DNA of 64,000 bases from Leucoraja ocellata (GCA_036785375.1 JAWMAR010000485.1:1364001-1428000); one strand, 5' to 3'. Counted from the first letter of the stretch, positions 1 through 64,000 are shown. The notes: generated by a model not told the origin, from the sequence alone. Translations and numbers: made by a program.

Positions 1-39
1 AAAAACTGGTGTCCTCAACTGTGGTTTTGAATCACTTTT

Positions 40-760
40 CTTTTTGATGCGTATTAATGACCTGGAGTACTGTACTGATTGCTCGATCAAAGTTTACTGT
101 TGACGCAAAACCTGAATGGGGTAAAGGTTGAGTAGGTAATACACAAAATACTGGAGTAACGCAGTGGGTCAAGCAGCATCTCTGGAGAAAAGCAATGGGT
201 GATGTTTTAGGTTGAAACCTTTCTTCTTAGGTTGAGGAGGACAGTCGCAGGAAGAGGATGTGCAGTGGGGTATAGTGCATGGGTGCTGAAATTTAATGCA
301 GAAGAACTCTAAGGTATTGACAGGAAGAAGAGGGAAATGTTACAATTTTAGAGATTGAACGGCTGGAATCTGTGGGTATATATTGGCAAATTTTAGAGGG
401 TGGTGGGACAGGTTTAGAAGTGTGTTTTGGGGTTGAATGGGCCTCAATGTCCTTATTTTTTTAAACAGAAGAATATAAACAAAAGTTAGGAAATTCTGCC
501 ATATCTTCATAACACTTGTTAAAGCACAGCTAAAGTGTTAAATCATTCTGGACACCACCTGAAAGCAGAATATTGAGGTTTTGGAACGGGTTCAGCAGTA
601 TTTGACAAGGGAGGGATTTCAGCTGCCTGAATCAACTGGGCTTTCTCGTTTGGAGCAGATTTAATATTTGATTTATCATTTGATAGAAGTGCTCAAAATC
701 ATGTATGATTTTGGTAGGGGAGAAATTGTAAGGCAGAAAGGTCAGGGGCATGGGTTTAGA
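40..760 (+). mobile_element. Highly degraded CR1-type LINE RT remnant
   Basis: Decayed INDL and KF(A)DDTK-like codons near 45-110 and typical downstream CR1 RT motifs; many frameshifts. Confidence 0.5.
137..228 (-). mobile_element. Short Penelope-tail insertion with degenerate hammerhead core
   Basis: Family consensus ctggagtaac...gcagcatctctggag; flanking direct repeat aggttgagtagg (125-136) / aggttgaggagg (229-240). Confidence 0.75.
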
Positions 761-1287
761 AAACAAGAAGTAGTGCTGTGATTTTTATTATGCGGCAGGT
801 TATGTGACGTAAAGAAAAATAACGAGAAAGAGTAGAGGAATGTAGCTGATCCCATCGTTCTTTCAGAGTGCCACAGGTGATGGCTGACAGCCCTCCTCTT
901 GTTCCTCTCGATTGGAATACTTGGAAACAGCATAAAGATCGATCAGGTTACTGGCCTGACTCCAGTTGCAGGGAGACGCAGTTCATTATGCTACTAGTTT
1001 GAATGTGAGGGAACTAGTTGCCTTGTTAGTGATCTGCTAATGGTCCCAGGGTGTGACGTATGCTACTATACGTTGCGTGCAACTAGCCATGGCTTTTAGT
1101 CTGATGCCTAATCTATTTCTGGTGAATGCAAAGTTCTTGCCACAACTCGCTGTTTACAAGAGGTTAACATCCAGCAGCAGGTGACCAGGGCATGGATGCC
1201 ACAGGCTAAAGCACTGGCAGGTTGAGAACTGTCTGGTTTTAGTTTGGAGACTTTGGGTGAATCAGAGGGACTGGTGTGAAGCTTAAT

Positions 1288-1457
1288 GGGCCTGTCTCAC
1301 TTAGGCGATTTTTTGGGCAACTGCTGCAAAATTTCCAACATGTTGAATCATTTTCTGCGACAGTGGCGCCAATTTTTGCTGTCGTAGGTTTTGTAGTAGG
1401 TGAGTTAAAACTAGTCCCTGGCAGTCGCCTAAAGAGTCGCCTAAGTGGAACAGGCCT
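1288..1457. mobile_element. MITE (Harbinger/Kolobok-like), TIR GGGCCTGTCCCACT family
   Basis: Termini gggcctgtctcacttaggcga / tcgcctaagtggaacaggcc; internal caacatgttgaa palindrome shared with the elements at 38.4 and 41.6 kb. Confidence 0.75.
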
Positions 1458-1708
1458 TTAAGAAATGGGTTTCCTTCAGTGACTTTGGGGATTGTAATTC
1501 CTGTTGCTACATGGATGAGAAACAATGTTACCTCAAGTGGTAACACTTCCATCTAATGTGGCCTGAGAACTCTGAAGTGGGTCTGACACAGATGTCAAAT
1601 AGTGCCTCCAGGTGTTTAAAACAGCCTGTAGTACAGTTATAACTGAACAATAAAGGTCAGGTTGCACTGACAGTTTATGCTTGTCAACTGAAAGCTCTGT
1701 GGACGATA

Positions 1709-1840
1709 GGTGTAACAAAGAACTGCAGATTCTGGTTTAGATCGAAGGTAGACACACAATGCTGGAGTAACTCAGTGGGTGAGGCAGCATCTGTGGAGAA
1801 AAGGAATGGGCGGTGAGTTACTCCAGCATTTTGTGTCTAC
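1709..1840. mobile_element. Fold-back Penelope-tail insertion
   Basis: Minus-oriented arm followed by a short plus arm; 14-bp TSD ctctgtggacgata (1695-1708) / ctccgtggatgata (1841-1854). Confidence 0.75.
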
Positions 1841-3337
1841 CTCCGTGGATGATATATTCTCCAATACCTCTCCATGAACCTTTGACTGTAGGTGTATATC
1901 TATTGATGGAGTACACAGGTTGCTCTGTGTGATGCCATTGCTCCTTCCTGAATGACTGATTGCACCTGACCAGGTCAGACCTGACTGCAGGAATGAATTT
2001 ACAATCAGTTTAATATTGGCAATTGAAATCGAATGGTTGTCATTGCTTTACAGAGAGTAGAACTACATGGTGCAAAATCCGGATGCTCATGTGACTTTTG
2101 GTGGACAGAAGGTGGCACCACAGGCCAAGCTCCATCCATTTTATCGTGCATTCAAACCCACATTATGGGGTAGTTGTGTTCCTAGAAATGAATCCGTATC
2201 ACAGTTTTCCATAACACAAAGCTTCATCATCTGTGCAGGCATAGAGAAGCACAAGTTTGAAAAAGTACATATTTTATTTATTTACTTTTTTCACGTATAT
2301 TCCACGACAGAGAATTTATTCTGAAGGTCAAATTTCTGTTTAGTGTTTTGTGAATGCGGTAAAAGCGAATTTCCATTATGTCAATGACTGTAATGGAAGG
2401 ATCACCAGTAAATCACATGTGTGATCCCAGTATTGAATATAATTTGGTTTGTTGTGGGATCCTGTTGGAAAGGATGGTTGTTGCTAAAATAAAATTAACT
2501 TGCCTCGTGCATGCCTGCTAAAAATCGAATCCAGCCCCCCTTCCAGGCACCAGTCTCATTCTATGTTGTTAAGGTGCCTTCATCTCACAGAATGTCAGTG
2601 GCAGAGGATAATTCTGTTATTTGGTTTGTGGAGGCACCCTCCAGTGCAATGTAGTGATTGCACGGGATACTTGTAACCAGTTGTATTCTGCGAAAGGAAA
2701 GGCTATCTATCAGTGATGTGTTTTCATTAAAATGTGGCAGTGGAAGCAATGCACTTGGTCTCTATTGAACCAGCATTGCTATTAGAAGCAGCCAGAGATG
2801 GTTGTTACATGTTTATACCTGGATTTGTTCCATTATCAGCACCAGGAAAAGGTGGGGAAATGGATGAGAGGGTTCAAAATTGATCAGGGCAACGATAAAG
2901 AAGAGCAAAAGTGAGCAGGCAAAATGAGCAATGATGAAATAATGATAGGAATGGATGAGTGAAATAAAACGGAGGGTAGTGCATTGGAGCACGCAAAGGA
3001 GAACATAGTCAAATCCAATTGTTAAGATGAAATCCTCCTATCTTTGTGCTTAAAATATAATAAGACACAGCTGAAAATTAGCAGAAACTCTTCAAGCATT
3101 TTGCTGTTCTGCTGAATTACTACTTTGTTGCATAGGATCTTCCAAATACATCCTTTTTACCAAATGAAGATTTGGTAAGAATCTTTACGATTTTTAACCT
3201 TCTCTATTCGTCCTCCTCAAAGACAACTCTATTGATCAGTACCCTTCTAATTTAACAGGGTGCTGAGGGGTCCAGGCTTTTGTGTTCTGCTAACTTCGGT
3301 CACACCTATTCATTCCCTAAAAGTGGAAGAGTGGTGA

Positions 3338-3872
3338 ATGTAGAACAGTACAGCACAGGACCAGGCCCTTTGACTCACAATGTCTATGCCAAGTTAAACT
3401 AATCTCATTTACCACCATGTAATCCATATCCCTACATTCACTGCATATCCATGTACCTATCTAAAAGCCGCATAAATGCCCCTGTTGTATCTACGTCCAC
3501 CACCATCCCTGGTGTTCCAAGCACCCACCACTGTCTGTGTAAACAAAAAGTTGCCCCTTTAAAACGACATCTTTAAATTTTCCCCGCTAACTTTAAAGCT
3601 ATGCCCTCATGATATTCCCACTCTGGGACAAAGGTTCTGACTATCTACCGTATCTATGTCTCTCATAATTGTATATACTACTCTCAACCACTGACACTCC
3701 AGAGAAGCCACTCCAGGTTTGTCCAACCTTTCCTTATAGCTACATCTCTCTAATCCAGGCAGTGTTATTTTGAGCCTCGCCCTCTCCAAAACCTCCTTGT
3801 AATCGTGCAATTAGAACTGCACATAACACTCCGAATGTGATCTAACCAAAGTCCTATAAAGCTGCAACATGA
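3338..3872 (-). mobile_element. CR1 LINE 3' fragment
   Basis: ORF 3607-3810 (LPGLERCSYKERLDKPG) is CR1 RT C-terminal sequence; CR1-type tail. Confidence 0.75.
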
Positions 3873-4800
3873 CTCAGTGGACCATATCTAAAGTCTAAAG
3901 TTTATTGAATATCGAAGCAGGCACAAGGAAGTGCTTCTGTTTCCTTTGATTGCAAATTATTGAACTGACAGCCCAAAGAGGGTTTTGTTTTTGTGACAAA
4001 TCCTATTTACATGAATTACATGTACTTTTGCTTCCCATGGGAATGTTATCAGTCAGATTTGGAAACTAGCCACATTAGTACTATTCCATCAGAGGACCAA
4101 ATACATGGTCAATTCTGGCAATTTTAAAGCAGCATTTGTAGGATTAGATGGAAGTAGATTTAGAGAACCTCTGCCTGTGGCATAGACAACTTGACATGCA
4201 GCACGGTGTGTGTGAAGTGAAAATTGGAAGGATGGAGAGTTCTTGAACTCTGTAGGGTTGGAAGAGAATGCAGGTATGGGGAAGGATGAGACCATGCAAG
4301 TGTTTGGATGCAAGGATGAGAATTATAAATGGAGGTAATTGCAGACTGTGGCTGGTGCACCGTAAGCATACAGATGAACAATGGAATTAGGAGACCTGAA
4401 GTTGGGAAACATGCACCATTGTTCTGAAGCAATGTCCCACCCAGATGTTGTGCTCAATACTGCACAGTATTTATAATGGGTCAGGAGCAAGTTTCATATA
4501 TCCACTTTGCTCACACTACATGCTTTAAACCTACTAAGAGTTTGGCAGGTGCAGCAACAAATTCAAAGATGCTTCGGGCAAAGATTTGTGAAAGGTGGAA
4601 AGGGCGGCTCTGGGAACTCCTGCAAGGAGTTATGCTTGAGCAATAATATAGGTGGGCCAGTTCCCACCAATGTATCACTGACAGCATCACTGCACAATCC
4701 TGATCTTTGCCCATGGGGTACATTTGGCAAGTGGAATGCTAATACTTAGGGAAAAAGTGTTGCAATTCTCAGTTGCATTACAGCCAATGACACTGGTGAG

Positions 4801-4960
4801 GTTTTAGTTTAGATACAGCATGGAAAATGGTCCTTTGGCCCACCGAGTCCACGCCATCTGTCGATTACCTGTTTATACTAGTTCCATGTTATCCCACTTT
4901 CTCATCCACTTCCTACACATTGGGGGCATTTTACAGAGGCTAATTAAATGTGGGAGAGGA
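4801..4960 (-). mobile_element. V-SINE/HE1-like SINE 3' part
   Basis: gtttagatacagcatggaaa...ggcccaccgagtcc tail shared with other SINE copies in the window. Confidence 0.6.
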
Positions 4961-6291
4961 AAAAAGAGTTGGGGGTTGTGGAAGCATTTTGAAGGGTAGA
5001 AATATTGGGTGATTTTTTTTTTACTATAGATAGGAATAAAGTTAGTACATTTGTTTAAAGTAAAACACCTTTTTCTAAAATGCATCCTTAACTGCCCAGA
5101 TCATTCTTTCTTGACCCTTGAAGAAACTTTGCATGGTTTAGTTCTGGGAAATGTAGCGGAGCAACTAACCGTGAGAACGGTTGGGAGATGGTGATTGTAA
5201 TTTAACTTCAGGTTACACTAGAAAACCCTAATGTTAAAAGTGGGAATGGTGGGATGAGCCATGATTGACAAAGTGAGTAGGGCTCCGACACCATTAAACA
5301 TTGAACAAGCAGATCAAGAGGCCAGCAATTGACATAATGGTATGAAGGATGGTATGTTAGATGATCATTTTCCGATGAGGCAAAATATCAAAGGATAAAA
5401 TTAATTATTAAATTAAATTAAAGATTAAAATGCAAATTGATATTTCAACAGGACTCGTATCATATAAAATTAGGCCAGATGTAAATGTAGTTGAGAGGCA
5501 TGTGCAAAACAAAAATTAACGAAGTAACATTTAAAATCAAGTTTTCTTTTTTTTAAAAGATGTAAAATAATTTTGTGCGCTTATTTGTGGATTGACAAAT
5601 TGAACTGAGTATTTATTTTGAAGAAACAAATGGTTTAGCAGGTGAGATGGATGGTTCGGAGGTGGGGTTGGCAGTTGTTGATTATGAAGAGATGTTCACT
5701 AAGATGTTTTCATCACATTTGTTCAAACATGTTCAGAGGAAATTCTTGTAGTGCAAGTTGTTGAAAGACATGGGAGTAATAACTGGTAAATGGGTATCAT
5801 TTTTGGCGAGGAATTAAATTGATGAGCTTTCAGTACTAGTTTTTCCCCACCCAACCTCTTCCCATGATGTGCAAGTACGAAACACCTGAGTTTGCTGACA
5901 GCTCAAAATAGATGATTCAGCACACCGTGGGAAGGTCTGCAACAGATGTTAAGAAAATAATACAACGTGATTTAATGTGGATTAAGTTTGAGGTAATAGC
6001 ATGCAAAAAGGGTGTGGATACTCTGAGAGCCCAAGGGCTTTGGATGCACAAATCTCTGCAAGTGCAAATGCTGACAACATTTCTGATTGCAGTCTCATCA
6101 TTTTTGGTTTACTGTTTTGTGTGTGTGTGATAGCTGTATGTACTTTCAATTTATTCATTATTGCTTAGAAGTCACTGTCTGCAGGATTCTCTAACTTAAG
6201 GGGGTTCTTGGAAATCCAAGGCCATATTTAGTCTCAACATTTGGACTTGACCACCTCACTCCAAACAAACCTGCCATCTGTCTCTCACCAG

Positions 6292-6455
6292 GTTGGGGGC
6301 TCCCAGCTTTTCTAGTCTGTTGGAGGAATCCCATCAAGGCACTCAAACTCATCAAGATGATCAGCTGTCTGCAGGAGGACAAAGTGAAGCTGCAGGAGGA
6401 ACTGAACACGGCTGAGTCTAAACAACAGTGCCTGGGCAGCACTCCACCATCTCAG
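6292..6455 (+). CDS. KIFC3: KIFC3-like putative upstream coiled-coil exon (5' boundary uncertain; in-frame ATG at 6357)
   Basis: Open frame ...KALKLIKMISCLQEDKVKLQEELNTAESKQQCLGSTPPSQ with heptad character; donor CAG|GTAATC phase 0, compatible with the next exon; candidate acceptor tctctcaccAG at 6290-6291. Confidence 0.5.
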
Positions 6456-7146
6456 GTAATCAATCTGGCACTGCATGTAAACATTGAAAGGACTTGAATT
6501 ATTTTATGGGCATGGAAACAGGGTTTAGTACTCATCCTTAATTGCCTTTGAATGTAGTTGAGATGCCTCCCTGGACCTTTCAGGGAGGCATCTCAATGTA
6601 CCCCAATGGTGCTCTTGGGTAGAGTCCCCTGGAGATAATGGTGGTAGATTTGCTAGTCTTGTCAGGCCTGGTCAAATCAGCATCATTAATCAACTATGCT
6701 GTTTTATTGTCCCTTCTGTGGGGATAGTGGCACGTGGACTTTCACGTGGCCCTTGCACTTCGGACAGATCAGCTTTCAGCTTTGGACGGTGTTCCCATTG
6801 CACTGCACTTGTCCCGGTGCCAGGTGATGATGCTGGGAGGTCCTGTGCCTCTGCTTGCTGCCTTGAATCCCAGCCACCAGACTCTACTAACTTGCTTGTC
6901 TTGCCTCTTTTAAGGAAGAGGCAATGGGTGAAAGGCTGAGATGGGGTGCACAGATAATTCCTGGGCTCATCTCTGCAGCTCGGGGGAGCAGAATTGAAGC
7001 AGACTCACCACTTGCAGGAACGGAAGAAGTTGCTCAAAATTGAAAAGAATTCCATCTGATTAACCAAGTGGAGACGTGCTTGAATCTTGTGCTGTTTTGG
7101 TGCTCGTAGTAACTGTCCCTACTCTGTTCCTGTCTCTGTTCGACAG

Positions 7147-7287
7147 GGCACCACGGACCTGGAGAAACACTTAGCGATCCTGGTCCTGGAGAATGATCGA
7201 CTGAAGCAGGAACTGAACAGCAGCCAGCTCCGGTTCCAGCAGCTCCGGGCCTCCGTCCCCACCTGCACAGACTGTGAGCACAGCAAG
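7147..7287 (+). CDS. KIFC3: KIFC3-like exon GTTDLEKHLAILVLENDRLKQEL...CTDCEHSK
   Basis: gacAG|...|GTAAGA, 141 nt, phase 0/0; matches recalled human GGTDLEKHRDLLMVENERLRQEM...CPGCEHSQ. Confidence 0.9.
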
Positions 7288-7849
7288 GTAAGAGCAGATC
7301 TGGATCACTACAGCAGGGCATGTCACTTCACACAGCACCTCCCAGCCATGGAGCACGAGGCCAGTGGTGTAACGGGGAATTTGGCAGCAAGTTTGCACAC
7401 ACAGAGGACCCAGAACCACACCGATATCGACCTGAAGAATGTCAGCTTTAATATGTTGGTTCAGGGAGAATTCTTGGCAGACGCTGGGAGAGAAAACTCT
7501 AGATCCCCTCATTAATTGTATGAGGTGGTTTTCACTGAGCTGAGAGAAGAAGGTGGGACTGAAAGACAGCCTTGGAGAGCACAGCACTCCCGTGGTAGTT
7601 AGTGCCTGGAATGGTGCTTAAACACATAACCACTGAACTCAACGTGTAGGTGCCATTTACTAAGCCACAGCTAATGAATTGGGAGTCAGGGAAAGTGCTG
7701 GCTTTCTCTTTAGGTTTAGCTTACAGTGTCCGGTGCAGAAACTATGTTTGTAGCTGAAGTGTGTAAGTGGAGCGGGATTATCAGTTGTCATTTATCCTGG
7801 GTGCTGGCCTGACCAGTATTGGTGCTCAGTAAAAATAAAGAATGCTAGT

Positions 7850-7995
7850 TACAAAAGAAAACACGAAGGGCCTTGAGTAACTCAACATGTCCAGCAGCAT
7901 CTTCAGAGAACATAAATAGGTGATGTTCGGGTTGGTTCCATTTTCTCCAGAGATGCTGCCTTTCCCGTTGAGTTATTCCAGCCCTTTGTGTTTTC
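7850..7995. mobile_element. Fold-back Penelope-tail remnant
   Basis: gagtaactcaac...cagcatc followed by inverted gatgctgcc...gttgagttattccagc. Confidence 0.65.
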
Positions 7996-9036
7996 GTTGG
8001 TGCTCTGTGCTTGTCCTAGACGTAAGGGAGGTGAGCTGTCATTGTCCGGCTCTGTGGCTATGATGCAGGGTCTGTCCCGATGCTGTCAGGGTGTGGCGAG
8101 GGAGCCGGAAAAACCTCGCGTGTTTGGGGATCCATTCAGTGTATCAGCCCACTGTGGCTCAGCTTCACCACCGTGGAGAAGCACGTTGCGTTGTCCTGGG
8201 AGGAGGAAGAGGAGGTGGGAGAGTTGCACAAGAGCCCGGGTTGTGTTGTCAGGGGCACTCCTCCTTGGAAAGGTCTCTGTCTCTGATCAGTGCTGGAGAA
8301 AGGCAGGAGCTGATGAGGCGCATGGCAGGTTGATATTGTTGTGGCTGAATCTCTGTATCGACTCTACCACCTCCCCCTTCCCCCGCTACCTTTTATCCAA
8401 AATTCCGTGGTGACCTTGAACTACTGCAAGTCCACAGCCCTCGGAGGCAGCTAATTCAAGAAATTAAGAACAAATTTGTCTTCGCCTCATTCTCAAATGG
8501 CTTGCTGCTACTGTAACCCCTCGCCAATATCAGGGACACACCCTCATCATCTACTAACGAGCCTTCTCGAGAATCTCCTTAAATGAACAAAAGAGGCCGT
8601 GAACCCTTTGAGTAAAGGCTTTTTTTGTAAACGGACTTAATCAACTTTGTGATGATTAGTTAAATATAACTCTACAAAAGCATAGATAAAAATGTGGGAT
8701 GTGGGCAGAGAATAGTAAAACATTAATGCAAGACTTGGCATGCACCCAGGTAAAATATGCCGAATATTCTCCCACGCTCATCCATTCAATGAGCTGAGTC
8801 CGGACAAGCTATTGCTTCTGCCCCAATCATTCTGGTTGTCAATAACTATTGGGACTATTGGGGAGGTGCAGTGTGTGTGGCTGATGTTTTAAACATACAC
8901 ACCCTCGGAATATGTCCTATTTTTTTTATCAGAACCCGAGGAGTTTAGGAATCGAACCTACATATTAGAGAGGTTAATCAGGTTACCAATTGTCTGTGGT
9001 GCTGCGTTTTAAATGTGTTCTCATTCCCTGTCGCAG

Positions 9037-9228
9037 GAAAATTCTCGGTTACGAGAACAAACGTCCGTCTTGCGGTTGGAGCTGGAGGAAAAGACAAGAC
9101 TGCTATCGGAGCTGGAACTGCACCTCAAAGATGTCCATCAGGACAGAACTGAGAGGGAAGAGAGGCTGAATAAACGCATCAGGGACTGTCATCTCGCCCT
9201 GGCCAAACACCCCACACCTGGAATGAAG
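9037..9228 (+). CDS. KIFC3: KIFC3-like coiled-coil exon ENSRLREQ...EERLNKRIRDCH...PGMK
   Basis: tcgcAG|...|GTAAAA, 192 nt, phase 0/0; homologous to human ESAQLRDK...EERLSRRLRDSH but about 16 aa shorter. Confidence 0.88.
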
Positions 9229-9384
9229 GTAAAAGGGTGGCATTTCTGACCAGCACATCAGTGATGCACAGATACTGGGTGGGGAGGGCCTTACTTCACA
9301 CGTCTGGATATAGAATGGTTAAAGTTATATATTGTAGATTATTATAAGAAAACAACAATGTACAGGTATGCCTCAACTCGCATT

Positions 9385-9755
9385 CACCCTGCGTATTCCT
9401 CATGATTTTATACAACTCAATAAGATCACCCTTTGCCTCCTGCACTCCAAGGAATAAAGTTCTAGACTACCCAACCTCTCCCTCTAGCTTAGGCCCTTGA
9501 GTTCTGCTAACATCCTCATAAATCTGTTCTGCTCTCTTTCCAGCTAGACGCATCCTTCCTATAGCAGAGTGACCGAAACTGAACCCCTATGCCAAATTCG
9601 GCCTTGCCAACGTGTTTTACAACTGTAACATAACATCCCAACTTCTGTTCTCAATAGTCTGACTGATGTCGGCCAATGTACCAAAAGCCTTCTTGACCAC
9701 CCTATTTTCCTGTGGTGCCCCTTCCAGGGAATGATGTCCTTGCACTCCTAGATCC
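9385..9755 (-). mobile_element. CR1 LINE RT fragment
   Basis: RVVKKAFGTLADISQTIENRSWDVMLQL in ORF 9617-9874, matching the CR1 at 18743. Confidence 0.8.
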
Positions 9756-10080
9756 CTATGCAGGGCCGGATTTAGATGAAGAGAGGGCCTAGGCTGTTCC
9801 ACTTGTGAGGCCCCTCCCAATCCCCCACGACTAAAGGAAGATGGTCCACCAGATTGACGCCGATTTGCAGCCAAGCGTGGCCAATGCGATAAGGGCTGGA
9901 AAGCTGCGCTTTTTATTTATTTATTTATTGCCAGTGCTAGTGTCGAGTTATCGGCTTAAAACACTATTATTCTGAAATAGAGGGCAAGGAAAATTACTGA
10001 AGGGTTGTTTAGAGACTACATTGCGTTGTGACAGGATATGTAAGAAAGGCCTATGGCAGTCAAAAATATTATACACCTTG

Positions 10081-10449
10081 CAGGGCTCTCACTTAACTTT
10101 TTTTCTCTGTCAGCCGGGCAACCTTGGCAGCTTTTTAGGTTGCCAAATGACAGTTTAAGTGGTCAGTTAAGACAGCTTGCATGACGCGTGCGATAATGTG
10201 CTCGGACGAAATGCGTAGTTACCAGTCGGAATTATGCTCAATGAAGCATTCACATATTATTTCTGCTTCAAATAAAGTCACAAACTAAACATATTCACCT
10301 ATCAAGACATGATATATACCACAATGACATGCAGCAAAATTATAATACAGTATCTCAACTCTTTTTACACGTTGCAATAAATGCAATTTCTATTATTTCT
10401 TTCCACTTCCAAACAAAAATGTGGTTGGATTATTCAGCGTATGATCAAC
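10081..10449. mobile_element. hAT-like non-autonomous DNA element fragment (another CAGGG-start fragment at 9761-9900)
   Basis: Starts CAGGGCTC with internal ggcaacc/ggttgcc motifs; no partner TIR found. Confidence 0.35.
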
Positions 10450-10888
10450 CTCGGTGAGACCAAGCGCAGGCTTGGCGATCGCTTCGCACAACACCTCCAC
10501 TCAGTTCGCAATAACCAACCTGATCTCCCGGTAGCTCAAAACTTCAACTCCCCCTTCCATTCCGAATCAGATCTCTCTGTCCTGGGCCTCTTCCATGGCC
10601 AGAGTGAGGCCCACCGTAAATTGGAGGAGCAGCACCTCATATTTCGCTTGGGCAGTTTACACCCCAGCGGCATGAACATTAACTTCTCCAATTTCAGGTA
10701 ATCCCTGCTTTCTCCTCCCCTTCCCAGCTCTCCCTCAGCCCCACTGTCTCCGCTTCTTCCTTTCTTCTTCCCGTCCCCCCCACCCTCACATCAGTCTGAA
10801 AAAGGGTATCAACACCAAACGTTGCCTATTTCCTTCGCTCCATAGATGCTGCCTCACCCACTGAGTTTCTCCAGCATTTTTGTCTACC
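10450..10888 (+). mobile_element. Penelope-like element: GIY-YIG endonuclease C-terminus plus 3' tail with degenerate hammerhead
   Basis: GETKRRLGDRFAQH...EEQHLIFRLGSLHPSGMN* followed by the same ~100-nt tail as the short insertions, linking them to this family. Confidence 0.88.
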
Positions 10889-10889
10889 C

Positions 10890-11090
10890 ATTCACACAAG
10901 TTCTGTTATCCCACTTTCCTCACCCACTCCCTACACATTAGGGGCAATTTTACAGATACAAGTTAACCTACAAAGCCAATGTGTCTTTGGGATGTGGGAG
11001 GAAACCCACACGTTTGCAGGGGGAATGTGCAAATTCAACACAGACAGTGCCAGAGGACAGGATCGAACACAGATCTCTGGCATGTGAGGC
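10890..11090 (-). mobile_element. V-SINE/HE1-like SINE
   Basis: Reverse V-domain (tttgggatgtgggaggaaaccc) and B-box ggatcgaac. Confidence 0.75.
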
Positions 11091-11259
11091 AGCAAAGTAT
11101 AGCTGTGCCACTATATTTTGTTTTCCAACACACAAAAAATTATACATTGATAACTTTGGTTACTAATAAAATGAAAATATCCATTTTTAGTCTCAAATCT
11201 CCAAGTGAAGCTATGTCCCTCTTTACAGCTACTGTATGTTTTAATTCAGTTCAAGATTA

Positions 11260-11450
11260 TGGGGCAGTACATTGGCCATAAAGTTGCTGCCTAAAAGTGT
11301 CAGAGACCCGGAATTGATCCTGAATATGGGTGCTGTCTGTATTGAGTTTGCTCCTTTTTCCTTTGATCGCATGGGTTTTCTCCGGGTGTTCTTGTTTCCT
11401 TCCACATTCCAAAGGTGTGCAGGAAGCTATTTCAGACCCAACCCAAAACG
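11260..11450 (+). mobile_element. V-SINE/HE1-like SINE head plus V-domain (inverted duplicate at 11893-12016)
   Basis: tRNA-like head, gtgctgtctgt...gagtttgc...ggttttctccggg...cacattccaaag. Confidence 0.75.
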
Positions 11451-11618
11451 TAATACTAGTTCTATCCCACACATTAGCGATGCAAGTCGAGGGTCAAGAG
11501 TGTTTTATTCTCTTTTGTCCCAGTTAGAACAATGAAATCCTTACTTGCAGCAGCACAACAGAATATGTAAACATAGTACTCTGTAAACAATGTTATAAAA
11601 GAGAAAACAAAATGGTGT

Positions 11619-11765
11619 NNNNNNNNNNNNNNNNNNNNNNNNNNNNNNNNNNNNNNNNNNNNNNNNNNNNNNNNNNNNNNNNNNNNNNNNNNNNNNNNNN
11701 NNNNNNNNNNNNNNNNNNNNNNNNNNNNNNNNNNNNNNNNNNNNNNNNNNNNNNNNNNNNNNNNN
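11619..11765. other. Assembly gap (147 N)
   Basis: Run of n. Confidence 1.
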
Positions 11766-11787
11766 AAGTTCTATCGTATAGTATCTT

Positions 11788-11912
11788 GTGTGTAGGAAGG
11801 AACTGCAGATGCTGGTTTAAACTGAAGATAGACACAAAAATCTGGAGTAACTCAACAGGTCAATCAGAATCTCTGGACAAAAGGAAAATATTAAGTTTTG
11901 GGTTAGGTCTGA
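11788..11912 (-). mobile_element. Penelope-tail copy
   Basis: gtgtaggaaggaactgcagatgctggtttaaac...ctggagtaactca consensus. Confidence 0.7.
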
Positions 11913-12473
11913 AATAGGTTCCTGCACACCTTTGGAATGTGGAAGGAAACAAGAGGACCCGGAGAAAACCCATGCGATCAAAGGGAAAAGGAGCAAACTC
12001 CATACAGACAGCATCCATATTCTCTTCTACTATCCATCCCCAATTTCATTTGTGTAACCTTTTGAAAGTGGTTGTTGGGTTTATTCAACTGGGTCATTGT
12101 AGTATGGAGCAATTTGGTCAGTGTAAACAAGCCAAGCTCTGAGTAAATCAAGGATACATTTCTATAAGAAAATACTTCTTCCATAATTTCGCTCTTCTCT
12201 TCCAACTCATTAATCCCAACAATTTTCCCTTTTTGCCAAGTAAGAAGGGTTGTTGGATTATGCTATTTTAAATGTCTTAATTTCAATGGCATGTGAGTTT
12301 ATTTGTGGCTCACATCTCTAAGCAGTCATCCATACCTTGATGCTTTTGTTCCCTTGACATTGATGTATGGATTTGGGTTGGGTGGGCAGGGTGGGGAGAC
12401 ATACCATAATTGTTTTGGAACTGCTCCTGATTATAGGTTTGATGAATGCACCTTGTTGTTAAACCATTCATAG

Positions 12474-12647
12474 TTCATAAGCAAGAAAATGGAAGTTGAG
12501 TCATTGAGGATGAAGCAGGATTTAGAAGAAGCCCAGTCCAGGAATCACTATCTTCAGGAGCAGATTGGTATCCAGAGGCAACTGTTGACAGAGCAGGAAC
12601 AACAGCTTCAGGGCTCTTGGCATACATCAGCCCAGCTTCAAGCTCAG
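12474..12647 (+). CDS. KIFC3: KIFC3-like exon FISKKMEVES...SAQLQAQ
   Basis: catAG|...|GTAAGT, 174 nt; aligns with human YVIKTVEVES...TARLRAQ. Confidence 0.92.
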
Positions 12648-12854
12648 GTAAGTCCAAGCTCTTCTCTCTGATGTTAATAACATTGCAGGAGTCATTAATC
12701 TCCACTTGGAGCCAACCAATGTACAATGCCACATTGTTAATATTTACTATCTTAAGAAGATTAACATGGTTACATTATATCTATTAACTTGGGAACCACT
12801 TGTGATTTATATTGTCTGAGAAGTTCCAGGCCAACTCAGACAGCAATAACACTT

Positions 12855-12955
12855 AGTCTGAAGAAGGATTTTGGCCCAAAACGTTGCCTATCTCCTTCGC
12901 TCCATAGATGCTGCTGCACCTGCACCTGCTGAGTTTCTCCAGCATTTTTGTGTAC
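12855..12955 (+). mobile_element. 101-bp Penelope-tail insertion with hammerhead-like core, perfect 14-bp TSD
   Basis: cagcaataacactt at 12841-12854 and 12956-12969; insert starts agtCTGAAGAagg. Confidence 0.88.
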
Positions 12956-12985
12956 CAGCAATAACACTTGCTCCGTAAACTGCAG

Positions 12986-13133
12986 ATCATGATGTACGAG
13001 GCGGAACTTGAGCAAGCACGAGGGGAGATGATCGTGGCTCTTCAGGCAATAGAAGATGAGAAGAACCAGACCATTGAAGAGGTCTTCCAGCACGCCCGCT
13101 CTGAAATGAAGACTGTACACGATAACCTGAATG
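12986..13133 (+). CDS. KIFC3: KIFC3-like exon IMMYEAELEQARGEM...VHDNLN
   Basis: tgcAG|...G|GTAGGT, 148 nt, phase 0/1; human IAMYESELERAHGQM...VHENLA. Confidence 0.93.
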
Positions 13134-13432
13134 GTAGGTGATGAGGAAGAAGCAATGAACTTCCTTGGACTAAGGAACTTGCATTTTAAAGGGATCTGTG
13201 CAATGAGGAGATGGTAATGCATATAATGTACCTTAACCTGACATTTGCTGCCTTGTGACAATTTGAGGCAAAGTGGGTGGAACTGGTGTGATTGAACATG
13301 AAGAGAGTGGACGCAGCACGTTGGAGAAGCAGAGTCGACGACTATTGAGGACAGTCTGACATGCAGCACTTCTAACCTCTGGGAAGCCAAGGGTCTTGTC
13401 ACCATGCTGACCTTTAAATCCTCTTCCTGCAG

Positions 13433-13563
13433 GTGTTCGAATGAATCTCCTCTCCATCCAACCAGCCCTAAAGACACTTACGAGTGATTACAACTGTCTG
13501 AAGAATCACGTTCGGGATTTTCCATGTCTCCTACAAGATGCTGTCAGCCAGACAAAGAAGGAT
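13433..13563 (+). CDS. KIFC3: KIFC3-like exon GVRMNLLSIQPALKTLTSDYN...TKKD
   Basis: cctgcAG|...|GTGAGT, 131 nt, phase 1/0. Confidence 0.94.
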
Positions 13564-13735
13564 GTGAGTAGTAACATGTTGTTAAGGAGTATGGGGTATA
13601 TAACTAGAGCCCCACGATGCAAGGGCACATGAAGTTGAGTCAATACTCTGTGCTCATGACCATTTTTATGCTGTGCCTGCAGCGCTGCTGATGTTTAGTG
13701 GATCCAGTATAGCACATGCACGTCTTCCTTTCCAG

Positions 13736-13847
13736 ATTTACCAGGCAGTGGAGGAGGCAAAAGGAATCAACCAGGATCTTCTGCGCAAGTACAAGAGGGA
13801 GATGCAGCTCCGCAAGAAGTGCCACAATGAGCTGGTGCGACTTCGAG
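13736..13847 (+). CDS. KIFC3: KIFC3-like neck exon IYQAVEE...LRKKCHNELVRLR
   Basis: ttccAG|...G|GTGAGT, 112 nt; kinesin-14 neck motif. Confidence 0.95.
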
Positions 13848-14051
13848 GTGAGTGGGATAATGTATGCGGTGAGAGTTTTGATCCTACACTACGGGGAGGT
13901 GCCCCTGATCCAAAATCAGCTGCTTAACATCTCCCCTGAGAGCAGATGATTATCAGCTGATCATTTAATGGCTGAAGCAAAAATAAAGCAAAAATTGCCT
14001 AAGCTTTCTAGAGTTCATTTCACAAGTGCCTCTTTGGTATTATTTCTTCAG

Positions 14052-14233
14052 GGAACATCCGTGTCTTCTGCAGAGTTCGCCCTATAACCAGGGAGGATGG
14101 CGCAGGGCCCGACAACAGGAATGTTGTTTCCTTCGATCAGGATGATGATGCGGTTTTGTGCATCTCGCATCGTGGAAAAACCTCTTTGTTTGAGATGGAT
14201 AAGGTTTTTCAACCATGTGCACTGCAGGTGGAT
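14052..14233 (+). CDS. KIFC3: KIFC3-like motor exon GNIRVFCRVRP...FEMDKVFQPCALQVD
   Basis: ttcAG|...|GTAAGT, 182 nt, phase 1/0. Confidence 0.95.
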
Positions 14234-15769
14234 GTAAGTGGACTTAATGTTACAACCAGATGATCACTGGGATGTGTGCGAGTCAGTCAGCACAGTTGCT
14301 GGATAAAGATCAGAGATGTTGGGCAGGTATATGGGAAGTCATAGACCAGGCTCTATCCAGTTTGCCTTCTATCACACGCGTGCCGTACTGAAGCTGTTGA
14401 CAACTGTATCAGTCTCTTACAAATATCTCCTGTTTCTTCTCTCCACAATAGCAATAGAATGGGGATTACACTCTTTTATCTGATATGGAGCATTGTGTGC
14501 CCATGTGCAGTAAGACCTGGACAATGTGCATGCATGGGGTCAAAGACAAGGAAACGGGCTACTGTTGAATTATGTGTCAAATGTCAAGGAAGACTCTTAT
14601 TCTCACCTTTGACATTCAGTTGTATTAGGTTCTGCATGAATCCTCCACCATTGATCACTTAATCAATGGTGGGAAGTTGGTCACCATTAGTCAAAAACTT
14701 AACCATGCCAACTATGGAATTGCATGACTACAATGGCGGGTCAACTGCTGGAGATGCTATGGTAGTGACTGACTTCTTGACCACCTAATATCCAAGAAGG
14801 CATTGGGGATGTGGTGGCACATTTTCCATTTTAATCTTTCAGCCACACTGGAGAATGACCATCCAGAATAAGCAACCACCTTGACTGGTGCCTTCTCCAT
14901 TGCCTTAACTGTCACTGTCCAACAGCAAGTTGGCTACATTCTGCACCAACCATAAAATGCAATGTTGCAGCTTCCCCAACAGCTCATCCTGAAACAATAT
15001 GCTCCAAGCATCCAAGGGGATGTACGCATGGCAATGTTGCTCATGTAAATCCCCCTCTGGGTCACATGGTGTCTCTTACTGTCACGGGATCTGTATCTTG
15101 CAACTTCTCACCCATCCTGCTGTGTAACACTACAAGAGCTGCAGTGTTTTAAGGCAGCAGCTCACTAGCACCTCCACTTCAAACAGGGGAAGCAGGGATG
15201 ATGATGATGAATGGTAACCCATGCCAGAGGTGCTCTTGTCCCATGAGTATTCTCACCCAAAAGGCCCTGAAATTTTGCAATGTAAACACCTGTTTAAAAA
15301 AAACTCACCCAATATATTAGGTTCTTCTGTTAGGGTCCCGTATACATGTGAATTCATCTGTTCCCTATTGCATTAGAATCTGGGGCAGATTTTATGATAA
15401 CCTGCACATTGTGTTTCCATTCCTCTACTCCTTTGAGTCTCTTTTGGATTCCTATTTTGTCCATACACGTATACTCCCTCCACTGGCGTGTATTTTCTGG
15501 GCAGTGTCCCACGCTTGTTAACTACTTATCTCCTGCCAGTGTGTGGGATCTTGCAAAATAGCTGCTTCATTTGTTTACATGATGGTGATTGTACTTCAAA
15601 GTAATTCACAATTTGAAGGTCTTCTGATATTTCTGTCAGCTGGAGGCACCAGTCAAAAATATTTTTTTTTCTCCAGTTCTGCTGGCCTCTCATGGATAGT
15701 TTGTGAATCAGCATGGTTTTATGTAGGACTAGCTCATCCTCTCCCGGTGAGCTGATATCTAACTCCACT

Positions 15770-16340
15770 CTTGTGGTTCGTATACAATATCGGTCTTCAT
15801 TAAGGAAGGGCGTAAATGTACTGGAAGCAATTCAAACAAAGTTTACTAAACTGATACCTAGGATGGTCATAAGATGCTGGGGTAACTCAGCGGACAGGCT
15901 GAGAAGGAATGGGTCGAGACCCTTCTTTAGCTGTCCTGCTGCCCCAGCATTTTGTGACTATCTTCAATTTAAACCGGCATCTACAGTTCCTTCCTACACC
16001 TGATACCTAGGATGGGTGGGTTGTCTTATGAGGAAATGTTGGATAGATTACATCTCTACAGGAGTTGAGAGAGAGGGGTCTTGATTGAAATATAAGATTT
16101 TGATCGGGTAGATGTGGGAAGGATATTACCTCTTGAGAGAATCTAGAGCTTGGTGTTGTACATTAAAAATAAACAGTTGTCTGTTTAAATCCTGTTTTTG
16201 AGGGTCATGAGTCTTCATGATTATCTTTGAACGACGGTTGAAGCAGAGTAAATGTCCTCGGGCCAGCAGTGGATAGATTCTTGGTCAACAAAGAGATGAA
16301 CGGTTGCTGCAAATGGATGGGATTGTGGGGCTGAGGTTTC
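15770..16340 (+). mobile_element. Degraded CR1 3' fragment hosting a Penelope-tail insertion
   Basis: LRKGVNVLEAIQTKFTKLIPRM in ORF 15713-16003. Confidence 0.7.
15867..15999. mobile_element. Fold-back Penelope-tail insertion, perfect 16-bp TSD
   Basis: ctgatacctaggatgg at 15851-15866 and 16000-16015. Confidence 0.85.
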
Positions 16341-16472
16341 AGTTCCTTCACTCAAACTGGGAACCTGGGCTTTCCTATGGAGAAGATGTGCATAAAACAT
16401 TGAAGGTTGTGTGTCTTGTCAAAACTCAACAGCATCATTCTCTGAATTAATTTATCCTGTTATTTACCACAG

Positions 16473-16577
16473 ATATTCCGGGAGGTTCAAGCTCTGATCA
16501 CATCCTGTATTGATGGCTACAATGTCTGCATTTTTGCCTATGGACAAACGGGCTCTGGGAAGACATATACTATGGAG
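16473..16577 (+). CDS. KIFC3: KIFC3-like P-loop exon [35 protein letters not shown]
   Basis: cacAG|...|GTAGGG, 105 nt; Walker A motif. Confidence 0.96.
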
Positions 16578-17162
16578 GTAGGGATTTTCATGGGATCCTT
16601 ACAAATCTCTTAAATAAGAATTAGCCATTGCAATATCAACAAATGCATCTTTTTGGATCTTTTGCAAGGAAAGCAGTTTGTAGGATGTAAGGGGCAAATA
16701 CTATATAAACTGTTCACACGACAGTTTGAGTTCATATTAACTCTAAAATGTTCAATTATTTGGGAAAGTAGGAAAACAATCCCAATAATCCATAACAAAT
16801 TTGCTGCTCCCCAGCACAATGCGAAAATGGTCTCACCAGCATGGGATCCCAATAATTATGAACATTTAAGGGGAAAAAAACTACAGGTGCTGGAAAAATA
16901 AAATAAAAACAGAAAATGCTCATCAGGTCAGACTGTATCTGTGGGAACAGAAATACAGTTAACATTTCAGGTTGGAGACTCTTTACTAAAACTGGGAAGG
17001 AGAAAAAAGAAGCTCATTATGCTGCAGGATGTCTCTGAGGTAAACCATTTTCTCCCACTTTTCTGTTTTGCCTGTAATTGCCTCACAGTCTCTGGAGAGC
17101 AAAGCGCTCCTTATTTTTCTCAGCCAAGTCACTGACCTTGGCCCATGTCCCTTTCCCTCCAG

Positions 17163-17293
17163 GGATTGCCAGACGACCCAGGGATAAACCAGCGCGCTCT
17201 CCAGCACCTGTTTGGGGAAGTGGCGGAGCGCTCAACGGACTGGGACCTGTCCATTACCGTCAGCATGGCCGAGATCTACAACGAAACGCTCAG
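17163..17293 (+). CDS. KIFC3: KIFC3-like motor exon GLPDDPGINQRALQHLF...SMAEIYNETLR
   Basis: ctccAG|...AG|GTACGA, 131 nt, phase 0/2. Confidence 0.95.
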
Positions 17294-17401
17294 GTACGAG
17301 ACTGGCCCGAGTAACAGAGGGCTGTGCTCCACATGTCGCCGTGTTTACGGGTGGGGATAATCTGTGGACGTGGTTGCTAATAGTATTTTCTCTTTTTATA
17401 G

Positions 17402-17449
17402 AGACCTGCTGGGGTCTGACCCCCAGAAGACTGAGGATCTAACTATGAG
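17402..17449 (+). other. Vestigial or cassette duplicate of the next motor exon (RDLLGSDPQKTEDLTMR)
   Basis: Strong acceptor tattttctctttttatAG, correct phase 2, reads RDLLGSDPQ like human RDLLGKEPQ; possible weak donor AG|GTTACT gives a 48-nt frame-preserving exon. Confidence 0.55.
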
Positions 17450-18527
17450 GTTACTAATACTTGCACTCTTATGGGAGCTGCATGATTGGTGATTGGTGCA
17501 ATGCTTTGGCATGGCTGTGGAGCTGAATTCTGTTTTCATTTTTTATTTTTTTAAGTAATCTGTGGCCTATTCAGAATTTCCAAGTGCTTTGTGCATCAGT
17601 CTTTGCAGTCCTTGGGAGGTTGACTGTAACTTCTGTATTCGTGATGTTATTAGGACACACACTCTTGCTTCAGTCCTGTTTGGCAGGATAATGGGCGTTC
17701 TGTATCCTCTCTCCTGGTCATATCCCTTCCATGTGAAAGATTTGATGCAGTCACATGTGATACAGTGTAATCACTAGTCATTCTGATGTTGAATCTTGGG
17801 CATTCCAGCCTGACCAAAGCCATTGAGAGCCACGAAGAGAGATTCTCCTCTGTTGTCTTTTCTCCCACCCCACCCCCCTCCCCACGGGAGGTTAAACAAC
17901 ATTTCTTCTTGTGGGATGGAAGAAAATTGGTGTGAGATTCTTTCATCATGGGAAGTCCATGCATGAATCCCTTTCCAGTAGGTAACAACAGAATAAATGG
18001 AAGGGCAGAATATGTTTACAAGGTGTGAGTATTTATGTAATACAAATTATTTGTGCTCAGAGGGACCTGGATGTCTTTGTATGCAATTTACTGAATATTC
18101 ATGTGCTGTTATAGTAAACAATTAGAAAGGAAGTGGTATATTGGCCTTTGTTGCAAGATAATTTGAGAATGTTGATGTTATTGCAATTACATAGCGAGCT
18201 GGTAAGACAACCCCTGGAATACTATCTATAGGACTGAATGCCTTACGGGACGAAGAATATAATTCTCACTGATGGAATGCAGCTGAAACTCTCTGGATTG
18301 ATACCACGAATGGCAGGATTGTGTGATGAGAGATTAAGCAGACTTGCCCTTTACTCTCCAGTTTACATGTATGTGAGCTGATCTCATTGAAATTTGTATT
18401 TGCACTAGGCAGGGTACCTACAGAGATGACATATTCCTTGATTGAGGTATATGGAACCAGGTCTCAAAGTATGTAGTAAACTATTCAGGGAAAGGACAGG
18501 AAGAAAAAATTATATATGTCTTAAGGT

Positions 18528-19513
18528 TATAACCATATAACCACATAACAATTACAGCACGGAAACAGGCCATCTCGACCCTTCTAGTCTGTGCCGAACA
18601 CATAATCTCCCCTAGTCCCATATACCTGCGCTCAGACCATAACCCTCCATTCCCTTCCCATCCATATAACTATCCAATTTATTTTTAAATGATAAAAACG
18701 AACTTGCCACCACCACCTTCACTGGAAGCTCATTCCACACAGCTACCACTCTCTGAGTAAAGAAGTTCCCCCCATGTTACCCCTAAACTTCAGTCCCTTA
18801 ATTCTCAAGTCATGTCCCCTTGTTTGAATCTTCCCTACTCTCAGTGGGAAAAGCTTTTCCACGTCAACTCTGTCTATCCCTCTCATCATTTTAAAAACCT
18901 TTATCAAGTCCCCCCTTAACCTTCTGCGCTCCAAAGAATAAAGCCCTAACTTGTTCAACCTTTCTCTGTAACTTAGTTGCTGAAACCCAGGCAACATTCT
19001 AGTAAATCTCCTCTGTACTCTCTCTATTTTGTTGACATCCTTCCTATAATTAGGCGACCAAAATTGTACCCCATACTCCAGAATTGACCTCATCAATGCC
19101 TTGTACAATTTTAACATTACATCCCAACTTCTATACTCAATGCTCTGATTTATAAAGGCCAGCACACCAAAAGCTTTCTTTACCACCCTATCTACATGAG
19201 ATTCCACTTTCAGGGAACTGTGCACAGTTATTCCCAGATCCCTCTGTTCACCTACATTCTTCAATTCCCTACCATTTACCATGTACGTCCTATTTTGATT
19301 TGTCCTGCCAAGATGAAGCACCTCACACTTATTAGCATTAAACTCCATCTGCCATCTTTCAGCCCACTCTTCCAACTGGCATAAATCTCTCTGTAGACTT
19401 TGAAACTCTACTTCATTACCCGCAACCCCACCTATCTTAGTATCATCTGCATACTTACTAATCCAATTTACCACACCATCATCCAGATCATTGATGTACA
19501 TGACAAACAACAG
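18528..19513 (-). mobile_element. Young 5'-truncated CR1 LINE (RT C-terminus, YADD), nested in an older + strand CR1 (about 17990-19760)
   Basis: 255-aa ORF 18743-19510 FVMYINDL...SKYADDTK...; tandem ataaccat tail. Confidence 0.93.
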
Positions 19514-19598
19514 TGATTTTTTTGAAATTCTCTATCCATGGAAGCTGTGAAGACCTGAAGGTGGGTACATTCGGTACACTAAGGGAATCAAATGAGTT

Positions 19599-19692
19599 GG
19601 ATACTGAGTTGGATGATCAGCCATGATCATATTGAATGGCGGTGCAGGCTCGAAGGGCCGAATGGCCTACTCCTGTACCTATTTTCTATGTT
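19599..19692 (+). mobile_element. CR1 3'-tail-only insertion with 11-bp TSD
   Basis: tcaaatgagtt at 19588-19598 and 19693-19703; gatcagccatgatc...ggccgaatggcctactcc tail. Confidence 0.75.
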
Positions 19693-21750
19693 TCAAATGA
19701 GTTAGCACAGGAAATTGTACGGAGGTAAAGGATTAGCCACAATTTTACTGAATTGGAGAGCAGGTGTTGTAGTGGTTGTGGGGGTCAGGGGACAATTGGC
19801 TAGTCGTATATATCTGTGAGGAGCCGCGTGGTTGGTGCCTAGGGTGCGCTTCATGGCAGCTGCAGCACCCTGAAACCAAGTCGGACAAACCGCCGAAAGA
19901 TCAAGCTAAAATTGGAACTACCTGACATCTTTGGCTTTGCATCTTCCCTATTCCCCTCCAAAGGAATCTCGGTCCAAACTTTACTCTGCTCTCTAATGGG
20001 GCCGGACCTCGAGCTGTGCAAACGCCCTATTTTTCCGCTTACTCTTTACACTTAACCTCTGGTGCCGGTTCCTGCTGTTGTGTTATTTTAATCTTTGTGT
20101 TTCAGCTAATGTATTCGCTGGTACTTGAGGATGATTAATCATGAGAGCGGATCAGTTGTGGGGCTTTGTCATGGGTCTTGTCTGGATCTGGGTTTATCCA
20201 ATTCCCCTTGCTGCTCACTCATCCATTACACATGGAAAAAAATGTTCTGCCACACAGAACTAGTTGATTCCACCTATTTCAATATCAACCTCATTGGGTG
20301 ACCTTGTGCGTCAATATCATTAAGAATATGTTCTTACTGGAATGGGTAGAACATGTGAATGCCTAAATGACAAAAGTCTTTGATATCAATAATTGGGCAA
20401 CCAACAAATTGCGTCAGTAAAATAAATGCCTCCAGATACAATGCAGGGCAGGTGCAGAATTAAACACTTCATTATTTCATCTAAACTGTTCAACAAGCAT
20501 GGACATGAAGTGCTAGACTGTTTCTGCCGTAATAGGGATGGGCTGATATTCTGGGTTCTATTTAAGCATGATTGACAATCAAGGAGAATGTGTTGTCGTA
20601 ATGAGCTCAATTGTTATTGCCAAAGAGAGTAACTCAAACGGGTTCATCAGAATTGGGCTGTACAACAATTTCTTAAGAGTTGTAATTTTGAATTTTAGTA
20701 CAAAACAAATATCTCAGAGGAATCTTTGTGCAGGGTGTGGAGCAGCTAAAGCCAAAATGATTGATTAATGTTGCCTGACGTTTGAGAAGAAAATTGAATG
20801 ATGTCTTCGAGAATATAACCTCACTGAAGTTAGTACTGGAGTACTGTTGAAATTGCTGATGTTTTTGTGATGCCATGTCCTTGATCTCTATTAGCCCTAA
20901 GTTCCGGGGCAATTCATGGGCAGGTCATCTTCCCTTCCCATATCAATACCAAAATTGCTTGCATTAGAATCTTCAAACTACAGTTGCAAAAGTTAAAGCC
21001 ACAACATTGAAAATCTCACCCCATATCCACCTACCTTACATTCCTGGTCTTTTTTCGTCTAAATAAGTTTATACTTGTTTCTCATTACTTTCTAATCTGC
21101 TGTCCACAGATCCACACACTTACAAGGTCGACCCCAAACTCCACCTCTTTTTGTTTGACCAAGTACATCTGCATGAATGTACGCATTGGGCAGCCACTCA
21201 TTATCCCTGGTGATCAGTTTCCAGGTCACTTGTGCCAAGAGTCTCCCCACTGTTCTCAGTTGCTAATAGAGAGCGTCCTTTGTTTTTTACACAGTGATTT
21301 CAAAGCTTGTAAATCTCAAACATATCTTAGATGTCGTTTGTTAGCTAATATTTACTTTTCAGTATTTAGATGTTTTATTATGTTTATTAATGGTGTATTA
21401 ATGCTTTCAGTGTTATAGGACATATCTATGTGTATTTTTAAATAGACTCCTTTAGCAGTGTCCATATTTTATTATCCATGGGGAAATCCATACCCCTATC
21501 CCTCAAGTATGAGGATTGGGTGTATTGTTTGGACCAATTGCAAATTTTCTGTTTACAATTCCACTTCTATGAGCACATAATGTACCCAGGCCCCTCGCTC
21601 CCTCTTGTCCAGTGCTTCCTGCTGCTCTGTGTCTGGTGTGGTCTTTTCCTCATTGTGGTTGTCTGTCTGATGGTGAGGCAATCCCTCTATGGGCTTTGGT
21701 AACTGCTAAGCTTTTGTTGAGGCCACTAGAATCAACTTATTTATTTGCAG

Positions 21751-21874
21751 GAACTTGTTGGCCAAAGACCCCAGCGAGAAGCTTGAAATAAAACTGAGTC
21801 CTGATGGCAGTGGGCAGCTCTATGTCCCGGGTCTGATTCAGATCAGAGTACAGAGTGTGGACGACATCAACAAG
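21751..21874 (+). CDS. KIFC3: KIFC3-like motor exon RNLLAKDPSEKLEIKLSPDGSGQLYVPGL...VDDINK
   Basis: ttgcAG|...|GTGAGA, 124 nt, phase 2/0. Confidence 0.95.
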
Positions 21875-21984
21875 GTGAGAGCCGTCTCTCGTTGTTTGCT
21901 TTGTGATGTGATGGAGGGAAAATAGAGACAGGACAGGCTTGCAGTGTTAAAGTGGAATGAGGATAGTGAATCTAAACGATAGCA

Positions 21985-22086
21985 GGCAGCCTTGGTAGCC
22001 TTACCCCATTACTCAAACCTCACGTCAAAAACCTTGGCGTGATATTTGACTCGGCATTGAAATTTGACAAACAAGTCAATGCCGTG
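21985..22086 (+). mobile_element. L2-clade LINE RT fragment
   Basis: Translates KPHVKNLGVIFDSALKFDKQVNAV. Confidence 0.7.
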
Positions 22087-22776
22087 GGATCACAAGTAGA
22101 GCCAATGTCTCACACCATCAAAGACCACTTTCAGTCCTGTGACTATGTGAGTTTGCATGTTCTCATGATGATTTGAATTCCCCCTGTAACCTCCTCCCCC
22201 CCCCCCCCCCCCCCCCCCCCCCCACCTTCCCTGCTACCCCAGAGTTCTCCAGCTTTCCATCCCCCATCCCAAATGTGCAGTTTGGATCACTGCAAATAGT
22301 CCCTGTTGTGTTGCTGAGTGGTAGAATCTGGCTGGGGTAAATTTCTGAGAATATTGAGAGAATAAAAAGTAGGATTAATGTAGGATTAACGGAGGTGGTT
22401 CTCGGCAGCATTGAGAAAATAACCAGATCATCCACTTTTAGTTGCCTTGTTTGATGTATAACTGTCAGCTAAGACTCTAAGTGGAACGCCCTTCAAAGTA
22501 ATGCAGTGTGCTTTGTGTGATCTATCTGAGCAAGAAGATGAGGCTGTGGTCTGTATCACAACACCTGGGAACTGCTCCATGTACCTTGGCCTTAATAGAG
22601 TGGGTAATTCTGCCAGTTTGAGCTGACAGCTGCGTCATGAACTTGTTATTATTCTAATGGTGAAAGCCATGTGTCTTCTAAAATTAGAGGAACACAGTAG
22701 GCACATTCCCGATAACCTTCATCCTGAAATTTGACCTTGAGAAATACCATTCATTGAGAGACTGCTGTTCCCACAG

Positions 22777-22906
22777 GTTTTCGAACTCGGGCGCGTGAAT
22801 CGGGCGACGGATTTCACAAACGTGAATGAGCACAGCTCGCGGTCCCACGCTCTGCTGATCGTCTCTGTGACAGGGATCAACCTCACCTCTGGAGCTCGCA
22901 CAGTAG
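22777..22906 (+). CDS. KIFC3: KIFC3-like switch I exon VFELGRVNRATDFTNVNEHSSRSHALL...RTV
   Basis: ccacAG|...G|GTACGA, 130 nt, phase 0/1. Confidence 0.96.
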
Positions 22907-23778
22907 GTACGATCTGAGCGCAACGAGGATGAGGCTTGGTAAATTAATCGCTTGGATGTCTCCACTGCATTAAAAGGAAGATTTACAGTCATCCAATGAT
23001 ATTAAAGAGCAAACATCTGGTGGCAATCTCCCGTGTATCGAAATTAGGTCATTTTAAAATAATTTTCAAAATGATGGGTCTTATTGAATATGCAGGAATT
23101 AATGGATGATTAAAATAGTCAAAGATTGTCCTGATTTGCACTGTTCAGGAAGTCACCAATTACAAGATTATTAAATTCTGTCAAAGAGGGCTTTCAATCT
23201 CCAGACAGTAAAAGCTCATGGGTGCCTCTGCTCTAAGCTAAATATCCCTCCCATACATGCTGTAGTCATCTCATGATGTCTCTACACCCATGCCACAGAC
23301 TGAAGTAGTTTATACTGGAGATTTCTAATTTGTGTTTGAATGTATTGGCTTTTAGATATGTGGTGGAGTGCTCCAGTGGGGATAGGGATTTCTCCATTTA
23401 CAATGTGACCTGGTTGAGCTTTCCCTTGGTGCCTGGTTTTAATGTGTTTGTGAAGTGCCCCAATTCTGCACTCAGGGCCCAGGATTGCCATGATTCTCCA
23501 CAAAGCAGGTGGAAGATTGTGGGATGTGACATCTCGGACAAGAGTGGTGGAGATGGATGGGGGTTTCTGATCCTTCTGGCCAATGAGTCAGTGATATTGG
23601 GGTGAAGAATGTGGTCTATGTTCTGGCTGTGGTGCATTGTAACTTGTAGAAAGTGATTCATGGTGTAGTTCCATGGAGCTTCTAACTTGGCTGATAACTC
23701 GTATCCTCTTCCTGCTTGGAGATGTGATTTACGTGGGGCTTTCCATTGCGTTCCAATTGCTGTCTTGCTTTTTTACAG

Positions 23779-24008
23779 GTAAATTAAACCTGGTGGACTT
23801 GGCAGGGTCGGAGCGTGTCGGAAAGTCGGGGGCAGAGGGGCCCCGGTTGAGAGAGGCCCAGAACATCAATAAGTCCTTATTGGCCCTGGGAGATGTCATC
23901 TGTGCCCTACGCTCCAAGCAGCCATACATTCCTTTCCGTAATTCCAAGCTGACCTACCTGCTGCAGGACTCCCTCAGTGGTGACAGCAAAACCCTCATGA
24001 TGGTCCAG
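23779..24008 (+). CDS. KIFC3: KIFC3-like switch II exon [13 protein letters not shown]...DSKTLMMVQ
   Basis: tttacAG|...|GTGAGA, 230 nt; DLAGSER, INKSL and [15 protein letters not shown] motifs. Confidence 0.97.
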
Positions 24009-25217
24009 GTGAGAAATCCTCCTGCCCACTTTAGCGAACCACTTCCATGAACCACTTCCATAGTGTAACCTGGAGAACTGGGGAAAGTTGAGAACAGCAG
24101 CTGATCTAAGCACCAGGATTTAGATGGATTTTGGAGGGATGGGGGTTGAAAATTGAGTAAATAGAAAGAGGAATGCAGGACTGCTCTAGAGTAATGAAGA
24201 CAGTTCGCAAGTAAGACATATATATATTACATAATCATAAGCTTGAATTTTAAGGCATGCAACACCAGCATTGTTTCCACACCTTGTGTCAATCTAGCCA
24301 CCCAATTCAGACATAGCAAAATTGCTCATAGCCCAACTGACCTTGCCCTTGACCCCAACTGTCCTCCTCATGGACATCATCGCTGGGGTTGAAATGGGGT
24401 TGGTCTGTTCTGCAGGGGAGATGAGTATTGGCCTGACGTAGCCAAACTCACAGAATCGCACCATGCGTTGTGTGAAACTACTACTCTATAGTTCCACTTG
24501 AGGCTGACCCACCAGATGGGTGATTATTATTGTACATGTGGGAAGGAGCAGCACTGGGAGTCCTCAACACTGACTCCAGCCCCCATCAGGTAAAATGTGG
24601 GCAAGGACCATCATCTCCCATTCTCTCTCAGCTGATGAATGCAAATTACTGTGGCTATAGAACAAACCTCCCCTCAGCTATATGACAGCATGTTGCTAAC
24701 TCCACTATCAAGAAGGACAAGCAGCAGGTACATGGCAACACCACCACCTGTGGGTTCACTTCCCATGTCACTCACTGTTGTGACTTAGAAAAATCACTGG
24801 GTCTGTATTGAAAACTCCCTTCGCAAAATGTTCCAGTTTGTTTCACAAGGGTTTTGCAGTGGCTGCTTGAGAAGATGACTTGCCATCACTTACTGGAAGA
24901 TAATTGGGAATGGGCAACAAATACTGGCCTTGCCATGATCCCCATGTTCCAGAGTGAATAAATAATGAGCAGTGGTGTTGGAGTAGGAGAGGGAGACATG
25001 GGTTTCCAGGTCTGTCAGGATATCTAGGAACTTCACGTGGAATTGTGTTGAGTAATTGCCTTTTATGTAGGATGCGCAGTAACCTCTTTGCTTGACCCCT
25101 TGTCCTTGAGTGGCCCACAACTGAGTAGAGCTACGATTGACCAACCTGGGCTAAGAATGAGTGATGTCATTATGCGAGTTGGACTGTTACTGCAGGATAT
25201 TCCTATCTAACCTCTGG

Positions 25218-25546
25218 ACAGCAAGCGCTGTCTGCGGAGGGCGCTCAGCATCGCCAAGGACTGCTCTCACCCCAACCATGGACTGTTTACCCTCCTACCA
25301 TCCGGGAGGCGCTACAGGTCTCTCCGTTGCCGAACCAGCAGGTCGAGGAACAGCTTCTTTCCGGCGGCTGTCACTCTACTCAACAACGTACCTCGGTGAC
25401 TGCCAATCACCACCCCCCCCCCCCGGACACTTATTATTATTTATTCAAATCGTTTGCTATGTCGCTCTTCCAGGGAGATGCTAAATGCATTTCGTTGTCT
25501 CTGTACTGTACAGTGACAATGACAATTAAAATTGAATCTGAATCTG
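25218..25546 (+). mobile_element. Rex1/Babar-like LINE 3' end abutting the KIFC3-like acceptor
   Basis: KRCLRRALSIAKDCSHPNHGLFTLLPSGRRYRSLRCRTSRSRNSFFPAAV; attaaa plus (gaatct)n tail. Confidence 0.82.
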
Positions 25547-25556
25547 ATTTTCACAG

Positions 25557-25691
25557 GTGTCTCCAATGGGGAAGAATGTCAATGAAACTATTTGCTCTCT
25601 AAAATTTGCCCAGCGGGTACGGTCAGTGGAGCTTGGAGCCGCCGGGCGGAGAGCCGAGAGCCAGCTTTGTTCCAGCCGCCAGGAGTGTGAG
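25557..25691 (+). CDS. KIFC3: KIFC3-like exon VSPMGKNVNETICSLKFAQRVRSVELG...RQECE
   Basis: ttcacAG|...|GTATGA, 135 nt; end of motor domain. Confidence 0.94.
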
Positions 25692-26757
25692 GTATGAATG
25701 TTTCCCCGAATGGTGGATGTGGAGATTGGATCTGGAAACCAATGGGCACTGGGAATGCTCAGCTGATCACTCAGCATTTGTGGAGAGTTGATAGGTCTTT
25801 CACTAAAAATGGTAACAGTTTCTTCTCCAGAACTGTTGCCTGACCTGTGGATTTCTATTTCAAGCGCATTGATTAACAGCAGCAAATGGTTAATGGGATT
25901 AGTATTACAGCTGGAAAGGGAACACGGGTTATCCCTGGTTTACAAATGCCCAACCTGTACATACAAGCCAGTGTTTGGTAACCATCAGTATAGCTGTTAG
26001 GCTGCAGGTGACTGTTCTGTGCACGTTGCCACGTTGAAGCTAAGAAGAATACATTCTTCTTAATATGTTGATGTTTATTTTGTGGATCTTATCTAAGAGA
26101 CAGGCGCTTATGGACAGCTGCAGTGTCCTTTTTAAAACCGTCAATAACATGTAAAATCTCACTACAGTAGGTATTATCATAATATTATTATTAGCCTGTT
26201 GATCCCTGCCACATCACGAGCAGAACCTGTATGCTGAAAATATCTTGGATCTAGTGAATTTATAAATCAGATGGATAGTATTTGCTGCCTTTTGTGTCCA
26301 TCTTGTTACAAATATTGACCTCGCTGTCATCGTCCGTCCTGAAAAGGACGCAAGCCTCCGTCCGGCAACAATCAGTGGAAGCCATCACTTGTCGCAATAG
26401 ATGATGGTGGTAGTAGGATTAGCTCGGGATACTTCCAGTTTCCAGCCCCGTGACGTGGATGCTTCTGCTATGGGGCCATTGTATTTGCTGAACTGGCATT
26501 ATTCCTCTGGAAACATAATACAGATGCTGGAATCTTGAGTTGAAATTGTCTTTTGTCTCCTTCGTCACTCTCCATCCATCTGCCAATCAGCCACCCTTGT
26601 CTACTTTTTTTCCAGCTTCCCCCTACAATTTGAAAAAGGGTCTCAACCAGAAGCATATTTTCGCCACAGATGTGACCTGACCTGCTCAGTTCTTCCAACA
26701 CTTTTTTTTATTCGTCTGTAAATCCATTTTGGGCTGAGCCACTCTGTAGTTGGACTG

Positions 26758-27275
26758 TAATAAACGAGTTCAGTAGTCCGACTGCGCATGCCCAGGTCAT
26801 AGATCCCTCGCAATAAACATTCTCGGCAACTGTGCTGCTGCATGTATACAGACCCGCATTTCATCCGTAGTCGGGATCGAACCAGGGTCTCCAGCTCAAC
26901 TCTGCCTGTCCCACTGGGTTAACAGACAGCCCTAGACTGATGGGACACCGGCCTGGAGCAGTGGCGGCCACGGCTTACAGCCAGTGCGGAGAAGAAGCGC
27001 TAACTACATTGCTCCGGGCCAGTGTCCCGTCAGTCCAGGGTCACCCCGGACATCTCCGGCCGCCCCCGGACAGGGATGGGACACTCCGTAGGGGACGGTC
27101 CAGTAGCAATTCAACAGCGCTTGCAACGCCAAAGGCCCAGGTTCGATCCTGACTAGGGATGAAACGCATGTCTGTATACATGCAGCAGCACAGTTGCTGG
27201 GAATGTTTATTGCGAGTGACCTTTGACAAATCCCATAATTCCTTGTGTATTTCGGAATACCGAACTCGCTTATTA
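26758..27275. mobile_element. Unclassified nested fold-back element
   Basis: Three levels of inverted repeat: 26758-26781/27252-27275, 26807-26887/27136-27216, 26929-26963/27007-27040. Confidence 0.75.
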
Positions 27276-28360
27276 TGTCTGTCTGTCTGGTTCAGCCTTC
27301 AGATGACTTCTGTTTAGCTGAAATAACCAGAGCTTAAAGTGCCCGAAATAGTTCAAGGGCACAGAAACAATCCATGAAAGATATGCACTTTATGATTTAT
27401 TTTCAGGGCAAGAATTACTTCTCATTTATGCTAATTACAGATTTGGAGGTCAACTAAGATTCATTTTTCTGTTGATATCCATGATATTTCAGCAAAGTGT
27501 TTGGGATAAACATGTCACCATTTTCCTTCCAATGTGAGGCCAGTATATTTTATTTCTCATTGCAATTTGATTATTTTCATTCACCTCTGAATCTGTAATT
27601 AGCAGAAATCAGAAATAAATGTTCATCCCAACAATGTTAGGACAATGGTTTAGTCCTTATCAAAGATGTAGATTTTTAGACTTCCAAGTGCGGTTTCACC
27701 AATAGCTTGTACAACTGAACAGAACATTCGAACTTCGATATTCAATTCCTGACTGATGAAAGCCTCCCCTCTCCAGTTCTGACCTCTAGATTACTCTGAA
27801 GTTTATTTATCTGGGAGTTGGTGGTGAGTTTAGCTCCTTGTCCCTCTTCTGGGCCTCTCTCTCACTGAATTTCTCCACCTATCACTCTACTTTGCAATAG
27901 TCCTTAAAATTTGTAAGTTGTGGCCAAGTTTTTGTTCAGCTATCGGTATTATTTCCCTGTGACTAAGCATCCAAATATATTTTATATTGCAAATATGAAA
28001 CCTTTTGGGTTGTTTTCTTGTTAACATCTATATAAATTAAAGGTGTTTTTTCTTATCTCATTGTGTTGTAGCGACTTCTACACCCTAAACTGCAACTTCA
28101 CAATGGCTGCCTTCCTCATTAATATTAACAATTGTCATTGTCAGTTTATGAGGATCCCTGTGACTAATGGCTTTTGTTTAGTGCATTGTGGAACATTGCA
28201 AAACATGCTGTGTAGCCCACTAAGATTTGCAGTGCACTGCTGGGGGTTGGGCGGGTTTGGTTTGCTAATGCGAGTGGTGCTCTAAGTATCAGACTTCAAT
28301 GTCCACAATCATATGGAGACTGGCTGGCTCACCGTGGCTGATGTATATTTCCTTTTACAG

Positions 28361-28463
28361 TTAGAGTCTCCACATACAGCTATCCAACAGGGACGACATA
28401 ACTATCCAGGAGGAAACAATGTGGGGAAGAGCACAGCAGGGAAAAGAAGGCTGATGACATCAA
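28361..28463 (+). CDS. KIFC3: KIFC3-like C-terminal tail exon LESPHT...AGKRRLMTS
   Basis: cttttacAG|...A|GTATGG, 103 nt, phase 0/1; basic end resembles human SIRRKLQPS. Confidence 0.7.
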
Positions 28464-28761
28464 GTATGGAAATCGTACACAATTTCTGGGGGGGGTTGTG
28501 GTTGTCCTGTTTGTCACGCTCTAATGCTGATGACAGAATTCTCACGCTGTAAGACTGTGACACATTGTAGAAAGGGTGCAATTGCTCTGGAGAGGATCCA
28601 GGGGCTATTTATGAAGATGTTGGCAGGGCTGGAATTTTTTTTTTCGTTCTGAAGAAAGATTTGATAACTGGGATTGTATTCTCCGCAGCAACGGAGGTGA
28701 AGAAAAAACTTAGTTGAGGTGAATAATATTATAAGAATATGACCTGTTTTGCTTAACAAAT

Positions 28762-28886
28762 AGTGTAGGAAGGAATTGTAGATGCTGGTTTAAACTGAAG
28801 TAGACACGAAAAACTCAGCAGGACAGGCAGCATCTCTGGAGAGAAAGAATGGGTGATGTTTTGGGTCAAGAACTTCAGACTGAAGA
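28762..28886 (-). mobile_element. Penelope-tail copy with short inversion at the CUGA core
   Basis: Consensus tail ending in palindromic cttcagactgaag. Confidence 0.7.
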
Positions 28887-28967
28887 GGTTGAAAACCAGC
28901 CATAAAACACAATAACTGGAACTGTGTGTTATTCAACTAAGGGCAGAAATCAGAATCATGTGTTCAT

Positions 28968-29132
28968 CTACCACATGGGTTTTCTCTGAATATTCCGGTT
29001 TCTCCCACATCCGAAAGAAGTGCAGGTTTGTAGGTTAATTGGCTTCTGTAAATTGTCCCTGGCATGATGGATGGAACTGGTGTATGATTGCTGGTCGGTA
29101 TGGACTTGGTGCGCTGAAGGGCCTGTTTCCAT
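28968..29132 (+). mobile_element. V-SINE/HE1-like SINE (V-domain and tail)
   Basis: ccggtttctcccacatccgaaag...gaagggcctgtttcc. Confidence 0.7.
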
Positions 29133-29439
29133 ATATTTTTTACATGTATATCTTAATTTAATTGAACTATATATGATTGAATGTGGAATTATTTTCGTCT
29201 TGTTTCTATAGTCAAAGGGTAAGGTTGATTTATTTATTTGTGCAGAACAGTGATGGAAGTCCGACTTGCCTTGTTTCTGCTCTATACATATGCATAACAG
29301 CATGAATATAATCCGATTTCTATACATGAATATTGTCATTCATGTACTGCACCTGTTGATCAGAGCCTGGCTCTATTGTGGAATGTAATTTAGCCTAACC
29401 TTATTCATACCTAATCCAATTTAAAGCATAAATGTTGCA

Positions 29440-29606
29440 TTCAAGTGCTAGTTAAAAAACTCGCTACAGCATGCACCAAATTGCTCAATTTTAAGCTGAA
29501 AAATGCGACAGCTCCCTACCATAGGAGGGGGGCACCCCCCCCCCCCCCCCACCCTCGGTCGCTACGCTCCCTCACAATTTCTCTCTCAACCAATGTTGGC
29601 AGCTCT
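29440..29606. mobile_element. hAT-like DNA element terminal fragment
   Basis: Ends gttggcagctctg; internal ggtcgctacgctccc and poly-C. Confidence 0.4.
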
Positions 29607-29819
29607 GATATATTCACCATAAGTTTCAACTGTGTTTCCTTCATTTTCTTCCCAAACCAAATTTCATTGAAAATTTTATTTTCAATCTCCTGAATGACAC
29701 TTTGCTGGCATGTGGATTATTTTTAAGACTGCCTTTTAATTTTAGTAATCTTTGAAATGTCAGGTTTTGATTGACCTGTTTATTGTTAGTTACCTGATCA
29801 ATGCACGTTTTTCTTGCAG

Positions 29820-29836
29820 GTGAAGTAACCAATTAA
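29820..29836 (+). CDS. KIFC3: KIFC3-like last coding exon (S)EVTN*
   Basis: Strong acceptor tttttcttgcAG, phase 1, TAA at 29834-29836, followed by AU-rich UTR-like sequence with AATAAA. Confidence 0.6.
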
Positions 29837-29976
29837 CGAGGTCAGCAGTGCTGCCTGGAGCAATGGAAAATTAGTGCGGTATTTGTCCCAGTATGTAAAG
29901 TTGAGCATTCCTGTAATGGATCGCAGGCCAATGACTGTATATTTATATACTTCAACTCCATACATGCAGCCAGATT

Positions 29977-29982
29977 AATAAA
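29977..29982 (+). terminator. Candidate proximal poly(A) signal of KIFC3-like gene (distal AATAAA at 31446-31451)
   Basis: AATAAA about 140 nt after the stop; ATTAAA at 30031-30036 with U-rich downstream sequence. Confidence 0.4.
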
Positions 29983-31619
29983 ATTAATGCATGGAGTAGA
30001 GTTCATTACTTATTTTTTTTACATATAAATATTAAAATATTTTATATTGTCTACTTTTTATTTTAAACCTATCATTTGATATCCAAAGTCTTTGAATGTG
30101 GGTCCAATACAAATACATTGTCCTTTATGTTTTCATCTATATACTAGTTTTACTTTGTTCTGCAAACATTGGGCTACTTGAAGTCACTTAAGGTTTTGGG
30201 CGAAGTGCCAAATAATGCATTAGGTGAGATGGGATCAGCACACAATGATTATCTAAAATAGTCATTAAGACTGGCCTGCTATTTATGTAAAATGCCACCA
30301 AGGGACTGACTTTTGCTATTTAAAGATCTTGCCATGTTCTCCTTTTTTGATGGAATTCTAGTTCAAGTAAATGTGTACAAATTATGGTATTAAGCCTCAT
30401 TGACTGGAAATTCCATTTGAAACTTCTGGACTTTGTTCAGTTGCTACAGATGGTGTCACTGATTTAGGATTACAATTGAAGTTTTAAATACTTTTACTTT
30501 CAACTTAACCTGAGGTCAAACATCTGCCACTACTTGGTGAGTGGAAGTTGACCACTTGTGCCAGTAATAGTGATGCCAGCAAAGAGTTACCATCCCCAGG
30601 ACAAGTTGGAAACTAGTTCAGGGGGTTGTGGGAAAAGTGGTAATGGTGAAGAAAATATTCCCATTTTGAACTGCTGGAGCAGTCAGCTTTGTTCCCCATG
30701 TATGATAGCTGTTTTAAATAGTGGAATTGGTCAATATTTGCATTTCTGCTGAGATAAGTGTGTTGCTCACTTGCTGAATTAATTAATACACAATTCAAGT
30801 AAAAACAGATAAAAGGATATTGAACCAAAATGAACTTTGATTTGTTTGAATTGATGCTGCTATTTTTTTTACTGTTCCTTGTGTGGCTGTGGCTAATGTG
30901 TGGCATCCCTCTTGTTGAGCTGGGATCTCATTCTTCAGCATGTTAGCCCAGGGGACTCTAACCAAATCCATCTTTCCTTTTTAGACCTCATTGGCTTCTG
31001 TAACTTAAATGCATGCTGGAAGCAGAAATATCGCATAGCCCAAATGCTACAACGGTCATTTTTGCTGGTCCTGGCCTTTTTATTTCTTAAACAGGGCTTT
31101 CTGATGAAAGGCTTCTGTGCTGAAATATGGGGGGGGGGGGAAGATAAGTAATATGGGCAGAATTTTGGTTTGTTCATGTTATGCTGAAAAATTCAAACAA
31201 CTTCTACATTTGCTGTTGGAATGGCAGTAATATTTCTCCCCTGAAGCCCCCTGCAATGCCCTGTGTTTGGAGCTCAGAATCAAGACTAAAAGCTTCCAGC
31301 AAGAATTACTCAGGAGAATGTGTCTGTTTCAGTAATGCATGTTCACACTGATCCATCTGTTGTTGAAAAGCTGCATTCTGATTGTGTGGTCATATTCTCA
31401 ATGAAAATGTAGTTTATCTGTAAAGTTACTGTCTAAGCCTGTTCAAATAAAACCCAGTATTTATTCAACTTTAAAGCCAGTTTTACTTGTCTCTTTGTCA
31501 CAGCTATTAGGGACTTATTGAAGGTATTGAACAGTTATAAGTTGAACATTTTAGGGTTTGCTTTATTTAAGGTTGGGGTGGTGGTTAACAGGAACTTCAA
31601 CAACACATTCAAAAAATTG

Positions 31620-31625
31620 TTTATT
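31620..31625 (-). terminator. Candidate poly(A) signal of KATNB1
   Basis: AATAAA on - strand followed by a U run and GU-rich tgtgttgttg, about 1.5 kb after the stop codon. Confidence 0.55.
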
Positions 31626-33118
31626 ATGAAAACATTCATATTTACATAAATTACACTGTCCAAGAGCAGAGGGACACCAAATTAAAATGTTCAAGAAATT
31701 GATACAGGTTCCTGTTCAATGACCAGACCTGCAATGTGGAGCATGGTTCTACAGTACCTGTTGCTGGGTGGTACATGGGCTACAAATCAACATTATACAG
31801 AATGGACCAGTGGCATTACAAAATAGCAAGATGCATCTTAAATGAAGTTCAGTGTTGATTTGCAAATTACGGATGAAAAAAAAGGCATGTTGCATATAAG
31901 CTAGGCTAATTTAATACAGTGACTACAGTTTATTGGATTCCAAGGAAGCCTACTCCTAGGCTATAGGTGTGTCAGTCCAATAGGGATCTGAGCCAATCAA
32001 CCCCAAAGATTATGACTATTTAAGCCTCACGTTACAGTGTGACCTGTTTGCAAATGTAAAGCAGTTCACAAATTTGATCTGCATTACTCTTGTGGCATGG
32101 GAAGGAAAGAATAACATTAATTGGCTTTGAACCGAGTTGATTTGATGTTAAGAGGCAAAATAAATAATTGTGTAGGCATAGCATCCAATGATTTTAAACA
32201 TTCAGGTAAAGATGTAAAATGAAAATGGATATTGTGAAGTCCAATTTAGCTGGAACAATGTACTAGAGCCCATGTTATGCTTTGGGAAGGGAAGAGAGGG
32301 GCAGCCTTCCGTGAGAATTCAAGAAAGACACATATTTGATTTCTTAGAGCAATTCTGCACTTTCCAACAAAAAACCTAAATGGAATGCTTGAATCTAGGG
32401 TTAAGTAATGAATTGTATGTTTCACTGTTTAAAAAAAAATCAAAATCTTGTTACAGTAAAGGTATAGATCTTAGTTCTTGCTCAGTTCTGTAAATAAACA
32501 CAGGCTCTGCTGATTAAAAAATAGTTAACATTTCCAAATAAGCCCAACAGGCTGTTTACTGCTACACACTAGTAGCTTATGTCACAAACTACAGCCCATA
32601 ACTACCCTTGTGGTCTAGGGACACTAACCATCACCAGGATGGATAAGGCCACCTCTAGTGCCATGAAATGGCTTCAGTGTGTTTGATGCAATGAAAAGTT
32701 AATTTTCTAGGTTTGGAGATTGGAATTAATTTTAATCTCAATGTATAAATAGAAGATAAAAGAATTTAAAACAAGTCAACATGTTCAAGAACATCTCTCC
32801 CCCTGGCATTGTTGGCCAATGGGCATAGATGCAAAATCAACACAAGGCAAAAGTTTTAAGAATCATTTTCCCCAGGTCTTCAGTCATTGTAAATACCAAA
32901 AGGTGAATTGTTGTTTGCAGTGGCATTTAACAAAAGAACATTTGAGGCCCAGTTTTGCATAACCACCTAAATTTTTGTAAACTTTAAAAACAATTTTACT
33001 TGAAACAATTTGGTCTTTGAATCATTTGCCAGCAGTCTTATGCAAAATGATATCCAATACACCAGAGGAGAACCTCAAGGAAGTCTCTGGAGGGGACTAT
33101 TCAATAACGAGTCCATTC

Positions 33119-33251
33119 TCATTCAAATGCAGCCATCAGAAGCTGTAGTTCACGAAAGGCACTACCTTGCCGACCAGGCATTCCTGCTTTACTCTGAAGG
33201 ATTGGGAGCAAGTTCTTTAACTGCTTATAACAAAGTTTACATTTCTGGTGC
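33119..33251 (-). CDS. KATNB1: KATNB1 last exon [16 protein letters not shown]...[12 protein letters not shown]
   Basis: ctcAG| acceptor, 133 nt to TGA. Confidence 0.95.
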
Positions 33252-34122
33252 CTGAGAAACAAAGGAGAGGAAGAGTCAGAGGCATCTTAACGTTTAAAAA
33301 AAAAACCCACATTCACGCTACAATTTCAGTAATATTCACCTTTTCTTTTTGCCTGAAACCACAGGATTTGAATACCCGAATTAGGAAGTAATTACAAGTT
33401 TATGAAATTAGATTACGTAGTTCATGCAGAAATAGACCAATAGGTCTATTCCTGAACTACAACATTCTACATATTACAAATATCGAATGAGAACATTTAC
33501 ACGCTAAGGTTTTTTTTTTTAATTAAAGAGGGTGAAACGTTACCTTAGAGCGGGAGAAATCAAAGTCAACGTCCCAGGGAGATCAAAAGCAAAATTATTT
33601 GATATTCTCTATAGGACTTTGCTTGATTTCCTCCCTTAAGAGTAACGTGTTCTACCAGCTTTTTAATTCAATAAATGTTCTCATTTGATATTTGCATAAT
33701 TGTAATATTAAATATAAAATACTGCAAACAGCAGGCCAGTCATATGTGCAGAAATGTCCCCCTTCCCACTCCATAGATGCTGCCAGATCTGTCTTCAGCA
33801 TTTTTAAAATTCAAATTATGTTTAAAAGATAAAATATTACTTGTGAATGTATTACTGGATTGGGGGAAATGCAGAGAATTGATAGCTGTCAAAACAGCAG
33901 GGAGCCGAGGGAACTTGCCAATGTAAAACAACAGTTTAGTATCTGGCCTGGACCAGTAGGTTAACGCAAAGGACCTGCCCATCTTTTGCTGAAAGTTTTT
34001 CCTCAAAATGCAAATCTATAATTTGTCATACAAAATGGTGAGAATGCAACTACTCTAATAATACTGTATTTCCTTGTTGAAGAGATCATGCATCATCCAA
34101 ACTTTGTATAGCAGTCACTGAC

Positions 34123-34239
34123 CTTTCTTCTCGTGTTATATCCACCCCAATTGAAGGTAGTGTAACCAGATTGTCCGCTATTAAGAGTCCAAATCGCTGG
34201 AGGATTAGCTTCAGAGAAGTACAGCCAGTCTGGACATAA
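34123..34239 (-). CDS. KATNB1: KATNB1 exon [17 protein letters not shown]...GVDITREE
   Basis: cacAG|...|GTCAGT, 117 nt. Confidence 0.96.
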
Positions 34240-35323
34240 CTGTGGAACAGAAGTGATCACATATATACATGAAGCAATGGAAAGACAATTCTTTTTTTTC
34301 CCTTGGGGAATACTTGGCTGCTTTATCCAAAATAGAAAAAAATAAAATAGTATATTTAATGTTAAACTTAAACACACATTGTATCAGCACCCCACTACTG
34401 CAGAGCGCTCAGACCAGAATCAAGTGAAATCCACTCTGCTTCTACTAACATGCCACACACCCAATCTTCGATGAGCAACTCTAATGCACCACAGTGACAT
34501 TCATTCAGTCCCTTAGAAAAGCAAGCATGATTTGCCAGTATACACAGACAGAGGAATGGGATTATCCAAACTTGTCTTAAAAAATAATTGAAGGGGGGAA
34601 ATTCTCAATTTAAATCACTATGCTGGAGCTGTGGAAAGTCCATGGGATACAATTTATACAGTTCGCATGATGCTTTGCCACTTGTTTTGGAATTAATTTA
34701 CTAAAGCTGAGAACCAGGAATGACAACTCAGAACCAGAGTAAAAGTTTTAATACAGATTTGAATATTTTAATAATTTATTAGCTTCACTGACTAAAAATG
34801 TTGTTGTTTCCCATTTATCACTCCCAGGTAGGAGACAAATTATATATTCTTTCTAATTGACAATGATTTCTGCTCAGTTGTTCTACAGCAAGTGATCTGC
34901 TGACTGGGTTTAAACATCCAATCTGCTCCACACATTTATAACTATTTAATAAATTAAAAACATTAAGCAAAGATGGAGTTTCTACTATCACCATGATTTG
35001 AAGATATTTTCCTTTTTGCTTAGAACAGCAATAAATAAACCAGATCAAACTCCGAATGGAGAGAAGGCAATAAAAACTTCCAAATCACTGGTATACAAGT
35101 GGCTACATGAAACACTGGTAGCACATTTACAATTACATGAATGTAACAAGTGAGAGTCAGTGCTCTGAAAAATTGCTGCAACAACTCACCAAATGTGTAG
35201 TAATATTTTGTACTTTAAAAATCAGAGCAAACTGCAGATGTCCATTAACACCAAACTAAGCACACATGGAATACTACACCTGCATAACAATGCTCCACCT
35301 CTAAAGAAAGGATAACTGCTGAC

Positions 35324-35398
35324 CTTTCATATTTGCTCTGCAACAACTTGTCAATCGGAGGAATGATCGAAGGGCAAAGGTCCAGTTTCCATAAGGCG
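35324..35398 (-). CDS. KATNB1: KATNB1 exon ALWKLDLCPSIIPPIDKLLQSKYE
   Basis: ttcAG|...|GTCAGC, 75 nt. Confidence 0.95.
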
Positions 35399-37413
35399 CT
35401 GAAATAAAAATGTAGTCAGTAGTTACCGGGGGAAGATGGATCATTCTCTTAAAGAGAACAATTTCATTTCTTTCAAAATACTCCTCCTAAACATGACTTT
35501 TCGTAGTTTTATCGTAAGACTAGTGAACACAACTGGTCTGCTTCCCTCAGTACATTTATTAGAAAGGTAGTGGAAAGGATCTTTGAAAGAAATATAGGAC
35601 CAGGTACAGAAAAACATAGGCTCATAGCATAGCCAACCACCAGAGTCAATACTACATCTTGAGGGGTGACAAATATTGGATTTTTGATTTCAGCGAGCAG
35701 GTAAATCGGGTTTCTTATCATATCAGGTTCAAGTTTTTGCTCTTTGATATGAAAGATTTAGGTTTCTTAATTAGATCTGCCCCAAGAATTGCAGAACTTT
35801 GTACAACACAAGATCATAGCTCCAGCAACTTTACGTAAGTTCTGAGATGTGTTGGCAGCATGTATTTTTAATTCATTTTCAGGATTTGAGTACTGCTAAC
35901 AAGTTCAACATCTATTACCTTCACGGGAAGGGGGTTCCTGGATTCAGACCCAACTATGGTGAAGGGCCGGAGATCTATTTCCAAGTCACAAAAGTGCCGA
36001 CGGGGTCCAGGTTTGTTACTGTTATGTGTACTGAGGTACAGCAAAAAGGTTTGCATGCTTTCCAATCAAATCAGAAAATAAAGGGGCAGGTTCTGATGTC
36101 CCCATGCATTTCCCAGCCCTTGTTCTTCAGTGGCTTTCTGTGCTTCTCATTCAAAGTGAAGTGATATGAATGTTCTGACATTTACTTTGCAAAAAAGAGC
36201 CAAGTGCCCGAAAGAACAACAAAGTGGCATCAAGCCAGAATGAATCCTTTTAGTCTACAGAACAACTGGTGCCAGAGAGGAAAGAAAAATGAAAAGCATT
36301 CAGTCAAGGAATATAAAATGTAGCTTAAATTCTGTCATGTTTTCTGATATGTTTTGTCTTTTAATATTGTTATTGTTATAAACATTGTTAAAATTACTAA
36401 TGTCTATTAACTTAACATTAATGAAATAATGATAAAATACATTTTAAATGATTCTAACTACAAAGAATGTTTGAAGACTGTAAATACTGACGGTCATGTC
36501 TCCCGGTAGAAAAGAGTGGAAAGTGTGAAATTTGAAACAAACAAATAACTAGAGGTAAAACATGAATTAAATCTGCAGGGAATGTGAAAATAATGTATGG
36601 TTCTCAAACCAAAAGATTTAATTGAATCAACGAGAAGTGTACAAATAAGATGAAACAAGTAGATTATGGGGCAGAAGATCAACAGCCAATGAACAGTAGA
36701 AAGATTTAAACATCTGTAAGCATACAAGATTGGAGTAAAAAAAACATTGGGCTAATTGCACGGGACAGGTTACACAAGGAAGATTTTCAGGATTTGAGCA
36801 AGAAGAGACTATGTTTAATTTTTGAGGATCACAAATCAAAAAGGGTGATAAAACCCAGGAAGATGAGACATGGGAAGGTTAGATTATCACCCCACCCAAA
36901 TAGAACATATGAAATCTACAGAGTTGTGTGTACTGGGTGATTCATGAGAAGTTAGAGATAGGTAGATATTAATCAAAAAGTACAATTAAATGATAATCTA
37001 TTATTTCTGGAATAGCGACAGGATCACATCATTTTGATCAGAGTGTTTAGCCATTCAATTTGACCTTGACTGATCAGTAACTAATTCCCACTTGTCTGTA
37101 TGCCATTACCACTGTCCCCTTTCTCCAAACATCCATCATCCTAAATGTCTTACCCAGCAGCACACCAGTCTCAGTTTTGAAAATTAATTGTTCCAGCATT
37201 CACAAGTTGAGACTAGAATTCAGATTTCCATTAATGAAAGTTTAAAAAAAAATCTCAATGTCATTAATTTGCAACATTAAAAAAAAAGCTTGGCATTTAA
37301 TCATTTTAACAAATATAGCATGATGGTGTAACATTATACCTTGAAAGATTTGCTCTGTGATATTATTGAGAAAAAGTACAAAGCAGCAGATAGCTTTTTA
37401 AGTAGGTACATAC

Positions 37414-37490
37414 GGTTTAAGGTTAATAATATTCAAAATGTCTACAATGATTGCCAAGTCATTCATGGTCACTGCCGAGTCTATGGATGT
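37414..37490 (-). CDS. KATNB1: KATNB1 exon TSIDSAVTMNDLAIIVDILNIINLKP
   Basis: tgcAG|...|GTATGT, 77 nt. Confidence 0.95.
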
Positions 37491-37869
37491 CTGCAATAAA
37501 AGAGATCAATGTTAGAATGTGTTGTGGAATCCAGGTCAGGACACATGTCCTCAGAAAACTCATGCTTACAAGATCAGTCTTTTCATCACAAGGTTATGAC
37601 AGAAACAGCCTAATTTCTGCTGAAATAAAAAAAGCCTGAGGCAATCTACAACGCCAATCCATTGCAAATCATAAACCAGCCTACATTGTTTAAATAGGGT
37701 GGAGCTGAACTTTTAATTTGTGCCATTATTATAAATATTGATGATTCACAGAAAGATCTATTTCCACAGACTGTAAATAATGAACTCAATCTCATCATTC
37801 TCATTTGCTGTGTATAATTATTCAAGTGCAGGTTAACGCAAAGCACAGCACTTACCTTGTCTGCACATC

Positions 37870-38100
37870 TGGACGCCCGCAGCGGCGACTGCGGAGGGTT
37901 GTGGTCCCGACCACGGGGGAAAATGGAGGAGGACTGACCAAATTTTGTGTCTTCCACCACAGTGATGAATGCTGTGGTGGATGTTTGTGTTAAATTTTTA
38001 TTGTGTATTGTATGTTCTTTTTTTATTGTACCACTGCTGGCAAATTCATTTCACTGCACTTTATGTGCATGTAATGAATAAAACTTGACTTCACTTGACT
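37870..38100 (+). mobile_element. LINE/SINE 3' tail with (ACTTG)n end
   Basis: catttcactgcactt...aataaaacttgacttcacttgact; CpG-rich 5' part. Confidence 0.55.
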
Positions 38101-38431
38101 GAAGACAAGGTCAAATTATGAAGATTTTAGGCTGAGGTCCTTTAGTGCTGCGGGATAGGGTATCCCCTATTTACACCACGTGAATGAAGGAGGAATACTG
38201 ATTTCTTCCCAAGTCAGGGACTTGGAGGCAAATATTTGTAAAACACTTGTATGCTGCACTTGTGTATGAAAATAGATTTTTTTCTGATAATCATAATTTG
38301 TTATTCCTGTGACTGTATTGAAAAGGCCGTATTCAAGCCAAAGATTCCAGACATTGTCTCTCACTATTTTTGAAGTATTTATAATTCCATTGTCTTTAAT
38401 AATTATGCAAAAATGAATGGCTGGCCAACTA

Positions 38432-38716
38432 AAGAGCTGTCCCACTATACGAGTTTACCCAAGAGCTCTCCAGAGTTTAAAAAAAAAATCACGTAGCGGG
38501 TACTTCGGAGCTCGGGACTTCTCTTAGCGGCTCGTAACGCTAACGGCAGGTACTCGGGAAACACGGGGCAAGCTTGTGAAGTTTTTTCAACATGTTGAAA
38601 AATGTCCACGAGAGCCCCGAGTACCTACGAGCGGCCTTTACCGTAATTCTCTGAGTTCGAATTAGGGGAGACTCGGGAGAATTCTTGAATTACCTCGTAC
38701 AGTGGGACAGGCCCTT
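38432..38716. mobile_element. MITE, TIR (G)CTGTCCCACT family
   Basis: ctgtcccactatacgag / ctcgtacagtgggacag, TA flanks, central ttcaacatgttgaa. Confidence 0.85.
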
Positions 38717-38861
38717 TAGATTCTCCGTCAAATAAAACGTGGCATTGTGGTCCACTTCTACCTAATCCAAAAAAAACTTGCTAGTTAAATCTGACTTTTA
38801 AATGATAGTGGACTTCTGCAGTTCTTTCCTACACCAACCTTTAATAGCCTGCACATAATTT

Positions 38862-39130
38862 GGCGGCACAGTTTATAGCTGGTAGGGCTGATGCACCACA
38901 GCGCCAAAGATCCAGGTTTGATCCTGACGCTGGGTGCTGCCGGTGTGGAGTTTGCATGTTCTTGCTTTGACCATGTGGGTTTCCTCTGGGTGCTATGGTC
39001 TGCTCCAACATCACAGAGATATGCAGTTTTGTGGCTTACATGACCTCTAAATTGGCCCTCCCCCCCCCCCCCCCAAACAGGTGATCAATGCTCGGTGTGA
39101 CCTGAATGGGCCAAGGGGCCTGTTTCAATG
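38862..39130 (+). mobile_element. Near full-length V-SINE/HE1-like SINE (followed by CR1 fragments on - to about 39540)
   Basis: ggcggcacagt...A/B boxes (ggtttgatcc), V-domain gtgtggagtttgcatgttc, tail ggggcctgtttc. Confidence 0.75.
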
Positions 39131-39631
39131 TGACATCTATGAACATATATCCTTCCGTTCCTTGCATATCCATGCACATAACCAAAAGTCTTTAAATACT
39201 ATTATTTTACCCGCCTTCACCCTGCAAAGCTTTCCATGCACTCACCACCCTGTGTAGAAATAAAATTGCCACACATCCCTTTTAAACTCTGCCCCTCTCA
39301 CCTTAAAGCTATGCCCTCTAGAATAACATCTACCACCCTACCCTCATCAATCCATCTTCATCACCCCCTCAAAAAAATGCAATCAAGTTCGTAAGACATG
39401 ACCCATTGCATACGATGCTATGCTGACTCTCCCTAATTTACCCATTCTTTTTCTATCGTGATAAATCCTATCCCAAAGGAACCTCTCCAATAGCTTCCAT
39501 ATCATTGGCCTGTATTTCCCTGGATTCTCCCTACTTCCCTTGACAGGTTAAGTGTAATCAAGATGAGAAAGAGATAAGAGTTACTCAAACACATGGAGGC
39601 AATAATTCCCATCAAGACTCATTACACTGAC

Positions 39632-39772
39632 CTTTATATCGCCAGTGGTCCATACAGCTCTCACAGTGTCTAAATTCTTGAATCGACTTTTTAAAACTAC
39701 ACACATGGTATCATGTCCTTTCTGGATTTGACTCATAGCATCTTCATCATTCAAATCTGCCAATTTATTATT
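39632..39772 (-). CDS. KATNB1: KATNB1 exon [23 protein letters not shown]...WTTGDIK
   Basis: ttaccAG|...|GTCAGT, 141 nt; start of con80 domain. Confidence 0.95.
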
Positions 39773-40259
39773 CTGGTAAAAATAAATATACAGTGTAAAT
39801 CAAAATATAGCAAACAAAAGCCATTACAAATGTCATTATTCCTCATTTATTAAAACTGCTGGAAATAAACATTATATAACATTGGATAGGAAAGAGAACT
39901 GCTGGGGAGAAACCTCAAAACTTGGATGTCAGTCACCTTGCTCCCCAAAATAGCATGCACTGATACTTATTGCTACTTACACACACGAGTCATTTAGCTT
40001 CAATTACTGCATGTGGTGTTTCAATACAGCAAGTATATAGTGCCCAACAGCTTGAATTACTCCCCCCAAACAGATTGACTAGAAGATTAATATAGGTCAT
40101 TATTCATTGCCTTCAGGAAGTCCACCTGTTGAGTCCCACATAAAAGACATTCAGCTAAAGCTCCAAGGACTGAATGCAATGAACCAACAATAAAACAAAA
40201 TAGCAAAAATCAGGATAATTGAACTTTATTGGCAATCTTTCACAGTATTTATTAATTGG

Positions 40260-40990
40260 CCCTGATGAATATATGGTAAAAACTAATTTCCAGGTTTGCT
40301 GAAGGCATAAAGAAAGGTGGCACTGCAAACATAGTTAAAAGAGATATTAGGCCAATAAGCAAAACTTTTGACAAATGGATTTTAACATGGGGGAAAAAAA
40401 GGGTCTTTGCTTAAAGAAAAGGAAATAATCATTTCCTTATCATGAAAGGCCAGGAGGTTCAAAGATGTGAATGCCCATATTTGTAGATCAGTAAAACATC
40501 ACAAAAGGATGCAGAATGCAATTAAAAACTTAATGGAATGATGGTCTCATGGACTATCTCATGGACTAGAATACACATTGGTGAAAAGGTTTTGGCACAA
40601 TTATATGAAGTCCTGACTAGAAGGATATAGGGATTGATTGTGATTAGGGTGACTGATACAAAATGTTGACTCAGTAAAAAGGAAATGTACCAGGAGGCCA
40701 CCTATATTAAAATAACTAAATTATGAGGAGGAAGAACACAAACAAGGTTTGTATCCCTTCAAATTTAGAAAATTAAGTCCTGGCTGGATTTAAAATATCA
40801 AGATATTAAGGCGACTAATAAGACAAGGAAAGAAACTGTGTCCATAACAGGTGGATGGGATCAGGACAGTGTAAAACTAGAGGAAGGATTTCACAACAAA
40901 AATAAGGAAATACATCCAGGTAGAAATCCACAATTATTTTAATAAAAGCAATGATGCCCCAACTACACAGACCAGCCATGATCATTTGCA
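40260..40990 (+). mobile_element. Old degraded CR1 RT remnant
   Basis: tccaggtttgctgaaggcataaag (decayed SKFADDTK) and downstream motifs. Confidence 0.55.
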
Positions 40991-41135
40991 ATAAGATCCA
41001 ACACATCCAGTTTCCATCCCAAAGCTAATCTACCTGCCCATTTGAAAGTAATTTACACGGAACAGCAGTACAAATTGAGAAATCAAATACTTCATCACAT
41101 CAGGTGCCATGTTTGTGGACAAATATTCCACTTAC

Positions 41136-41255
41136 TGGGAGAAAATCCGCTGCCTTCAACCCAATTGGCTCATTTTTGGCGATTGGAATTATCGGTGCTT
41201 CAGGACGGTTGTTGGGGGTGGAAGCTGCTGATGGATGAAAGCTCAGCTGATCTGC
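41136..41255 (-). CDS. KATNB1: KATNB1 exon ADQLSF...IIPIAKNEPIGLKAADFLP
   Basis: ttttcAG|...|GTAAGT, 120 nt. Confidence 0.93.
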
Positions 41256-41567
41256 CTGAAAAATAACATGTTCAACAGACTATAGACCACTCCATATCAC
41301 ACACTACCTATTACAGGAAATGTCACAGATTGATCAGCACCCATAGCAGCCACAATGTTGACATATCCAACAAAATACTGAAGAGATGAAAATAATTCAA
41401 GAAATCCCAAAACCTTTCACAATACCAAGCTGTATATATAAAGAAAAAAATAAAAAGGTCAAAAATAAGCTCAGAGGTTGATTAACCTAGTGATATTCTC
41501 ACCATGATTATAGCATGTCAGACCACAAAATCAAACCAGATTTTGATTAGCTCGGCTTCTCAATTAA

Positions 41568-42094
41568 GGGGCTGTCCCACTGCGACTAATCTGCGAGTTT
41601 AGACGAGTTTGCCCTCGATTCAAACTCGCAGCATGATCAACACGAGGTCCTAGGAGGTCCAATGAGGTCACTGGAACTCTCCTTCATGCTCGAGGGAGGT
41701 TTCCGCATACTCGCGGCCTCTGAAAAATTTTCAGCATGTTGAAAAAATTTCCGAGAGTAAAATTTGGTCGGCTTAACTCATAGTGCAGTGGAGTGGGGTC
41801 GCTATTTACAGGCAGTCGAGGGCAGCCGTAGGCAATCTCCTTCGCTGACCGGGCATTTTGATTGGCTCATTGGAGTTTTCAGGACCAGGGAAAACCGACC
41901 GGTAGGTTAAATGCCCGCTAAACTTTATTATACTCCGAGACCTAGCTGAGGCCACGAGTATTCAGGAACTTCCCTCGAGCATGAAGGAGAGTTCCAGCGA
42001 TCTCATAGGACCACGTGTCGACCATGCTGCGAGTTTGAAGGTCGAAGACACTCTTCTAAACTCGCAGATTAGGTTGCCGCAGTGGGACAGCCCC
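41568..42094. mobile_element. 527-bp MITE with long TIRs, TTAA flanks
   Basis: ttaa|ggggctgtcccactgcg...cgcagtgggacagcccc|ttaa; about 140-bp imperfect arms; internal ttcagcatgttgaa. Confidence 0.9.
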
Positions 42095-42562
42095 TTAAGG
42101 CTAATCCAAACAACTCAAGATTACCCCTCAATTCATATAATTTGTTCTTCCTTTCATGAATACTTCGTGGATTGAGCAATTAAAACAGCAAAATCCTCTC
42201 TGTTCAGAAAGTATTGGACAGCACAGTGAAGGGCTGGCTCTTAGGAGATTTATTACTTTTTTTTCCCCCAATAAAAAACCTCCACAATGTATTTCACAAT
42301 AAAGTCTTGTGATAATGGATCCTCCCAATGAATGAAGCAAGAATATGTCAGAAATTGGGAAATCTCACTTTTGAGAAATCCCTAAAACCACTTGCTCATT
42401 TAATGTTACTGACAGCTTTCTACAATAGTGTCTCAACTTTTGGAATACACAACATGAACTCCTTGATTGCCACAACATACTTAAAGCTGTAGCCATACAG
42501 CGTCATGAGCTAGTCTATTCAAAGTACAGTTACTACATCCTGAACAAAGGCTGCTATTAAAA

Positions 42563-42888
42563 GGATAAACACAAAATGCTGGAATAACTCAGCGGACCAG
42601 GCCGCATCTCTGGAGAGAAGGAATGGGCGACATTTCGGGTCAACCCGAAAAGTCACCCATTCCTTCTCTCCAGAGATGCTGTTGGTCCCGCTGAGTTACT
42701 CCAGCACTGTGTGACTAACTTTGGATTAAACCAGTAACTCAGCGGGACTGGCAGCATCTCTGGAGAGAAGGAATGGGTGACTTTTCGGGTCGACCTGAAA
42801 TGTCGTCTATTCCTTCTCTCCAGAGATGCGGCCTGTCCCGCTGAGTAACTCCAGCATTAAACCAGCATCTGCAGTACCTTCCTACACA
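42563..42888. mobile_element. Four-arm double fold-back Penelope-tail insertion
   Basis: TSD ctgctattaaaa (42551-42562) / ctgctatcaaaa (42889-42900); arms oriented -,+,-,+. Confidence 0.85.
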
Positions 42889-43838
42889 CTGCTATCAAAA
42901 CGGTTGCCCTGAAAATTACAACCCACATCACAGTAAATTAAATACACAAAGAACACAAGAAAAAGATCAGGAGCAGGGCAGATGGCACCTGAAGATGACA
43001 ATCTGCCATTAAGTAACTACCCACTTAACCCTATACCTTCCAATGTCCCCCAAGATCCCAAAATACCAGTCTTGAGCAAATATCTATTCAATTATGTAAT
43101 TAGTGGATAAAGTCTTAACAGATAGAGAAAATGTTTTTTTGCCAGAGGCCAGTGACCCTTAGGACTTCTCTGTGGCCCCTCGGTTGATTAGTATATTTAT
43201 AGCCGAGATCAATAAAGTTTGGGACTCTAGATCAAAAAAGCATACAAGGGTCTGGCAGGAAAGTGGATTTGAACTCGAGGATCAGCCATGATATCAAAGA
43301 TAAAGTATGCTGAAGAATCTGTACGGCATACACCTAATTTTCTTATGGCAGAAATGTTTTTGATGCAAAGTTCTCTGGCACAGCTTGGGATGAACCCAAG
43401 CAGATAGAATTACAAATAGACCTCAGACCCCCAAGATCATAAAATTACAGTTCAACTGACCAAGTCAATGGAAATCACGTTATTGTTTCATGGTATCCAG
43501 CAGCAACCAGACAAACGAGATAACTGGAAAGTGCTAGGATTATAAAAGAGAAAGGGAATCATTCGATCGTGAGCCGATTTTACTAATATATTGGGCAGAA
43601 CAGAAGACGATTGCAATTCCATGTACCCTCACCAATTCAGTGGATAAATGTGTCACAGACTGCGGTGCTAGCCCAAACAATAGCAGATCCAAAAATCCAA
43701 TATCCAAAATCCAAAAAGATTTTATTACTGAATTTAGATATTTTGTACATGTACCAGATTCTGGAATTGTTCCATGTGTAGCTTAGTAGAAGTGGTTTAA
43801 TGATTTAAGATAAATGTCTTTCAAACTGCATTACTGAC

Positions 43839-43915
43839 CTGTAATCTTTTTAAGGCAGGAGAGGGCACCTCTGTTGGAGGAGTCACTTTTTCAGATTCTT
43901 TCACAGAAGTAGTAT
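43839..43915 (-). CDS. KATNB1: KATNB1 linker exon DTTSVKESEKVTPPTEVPSPALKRLQ
   Basis: tgcAG|...|GTCAGT, 77 nt, phase 1/0; required to keep the frame; low sequence conservation. Confidence 0.8.
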
Positions 43916-43976
43916 CTGCATAAAATTCAATCACTCAGCATTAACAAAACACATACAAAGACGAGTACTGAAGAAT

Positions 43977-44200
43977 TTAAGAAGGAACTGCAGATGTGGG
44001 AAAATCGAAGGTACACAAAAAAGCTGGAGAAACTCAGCGGGTGCAGCAGCATCTATGGAGCGAAGGAAATAGGCAACGTTTCGGGCCGAAACCCTTCTTT
44101 CAGACTGAAGATGGGGTTTCGGCCCGAAACGTTGCCTATTTCCTTCACTCCATAGATGCTGCTGCACCCGCTCAGTTTCTCCAGCTTTTTTGTGTACATT
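43977..44200. mobile_element. Young fold-back Penelope-tail insertion with back-to-back hammerhead cores
   Basis: Perfect 15-bp TSD cgagtactgaagaat (43962-43976, 44201-44215); about 95-bp near-perfect inverted arms. Confidence 0.92.
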
Positions 44201-44654
44201 CGAGTACTGAAGAATACTGGCATAAAATCACTGACCAAATATGAAAGAATTCTATGAATCTGCATACATGTAATCACAAAAAAGAAATTTGTAGATTTTT
44301 GGCTAAGTAGTATCTTCTTGGCATAAAAACAAAAATTGAAAAGTACAGTTTAAAATAAATTAAATAAGAGGTACAGGAATTTGATTCTTTTCGTTAGGAG
44401 GGTGGGAGAAAATGGTGCTTTAAAAAAAATAATTCAGGATCAGCTTCAAATGGTTAAATATCAATGACAAAAGAACAAAAGGCAAGGGCAACCCGAATGG
44501 AAACAAAACAGTGCAGTTAATATAAATTTTGTACTAAACTGCCACCTAGTGTGCAAACATGTTTAACACATTTAAAGACATTGGCACACTTATTGTTATG
44601 TTTAAAAAAGGATAGAGAAGATACCCATGTAAAGATACTCTAAAAGGGGCTTAC

Positions 44655-44705
44655 CATCTTCTGGTGGAGCAGGGAAGGGATCAGTCCGCCGAGGTGGAGT
44701 TCGAG
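44655..44705 (-). CDS. KATNB1: KATNB1 exon ARTPPRRTDPFPAPPED
   Basis: gacAG|...|GTAAGC, 51 nt. Confidence 0.95.
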
Positions 44706-45239
44706 CTGTCAGAAAAGCACCAATTAGGCAACAACATTTCACAATATTCTTCCAAATACTTTGTTTCCAACTTGATAAGATTAGATGCCGGCAGGATGCA
44801 CTAAATTTAGTAATGCAAGCACAATTCAGAATTCTTGATAAATTTAAGCTAGTTTTAATATGAATTGTGGTCTTTATCATCAATTTCAACTGCAGTACAT
44901 TTCAGTTATATAGTGTTCTTGCTATTTTCAACAGAGATACATTTTCAAGAGACTAACACATGCAATTCCAGCATTCCAATTCCAAAGACAGATGGAAATT
45001 AATAAAAAATATTTACATATCAGATATAATTTGCTTTTGCCTGCATTATAATGAAAACTGATTAACCCATGAAATTTTGGAAACAGTTGCTGAAACGTCC
45101 CATGTTGAAGAAAACAATCTAAACATACTCATAACTTGAAATTGTTATTCACCAAAATGTTTTAACTAACTCCATGAAATCTGTTGTTTATTTTAAAATG
45201 ATCAACAAATGTAGAAATACTAGAAAATAATTTACAGAC

Positions 45240-45373
45240 CAATGGCATTTTGTGGCTGAAAAATCTCCTTGTATTCCTCTGGATTCCTGATTTCTGCAGT
45301 CGACTCCTTGTCATCCTTCTCCTCTTCTGCACTCTGGTTTTTCCCTTCATTCTCCAGCTCTTCTTTCACTTTG
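45240..45373 (-). CDS. KATNB1: KATNB1 exon SKVKEELENE...AEIRNPEEYKEIFQPQNAI
   Basis: gatAG|...G|GTCTGT, 134 nt, phase 2/1. Confidence 0.9.
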
Positions 45374-45624
45374 CTATCAAGACAAGACAATTTGTATTGG
45401 GAAAGGGTAAAGTAGAATAGCTCCAGTAGATCATTGTAACATATGGTGAATTAAAACCTTTCAAAGTAGCTCCCAGGAGCAACAAGAAAAAAAAATCTAA
45501 TGTCAAGCCAATTAAATAAATACAGAAGACTGCCGAAAGCTTCATCAAAGAAATGGTTTGAAATTTAGTTTAGGGTTTGGCAGGCATCACAGCCATCAAG
45601 AATGGAGGGAATTAAGACATCAAT

Positions 45625-46500
45625 ACAAGGAACTGCAGATGATGGTTTATAAAAAAAATAGTTTGAATAATTCAGCAGGCAGGCAGCATCTCTGGAGAAC
45701 ATGGATTGTTGACGTTTCGGGCTAGGGCCCTTCTTCAGACAGATTGTAGTAGGGGAGGAGAAAGCTGGAGAGGTTGGTGTAGGACAATGCTAGGCAAGTG
45801 ATATGTGGATATAGGTGAGTGGGGTTTGATGGACAGATTGGTGGACAAAGACAAAATATAGAAAGATGACTCAAGCATATCAGATAATGAAAGGAGATCC
45901 GCAAATTGTGAAGCCAGAGGAAGGATATAGGTGGAAGGAGACGGGAGAGATCGTGGAAGAAATGGGTACACACCCAAGTGGGACAGAAAGGGGGAAGGTG
46001 GGGAGGGCCAGGGAGAGGCTGGTTATGTAGGTCAGTTACCTAAAAATGCAGACTCCTACGAAGCTTTTCAAAAAGGGGGGGGGGGGGGGTGGCGTAATAG
46101 GATTACAAAAAATGTATGTGAAATAATGTGCATGCAGCGCACATCACAAGCGCAAAGTCCCTGGGTCCAGAGCCCGATTAAGGGGCCTGGAAGCTCTGGG
46201 ACTTTAGATGCTCTCTGGTGCATTTTTTCCCTTCCGGATTTTTTAAACTCTGGGGATAAAAAGGGGGGTGCGACCGACCCATCGCACCCCCCCTTCAGGC
46301 GGCCATGAAATGGAAAATTTATATTCCGTTTTGGTTTCTTACAACCCAATGGTATAAATATTGAAGTGCCATTCCTCCAGTTTTCAATGACTCAAGCAGA
46401 ATACAAGGAGCTTCTCCATCAGTTTAAGCTACCCAAAGTGCTGTTTTTCCAGTTTTAACCTACCCAAACTGAATACGAGGTGCTGTTCCTCCAGTTTGAG
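45625..46500 (-). mobile_element. Penelope-like element 3' end (tail plus rearranged GIY-YIG fragments), interrupted by a hAT-like fragment at about 46050-46305
   Basis: KLEEQHLVFSLG on - at about 46460-46497 and IFRFGFLQPNGINIE on + at about 46320-46367; hammerhead core in the tail. Confidence 0.75.
45708..45742 (-). ncRNA. Minimal type I hammerhead ribozyme motif (Penelope type), sense in KATNB1 pre-mRNA
   Basis: 5'-CUGAAGA-A-GGGC[CCUA]GCCC-GAAAC-GUC-3' at 45738->45711; all core nucleotides present; stems I and III minimal; activity not shown. Confidence 0.65.
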
Positions 46501-46633
46501 AATTAATTTAGTTATGATCAAGGGACTAGATCCGCAGTAGCAGAGACAACTCAAAAGGAGTTTCTGTGCTGGAAGATATTAGATAAAAGGAGTGGCAAAG
46601 CTATGGAAGAAGTTAAAAGCAGGATGACTTTAC

Positions 46634-46821
46634 CTTTGAGGTCTGTTGCATGTGGTTAGAGGCCGCTCATAATTGCGTCTGAGTGCAGCTACTTTCATCA
46701 CTGGTAAATTGAAGAGCTTTTCATCTTCAACTGTGCCCTGCACAATTGAACCAGTCTTCTTCACTCGATTCAAATCCACCACAAATGTGGAGACTGTCAC
46801 CTGACTGAATGAAGCTCCAAT
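46634..46821 (-). CDS. KATNB1: KATNB1 exon IGASFSQVTVSTFVVDLNRVKKTG...LRRNYERPLTTCNRPQ
   Basis: aatAG|...|GTAAAG, 188 nt. Confidence 0.93.
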
Positions 46822-47643
46822 CTATTATGAAAACAAAGCACAATGAAATTAAACAGCACTTGAGGAAACTGTAAAGAATGATTATCTTCAATGTCTAAGG
46901 CAAGTGCACATGCACAGAGTAATTTTAGGCACTAATCTTGCATTATGGGATCCATATATTAAAACCACCAGCACCATTTAAAAAAAATCTGCTGATAACC
47001 ATTTATTTCAACATAAGCTCTAAACTATGTTTACCAAAAACATGATCAATCATTATATCGAGTCAGTTCTCAGTTCAATCTATAATTCAGAGGTTAAAGC
47101 AGAACGTGCCTCACCCATACAAAATTCTGTACCAATTGAAAATACAAGGGACAGATCCAGAGAGCAAGTCCAGATTAAACTCTAGTTCTGATGATTCAAT
47201 TGCAAAAATACAAGAGTGCACTTTGATCTTTGGTACCAATTTGTTCCAGAAACTTTATAAACGGAGACCAAACCATTCTCTGATTAATTTCTATTCACTT
47301 GATTTATTGAATTGAAATCCAAATCATCCTTGAACCCTTTGCCATACCAGCCATACCTCTTTTTATAAGCACAGTGATCAGAAAAATTAAATTTACTATA
47401 AACATGCACATTATTAATTTCAAGTGGCCCAGTGGATACAAAATGAATTATTCAGATGAATAAGTTCAGCTGAACACATCTGAACACAATCTCAATTGTG
47501 TCAATGTATTTTTGCAAAGCAGTGTAATTTCCTCTTGGGATCTTAATTCCTTATAACATGAAGGTGTATGACATTCCATTACTTGACTAGTTGTCTTAAC
47601 TGCCCATTTTGTACTTTAATATCCATAACTATACAGGACATAC

Positions 47644-47794
47644 CAATTGATTGGAACAGATGCAAAGGTCTGCTGCTCTACCCCAGTTAACAGGAAGTAC
47701 ATCAAAGCAACGTGGAGGCTCCCAGCCGTAAACATGCAATGAATCTTGAGATCCACTGTATAGACAACAACCGTCTGGATTGAACAAAATACTC
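47644..47794 (-). CDS. KATNB1: KATNB1 exon [26 protein letters not shown]...CSNQL
   Basis: tttAG|...|GTATGT, 151 nt. Confidence 0.96.
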
Positions 47795-48057
47795 CTAAAA
47801 CAAATGGAGAATATCAACTGAACAGTTTTATCATTGAGAAACTCATGTCATACCTATCAGACTGTTGGATCAATTTAATGACATCTTAAAAAAGTATATG
47901 GCAACTGTCAGAAATTATTCCGCTCACCAAATAATTAAGTACTCCATTCAGAATTTATTCCTAATCATCAAAAATTAAAAAGGCACCTACATTAAAACAT
48001 ACTCTCTCTAAGAAGAGAACATGATGCTGGGTTACAAGGATCAAGAAGGTGCCAACA

Positions 48058-49600
48058 TAGAAACAGAAAAATTGGTGCAGGAAGAGGCTATTTGGCTCTT
48101 CGAGCCAGCATCGTCATTCAATATGATCATGGACCCGTTAATTCCTACTCTATGCTTCCTGTCTGCCAACCAGTTCTCTATCCATGTCAATACCCTACCT
48201 CCAATACCATGTGCTCTAATTGTGCACACTAATCTCGTGTGGGACCTTGTCAAAGGCTTTTTGAAAGTCCAGATACACATCCACTGCCTCTCCCTTATAC
48301 ATTCTACTTGTTACATCCTCAAAAAATTAGATTAGTCAAGCCAAATCCATGCTGACTTTGACCGATCCTGTCACTGCTTTCCAAATGTGCTGTTATAGCA
48401 TCTTTAGCAATGGACTCAAGCATCTTCCCCACTACCGATGTAAGGCTTACTGGTCTATAATTCTCAGTTTTCTCTCTCCCTCCCTTCTTATAAAGTGGTA
48501 TTACATTTGCTACCCTTCAGTCCACATGAACTGATCCAGGATCGAAAGAACATTGAAAAATGATCACCAATGCATCCACAATTTCTAGGGCCACCTCCTT
48601 GAGTACACTGGGATGCAGACTATCAGCCTCTGGAGATTTATCCGCCTTCAATCCCAACAGTTTACCCAACTAACTGACTAATGTGGATTCCCTTCAGTTC
48701 CTCCATACCACTAGATCCTCGGTCCCCTATTATTTCTGGGAGATTGTTTGAGTCTTCAATGAGTAAAGACAAAACCAAAATACTCATTTAACAGTTCTGC
48801 CATTTCTTTGTTTCTCTTTATAAATTCACCTGTCAATGATTGTAAGGAACCTACAATTGTCTTCACTAATCTTTTTACATATCTAAAGAAGCTGTTAAGA
48901 GTCTGTTTTTATATTCCCTGCAAGCTTTCTTTCATACTCTTCCCCCCCCCCTTAATTAACCCCTTTATTAACCCCATACCAATTCCATAGCATCCAAGCT
49001 AATGTCTCTCCTTGCTATTGCATTAATCTCCTCTTTAACCAGCAATGCCACCCCACTTCCTCTTCCTTTCTGTCTATCCTTCCTGAATATCAAATATCCC
49101 TGCATGTTTAGCTCCCAGCCTTGGTCACCCTGGAGCCATATCTCCTTAATTCCAACTATATCTTATTCCTTAACTACTAACTGCACATTCAATTCATCCA
49201 CCTTATGCTCCTCACATTAAGACGTAAAAGCTTTCAGGTTTGTTTTTCTTATCTCCCTTCTACCGTCTGCTTCTGTCCTCCTTTTATGGCCCTCTGTCTC
49301 CTTGCATTGGTTCCCATCCCCCTGCCCTGTTAGTTTAAACTTGACCTTTCCTACATTCTCTTTCCGTTAATTGCACGCAGACGCTTCCACGTTGTTGACT
49401 CCACCCCCCCCCCCCCCCCCCTCCCCCCCCACTGTTTAGTTTAAACCCACCCGTGTAGCACTAGCAAATCGGTCTGTCAGAATGTCGCTCCCCCTCCAAT
49501 TAAGGTGCAACCCATCCCTTTTGTACAGGTCACCCCTGCCCCAGAAGAGATCCCAGTGATCTAGAAATCTAAATCCCTGCCCCCCGTATCAACTCCTCAG
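48058..49600 (-). mobile_element. CR1 LINE with internal deletions
   Basis: HTRLVCTIRAHGIGGRVLTWIENWLADRKHRVGING in ORF 48041-48280; upstream endonuclease/ORF1-like remnants. Confidence 0.85.
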
Positions 49601-50220
49601 CCGAGGTGCCAAGCTGAATGCTGGTCTGGACCAATTTATGTTCTCATCTGCTGCAATGACAAGACAATGGTTATCATTATTAGCTCTGGGGCGAGGACGA
49701 GCAGTGGAGGAAATTAACAAAAATTCCTACTCTTGAGCATATAAGCCATAGCCGAAAGTTCATGCACATAGACAAAGGTGAGGGTTGATGAACCTCAACT
49801 TTAAAGGAAGTCCCTAAAAAAGTTGCAAAATATTATGCAGTCTACACTCAAGCACCTCAAAAAAAATATTGGCAAGTGGCTAAGATGCATGGAAGATGTT
49901 AAAGCATGAATCAACCCCTTTAGAAGAGGGGAAAAATAGGGAACAAAAAAAATGGTAAACAAGAATATACAAGTATTTTTTGGAAACACAAACTCTTAGC
50001 CAACTAAATAAGAAATCCTACAGCACTCAAAAAGCAGCACACTACAGTGCACGTGATACTGATTCTATAGCTCTTTTGCAGTTGCCTTTCAAAAAACATA
50101 CAAGGTGAGTATTCTTTGTGCCTATTCCTTGAACTCATCCAATGTACGCACATTTGATCCACGTTAAAAAACACTAGTTTCAATACAGCTTTTAAAAACA
50201 CACAACATGGCTCCATGTAC

Positions 50221-50292
50221 CTGACAGGGGTGCTCTCTACTTCTGTGCAGCTCACCATCTTAAACTTTTCTAGATCCCAAAACTTTATCGTT
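50221..50292 (-). CDS. KATNB1: KATNB1 exon TIKFWDLEKFKMVSCTEVESTPV
   Basis: ttcAG|...|GTACAT, 72 nt. Confidence 0.95.
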
Positions 50293-50819
50293 CTGAAAGA
50301 GGGAATATAGTGTTAAGTACCTGTGGAACATCAAAGCAAAACCACATTTCCAATTGTTATTAGACCCGCACACAAATAGCCTTTCCATTGGATAGACAAA
50401 TAAAAAGTTTGCTAAAATTTGAGGTTTCATCACAATGGAAAGAAAAAATAAGTTCTATCTAGCACATTGCAAGTAGTAGGGGTTAAATGTATCCGTTTGC
50501 TTCCTAAATAAAATCCACTCTTGCATATAATTTAGGCGAGTCAATAGTCACAGTGCATTTAACAGCTCGAGGGACAATGGAGATGCAAAATACAGTTAAT
50601 ATAGGTTCAGCATCCAAGTCCTTTGCTATCTATTATTAAGAAGGGTCAGGACACAATTAAATATCTCTTTTCTGATCTGTGGAGACTATGTCACAGCAAA
50701 GGTTTTCGATTATCAATGTTAAGGCAATGTTAAAAGTGCAAGATTTCTGGTAACATAGTTATTGATGACCAGGGCATGTCAAACACCTTTTCAGTCATTA
50801 AAATACAACTAAAATATGT

Positions 50820-51135
50820 ATTCCCCTGTAACCCAGGCAGCCAATTTGAATTTAAAGTAACAAAAATAACAAGTTTGTGACCAGTCATCTATTTCAATAA
50901 TGTTTTATGGGATAAATGTTGGCCATGACTCCAGAATGACGACTTAAAAGTAGACCGATAGGATATTGTGCCATTTACTCAAGAGAGCATTCAGAGCCTC
51001 GGGTTAATATCTCATACAAAATATAGAGTCCAAACAGTGCAATACTACCTCAATACTGCTAATGACTGTGCTGTTGTGAGAATTAAGGCACGTAATCCAA
51101 AATACCGAGTGCCAATGAATCAGTCATAACTCACA
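50820..51135 (-). mobile_element. Degraded DeuSINE (SacSINE1/AmnSINE1-like); weaker remnants at about 7500-7675 and 22470-22600
   Basis: gggataaatgttggcca...gcctcgggttaatatctcat...acagtgcaatactacctcaatactgc resembles the recalled Deu-domain consensus. Confidence 0.55.
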
Positions 51136-51502
51136 TCATTTGGAGTGTATATCATTTATGAACAATTGAATAAAAGCAATAAAATGTGGATAGTGAAAAC
51201 ACTGAATTTAGTCATTGCCAATATTAGTGCTTTGTATCTTCTACCTTCAAAGCATGTTAAACTGAGAAGTGTGTTTCACATTCAGCGTGGGCATAACTAT
51301 CGCATAATTAAAGTTAATTTAGATCTTGGGCTCCTACAAGCATAATTTATATACATAAAGGGTGCACCGGCTGTTCAAAATCATTGAATATCACCACAGA
51401 AAGTACATTAAACAAAGCAAAAGGTATAGTATTAAAAAAATAATTTTGATTACCAGATGAAATTGTGGGCAATACTAATTTCAAAACAACATCTGTCCTG
51501 AC

Positions 51503-51618
51503 CTGTCTGAGCTGCCGGAAGCCAAGAGATACTCATTCGGGTGGAACTCCACAATATTTACAGGTCCAGTGTGATCTGTAAATTCCGTTAGAATTTTTGC
51601 AGCTGATAAATCCCACAG
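51503..51618 (-). CDS. KATNB1: KATNB1 exon [38 protein letters not shown]
   Basis: tttcAG|...|GTCAGG, 116 nt. Confidence 0.96.
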
Positions 51619-52479
51619 CTGAAAAAAAGACAGAGGAAAAAAAAGGCTTCTAAAGATAACTCTTTCTACATTCAATAATTTAGATAGTGGACAGGTAGTA
51701 GATCAAGGAAAGAGGCTTAAAGCACATTTACCAACTTTAATTTTGATGGTATTACTCAGTTGAAGGCACCTTCCTACAGGCAATTACTTCTTAAAAAATG
51801 CACACAAGAAATGGCAAAAGTGTTGGATACTAAATTGGCTCTTTTTCCATCTTTGTATCCAATCTTGACAGGATGCATTTTCACATCACATTAAGTGAGT
51901 ACTGAACAGTCTCCTTATGTTGTGCCAAGCAAAATAGCTCAAAAAGGGAAAAGAAAGATAAAGGGAATATATTTTCTGTTTAATCAAAAGTTTCATACTT
52001 TTCAAAATAAATTAATCCATAACACAATGGATATTTTGACCGAGGATCAATTAACCTAGTTAGACAAACGTTAATAGGACAGCTTGAGTCCTGAATTAAT
52101 TTGGATTACCAAAAATCCATTGTCCAAGTCAACGTTCAAGCAATTTACTAAAAGACCCAAAGCAAATTTGACACCTACTGCTGTGGATGTCAATTAAGTG
52201 TTCACAAACAGAAGATTGCATAATGCTGGGGAAGCAAATATAATGCAAAGACCACATTTATCATCCATACTTTCTTGCACAAAAAGGTAAAGTGGTGGTG
52301 AAGCTCAAGAAGCAGTATTCAACAGGAAGTTACAAGATTTTGACACCTACAATAATGCAGTCATTATCCTTGTAGACACATGGGTCACTTTTATCAGTGT
52401 TTGGGCCCATGTTGGATTATCAAAGAAAGTCTGAAACAACATGTTTTATCAGCATAACCAGAAAACAGAGCTATCTTAG

Positions 52480-53062
52480 ATGCCACCGTTCCCCAGCCCC
52501 GCACGGTCCGATTTTACCTGATCCCCAAAATCCATAAAACTAACTGTCCTGGCAGACCCATTGTTTCTGCCGGCTTGTGTCCCATGGAACTTATTTCCAC
52601 ATACCTCGACTCCATCCTATCCACCCTAGTTAAATCCCTCCCTACCCAAGACCTCACACGCTCTTCGCCTCCTCCATGACTTCGGTTTTCCAGGCCCCCA
52701 TTCCCTCATCTTCACCATGGATGTCCAGTCACTCTACACCTCCATCCCCCCACCAGGGGGGTCTTAAAACCCTCCTTTTCTTCCTTAACCGCAGAACCAA
52801 CCAATCCCCGTCTACTGACACTCTCCTCTGCCTAGCGGAGCTGGTCCTTACTCTTTGTAGGGGACGTCGAACAATCTTTGTTTGAGGTGTACCGTGGCCC
52901 TATCCCCAAACTCTACCTACGCTACATCAATGACTGCATTGGTGCTACCTCCTGCACCCGTACAGAACTCACTGACTTCATCCATTTCACCACTAACTTC
53001 CATCCGGCACTCAAATACACCTGGACCATTTCTGACATCTCCATACCGTTTCTAGACCTCAC
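52480..53062 (+). mobile_element. Penelope-like reverse transcriptase fragment, internally deleted
   Basis: RFYLIPKIHK..CPGRPIVS, FTMDVQSLYTSIP, LYLRYIND(C)IG, FHPALKYTW, IPFLDL; the GVAMG segment is missing. Confidence 0.88.
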
Positions 53063-53691
53063 TCGAGTGTAATAACTTAAAAGCTTCTTGACACACAAGT
53101 GGATGCCAAACTGCATACTCTAGTGTTGTATGAGGTGTTTTTCATTCATTTATTCATTTGATGAGGCCATCACTGGCAAGGACATCATTTACTGCTTACC
53201 TAGAGGAAATTAGGGATGACCATACCAGTAAAACCAAAAGTATTATTTCACTAATAATTTGAAATATATTAAACTTTCTGAATTTTGTATTGTGCCATTT
53301 CATGCTGTTCACAATCATTGCAGTACCATCCCAAATAATGACCTCTGACTTTCCTTCTCAATTGAAAGTGGAACACAAGAAGAAAATACAGCAATATATT
53401 ATCAAGATTTTCCATGCTCCACTTTGATCTTCTCACGTTCATCACTCAACATAATATGTTTTGGCATTCAGCATGTAATCCATACTTAAATACCCATCAA
53501 GAGAAATTAACTTTATTTTAAACAAAATAGTTGTTATAAACAAGGTATTACCGATTGTAACTCAGTAAAAGCCTTGGGAGCTTTTCTTGTACACGGATTT
53601 TCCAGAGGTTAAGAAAGTATTTCAGCCAAATTCAGTAAATTAATTGTTTGTATTTGTCGCATTCTTATTCTGCAAAGCTCTAAGTAAATAC

Positions 53692-53775
53692 CTTCACGGT
53701 GCTATCATCTCCAGCAGCAGCAATCCATCGCCCATCAGGACTGAACCTTAAACACCGCACGGCATTTGTGTGTCC
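53692..53775 (-). CDS. KATNB1: KATNB1 exon [28 protein letters not shown]
   Basis: tgcAG|...|GTATTT, 84 nt. Confidence 0.96.
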
Positions 53776-53829
53776 CTGCAAAGGCACCAGTGACAGTTTA
53801 TGGTGTAGCACTAACTATATCAACTATTT

Positions 53830-54590
53830 TGTACTTCATGAGGTCAAATGCAAGGGGGGAATTTACAGTTATTGGCAAGACCCTTAGCGGCATTGACGTG
53901 TGGATGGATCAAACAAGTCCATAGCCCACTGTAAGTTGCAAGACAAGTAGATGGAGTGATAAAGAAGGTGTATGGTATTCATTGTTGTGCATTGTGCACA
54001 GGAGTCTGGAAGTCATGTTGGAAATTTATAAAACGTTGGTTAGGATACATTTGAAGTGTTATATGGAGCTCTGGTCACCCCTTTGCAGGGAGAGATTTTG
54101 GGGAGGCGGCAGAAGAGGTTTAGCAGAATGCTGCCTGGAATTGAGAGCATTAGAAACTAGAAACAAGCAAAAGCTTTTTCCCTGGGTTGATATGTCAAAG
54201 CCAAATGTCAATGGCATAGCTTTACAGTCAGAGAGGGAAGTTTAAAAAGAGATGTGCAATGTAGACTTTTTTTTAAAACAGAGTGGTGGGTGCCTAGAAT
54301 GTTCTGCTAGGGAAGCTGGTAGAAGCAGATATAATAGAGGTGTTTTGTCAGACTTTTAGATAGGCATATGGATATGCAGGGAATGGATATGGATCACGTG
54401 CAGGCAGAGTTCATCTGTCAGTCTGAAGAAGGGTTTCGGCCCGAAACGGTGCCCCTTTCCTTTGCTCCATAGATGCTGCCGCACCCACTGAGTTTCTCTA
54501 GCAATTTTGTCTACCTTCCAGAGTTCATGTGCAGGCAGGCAGAAGATACTGTAGGCCATAAAGCCTGTTCCTGTCCTGTTGTTCTATGTG
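53830..54590 (+). mobile_element. Degraded CR1 3' part
   Basis: RSLEVMLEIYKTLVRIHLKCYMELWSP in ORF 53982-54245. Confidence 0.75.
54415..54518 (+). mobile_element. 104-bp Penelope-tail insertion with hammerhead core (cleavage triplet mutated to GGU)
   Basis: 10-bp TSD cagagttcat (54405-54414, 54519-54528); CTGAAGAagggtttcggcccGAAACggt. Confidence 0.85.
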
Positions 54591-55373
54591 TTACACAATA
54601 CAAATAAGCAAGCAGCATCCAACAAGGATTTGTGTCAAGACTGTGACAAATGTTGAAACTGACAAAGAAAAAGCGGTTTGAGGGTTGTCACTGACCATCT
54701 GAATAAGCCTTTCATCAGGCAAATGCAGATGAGGAAAGCTGTGATCTGGTCTGGACGGTTTGCGTAACTTTTTGATTTTAGAGAAGGTTCAATATAGCAC
54801 AGCACAGCACCATAAAAAATCCCAGCATAAATATATGAAGCATTTGAATTAGGGTTTCAATCTCGACTTTATAGTCACAGCAGAAGGTGTAGATAGGCAT
54901 AAATCCCATTCAGGTACAAATGTTATTCACATTAGTGATTATCAAAGTGGATTGATTGACGAGAGAATTAAGAATTATTTATTGGTATTTCAAAAAGATG
55001 TGCTTACAAAAAGGGACCAGCAAAAAGAACCAGAAAGGTCAGAGGTTTCCCAAAATGAGTCAAGTCAGAAAGTGTAAGGAAAGAGTGGAGTCCAGCAAGA
55101 AATTAAAGAGCAGGGGCAATTGGTCCCTTTATGCTCTCATGAATATAACCAACACCTATTGCTGTATATCTTGATGGCACCAATTCTCACCACAAATATC
55201 ATACAAATAGAACACCACACTAAGATAGCACTAAACTGTTGCCATTCAGCACGTTTTCCTGATGTCCAAAATAGATTCCCTTTACAGTCAAAAATTGCTG
55301 CAAGGTTAACTGACAGGTAACCATTTTGCCATCAGCCGAACAAAAAAATGTGTACAAAAACTTGTTACCTCAC

Positions 55374-55415
55374 CTTGTATGTCATTACACAACCTTTCCT
55401 CCGAATGTCCCACAA
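55374..55415 (-). CDS. KATNB1: KATNB1 exon LWDIRRKGCVMTYK
   Basis: tctAG|...|GTGAGG, 42 nt. Confidence 0.95.
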
Positions 55416-56084
55416 CTAGAAATAGAAACACAGCAGATAAGTTTGCAAATTTCCAGCAAAATTTGATCTAATAAATATTAACAACTGTGTGTTGGCAATA
55501 GATAGTAAGGACAACTGCCGTGGCAGGAGTGACTACAACTTTGCTGCATCACCCACCTTAAGTCTTCAAGATTAAGAATTATTGAAAAAAAGTAACTTCA
55601 GGACCTGTCATACGACTTTCCATGTCCATTGTATTGTAGGAGACAAAAGCAAATTTACACCTCAACCTCCCATAAACAGAAGCATGATCAAGACCAGATA
55701 ACTATCATTAGACATGACTAAAAGTTAAATATTGGCACAAAAGAGCTGGAAGATAGAATTAATATGTCTGAGTGAACCACTGGTCAGCGTGGATATGGCA
55801 GGCCAAATAGCTCGTTTCCATACTGTACAACTACGGCACAATTAAATCCTGTATTTTTAAGGAATGAGAGTCTTGAAAATATTTTATTAGGCAAGGGTAT
55901 CAGGAGGAAAAAAAAGTCATGAGGCAGTCACATGGAATTCTGGAGAAAGAGGATCAATTAGGAGCCGCTGTTGCTAGCGTCCGTCAGACTGACAGTCATG
56001 CCGGAGAAAAATTGTCTTTTCTTATTCCTAAAGTGTTATTTTAAAGTTGCACTTAACCACAATTTGTTCTTTACTATATAGTAC

Positions 56085-56185
56085 CTTTACATTGGTGTCC
56101 ATAGAGCCAGAAGCCACAAACTCTCCAAAAGGATGAAAGTCTAAACTGCAGATGTTGGCTTTGTGACCAGACAGCGTCCGAAGGA
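56085..56185 (-). CDS. KATNB1: KATNB1 exon [34 protein letters not shown]
   Basis: tcaAG|...|GTACTA, 101 nt. Confidence 0.96.
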
Positions 56186-56988
56186 CTTGAAAGAAAAGAA
56201 AAACTACAATGTTTATACATTATCATACACATTACTGGTTTATGAATTACCCAAAGAGAAGTTAATAATTACAACATGGCATTCAGGTTGAAACAGCAGC
56301 TTGTTTTCATGAATCCAGCATTAAACTTTTCTTAATCAGGTTGCAAAATCACAATTCCATACAGTTTTGTTTAGCTAACGTTTCAGCTGTGCACATGGCT
56401 TTTAACAAATACATCACTTCTATTGATAGTTTTTTTGAATGCTGAAATGTTCTCATGTCTCTACCTGATCCATCACCATGTTTAATTACCACAACTACAA
56501 ATATTTTCTTTGAAAAATTGTTTTTCAAAATGAGGAACAAGCAAAGAAAAGTGATATTATACATGCCAAAATAAATATCCACATTATTTTATTCACCAGA
56601 GTTAATATTTGTTGCATTTTTTCACAAACTATTTGACTTGAACTGCTACATTTCTTAAAAATATACCCATAACGAATTACTAGGATTTTCGTAACATAAA
56701 TAATTGAAAAACGTCTCTTTCATCTACAAAGTAATTCCTTTGTAATCTGTTTAGGTAGCTAATCAAGGACATGCACAGTCTTCAGTTCGGTACAAAAATC
56801 TGCGTTCAATGGTGTTTACACTCTTCATCAGCATTTATCAGGAGAAACCAATGAAACTAAACTAGACTAAATCAGAAGAGAAACTCACCTTTGTCATTGT
56901 TCAATCTAAAAATGGTGGCAGACTTAAAGAAAAAAACATAGGTCTGTGTAGGAAGGAACTGATTGATAAAATAAAAATTGGTACTTAC

Positions 56989-57106
56989 TCTTAGCGGCTT
57001 CCAAATCCCATATTCTTAGTGATCCAGACCGTGAGCCTGCAACAACCAACTCCTCAGAGTCTTTAAATTGAATACATTCGACTGGTGTGTTGTGACCTGT
57101 AAGACT
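56989..57106 (-). CDS. KATNB1: KATNB1 exon [14 protein letters not shown]...[11 protein letters not shown]
   Basis: tatAG|...A|GTAAGT, 118 nt. Confidence 0.96.
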
Positions 57107-57382
57107 CTATAGTGAAATTTCTGTTTTAAATTATGCTTTGTTATGCTGTAGAAAATAAGGTGATACATGCACACAAATGGGCGTACAACATTTGAAGCAT
57201 TTGGATAAAAGCACAGTATTCCAAATTTGAGGGAAGCGCTTTTAAATTCCAGATGTCATGAGCATTTAAACTCATGTAATTAGTTTAACCGACTTCACAG
57301 TCAACAAATATTCCACAAGATTTCACAACAATATCTACTTCATCTTGTAATAGTGCAACTACATGCCAAGAGATCAGTGAAT

Positions 57383-58500
57383 TTTTTTTGTTTCAAAAAT
57401 AAACTTCATTCATAAAATATACACAAAATACAAAATGATAATGATAGTCTAATTGAATTTATACCTACCAGGTACAAAACAATGCCTATCACATGGCCTC
57501 CTTGACAAGTTTGAGAGACTAGTATACGGGACTCATACCCTTAGTACCCAGTGGCAAGAGGACCTCAGATTCCAGTTCTTCCCCACTGTACCAAGCTTCC
57601 ATGCTTCATTAAGTGCATTCACTTAGAGACATCTTGTAGCACTGGGAGACCGACACGCAGACCAAAGTGCATTTTACACAGAATAGACGAACTTCCAAAC
57701 AGCAACTCATGTTTGTCTCGGTGCATCCGGGTACAGCCTGTAAATCAGTCCGGTGGTCCTCTGTTATACAGTTGCTTGGGCTGAATCCTGACCAAGACCT
57801 TTGCATTCTTTTCCAGATCTTCTTTGCAACCGCACAGTCCATGAAGAGGTGGACAATTGCCTTATACTCATCATAGCTGTCTGGAGGACATTGTGCACTG
57901 AGGGCAAGATGTTGTCTTTGCAAGAAGGATCTGACAGAGAGGGCCCTGCTCACTGCCAGCCAAGTAAGGTGTTGGTGCTTGTTGGCATGTTCCGGTAATT
58001 AGAAATTCTGCCAAATAGTTTTGAGGATTTGGTTGGGGAACCAATCCACAGAATCTTTTTCCTACTGTTTGTTCTGCACTGGGCACTGTCTGATAGACAT
58101 GGTTCAAGGACATTTTCCTGAAATAATTTTTCCACAGAGGACAAGTAACACAGCAGAGTGCCCTCAGCAAAGAGGACCAATATTTTACAACCCTGTGAAC
58201 AGATACAACTTTAGCACAATGTGACACTTATTGCTCGTGTACTTTGGTTCAATGCACAGCCTGATTTGTGATCAGAATGGGGTCAATCCAGGATACTCTT
58301 TCTTCTCCCCCACTCATTCCCCACTCCATTTTCCAAAGATCTGTGCATTGCAACTCCTTGTGCACACCCCATCTTGAATCCAGAGATGAAACAAAAGATG
58401 GCTTGGATGTCCGTTACTGTAGAGTGGGGTATGGACCACACGTGCACCTTGCACAGCAGCACAGAGAGCACCTGATAGATTCTGCAAAGGGTTCTCTGCA
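57383..58500 (-). mobile_element. L1/Tx1-clade LINE 3' end
   Basis: ALSVRSFL...AQCP...IVHLFMDCAVAKKIW (degenerate CCHC zinc finger) and A-rich tail on - strand. Confidence 0.7.
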
Positions 58501-59163
58501 GCACACAAGCAAGACAGCAGTTCAGTAAATAATACATTCAGTAATATAAGCTACCTGGGCTCACTCATGGACTCCCTAGAACTCAAGGCCAGATTTGAAA
58601 AAAAATATGGCTGGTATACAAATGCTATTGAAAAAATTAATGAATTTACTTTGGTCATCCAATCTTTGCTGATAAAGTGGTGTAAAATCAATCTGCCTGT
58701 AATGTTGGCATGGTTTTAACTCTAAAAAAATCAACATTGAGTGAGAATTGTTAAATGGTTTTGCCAATAAAAGGAATGAAAAATACAGATAAACACAGTT
58801 TTACCAGATCCTGTACAATACCACAAAAAGTAGAAAAATATACATGATCTGTTTTTTTTTTCAAAATGGGGCCTTTAAATCAATCAAGAAAATATATGAT
58901 GGGTCACTTGGAATAGGTTAGATGAAAGTACAACCTGATTTTTAAACAGTAGCACACCATAGCTACAAAGTCAGGAGCATTCTCTATTCTCCAGAAGAAA
59001 TATTTATACATCTTAGCCAGCTATTTGTAAAGTTTGTGAGAATGTGTAATTCTAATTTGAGGGCAAAGTCGTGTGCTGACCTTGTGAGGCAAAACCACAC
59101 AATTTCACATAAACCTTAAAGGAGGGATAAAAGTTACTACTATTTGAACATCTATTAACTTAC

Positions 59164-59294
59164 CATAACACAGTTAGGTTTGCTGACTGACCATAAGTTG
59201 ACTCGACAGTCTTCACCACCTGTGGCCAACAGTCTGCCTGAATTCTTCCCCAGCACCAGGCATGTTACATTTCCAGCATGAGCAACAAACTCTT
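59164..59294 (-). CDS. KATNB1: KATNB1 exon (Q)[43 protein letters not shown]
   Basis: tatAG|...|GTAAGT, 131 nt, phase 1 start implies a further upstream coding exon. Confidence 0.96.
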
Positions 59295-60179
59295 CTATAC
59301 GCAGGATGCAAAAGAATTTCAGTGATCAATTTGACAACTTGGTTATCTAATCACTTTAATATGACCGGAAAAATAAAATTCAAAAAGCTTAAGGCAGAAA
59401 GAAAAACAAAACCAAGCCAAAGTTAAGATGCAAAAAGGTATGCATTTCCTGAACATTTCATTCACATATTCAATATTATAATCTTTAATTCATAAACAGA
59501 TCAACCACAGATGTTCTCTATTTCGAACATCAGGCGTTACAATTCCTAAAACATCCATTACTAAGCTACTCCATACATCGAAACTTAAAAGCAATAAAAT
59601 CTCTAATTTTTTACAAATATATCGTCCTGTAAATTCACTCATTATCGCTTTCCTGAAAATGCTATTTCTCTTTTCTATCTCTCTCACATTTGATTTTATT
59701 TCCTTGCTCACTCGTCCCTTTGTTCCCCTTCACAAGGCTTTGGTCCCAGGTTTTGCTAATGCAATCAAAATAACATATAAACAAAGCCGCTTTATGCAAC
59801 AATTCTGTTTCAACAGAAATATTATGTTTCTAATCTTCTTGATTAGGGCGTCAGAGATTACAAGAAGAAGGCAGGAGAATGGGGTTAGGAGGGAGAGATA
59901 GATCACCCATGATTGAATGGTGGAGTAGACTTGATGGGTCGAATGGCCTAATTCTGCTCCAATCTTTTATGACCTTATGATTATTATTAGGGTAATTTTG
60001 ACAGAGTGGTATGAATGTATTCACACATGTCAAACAATAATCATCTCAGACAAATGCCTAATTACCTCCCCTTGTCGTTCAAAGGAAAATGCCAACTGAC
60101 AAACATAAATATTCTAGCAAACATTACTGACCACTATCCACAGCCAGATGTAATGGAATATAGCTCCACCAATACATAG

Positions 60180-63100
60180 GATACCATGAGAAGCAAGTAA
60201 GGAGATCGCTGGGGCTCTAGCAGGGATTTTTGCATCTTCAGTAGACACATGCAAGGTACCAAGACGACCGGAAGATAGCTCGTGCGGTTTCTCTATTCAC
60301 TAACAATAGGGATAAGCCAGGAAAGTACAGACTGGAGAGCTTACATTCTAAGGTACAGGATCTATATTCACTTGGAAAGGTAGGGACTGATTATGAGTTA
60401 GCATGGTTTTGTGCAGGGGAAATCCAATCTCATAAATCTGATGAGTTTTTTTATAGGGTTAATTAAGAAAACCAATGTAAGAATAGTAAAAGTGGTTTAA
60501 ATGGACATTAGCGAGGCATTTTTACATAGTCCCAAACAGTTGACTTGTCCTGAAGGCTTGGGGATACAGGGTTTAAGGTGGATTCAAAATTGGCCTGATG
60601 ATAGGAGGCAGTGGGCAGTAGTGATGGGGATTTTTGATCCTGAAAATTTATAACCAGTAACATACCACAGGGACCAGAGCTGGCATATTGACATATGTAA
60701 TTTATTTGGATGGGAATCTTGGTGAATCAATTATTAAGTTTTTTTTTTTTTAATGGTGGAATAAAAGATAGTGAAGACAGTTGGGGATATACAACAGTTA
60801 TAAAGTAAGACCAAACAATGGCGGGTGAAATTTATTGTGAATGTGAGGCAATCCATTTTGTGACATTAAATACTTACAGGATATATACAATCAATACAGG
60901 GACCTCAGGATTAAGGGAGGTAAAGAAACCGTTAGGAGGTAATGACCATAATATGATAAGTTTTAATTTGCAATTTGAGAGGGAGAAGGTTAAATCAGAA
61001 GTGTCAGTGTTGCAGTGAACAAAGGGGACTGTGAAGGCATGAGAGAGGAGCTGGGCAAGGTCGACTGGAAAAGGATCCTAGCAGGAATGCCGGTGGAACA
61101 GCAATGGCAGGAATTTCTGGGCATAATCCAGAAGATGCAGGATCATTTCATTCCAAAGAGGAAGAAAGATTCTAAGGGGCTGACAAGGGAAGTTAGGGTT
61201 GGAATAAATAGAAAAGGTGTATAACATAGCAAAGAGCAGCGGGAAGCCCGAAGATTGAAAACTTTCAAAGGGCCACAGAAGGTAGCAAAAAGGGCAATAC
61301 TGGGTGAAAAGATGAAGTACGAGGGTAAGCTGGCCAAGAATATAAAGAAGGATAGTAAACGCTTCTTTAGGTATGCTAAGAGAAAAAGGTTAGTAAAGAC
61401 AATGAGGGTCCCTTTTAGGCAGAAAAAGGTGAAATTATTATGGGGAACAACAAAATGGCAGAAGAGTTGAACAGGTACTTTGGTTCTGTCTTCACTAAGG
61501 AAGACACAAACAATCTCCCAGATGTATTAGAGGACAGACGATCTAGGGCAAGGGTTCCCAACCTGGGGTAAATTTACCCAGGGGATAAATTTATTGATTC
61601 TGGATTTGTAGATATTTTTTCTTATTGACTGACTGTGTTTGGTTCTGTTGATCATTAGTTGTTCATAAATAAGTGAAATAACATTGTTATGTGCTATTAA
61701 AGTTGCCAGGGATAAACGGGACAAAAAAGGTTGGGAACCCCTGAACCCCGCATACGGCCCAGGAGCCATAGGTTGCCGGCCCCTGATGTAGATAAATGTA
61801 AGGTTATCCACTTTGGCGGCAAGAACAAGGAGGTAGATTATCTCAATGGTGTCAGATTATGAAAAAGAGAAGTGCTATGAGATCTGGGTGTCCTTGTACA
61901 CCAGTCACTGAAAGTAAACATGCAGTAACATCAGGCAATGAAGAAAGCTAATGGCATGTTGGCCTTCATAATGAGAGGATTTGAGTATAGGAGTAAAGAG
62001 GTCCTTCTACAGTTGTATAGGGCCCTGGTGTGATCATCTGGAGTATTATGTGCAGTTTTGGTCTCCTAATTTGAGGAAGGACATCCTTGCTATTGAGGCA
62101 GTGCAGCGTAGGTTCATGAGGTTAATCCCTGGGATGGTGGGACTGTCATGAGGAAAAATTGGAGTGACTGGGCTTGTATTCACTGGAATTTCAAAGGATG
62201 AGAGGGGATCTTATAGAAGTGTATAAAATTATAAAAGGACTGGACAAGCTAGAAGCAGGAAAGATGTTCCCAATGTTGGGGGAGTCTAGAACCAGGGGGC
62301 CACAGTCTAACAACAAAGGGGAGGCCATTCAAAACTGAGATGAGAAAAAACGTTTTCACTCAGAGAGTTGAGAATTTGTGGAATTCTCTGCCACAGAAGG
62401 CAGTAGCGACCAATTCACTGGATGAATTTAAAAGCGAGTTAGATAGAGCTCTAGGGGTTAGCGGAATCAAGAGATATGGGGAGAAGGCAGGTACGAGTTA
62501 CTGATTGTGGATGATCAGCCATGATCATAATAAATGGAGGTGTTGGCTCGAAGGGGCAAATGGCCTCCTCCTTCATCTATTTTCAATGTTTTTACGTTTC
62601 ATTTTCTATGAGTGTTATCAGATAGAAGGACATTGAAAGGAAAGTACATAGTTCCCTGAAAGCAGCGTCCAAGTGAATAGGGCAGTAAAGATGGCATTCC
62701 GCATTGTTGCCTTCATAGACTATGGCCTTGCGTATAAATGCTAGGATGACATGTTTCAACTATATAAAACATTGGTCAGGCCACACAGAGTATTGCGTAC
62801 AGTTTTGGTCGCCACAGTACAGGATGTGGTAACAATAAAAAAGATTGCGGAACAGATTAACCAGTATGTTGCCTGGAATGGAGGGCTTTACTTGTCTGGA
62901 GAGATCGGGTTTATTTTTGTAAAATGTCAAGGTATAAACATTTTGAGATTTATAAAATTGAGAGGCATAGATAGGACAGGTCGTCATAGTTTTTTTTCAA
63001 GGGGTGATTGTTTAAAAGTAATGAGCCTTCAGGACAAGTCAACTGTATGGGACTGTGTGAAAATGCCTTGCTAATGTCCATTTAAACCACTTTTACAATG

Positions 63101-63350
63101 GTTTCCTATAAGGCGAGAGGAGAGAAATTTAAAAGTCAATCTTACAAACAGTTTTTCCCCTCAACAGAGAATGATGGTTATATGGACCAAGCTTCTGGAG
63201 GAAGTGGTAGAGGCAGATACAATCACAGCACTTAAAAGGCATTTAGACAGGCACTTGGATAGGAAAGGAACAAGGGGATATGAACCTAATGCAGGTAAGT
63301 GGGATTAGCATAGATTGATCAAAGGGCCCATTTCTGTGCTGCACAACTAT
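60180..63350 (+). mobile_element. Nested CR1 cluster: old copy (about 60180-60900 and 62600-63350) interrupted by a younger copy (about 60900-62590)
   Basis: PLGGNDHNMISF, KYEGKLAKNIKKDSKRFFRY, FQLYKTLVRPH and CR1 tail motifs. Confidence 0.85.
61543..61788. mobile_element. hAT (Charlie-like) MITE(s) inserted in CR1
   Basis: caagggttcccaacc ... ggttgggaacccctg inverted ends, then a second ggttgccggcccctg end. Confidence 0.6.
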
Positions 63351-64000
63351 GATCACAAGCAGCACTATAGTATTCAGGTTATAATCGGTTACCCAGTCAC
63401 CATCCTCATTATCTAGGCATTCATTTCATATTTCACTACTGCACAGTCACTGCTATGTATATCATCTACAACATGTACTGCAGGAACTGGTACAACCTTT
63501 AATGGCACCTCCGAAAAATGACCTTAGTAACTCACATATTGGTAGCAACCACAAAGGAACATTGTAGAGGTAAACAACGATTTATTTTAGACTAGAAGAT
63601 ACCAGAAAGTGGCATACTGTAGAATCAGTATCGGGACCAGTGTAGTTCAACATTTTCTATACCTCTATCCTCTCCCTACAGTTCTGCAAATAATTTCCTT
63701 AGAAATGTACTCAGATTGTCTTTGAACACATTGATGGTACTTCCAGCCATCCTTGGCAGTGCATTGCAGACACTCAACTTCATTCTTTACCTGTCACAAT
63801 TTTATATAACTCCATCAATCAGATTCCTTGTGGCTTCATCTATTCCAATGAGAACACCTCCAGCTTCCCCAGTCTATCCATATAACCACAATTACTCAAC
63901 CTGGAAATTAATTTCACAATCTCTTCTGTGCCACCAACAAAATCCTTCACATCATACCCAAAGAGAAACCCTCAGTTATAACTAAACATTGTTTTATAAA

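Follow-up and report, generated by a model that had tools for sequence, protein, structure and literature searches.

Short hammerhead-bearing repeats in a skate genome as probable products of internal reverse transcription starts on a Penelope-like element

The short hammerhead-bearing repeats scattered over a 64,000-nucleotide stretch of the Leucoraja ocellata genome (the window) are very probably the terminal pLTR segment of an endonuclease-bearing (EN+) Penelope-like element (PLE). As a whole, they are best explained as insertions of the pLTR end that result from two internal reverse transcription (RT) starts and run-off, a reading to which we assign a probability of about 0.6. The element class is a known one, and the analysis provides one modest mechanistic lead.

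Results

The repeats are the 3' end of an EN+ element

All 12 positions listed in a preliminary description of this DNA were found to hold the repeat unit by blastn and nhmmer. The best arm of each listed copy scored 38-117 bits, whereas 20 windows of 64 kb produced by Markov shuffling never exceeded 10.2 bits, although the scores are partly obtained by construction because the profile came from 13 of these arms. Four extra copies were detected at 16880 (25.5 bits), 26630 (33.7 bits), 33750 (17.3 bits) and 25750 (12.0 bits, marginal), which brings the total to 16 copies in the window, about one insertion per 4 kb; the unit is indeed very abundant, as had been claimed. The inserts mostly measure only 90-330 bp. 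Positions within the unit are numbered from the A of TCAGT (+1).

The proposed Penelope origin of the unit was confirmed by copy 10791 (10450-10888, plus strand), where the unit forms the 3' end of an EN-bearing insert. This insert had been described as a single GIY-YIG ORF. It does encode the C-terminal 83 codons (10450-10698) and the stop (to 10701) of a PLE GIY-YIG endonuclease, 5'-truncated inside the GIY-YIG motif, but 10702-10888 is pLTR and not ORF. The pLTR consists of a pyrimidine-rich stretch (10702-10790), TCAGT (10791-10795, with A+1 at 10793) and a mutated hammerhead (10796-10823), and terminates with a short 3' end at 10888. TCAGT doubles as a candidate splice acceptor and as a stem I strand. 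The endonuclease fragment, directly followed by the unit at 10791, matches the C-termini of proteins P0001 and P0003, themselves sub-cut-off matches to the Pfam GIY-YIG domain (E 0.008 and 7.6e-5); the fragment itself gave no Pfam match. Its closest matches come from the little skate (78% identity to a Leucoraja erinacea protein).

A Penelope RT fragment was also present as reported, at 52479-53063 on the plus strand (tblastn E 7.8e-57). It is isolated, contains frameshifts and an internal deletion near 52855, and matches shark-type proteins, including Stegostoma, at 72-79%; its relatives lead to full-length RT-EN ORFs. Neither pLTR, EN nor target-site duplication (TSD) is attached to it, no RT is linked to the unit within the window, and the fragment is an event separate from the nearby short copy at 54418. 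The parent element probably belongs to the Neptune clade. The CX2-5CxxC RT-EN linker, a Neptune trait that Nematis has too, occurs in P0002 and P0003 and, among long RT relatives whose C-terminus carries YIG, in 45 of 49, the corresponding region being absent from the window. A search for a full-length chondrichthyan ORF found none. By analogy only, the ORF might start inside the unit; the frame of the unit ATG is open through the tail in 43977, is interrupted by a stop in several tailed arms (for example 11790, 15860 and 1710), and gave no N-terminal protein match.

Inserts combine two different 3' ends

The dominant architecture, which the preliminary description did not state, is that in most longer copies inverted arms lie head to head and differ in their 3' ends. 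These two ends lie about 30 nt apart, at about +100 (short) and +131 (tail). In all six TSD-bounded two-arm inserts, one tailed and one untailed 3' end face outwards, which has a probability of 0.016 if the ends are independent at 0.5; the inverted 5'-truncated copy with a 30-40 nt one-ended tail, a PLE trait, was likewise found in six of six.

In 1710 (1709..1844; TSD 1699-1708/1845-1854, 10 nt, 1 mismatch), the left arm is inverted and tailed, with its 5' end at +31/+32, the predicted cleavage site, and the right arm is short-ended from about +66. The decayed 7850 (7831..7996; TSD 7819-7830/7997-8008, 12 nt, 1 mismatch) has an inverted tailed left arm reaching about +16 and a short-ended right arm. 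The arms of 15860 (15867..15999; TSD 15851-15866/16000-16015, 16 nt, perfect) run from about -1 to +96 (left, short) and from about +60 to +131 (right, tail), and those of 26630 (26514..26707; TSD 26499-26513/26708-26722, 11 nt with 1 mismatch or 15 nt with 2) are an inverted tail-only arm of ~26 nt and a direct arm that starts at about -100 and extends to the short end. Since the arms of 15860 and 26630 are not nested, neither arm can be the fold-back copy of the other. The insert at 43977..44200 (TSD 43962-43976/44201-44215, 15 nt, perfect) forms a near-perfect palindrome around TCAG-N-CTGA at +1; its arms are 93% complementary, the left one tailed and the right one short. The four-arm insert 42560 (42563..42888; TSD 42551-42562/42889-42900, 12 nt, 1 mismatch) contains two 150-nt palindromes in tandem, each with its centre at the stem II loop (+18), and its outer ends are short (left) and tailed (right). 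Junction centres vary between inserts (+1, +18 or microhomologies), so that the palindromes do not descend from a single master copy.

Three further copies have, or probably have, more than one arm: 11790..11930, an inverted tailed arm to about +15 plus a rearranged direct arm from +2, partly duplicated in inverted orientation at 11414-11455; 28763..28890 (minus), an inverted tailed arm to about -2 joined to a short direct remnant at the TCAG-N-CTGA palindrome; and 25750 (25748..25868), which is heavily decayed and probably has two arms (each with a marginal 12 bits). A decayed partial copy lies at 33750..33804 (plus, approximate boundaries). The copy at 45622..46035 (minus), whose 5' boundary is approximate, is a long, tailed single arm with ~290 nt of pyrimidine-rich pLTR.

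Four TSD-bounded inserts contain a single arm. Three have the short 3' end: 137..228 (minus; 5' end about +4/+6, decayed hammerhead core; TSD 125-136/229-240, 12 nt, 1 mismatch), 12855..12955 (plus; 5' end exactly at A+1, G12 mutated; TSD 12841-12854/12956-12969, 14 nt, perfect) and 54418..54518 (plus; 5' end at -2, U16.1 mutated; TSD 54405-54417/54519-54531, 13 nt, 1 mismatch). The fourth, 16880..16996 (minus; 5' end about -3), is old, divergent and tailed, and its TSD is A-rich (16868-16879/16997-17008, 12 nt, 1 mismatch).

Overall, abutting TSDs of 10-16 bp flank 10 of the 16 copies. Seven had been counted among the 12 listed copies, where we found eight (137, 1710, 7850, 12855, 15860, 42560, 43977 and 54418); the other two are at 16880 and 26630. 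Scored as length minus twice the mismatches, eight of the ten reach 10-16, compared with a score of at least 10 in only 6 of 297 random position pairs; the other two, at 1710 and 26630, score 8-9, a level that 44 of the 297 random pairs also attained. Searches at 10791, 11790, 28763, 45622 and 25750 were negative, and the sole candidate at 33750 is AT-rich and doubtful. Insertion with TSDs by a PLE RT/EN, as previously proposed, is judged right.

The 5' ends cluster upstream of the hammerhead

We mapped the 5' ends of 14 inserts, setting boundaries by hand and leaving out two decayed copies. In eight of them, the 5' end lies within ~10 nt of the initiator-like TCAGT at the 5' edge of the hammerhead (range -3 to +6), and the 5'-most point falls in a 10-nt window in 6 of the 10 TSD-bounded inserts and in all four single-arm ones. 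Relative to an exponential fit of the 14 lengths, this clustering has a P of 7e-5 to 1e-4, and relative to a mixture of short and long lengths P is 0.012; if the exponential is made very short (mean 30), P rises to 0.05 for the 14 inserts and 0.09 for the 10 that are TSD-bounded. The short copies are therefore not merely random 5' truncations. Moreover, 13 contigs of a related animal, with unrelated flanks, begin exactly at 10793, that is A+1. In both informative runs of this relative, the loose-end consensus at 10817 reads AGTCTG, preceded by non-pLTR letters. The same eight inserts begin 25-34 nt upstream of the hammerhead cut site, and only one arm (1710, left) ends at the cut. Ends located upstream of the whole hammerhead imply that the templates were uncleaved.

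Ordinary 5' truncation with a hot spot seems an unlikely cause of the clustering. RT on the 3' pLTR of a tandem transcript would tend to stop or join at TCAG-N-CTGA because of the palindrome, the hammerhead, a bound protein or the place where the C-rich tract begins, and transcription start would be uninvolved. Severe 5' truncation, and palindromes where inverted copies meet, are known features of PLE inserts (PMC8557442, PMC3846280), and the junctions at 43977 and 28763 do fall on TCAG-N-CTGA and that of 42560 on the stem II palindrome; 6 of the 14 inserts also end elsewhere, and the short exponential leaves the clustering weakly significant. However, the four TSD-abutting single-arm inserts end there although they have no partner arm to anneal with, RT stalled by a hairpin would stop at the 3' foot of the structure (about +23) and not past its 5' side, and the relative's contigs break at exactly +1.

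The hammerhead is mostly decayed

The unit carries a minimal type I hammerhead motif, as had been noted, but its core is intact in only 2 of the 11 arms that span it, the right arm of 43977 (44105-44133) and 45622 (45738-45711). The CUGA half is missing in 1710, in all four arms of 42560 and in the right arm of 7850, and GAAAC-GUH is deleted from the left arm of 15860, a copy that had been cited for its stem II. The core boxes, an extra base after A9 and a palindromic 15.2-16.2 are nevertheless the majority state in 10 aligned arms, and in the relative's contigs G8 and G12 account for 93% and 85% of the summed depth. Two of the described stem II variants are exact (54431-54442 and 45719-45730), while the others shift to 44114-44125 and to 15911-15922 (formerly about 15913-15924). 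Their covariation does not reach significance (score 0.261 versus 0.210 in shuffled alignments; 50 of 500 shuffles as high), and comes mainly from one pair (U-A 4, U-G 4, C-G 1) and a second in decayed copies (G-C 6, A-U 2). Helices I and II are paired in 82% of cells, compared with 18-42% when slid. The two younger groups have a helix II of only 4 bp and a helix I of about 2 bp; in the old copy 16880, helix I reaches 5 bp. In predicted monomer and dimer folds of three arms, the hammerhead is not the minimum-energy structure, which would be in line with a protein-assisted ribozyme.

The preliminary description saw in these units a retrozyme-like, non-autonomous, ribozyme-headed mini-element; solo units would be re-copied in trans by the PLE protein from internal-promoter transcripts or from processed or circular RNAs. 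We consider this improbable, though it draws on real observations: solo units with a discrete 5' boundary and perfect TSDs, and, in contigs of the relative, a few head-to-tail joints (10883-10888 to 10817-10838, in single contigs) and a great excess of the unit over EN. The summed depth of the unit is ~10x the EN median in both runs, which is not a copy number and could partly reflect several subfamilies with the unit in common. Action in trans is also documented for PLE pLTRs (PMC3846280), as is a resemblance of Xenopus retrozymes to pLTRs (bioRxiv 2026.07.22.740005). Sequence groups bear on both sides. In group A, the long copy 10791 groups with the short copies 12855, 43977 and 54418 (bootstrap 97), which form their own clade beside it (bootstrap 88), as a mini-specific lineage would give; however, long and short forms share sequence groups, both occurring in each of three. 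Tandems of at least two units with complete hammerheads, a retrozyme trait, are absent from the window, where the sole unit tandem (42585-42856) consists of two palindromes lacking the CUGA core. Nor are monomer ends set by cleavage, apart from the left arm of 1710. Together with the scarcity of intact cores, the varying junction centres and an otherwise ordinary PLE anatomy, this leaves a separately propagating family unsupported in this one window.

Discussion

The reading that we prefer, pLTR-end insertion through two internal RT starts and run-off, builds on experiments with the Anolis Poseidon element PAc, in which the PLE protein nicks and extends both target strands, two internal RT starts delimit the tail and hammerhead cleavage is unnecessary for insertion (Frangieh et al. 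2024, PMC11167929). A staggered target cut of 10-16 nt would provide two primers, one or both of which would be extended, the two using different RT start sites. The pLTR sequence would double as the mRNA leader, so that RT from whichever start sites lie closest to the 5' end of an mRNA would yield a cDNA of 100-130 nt ending at the first base of the RNA, and two run-off cDNAs would be joined head to head at short palindromes or microhomologies. Longer copies would come from start sites further along tandem read-through RNAs, combined with ordinary 5' truncation. We put at about even the chance that the short copies arose in this manner, by RT starting near the front of the element RNA and running off its predicted transcription start. 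A PLE promoter and start site do lie within the pLTR (PMC2377424); in the skate the start is a prediction, the only possible RNA run among the relative's contigs being flagged "probably DNA". The Anolis PLE requires for activity RNA downstream of the RT starts (+111-118), up to +172 (PMC11167929). By analogy, the short copies, cut off at RT start sites, would lack this downstream protein-binding RNA, and would mostly be dead ends, which also argues against their re-copying as mini-elements.

A 3' splice site at the boundary is very improbable. The pyrimidine-rich pLTR would then be a retained 5'-UTR intron (GT 10698, AG 10793-10794) that terminates, like the D. virilis intron, at the 5' end of helix I (PMC4209133), and short copies would be made from spliced or spliceosome-bound RNA. 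Two groups do show AG|GTA where the EN stop lies (10698; about 46030, minus), and the core is preceded by a pyrimidine tract and CAG. However, spliced templates would give a shared exon 1 before the unit whereas the flanks are unrelated, a 10697-to-10795 joint is absent among the 15 listed of 64 joints, and past +3 the donor matches poorly, its match being perhaps dictated by the last codons. Such an intron could exist without explaining the 5' boundary.

The inserts most closely resemble EN+ PLEs as they appear in excerpts of Arkhipova et al. 2013 (PMC3846280) and Craig et al. 2021 (PMC8557442), with a C-terminal GIY-YIG EN followed by a pLTR, pronounced 5' truncation, a head-to-head inverted copy, a junction palindrome, a one-ended tail of 30-40 nt, TSDs and a pLTR hammerhead motif. 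The TSDs are longer here (10-16 bp versus 8-10 bp in Adineta PLEs), most of the skate inserts stand out by measuring no more than 90-330 bp, and those excerpts contain no description of a 5'-end pile-up at one base. Anolis PAc, from a clade different from that of the skate element (probably Neptune), is alike in its two tail-bounding 3' ends ~70-100 nt downstream of the hammerhead cut, in inserting uncleaved RNA and in extending both target strands; the main text does not discuss run-off copies or the pairing of two start sites with two DNA ends (PMC11167929). Metazoan PLE hammerheads, in excerpts of Cervera and de la Pena 2014 (PMC4209133), have similar core boxes, the extra base between 9 and 10.1, G10.1-C11.1 and a palindromic 15.2-16.2 without a helix III loop; helices I and II are shorter in the two younger skate groups, and the excerpts held no shark or skate example. 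Most genomic PLE hammerheads are there said to be single and tied to truncated PLEs. Finally, animal non-LTR retrozymes (Cervera and de la Pena 2020, PMC7229834; Li et al. 2026, bioRxiv 2026.07.22.740005), found in one chondrichthyan by Li et al., are likewise non-coding, with a type I hammerhead, pLTR kinship, TSDs longer than 4 bp and common solo monomers. However, retrozymes are head-to-tail tandems giving circular RNAs, whereas the skate units are solo or head-to-head, shorter (about 100-130 nt) and have ends that are not set by cleavage.

It is possible, at somewhat less than even odds, that a Penelope "strong-stop" product has left a very extensive fossil record in batoid genomes. RT would have begun within the mRNA leader and run off a start site that doubles as the first strand of the hammerhead, with the two ends of one staggered cut primed at different start sites. 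If this is true, one rule would cover the palindromes joined head to head, the tail on one side only, solo pLTRs and the abundance of single minimal hammerheads in animal genomes, and PLE start sites would become mappable from DNA alone.

Penelope stumps in a genic window

The window has the character of vertebrate genic DNA (41% GC, with a single 147-nt gap) and includes kinesin exons (Pfam E 3e-35) from a gene that is probably KIFC3. Using blastn together with a profile derived from 13 arms, an arm being one copy of the repeated unit in an insert, we recovered all 12 copies listed in the preliminary description and added four unlisted ones, at 16880, 26630, 33750 and, marginally, 25750; the best profile score among 20 shuffled windows was 10.2 bits. 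Together, the 16 inserts span ~2.9 kb. Target-site duplications (TSDs), 10-16 bp direct repeats abutting the element, bound 10 of the 16 copies: eight of these score at a level met by 6/297 random pairs, and the remaining two are weaker.

The GIY-YIG ORF described earlier does hold endonuclease (EN) sequence, but only its final 83 codons, broken within the GIY-YIG motif. Its top matches are little skate proteins (76-78%), which points to a skate or ray as the probable host, and 179 contigs of a relative extend upstream into EN sequence at the point where the window's piece breaks off. Similarly, the reverse transcriptase (RT) fragment at 52479-53063 is genuine but has no physical link to a unit. 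A Neptune linker motif was present in 45/49 long relatives, and the source element probably belongs to the Neptune clade, judging from these sequences; a full-length chondrichthyan ORF of a Penelope-like element (PLE) was not found. By the tests applied, the unit is an EN+ PLE terminus, and it is well supported that the repeats are real PLE stumps.

Other features lie nearby. The short insert at 12855, with its TSD (12855-12969), stops ~20 nt short of what looks like a splice acceptor in the kinesin gene. An inverted duplicate (11322-11455 / 11889-12022, 94%), combining a SINE-like piece with a portion of the PLE unit, flanks the N gap at 11619-11765 and is either a real rearrangement or an assembly effect. 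Further long inverted repeats, distinct from this PLE unit, occur at 26796-27227, 41586-42072 and 60483-63099 (arms 76-95 nt, 81-93%). RT fragments of other retroelements, unrelated to the PLE, lie at 18743-19531 (-) and 57609-57998 (-) (RVT_1 E 9e-6; zf-RVT E 6e-9).

A candidate hammerhead in the unit

When the A of TCAGT (10793) is numbered +1, the CUGANGA core starts at +4 and is followed by an extra base, stem II covers +12 to +23, and GAAAC-GUH ends at +31, the predicted cut. The 3' ends fall near +100 and +131, and the stretch between them is the PLE tail. This motif agrees with the minimal PLE hammerhead in the accessible text of PMC4209133, and by motif the unit fits a candidate hammerhead. 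Most of the summed depth in a relative's contigs carries the core bases G8 (93%) and G12 (85%); in the window, the core is intact in 2/11 arms, and helix I is ~2 bp, except for 5 bp in the old 16880 copy. The covariation of stem II proposed earlier was not significant (50/500 shuffles score as high), eight units showed no excess fold stability over shuffles (z -0.81 to +0.91), and the predicted folds of the unit did not give the hammerhead. An Rfam scan did not match a hammerhead either; the palindromes matched miRNA-hairpin models only, below threshold, and these were dismissed as hairpin artefacts. Pattern scans of viral and metagenome contigs returned 0 loci, and our literature search found no paper on hammerheads in elasmobranchs.

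Structure prediction pairs the tail with the unit body around a small hairpin of 4 bp at 43977-44060 (-), 28763-28830 (-) and 42820-42887 (+); this fold is a candidate for the site where RT starts. Matches of 16-20 nt to the tail alone (38815-38834, 56144-56162, 56946-56961) are possibly tail-only insertions. Separately, an HDV-like ribozyme candidate at 26412-26489 (-) scored 28.6 bits with the Rfam CPEB3 model (gathering threshold 35; whole-window E 0.0018). Its P1 is apparently intact and P2 and P3 are decayed; the candidate occurs once in the window, lacks an ORF behind it and ends 10 nt away from the 26514 insert's TSD.

Head-to-head inserts with one tailed end

Six TSD-bounded inserts (1710, 7850, 15860, 26630, 42560 and 43977) carry head-to-head arms, and in 6/6 a tail is present at just one of the two outer ends. 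The junction is centred on the TCAG-N-CTGA palindrome (+1) in 43977 and 28763 and, twice, on the stem II palindrome (+18) in 42560; the other head-to-head junctions are microhomologies. Neither arm of 15860 or 26630 is nested in its partner, thus both arms were copied from RNA, ruling out fold-back self-priming as a general rule; it is possible for 43977, 1710 and 7850.

The inverted copy plus tail is the pattern of PLE insertions in the portions consulted of PMC8557442 and PMC3846280. It also agrees with the available text of PMC11167929, in which copying by a PLE protein begins at two internal sites that delimit the tail and both strands of the target are extended. Among the twin-priming papers listed, none concerned PLEs by title. 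The retrozyme-like system proposed in the preliminary description was not supported: in the available parts of PMC7229834 and bioRxiv 2026.07.22.740005, head-to-tail tandems and cleavage-set ends define that class, whereas the window inserts have no such tandems and, but for one arm, no such ends. No head-to-tail hammerhead array was present, the window's sole unit tandem being two palindromes without a CUGA core.

Clustered 5' ends

With boundaries placed by hand, and 25750 and 33750 omitted as too decayed, the 5'-most point lies between -3 and +6 in 8/14 mappable inserts, including all four single-arm TSD-bounded ones. This clustering departs from an exponential truncation fitted to insert lengths (P ~1e-4), from a mixture (P 0.012) and, marginally, from a very short exponential (P 0.05).

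Contigs of related organisms aligned to 10390-10900 (94,162 in set X1, 8,016 in X15) offer independent support for the boundary. In X15, 13 contigs with unrelated flanks start exactly at +1, and, among the 13 listed of 1,072 loose-end rows, consensuses from both sets read AGTCTG, preceded by letters foreign to the PLE pseudo-LTR (pLTR). In the 10791 copy the hammerhead is mutated, which clips contig alignments near 10817. Of the raw-read runs, X22 matched with 5 reads and X23 with 0; neither is from a relative. Summed depth over the unit was ~10x the EN median and 2.5-3.7x the EN maximum. As the X1 and X15 contigs come from other organisms, with at most 0.56 of words shared, this depth does not measure copy number.

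Because the clustered 5' ends lie upstream of the entire hammerhead, the templates were uncleaved; a 5' end set by cleavage fits 1710 only, where one arm begins at the cut site. The CAG at this boundary may also be a splice acceptor, as in D. virilis: a possible retained PLE intron lies at 10698-10794 (+) and ~46030-45742 (-), with AG|GTA at the EN stop and then a pyrimidine tract that ends in CAG at the hammerhead, but the short inserts have no shared exon upstream. It is unlikely that a truncation hot spot at the TCAG-N-CTGA palindrome sets the boundary, as this would account for the two-arm junctions but leave the single-arm ones unexplained.

Proposed run-off from the mRNA leader

TCAGT agrees with the metazoan initiator consensus. 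In the text available from PMC2377424 and PMC6765202, PLE start sites lie within the pLTR, so the pLTR doubles as mRNA leader; the Adineta pLTR contains the first 12-22 codons (PMC3846280, in part). We infer that the short inserts originate by run-off, with +1 as a predicted start site: RT would begin at the leader's own sites and run off the RNA 5' end, giving 100- or 130-nt cDNAs that would be inserted alone or as a head-to-head pair.

The Anolis element starts RT at +111-118, yet RNA up to +172 of the ORF is required (PMC11167929). Since the short inserts stop at the start sites, they would, by analogy, be poor templates and dead ends. That they propagate separately from long PLE copies, as a non-autonomous family, seems quite improbable, though group A short inserts form a cluster separate from the long copy (bootstrap 88 inside a group of 97) and a few contigs carry head-to-tail joints.

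Implications for Penelope-like elements

Earlier publications already describe the element class, its hammerhead, its tail and the inverted structures, Repbase and Dfam probably list these families too, and a specialist would not be surprised by the class itself. The run-off model and its pairing of start site and DNA end were absent from the openly accessible literature searched; the figure supplements of PMC11167929 and the supplements of bioRxiv 2026.07.22.740005 may bear on this novelty. The value of the inserts lies in mechanism. PMC8557442, in the part consulted, describes as undefined how PLE tandem and inverted structures and the one-sided tail arise. Two sharp and inexpensive predictions, a 5'-end peak at a single base and one tailed with one untailed end in each two-arm insert, connect the in vitro result of PMC11167929, as far as its available text goes, with genomic anatomy. 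The inserts also caution that retrozyme counts can wrongly include solo minimal hammerheads with TSDs, and the 5' boundary, with run-off, provides one testable mechanistic lead.
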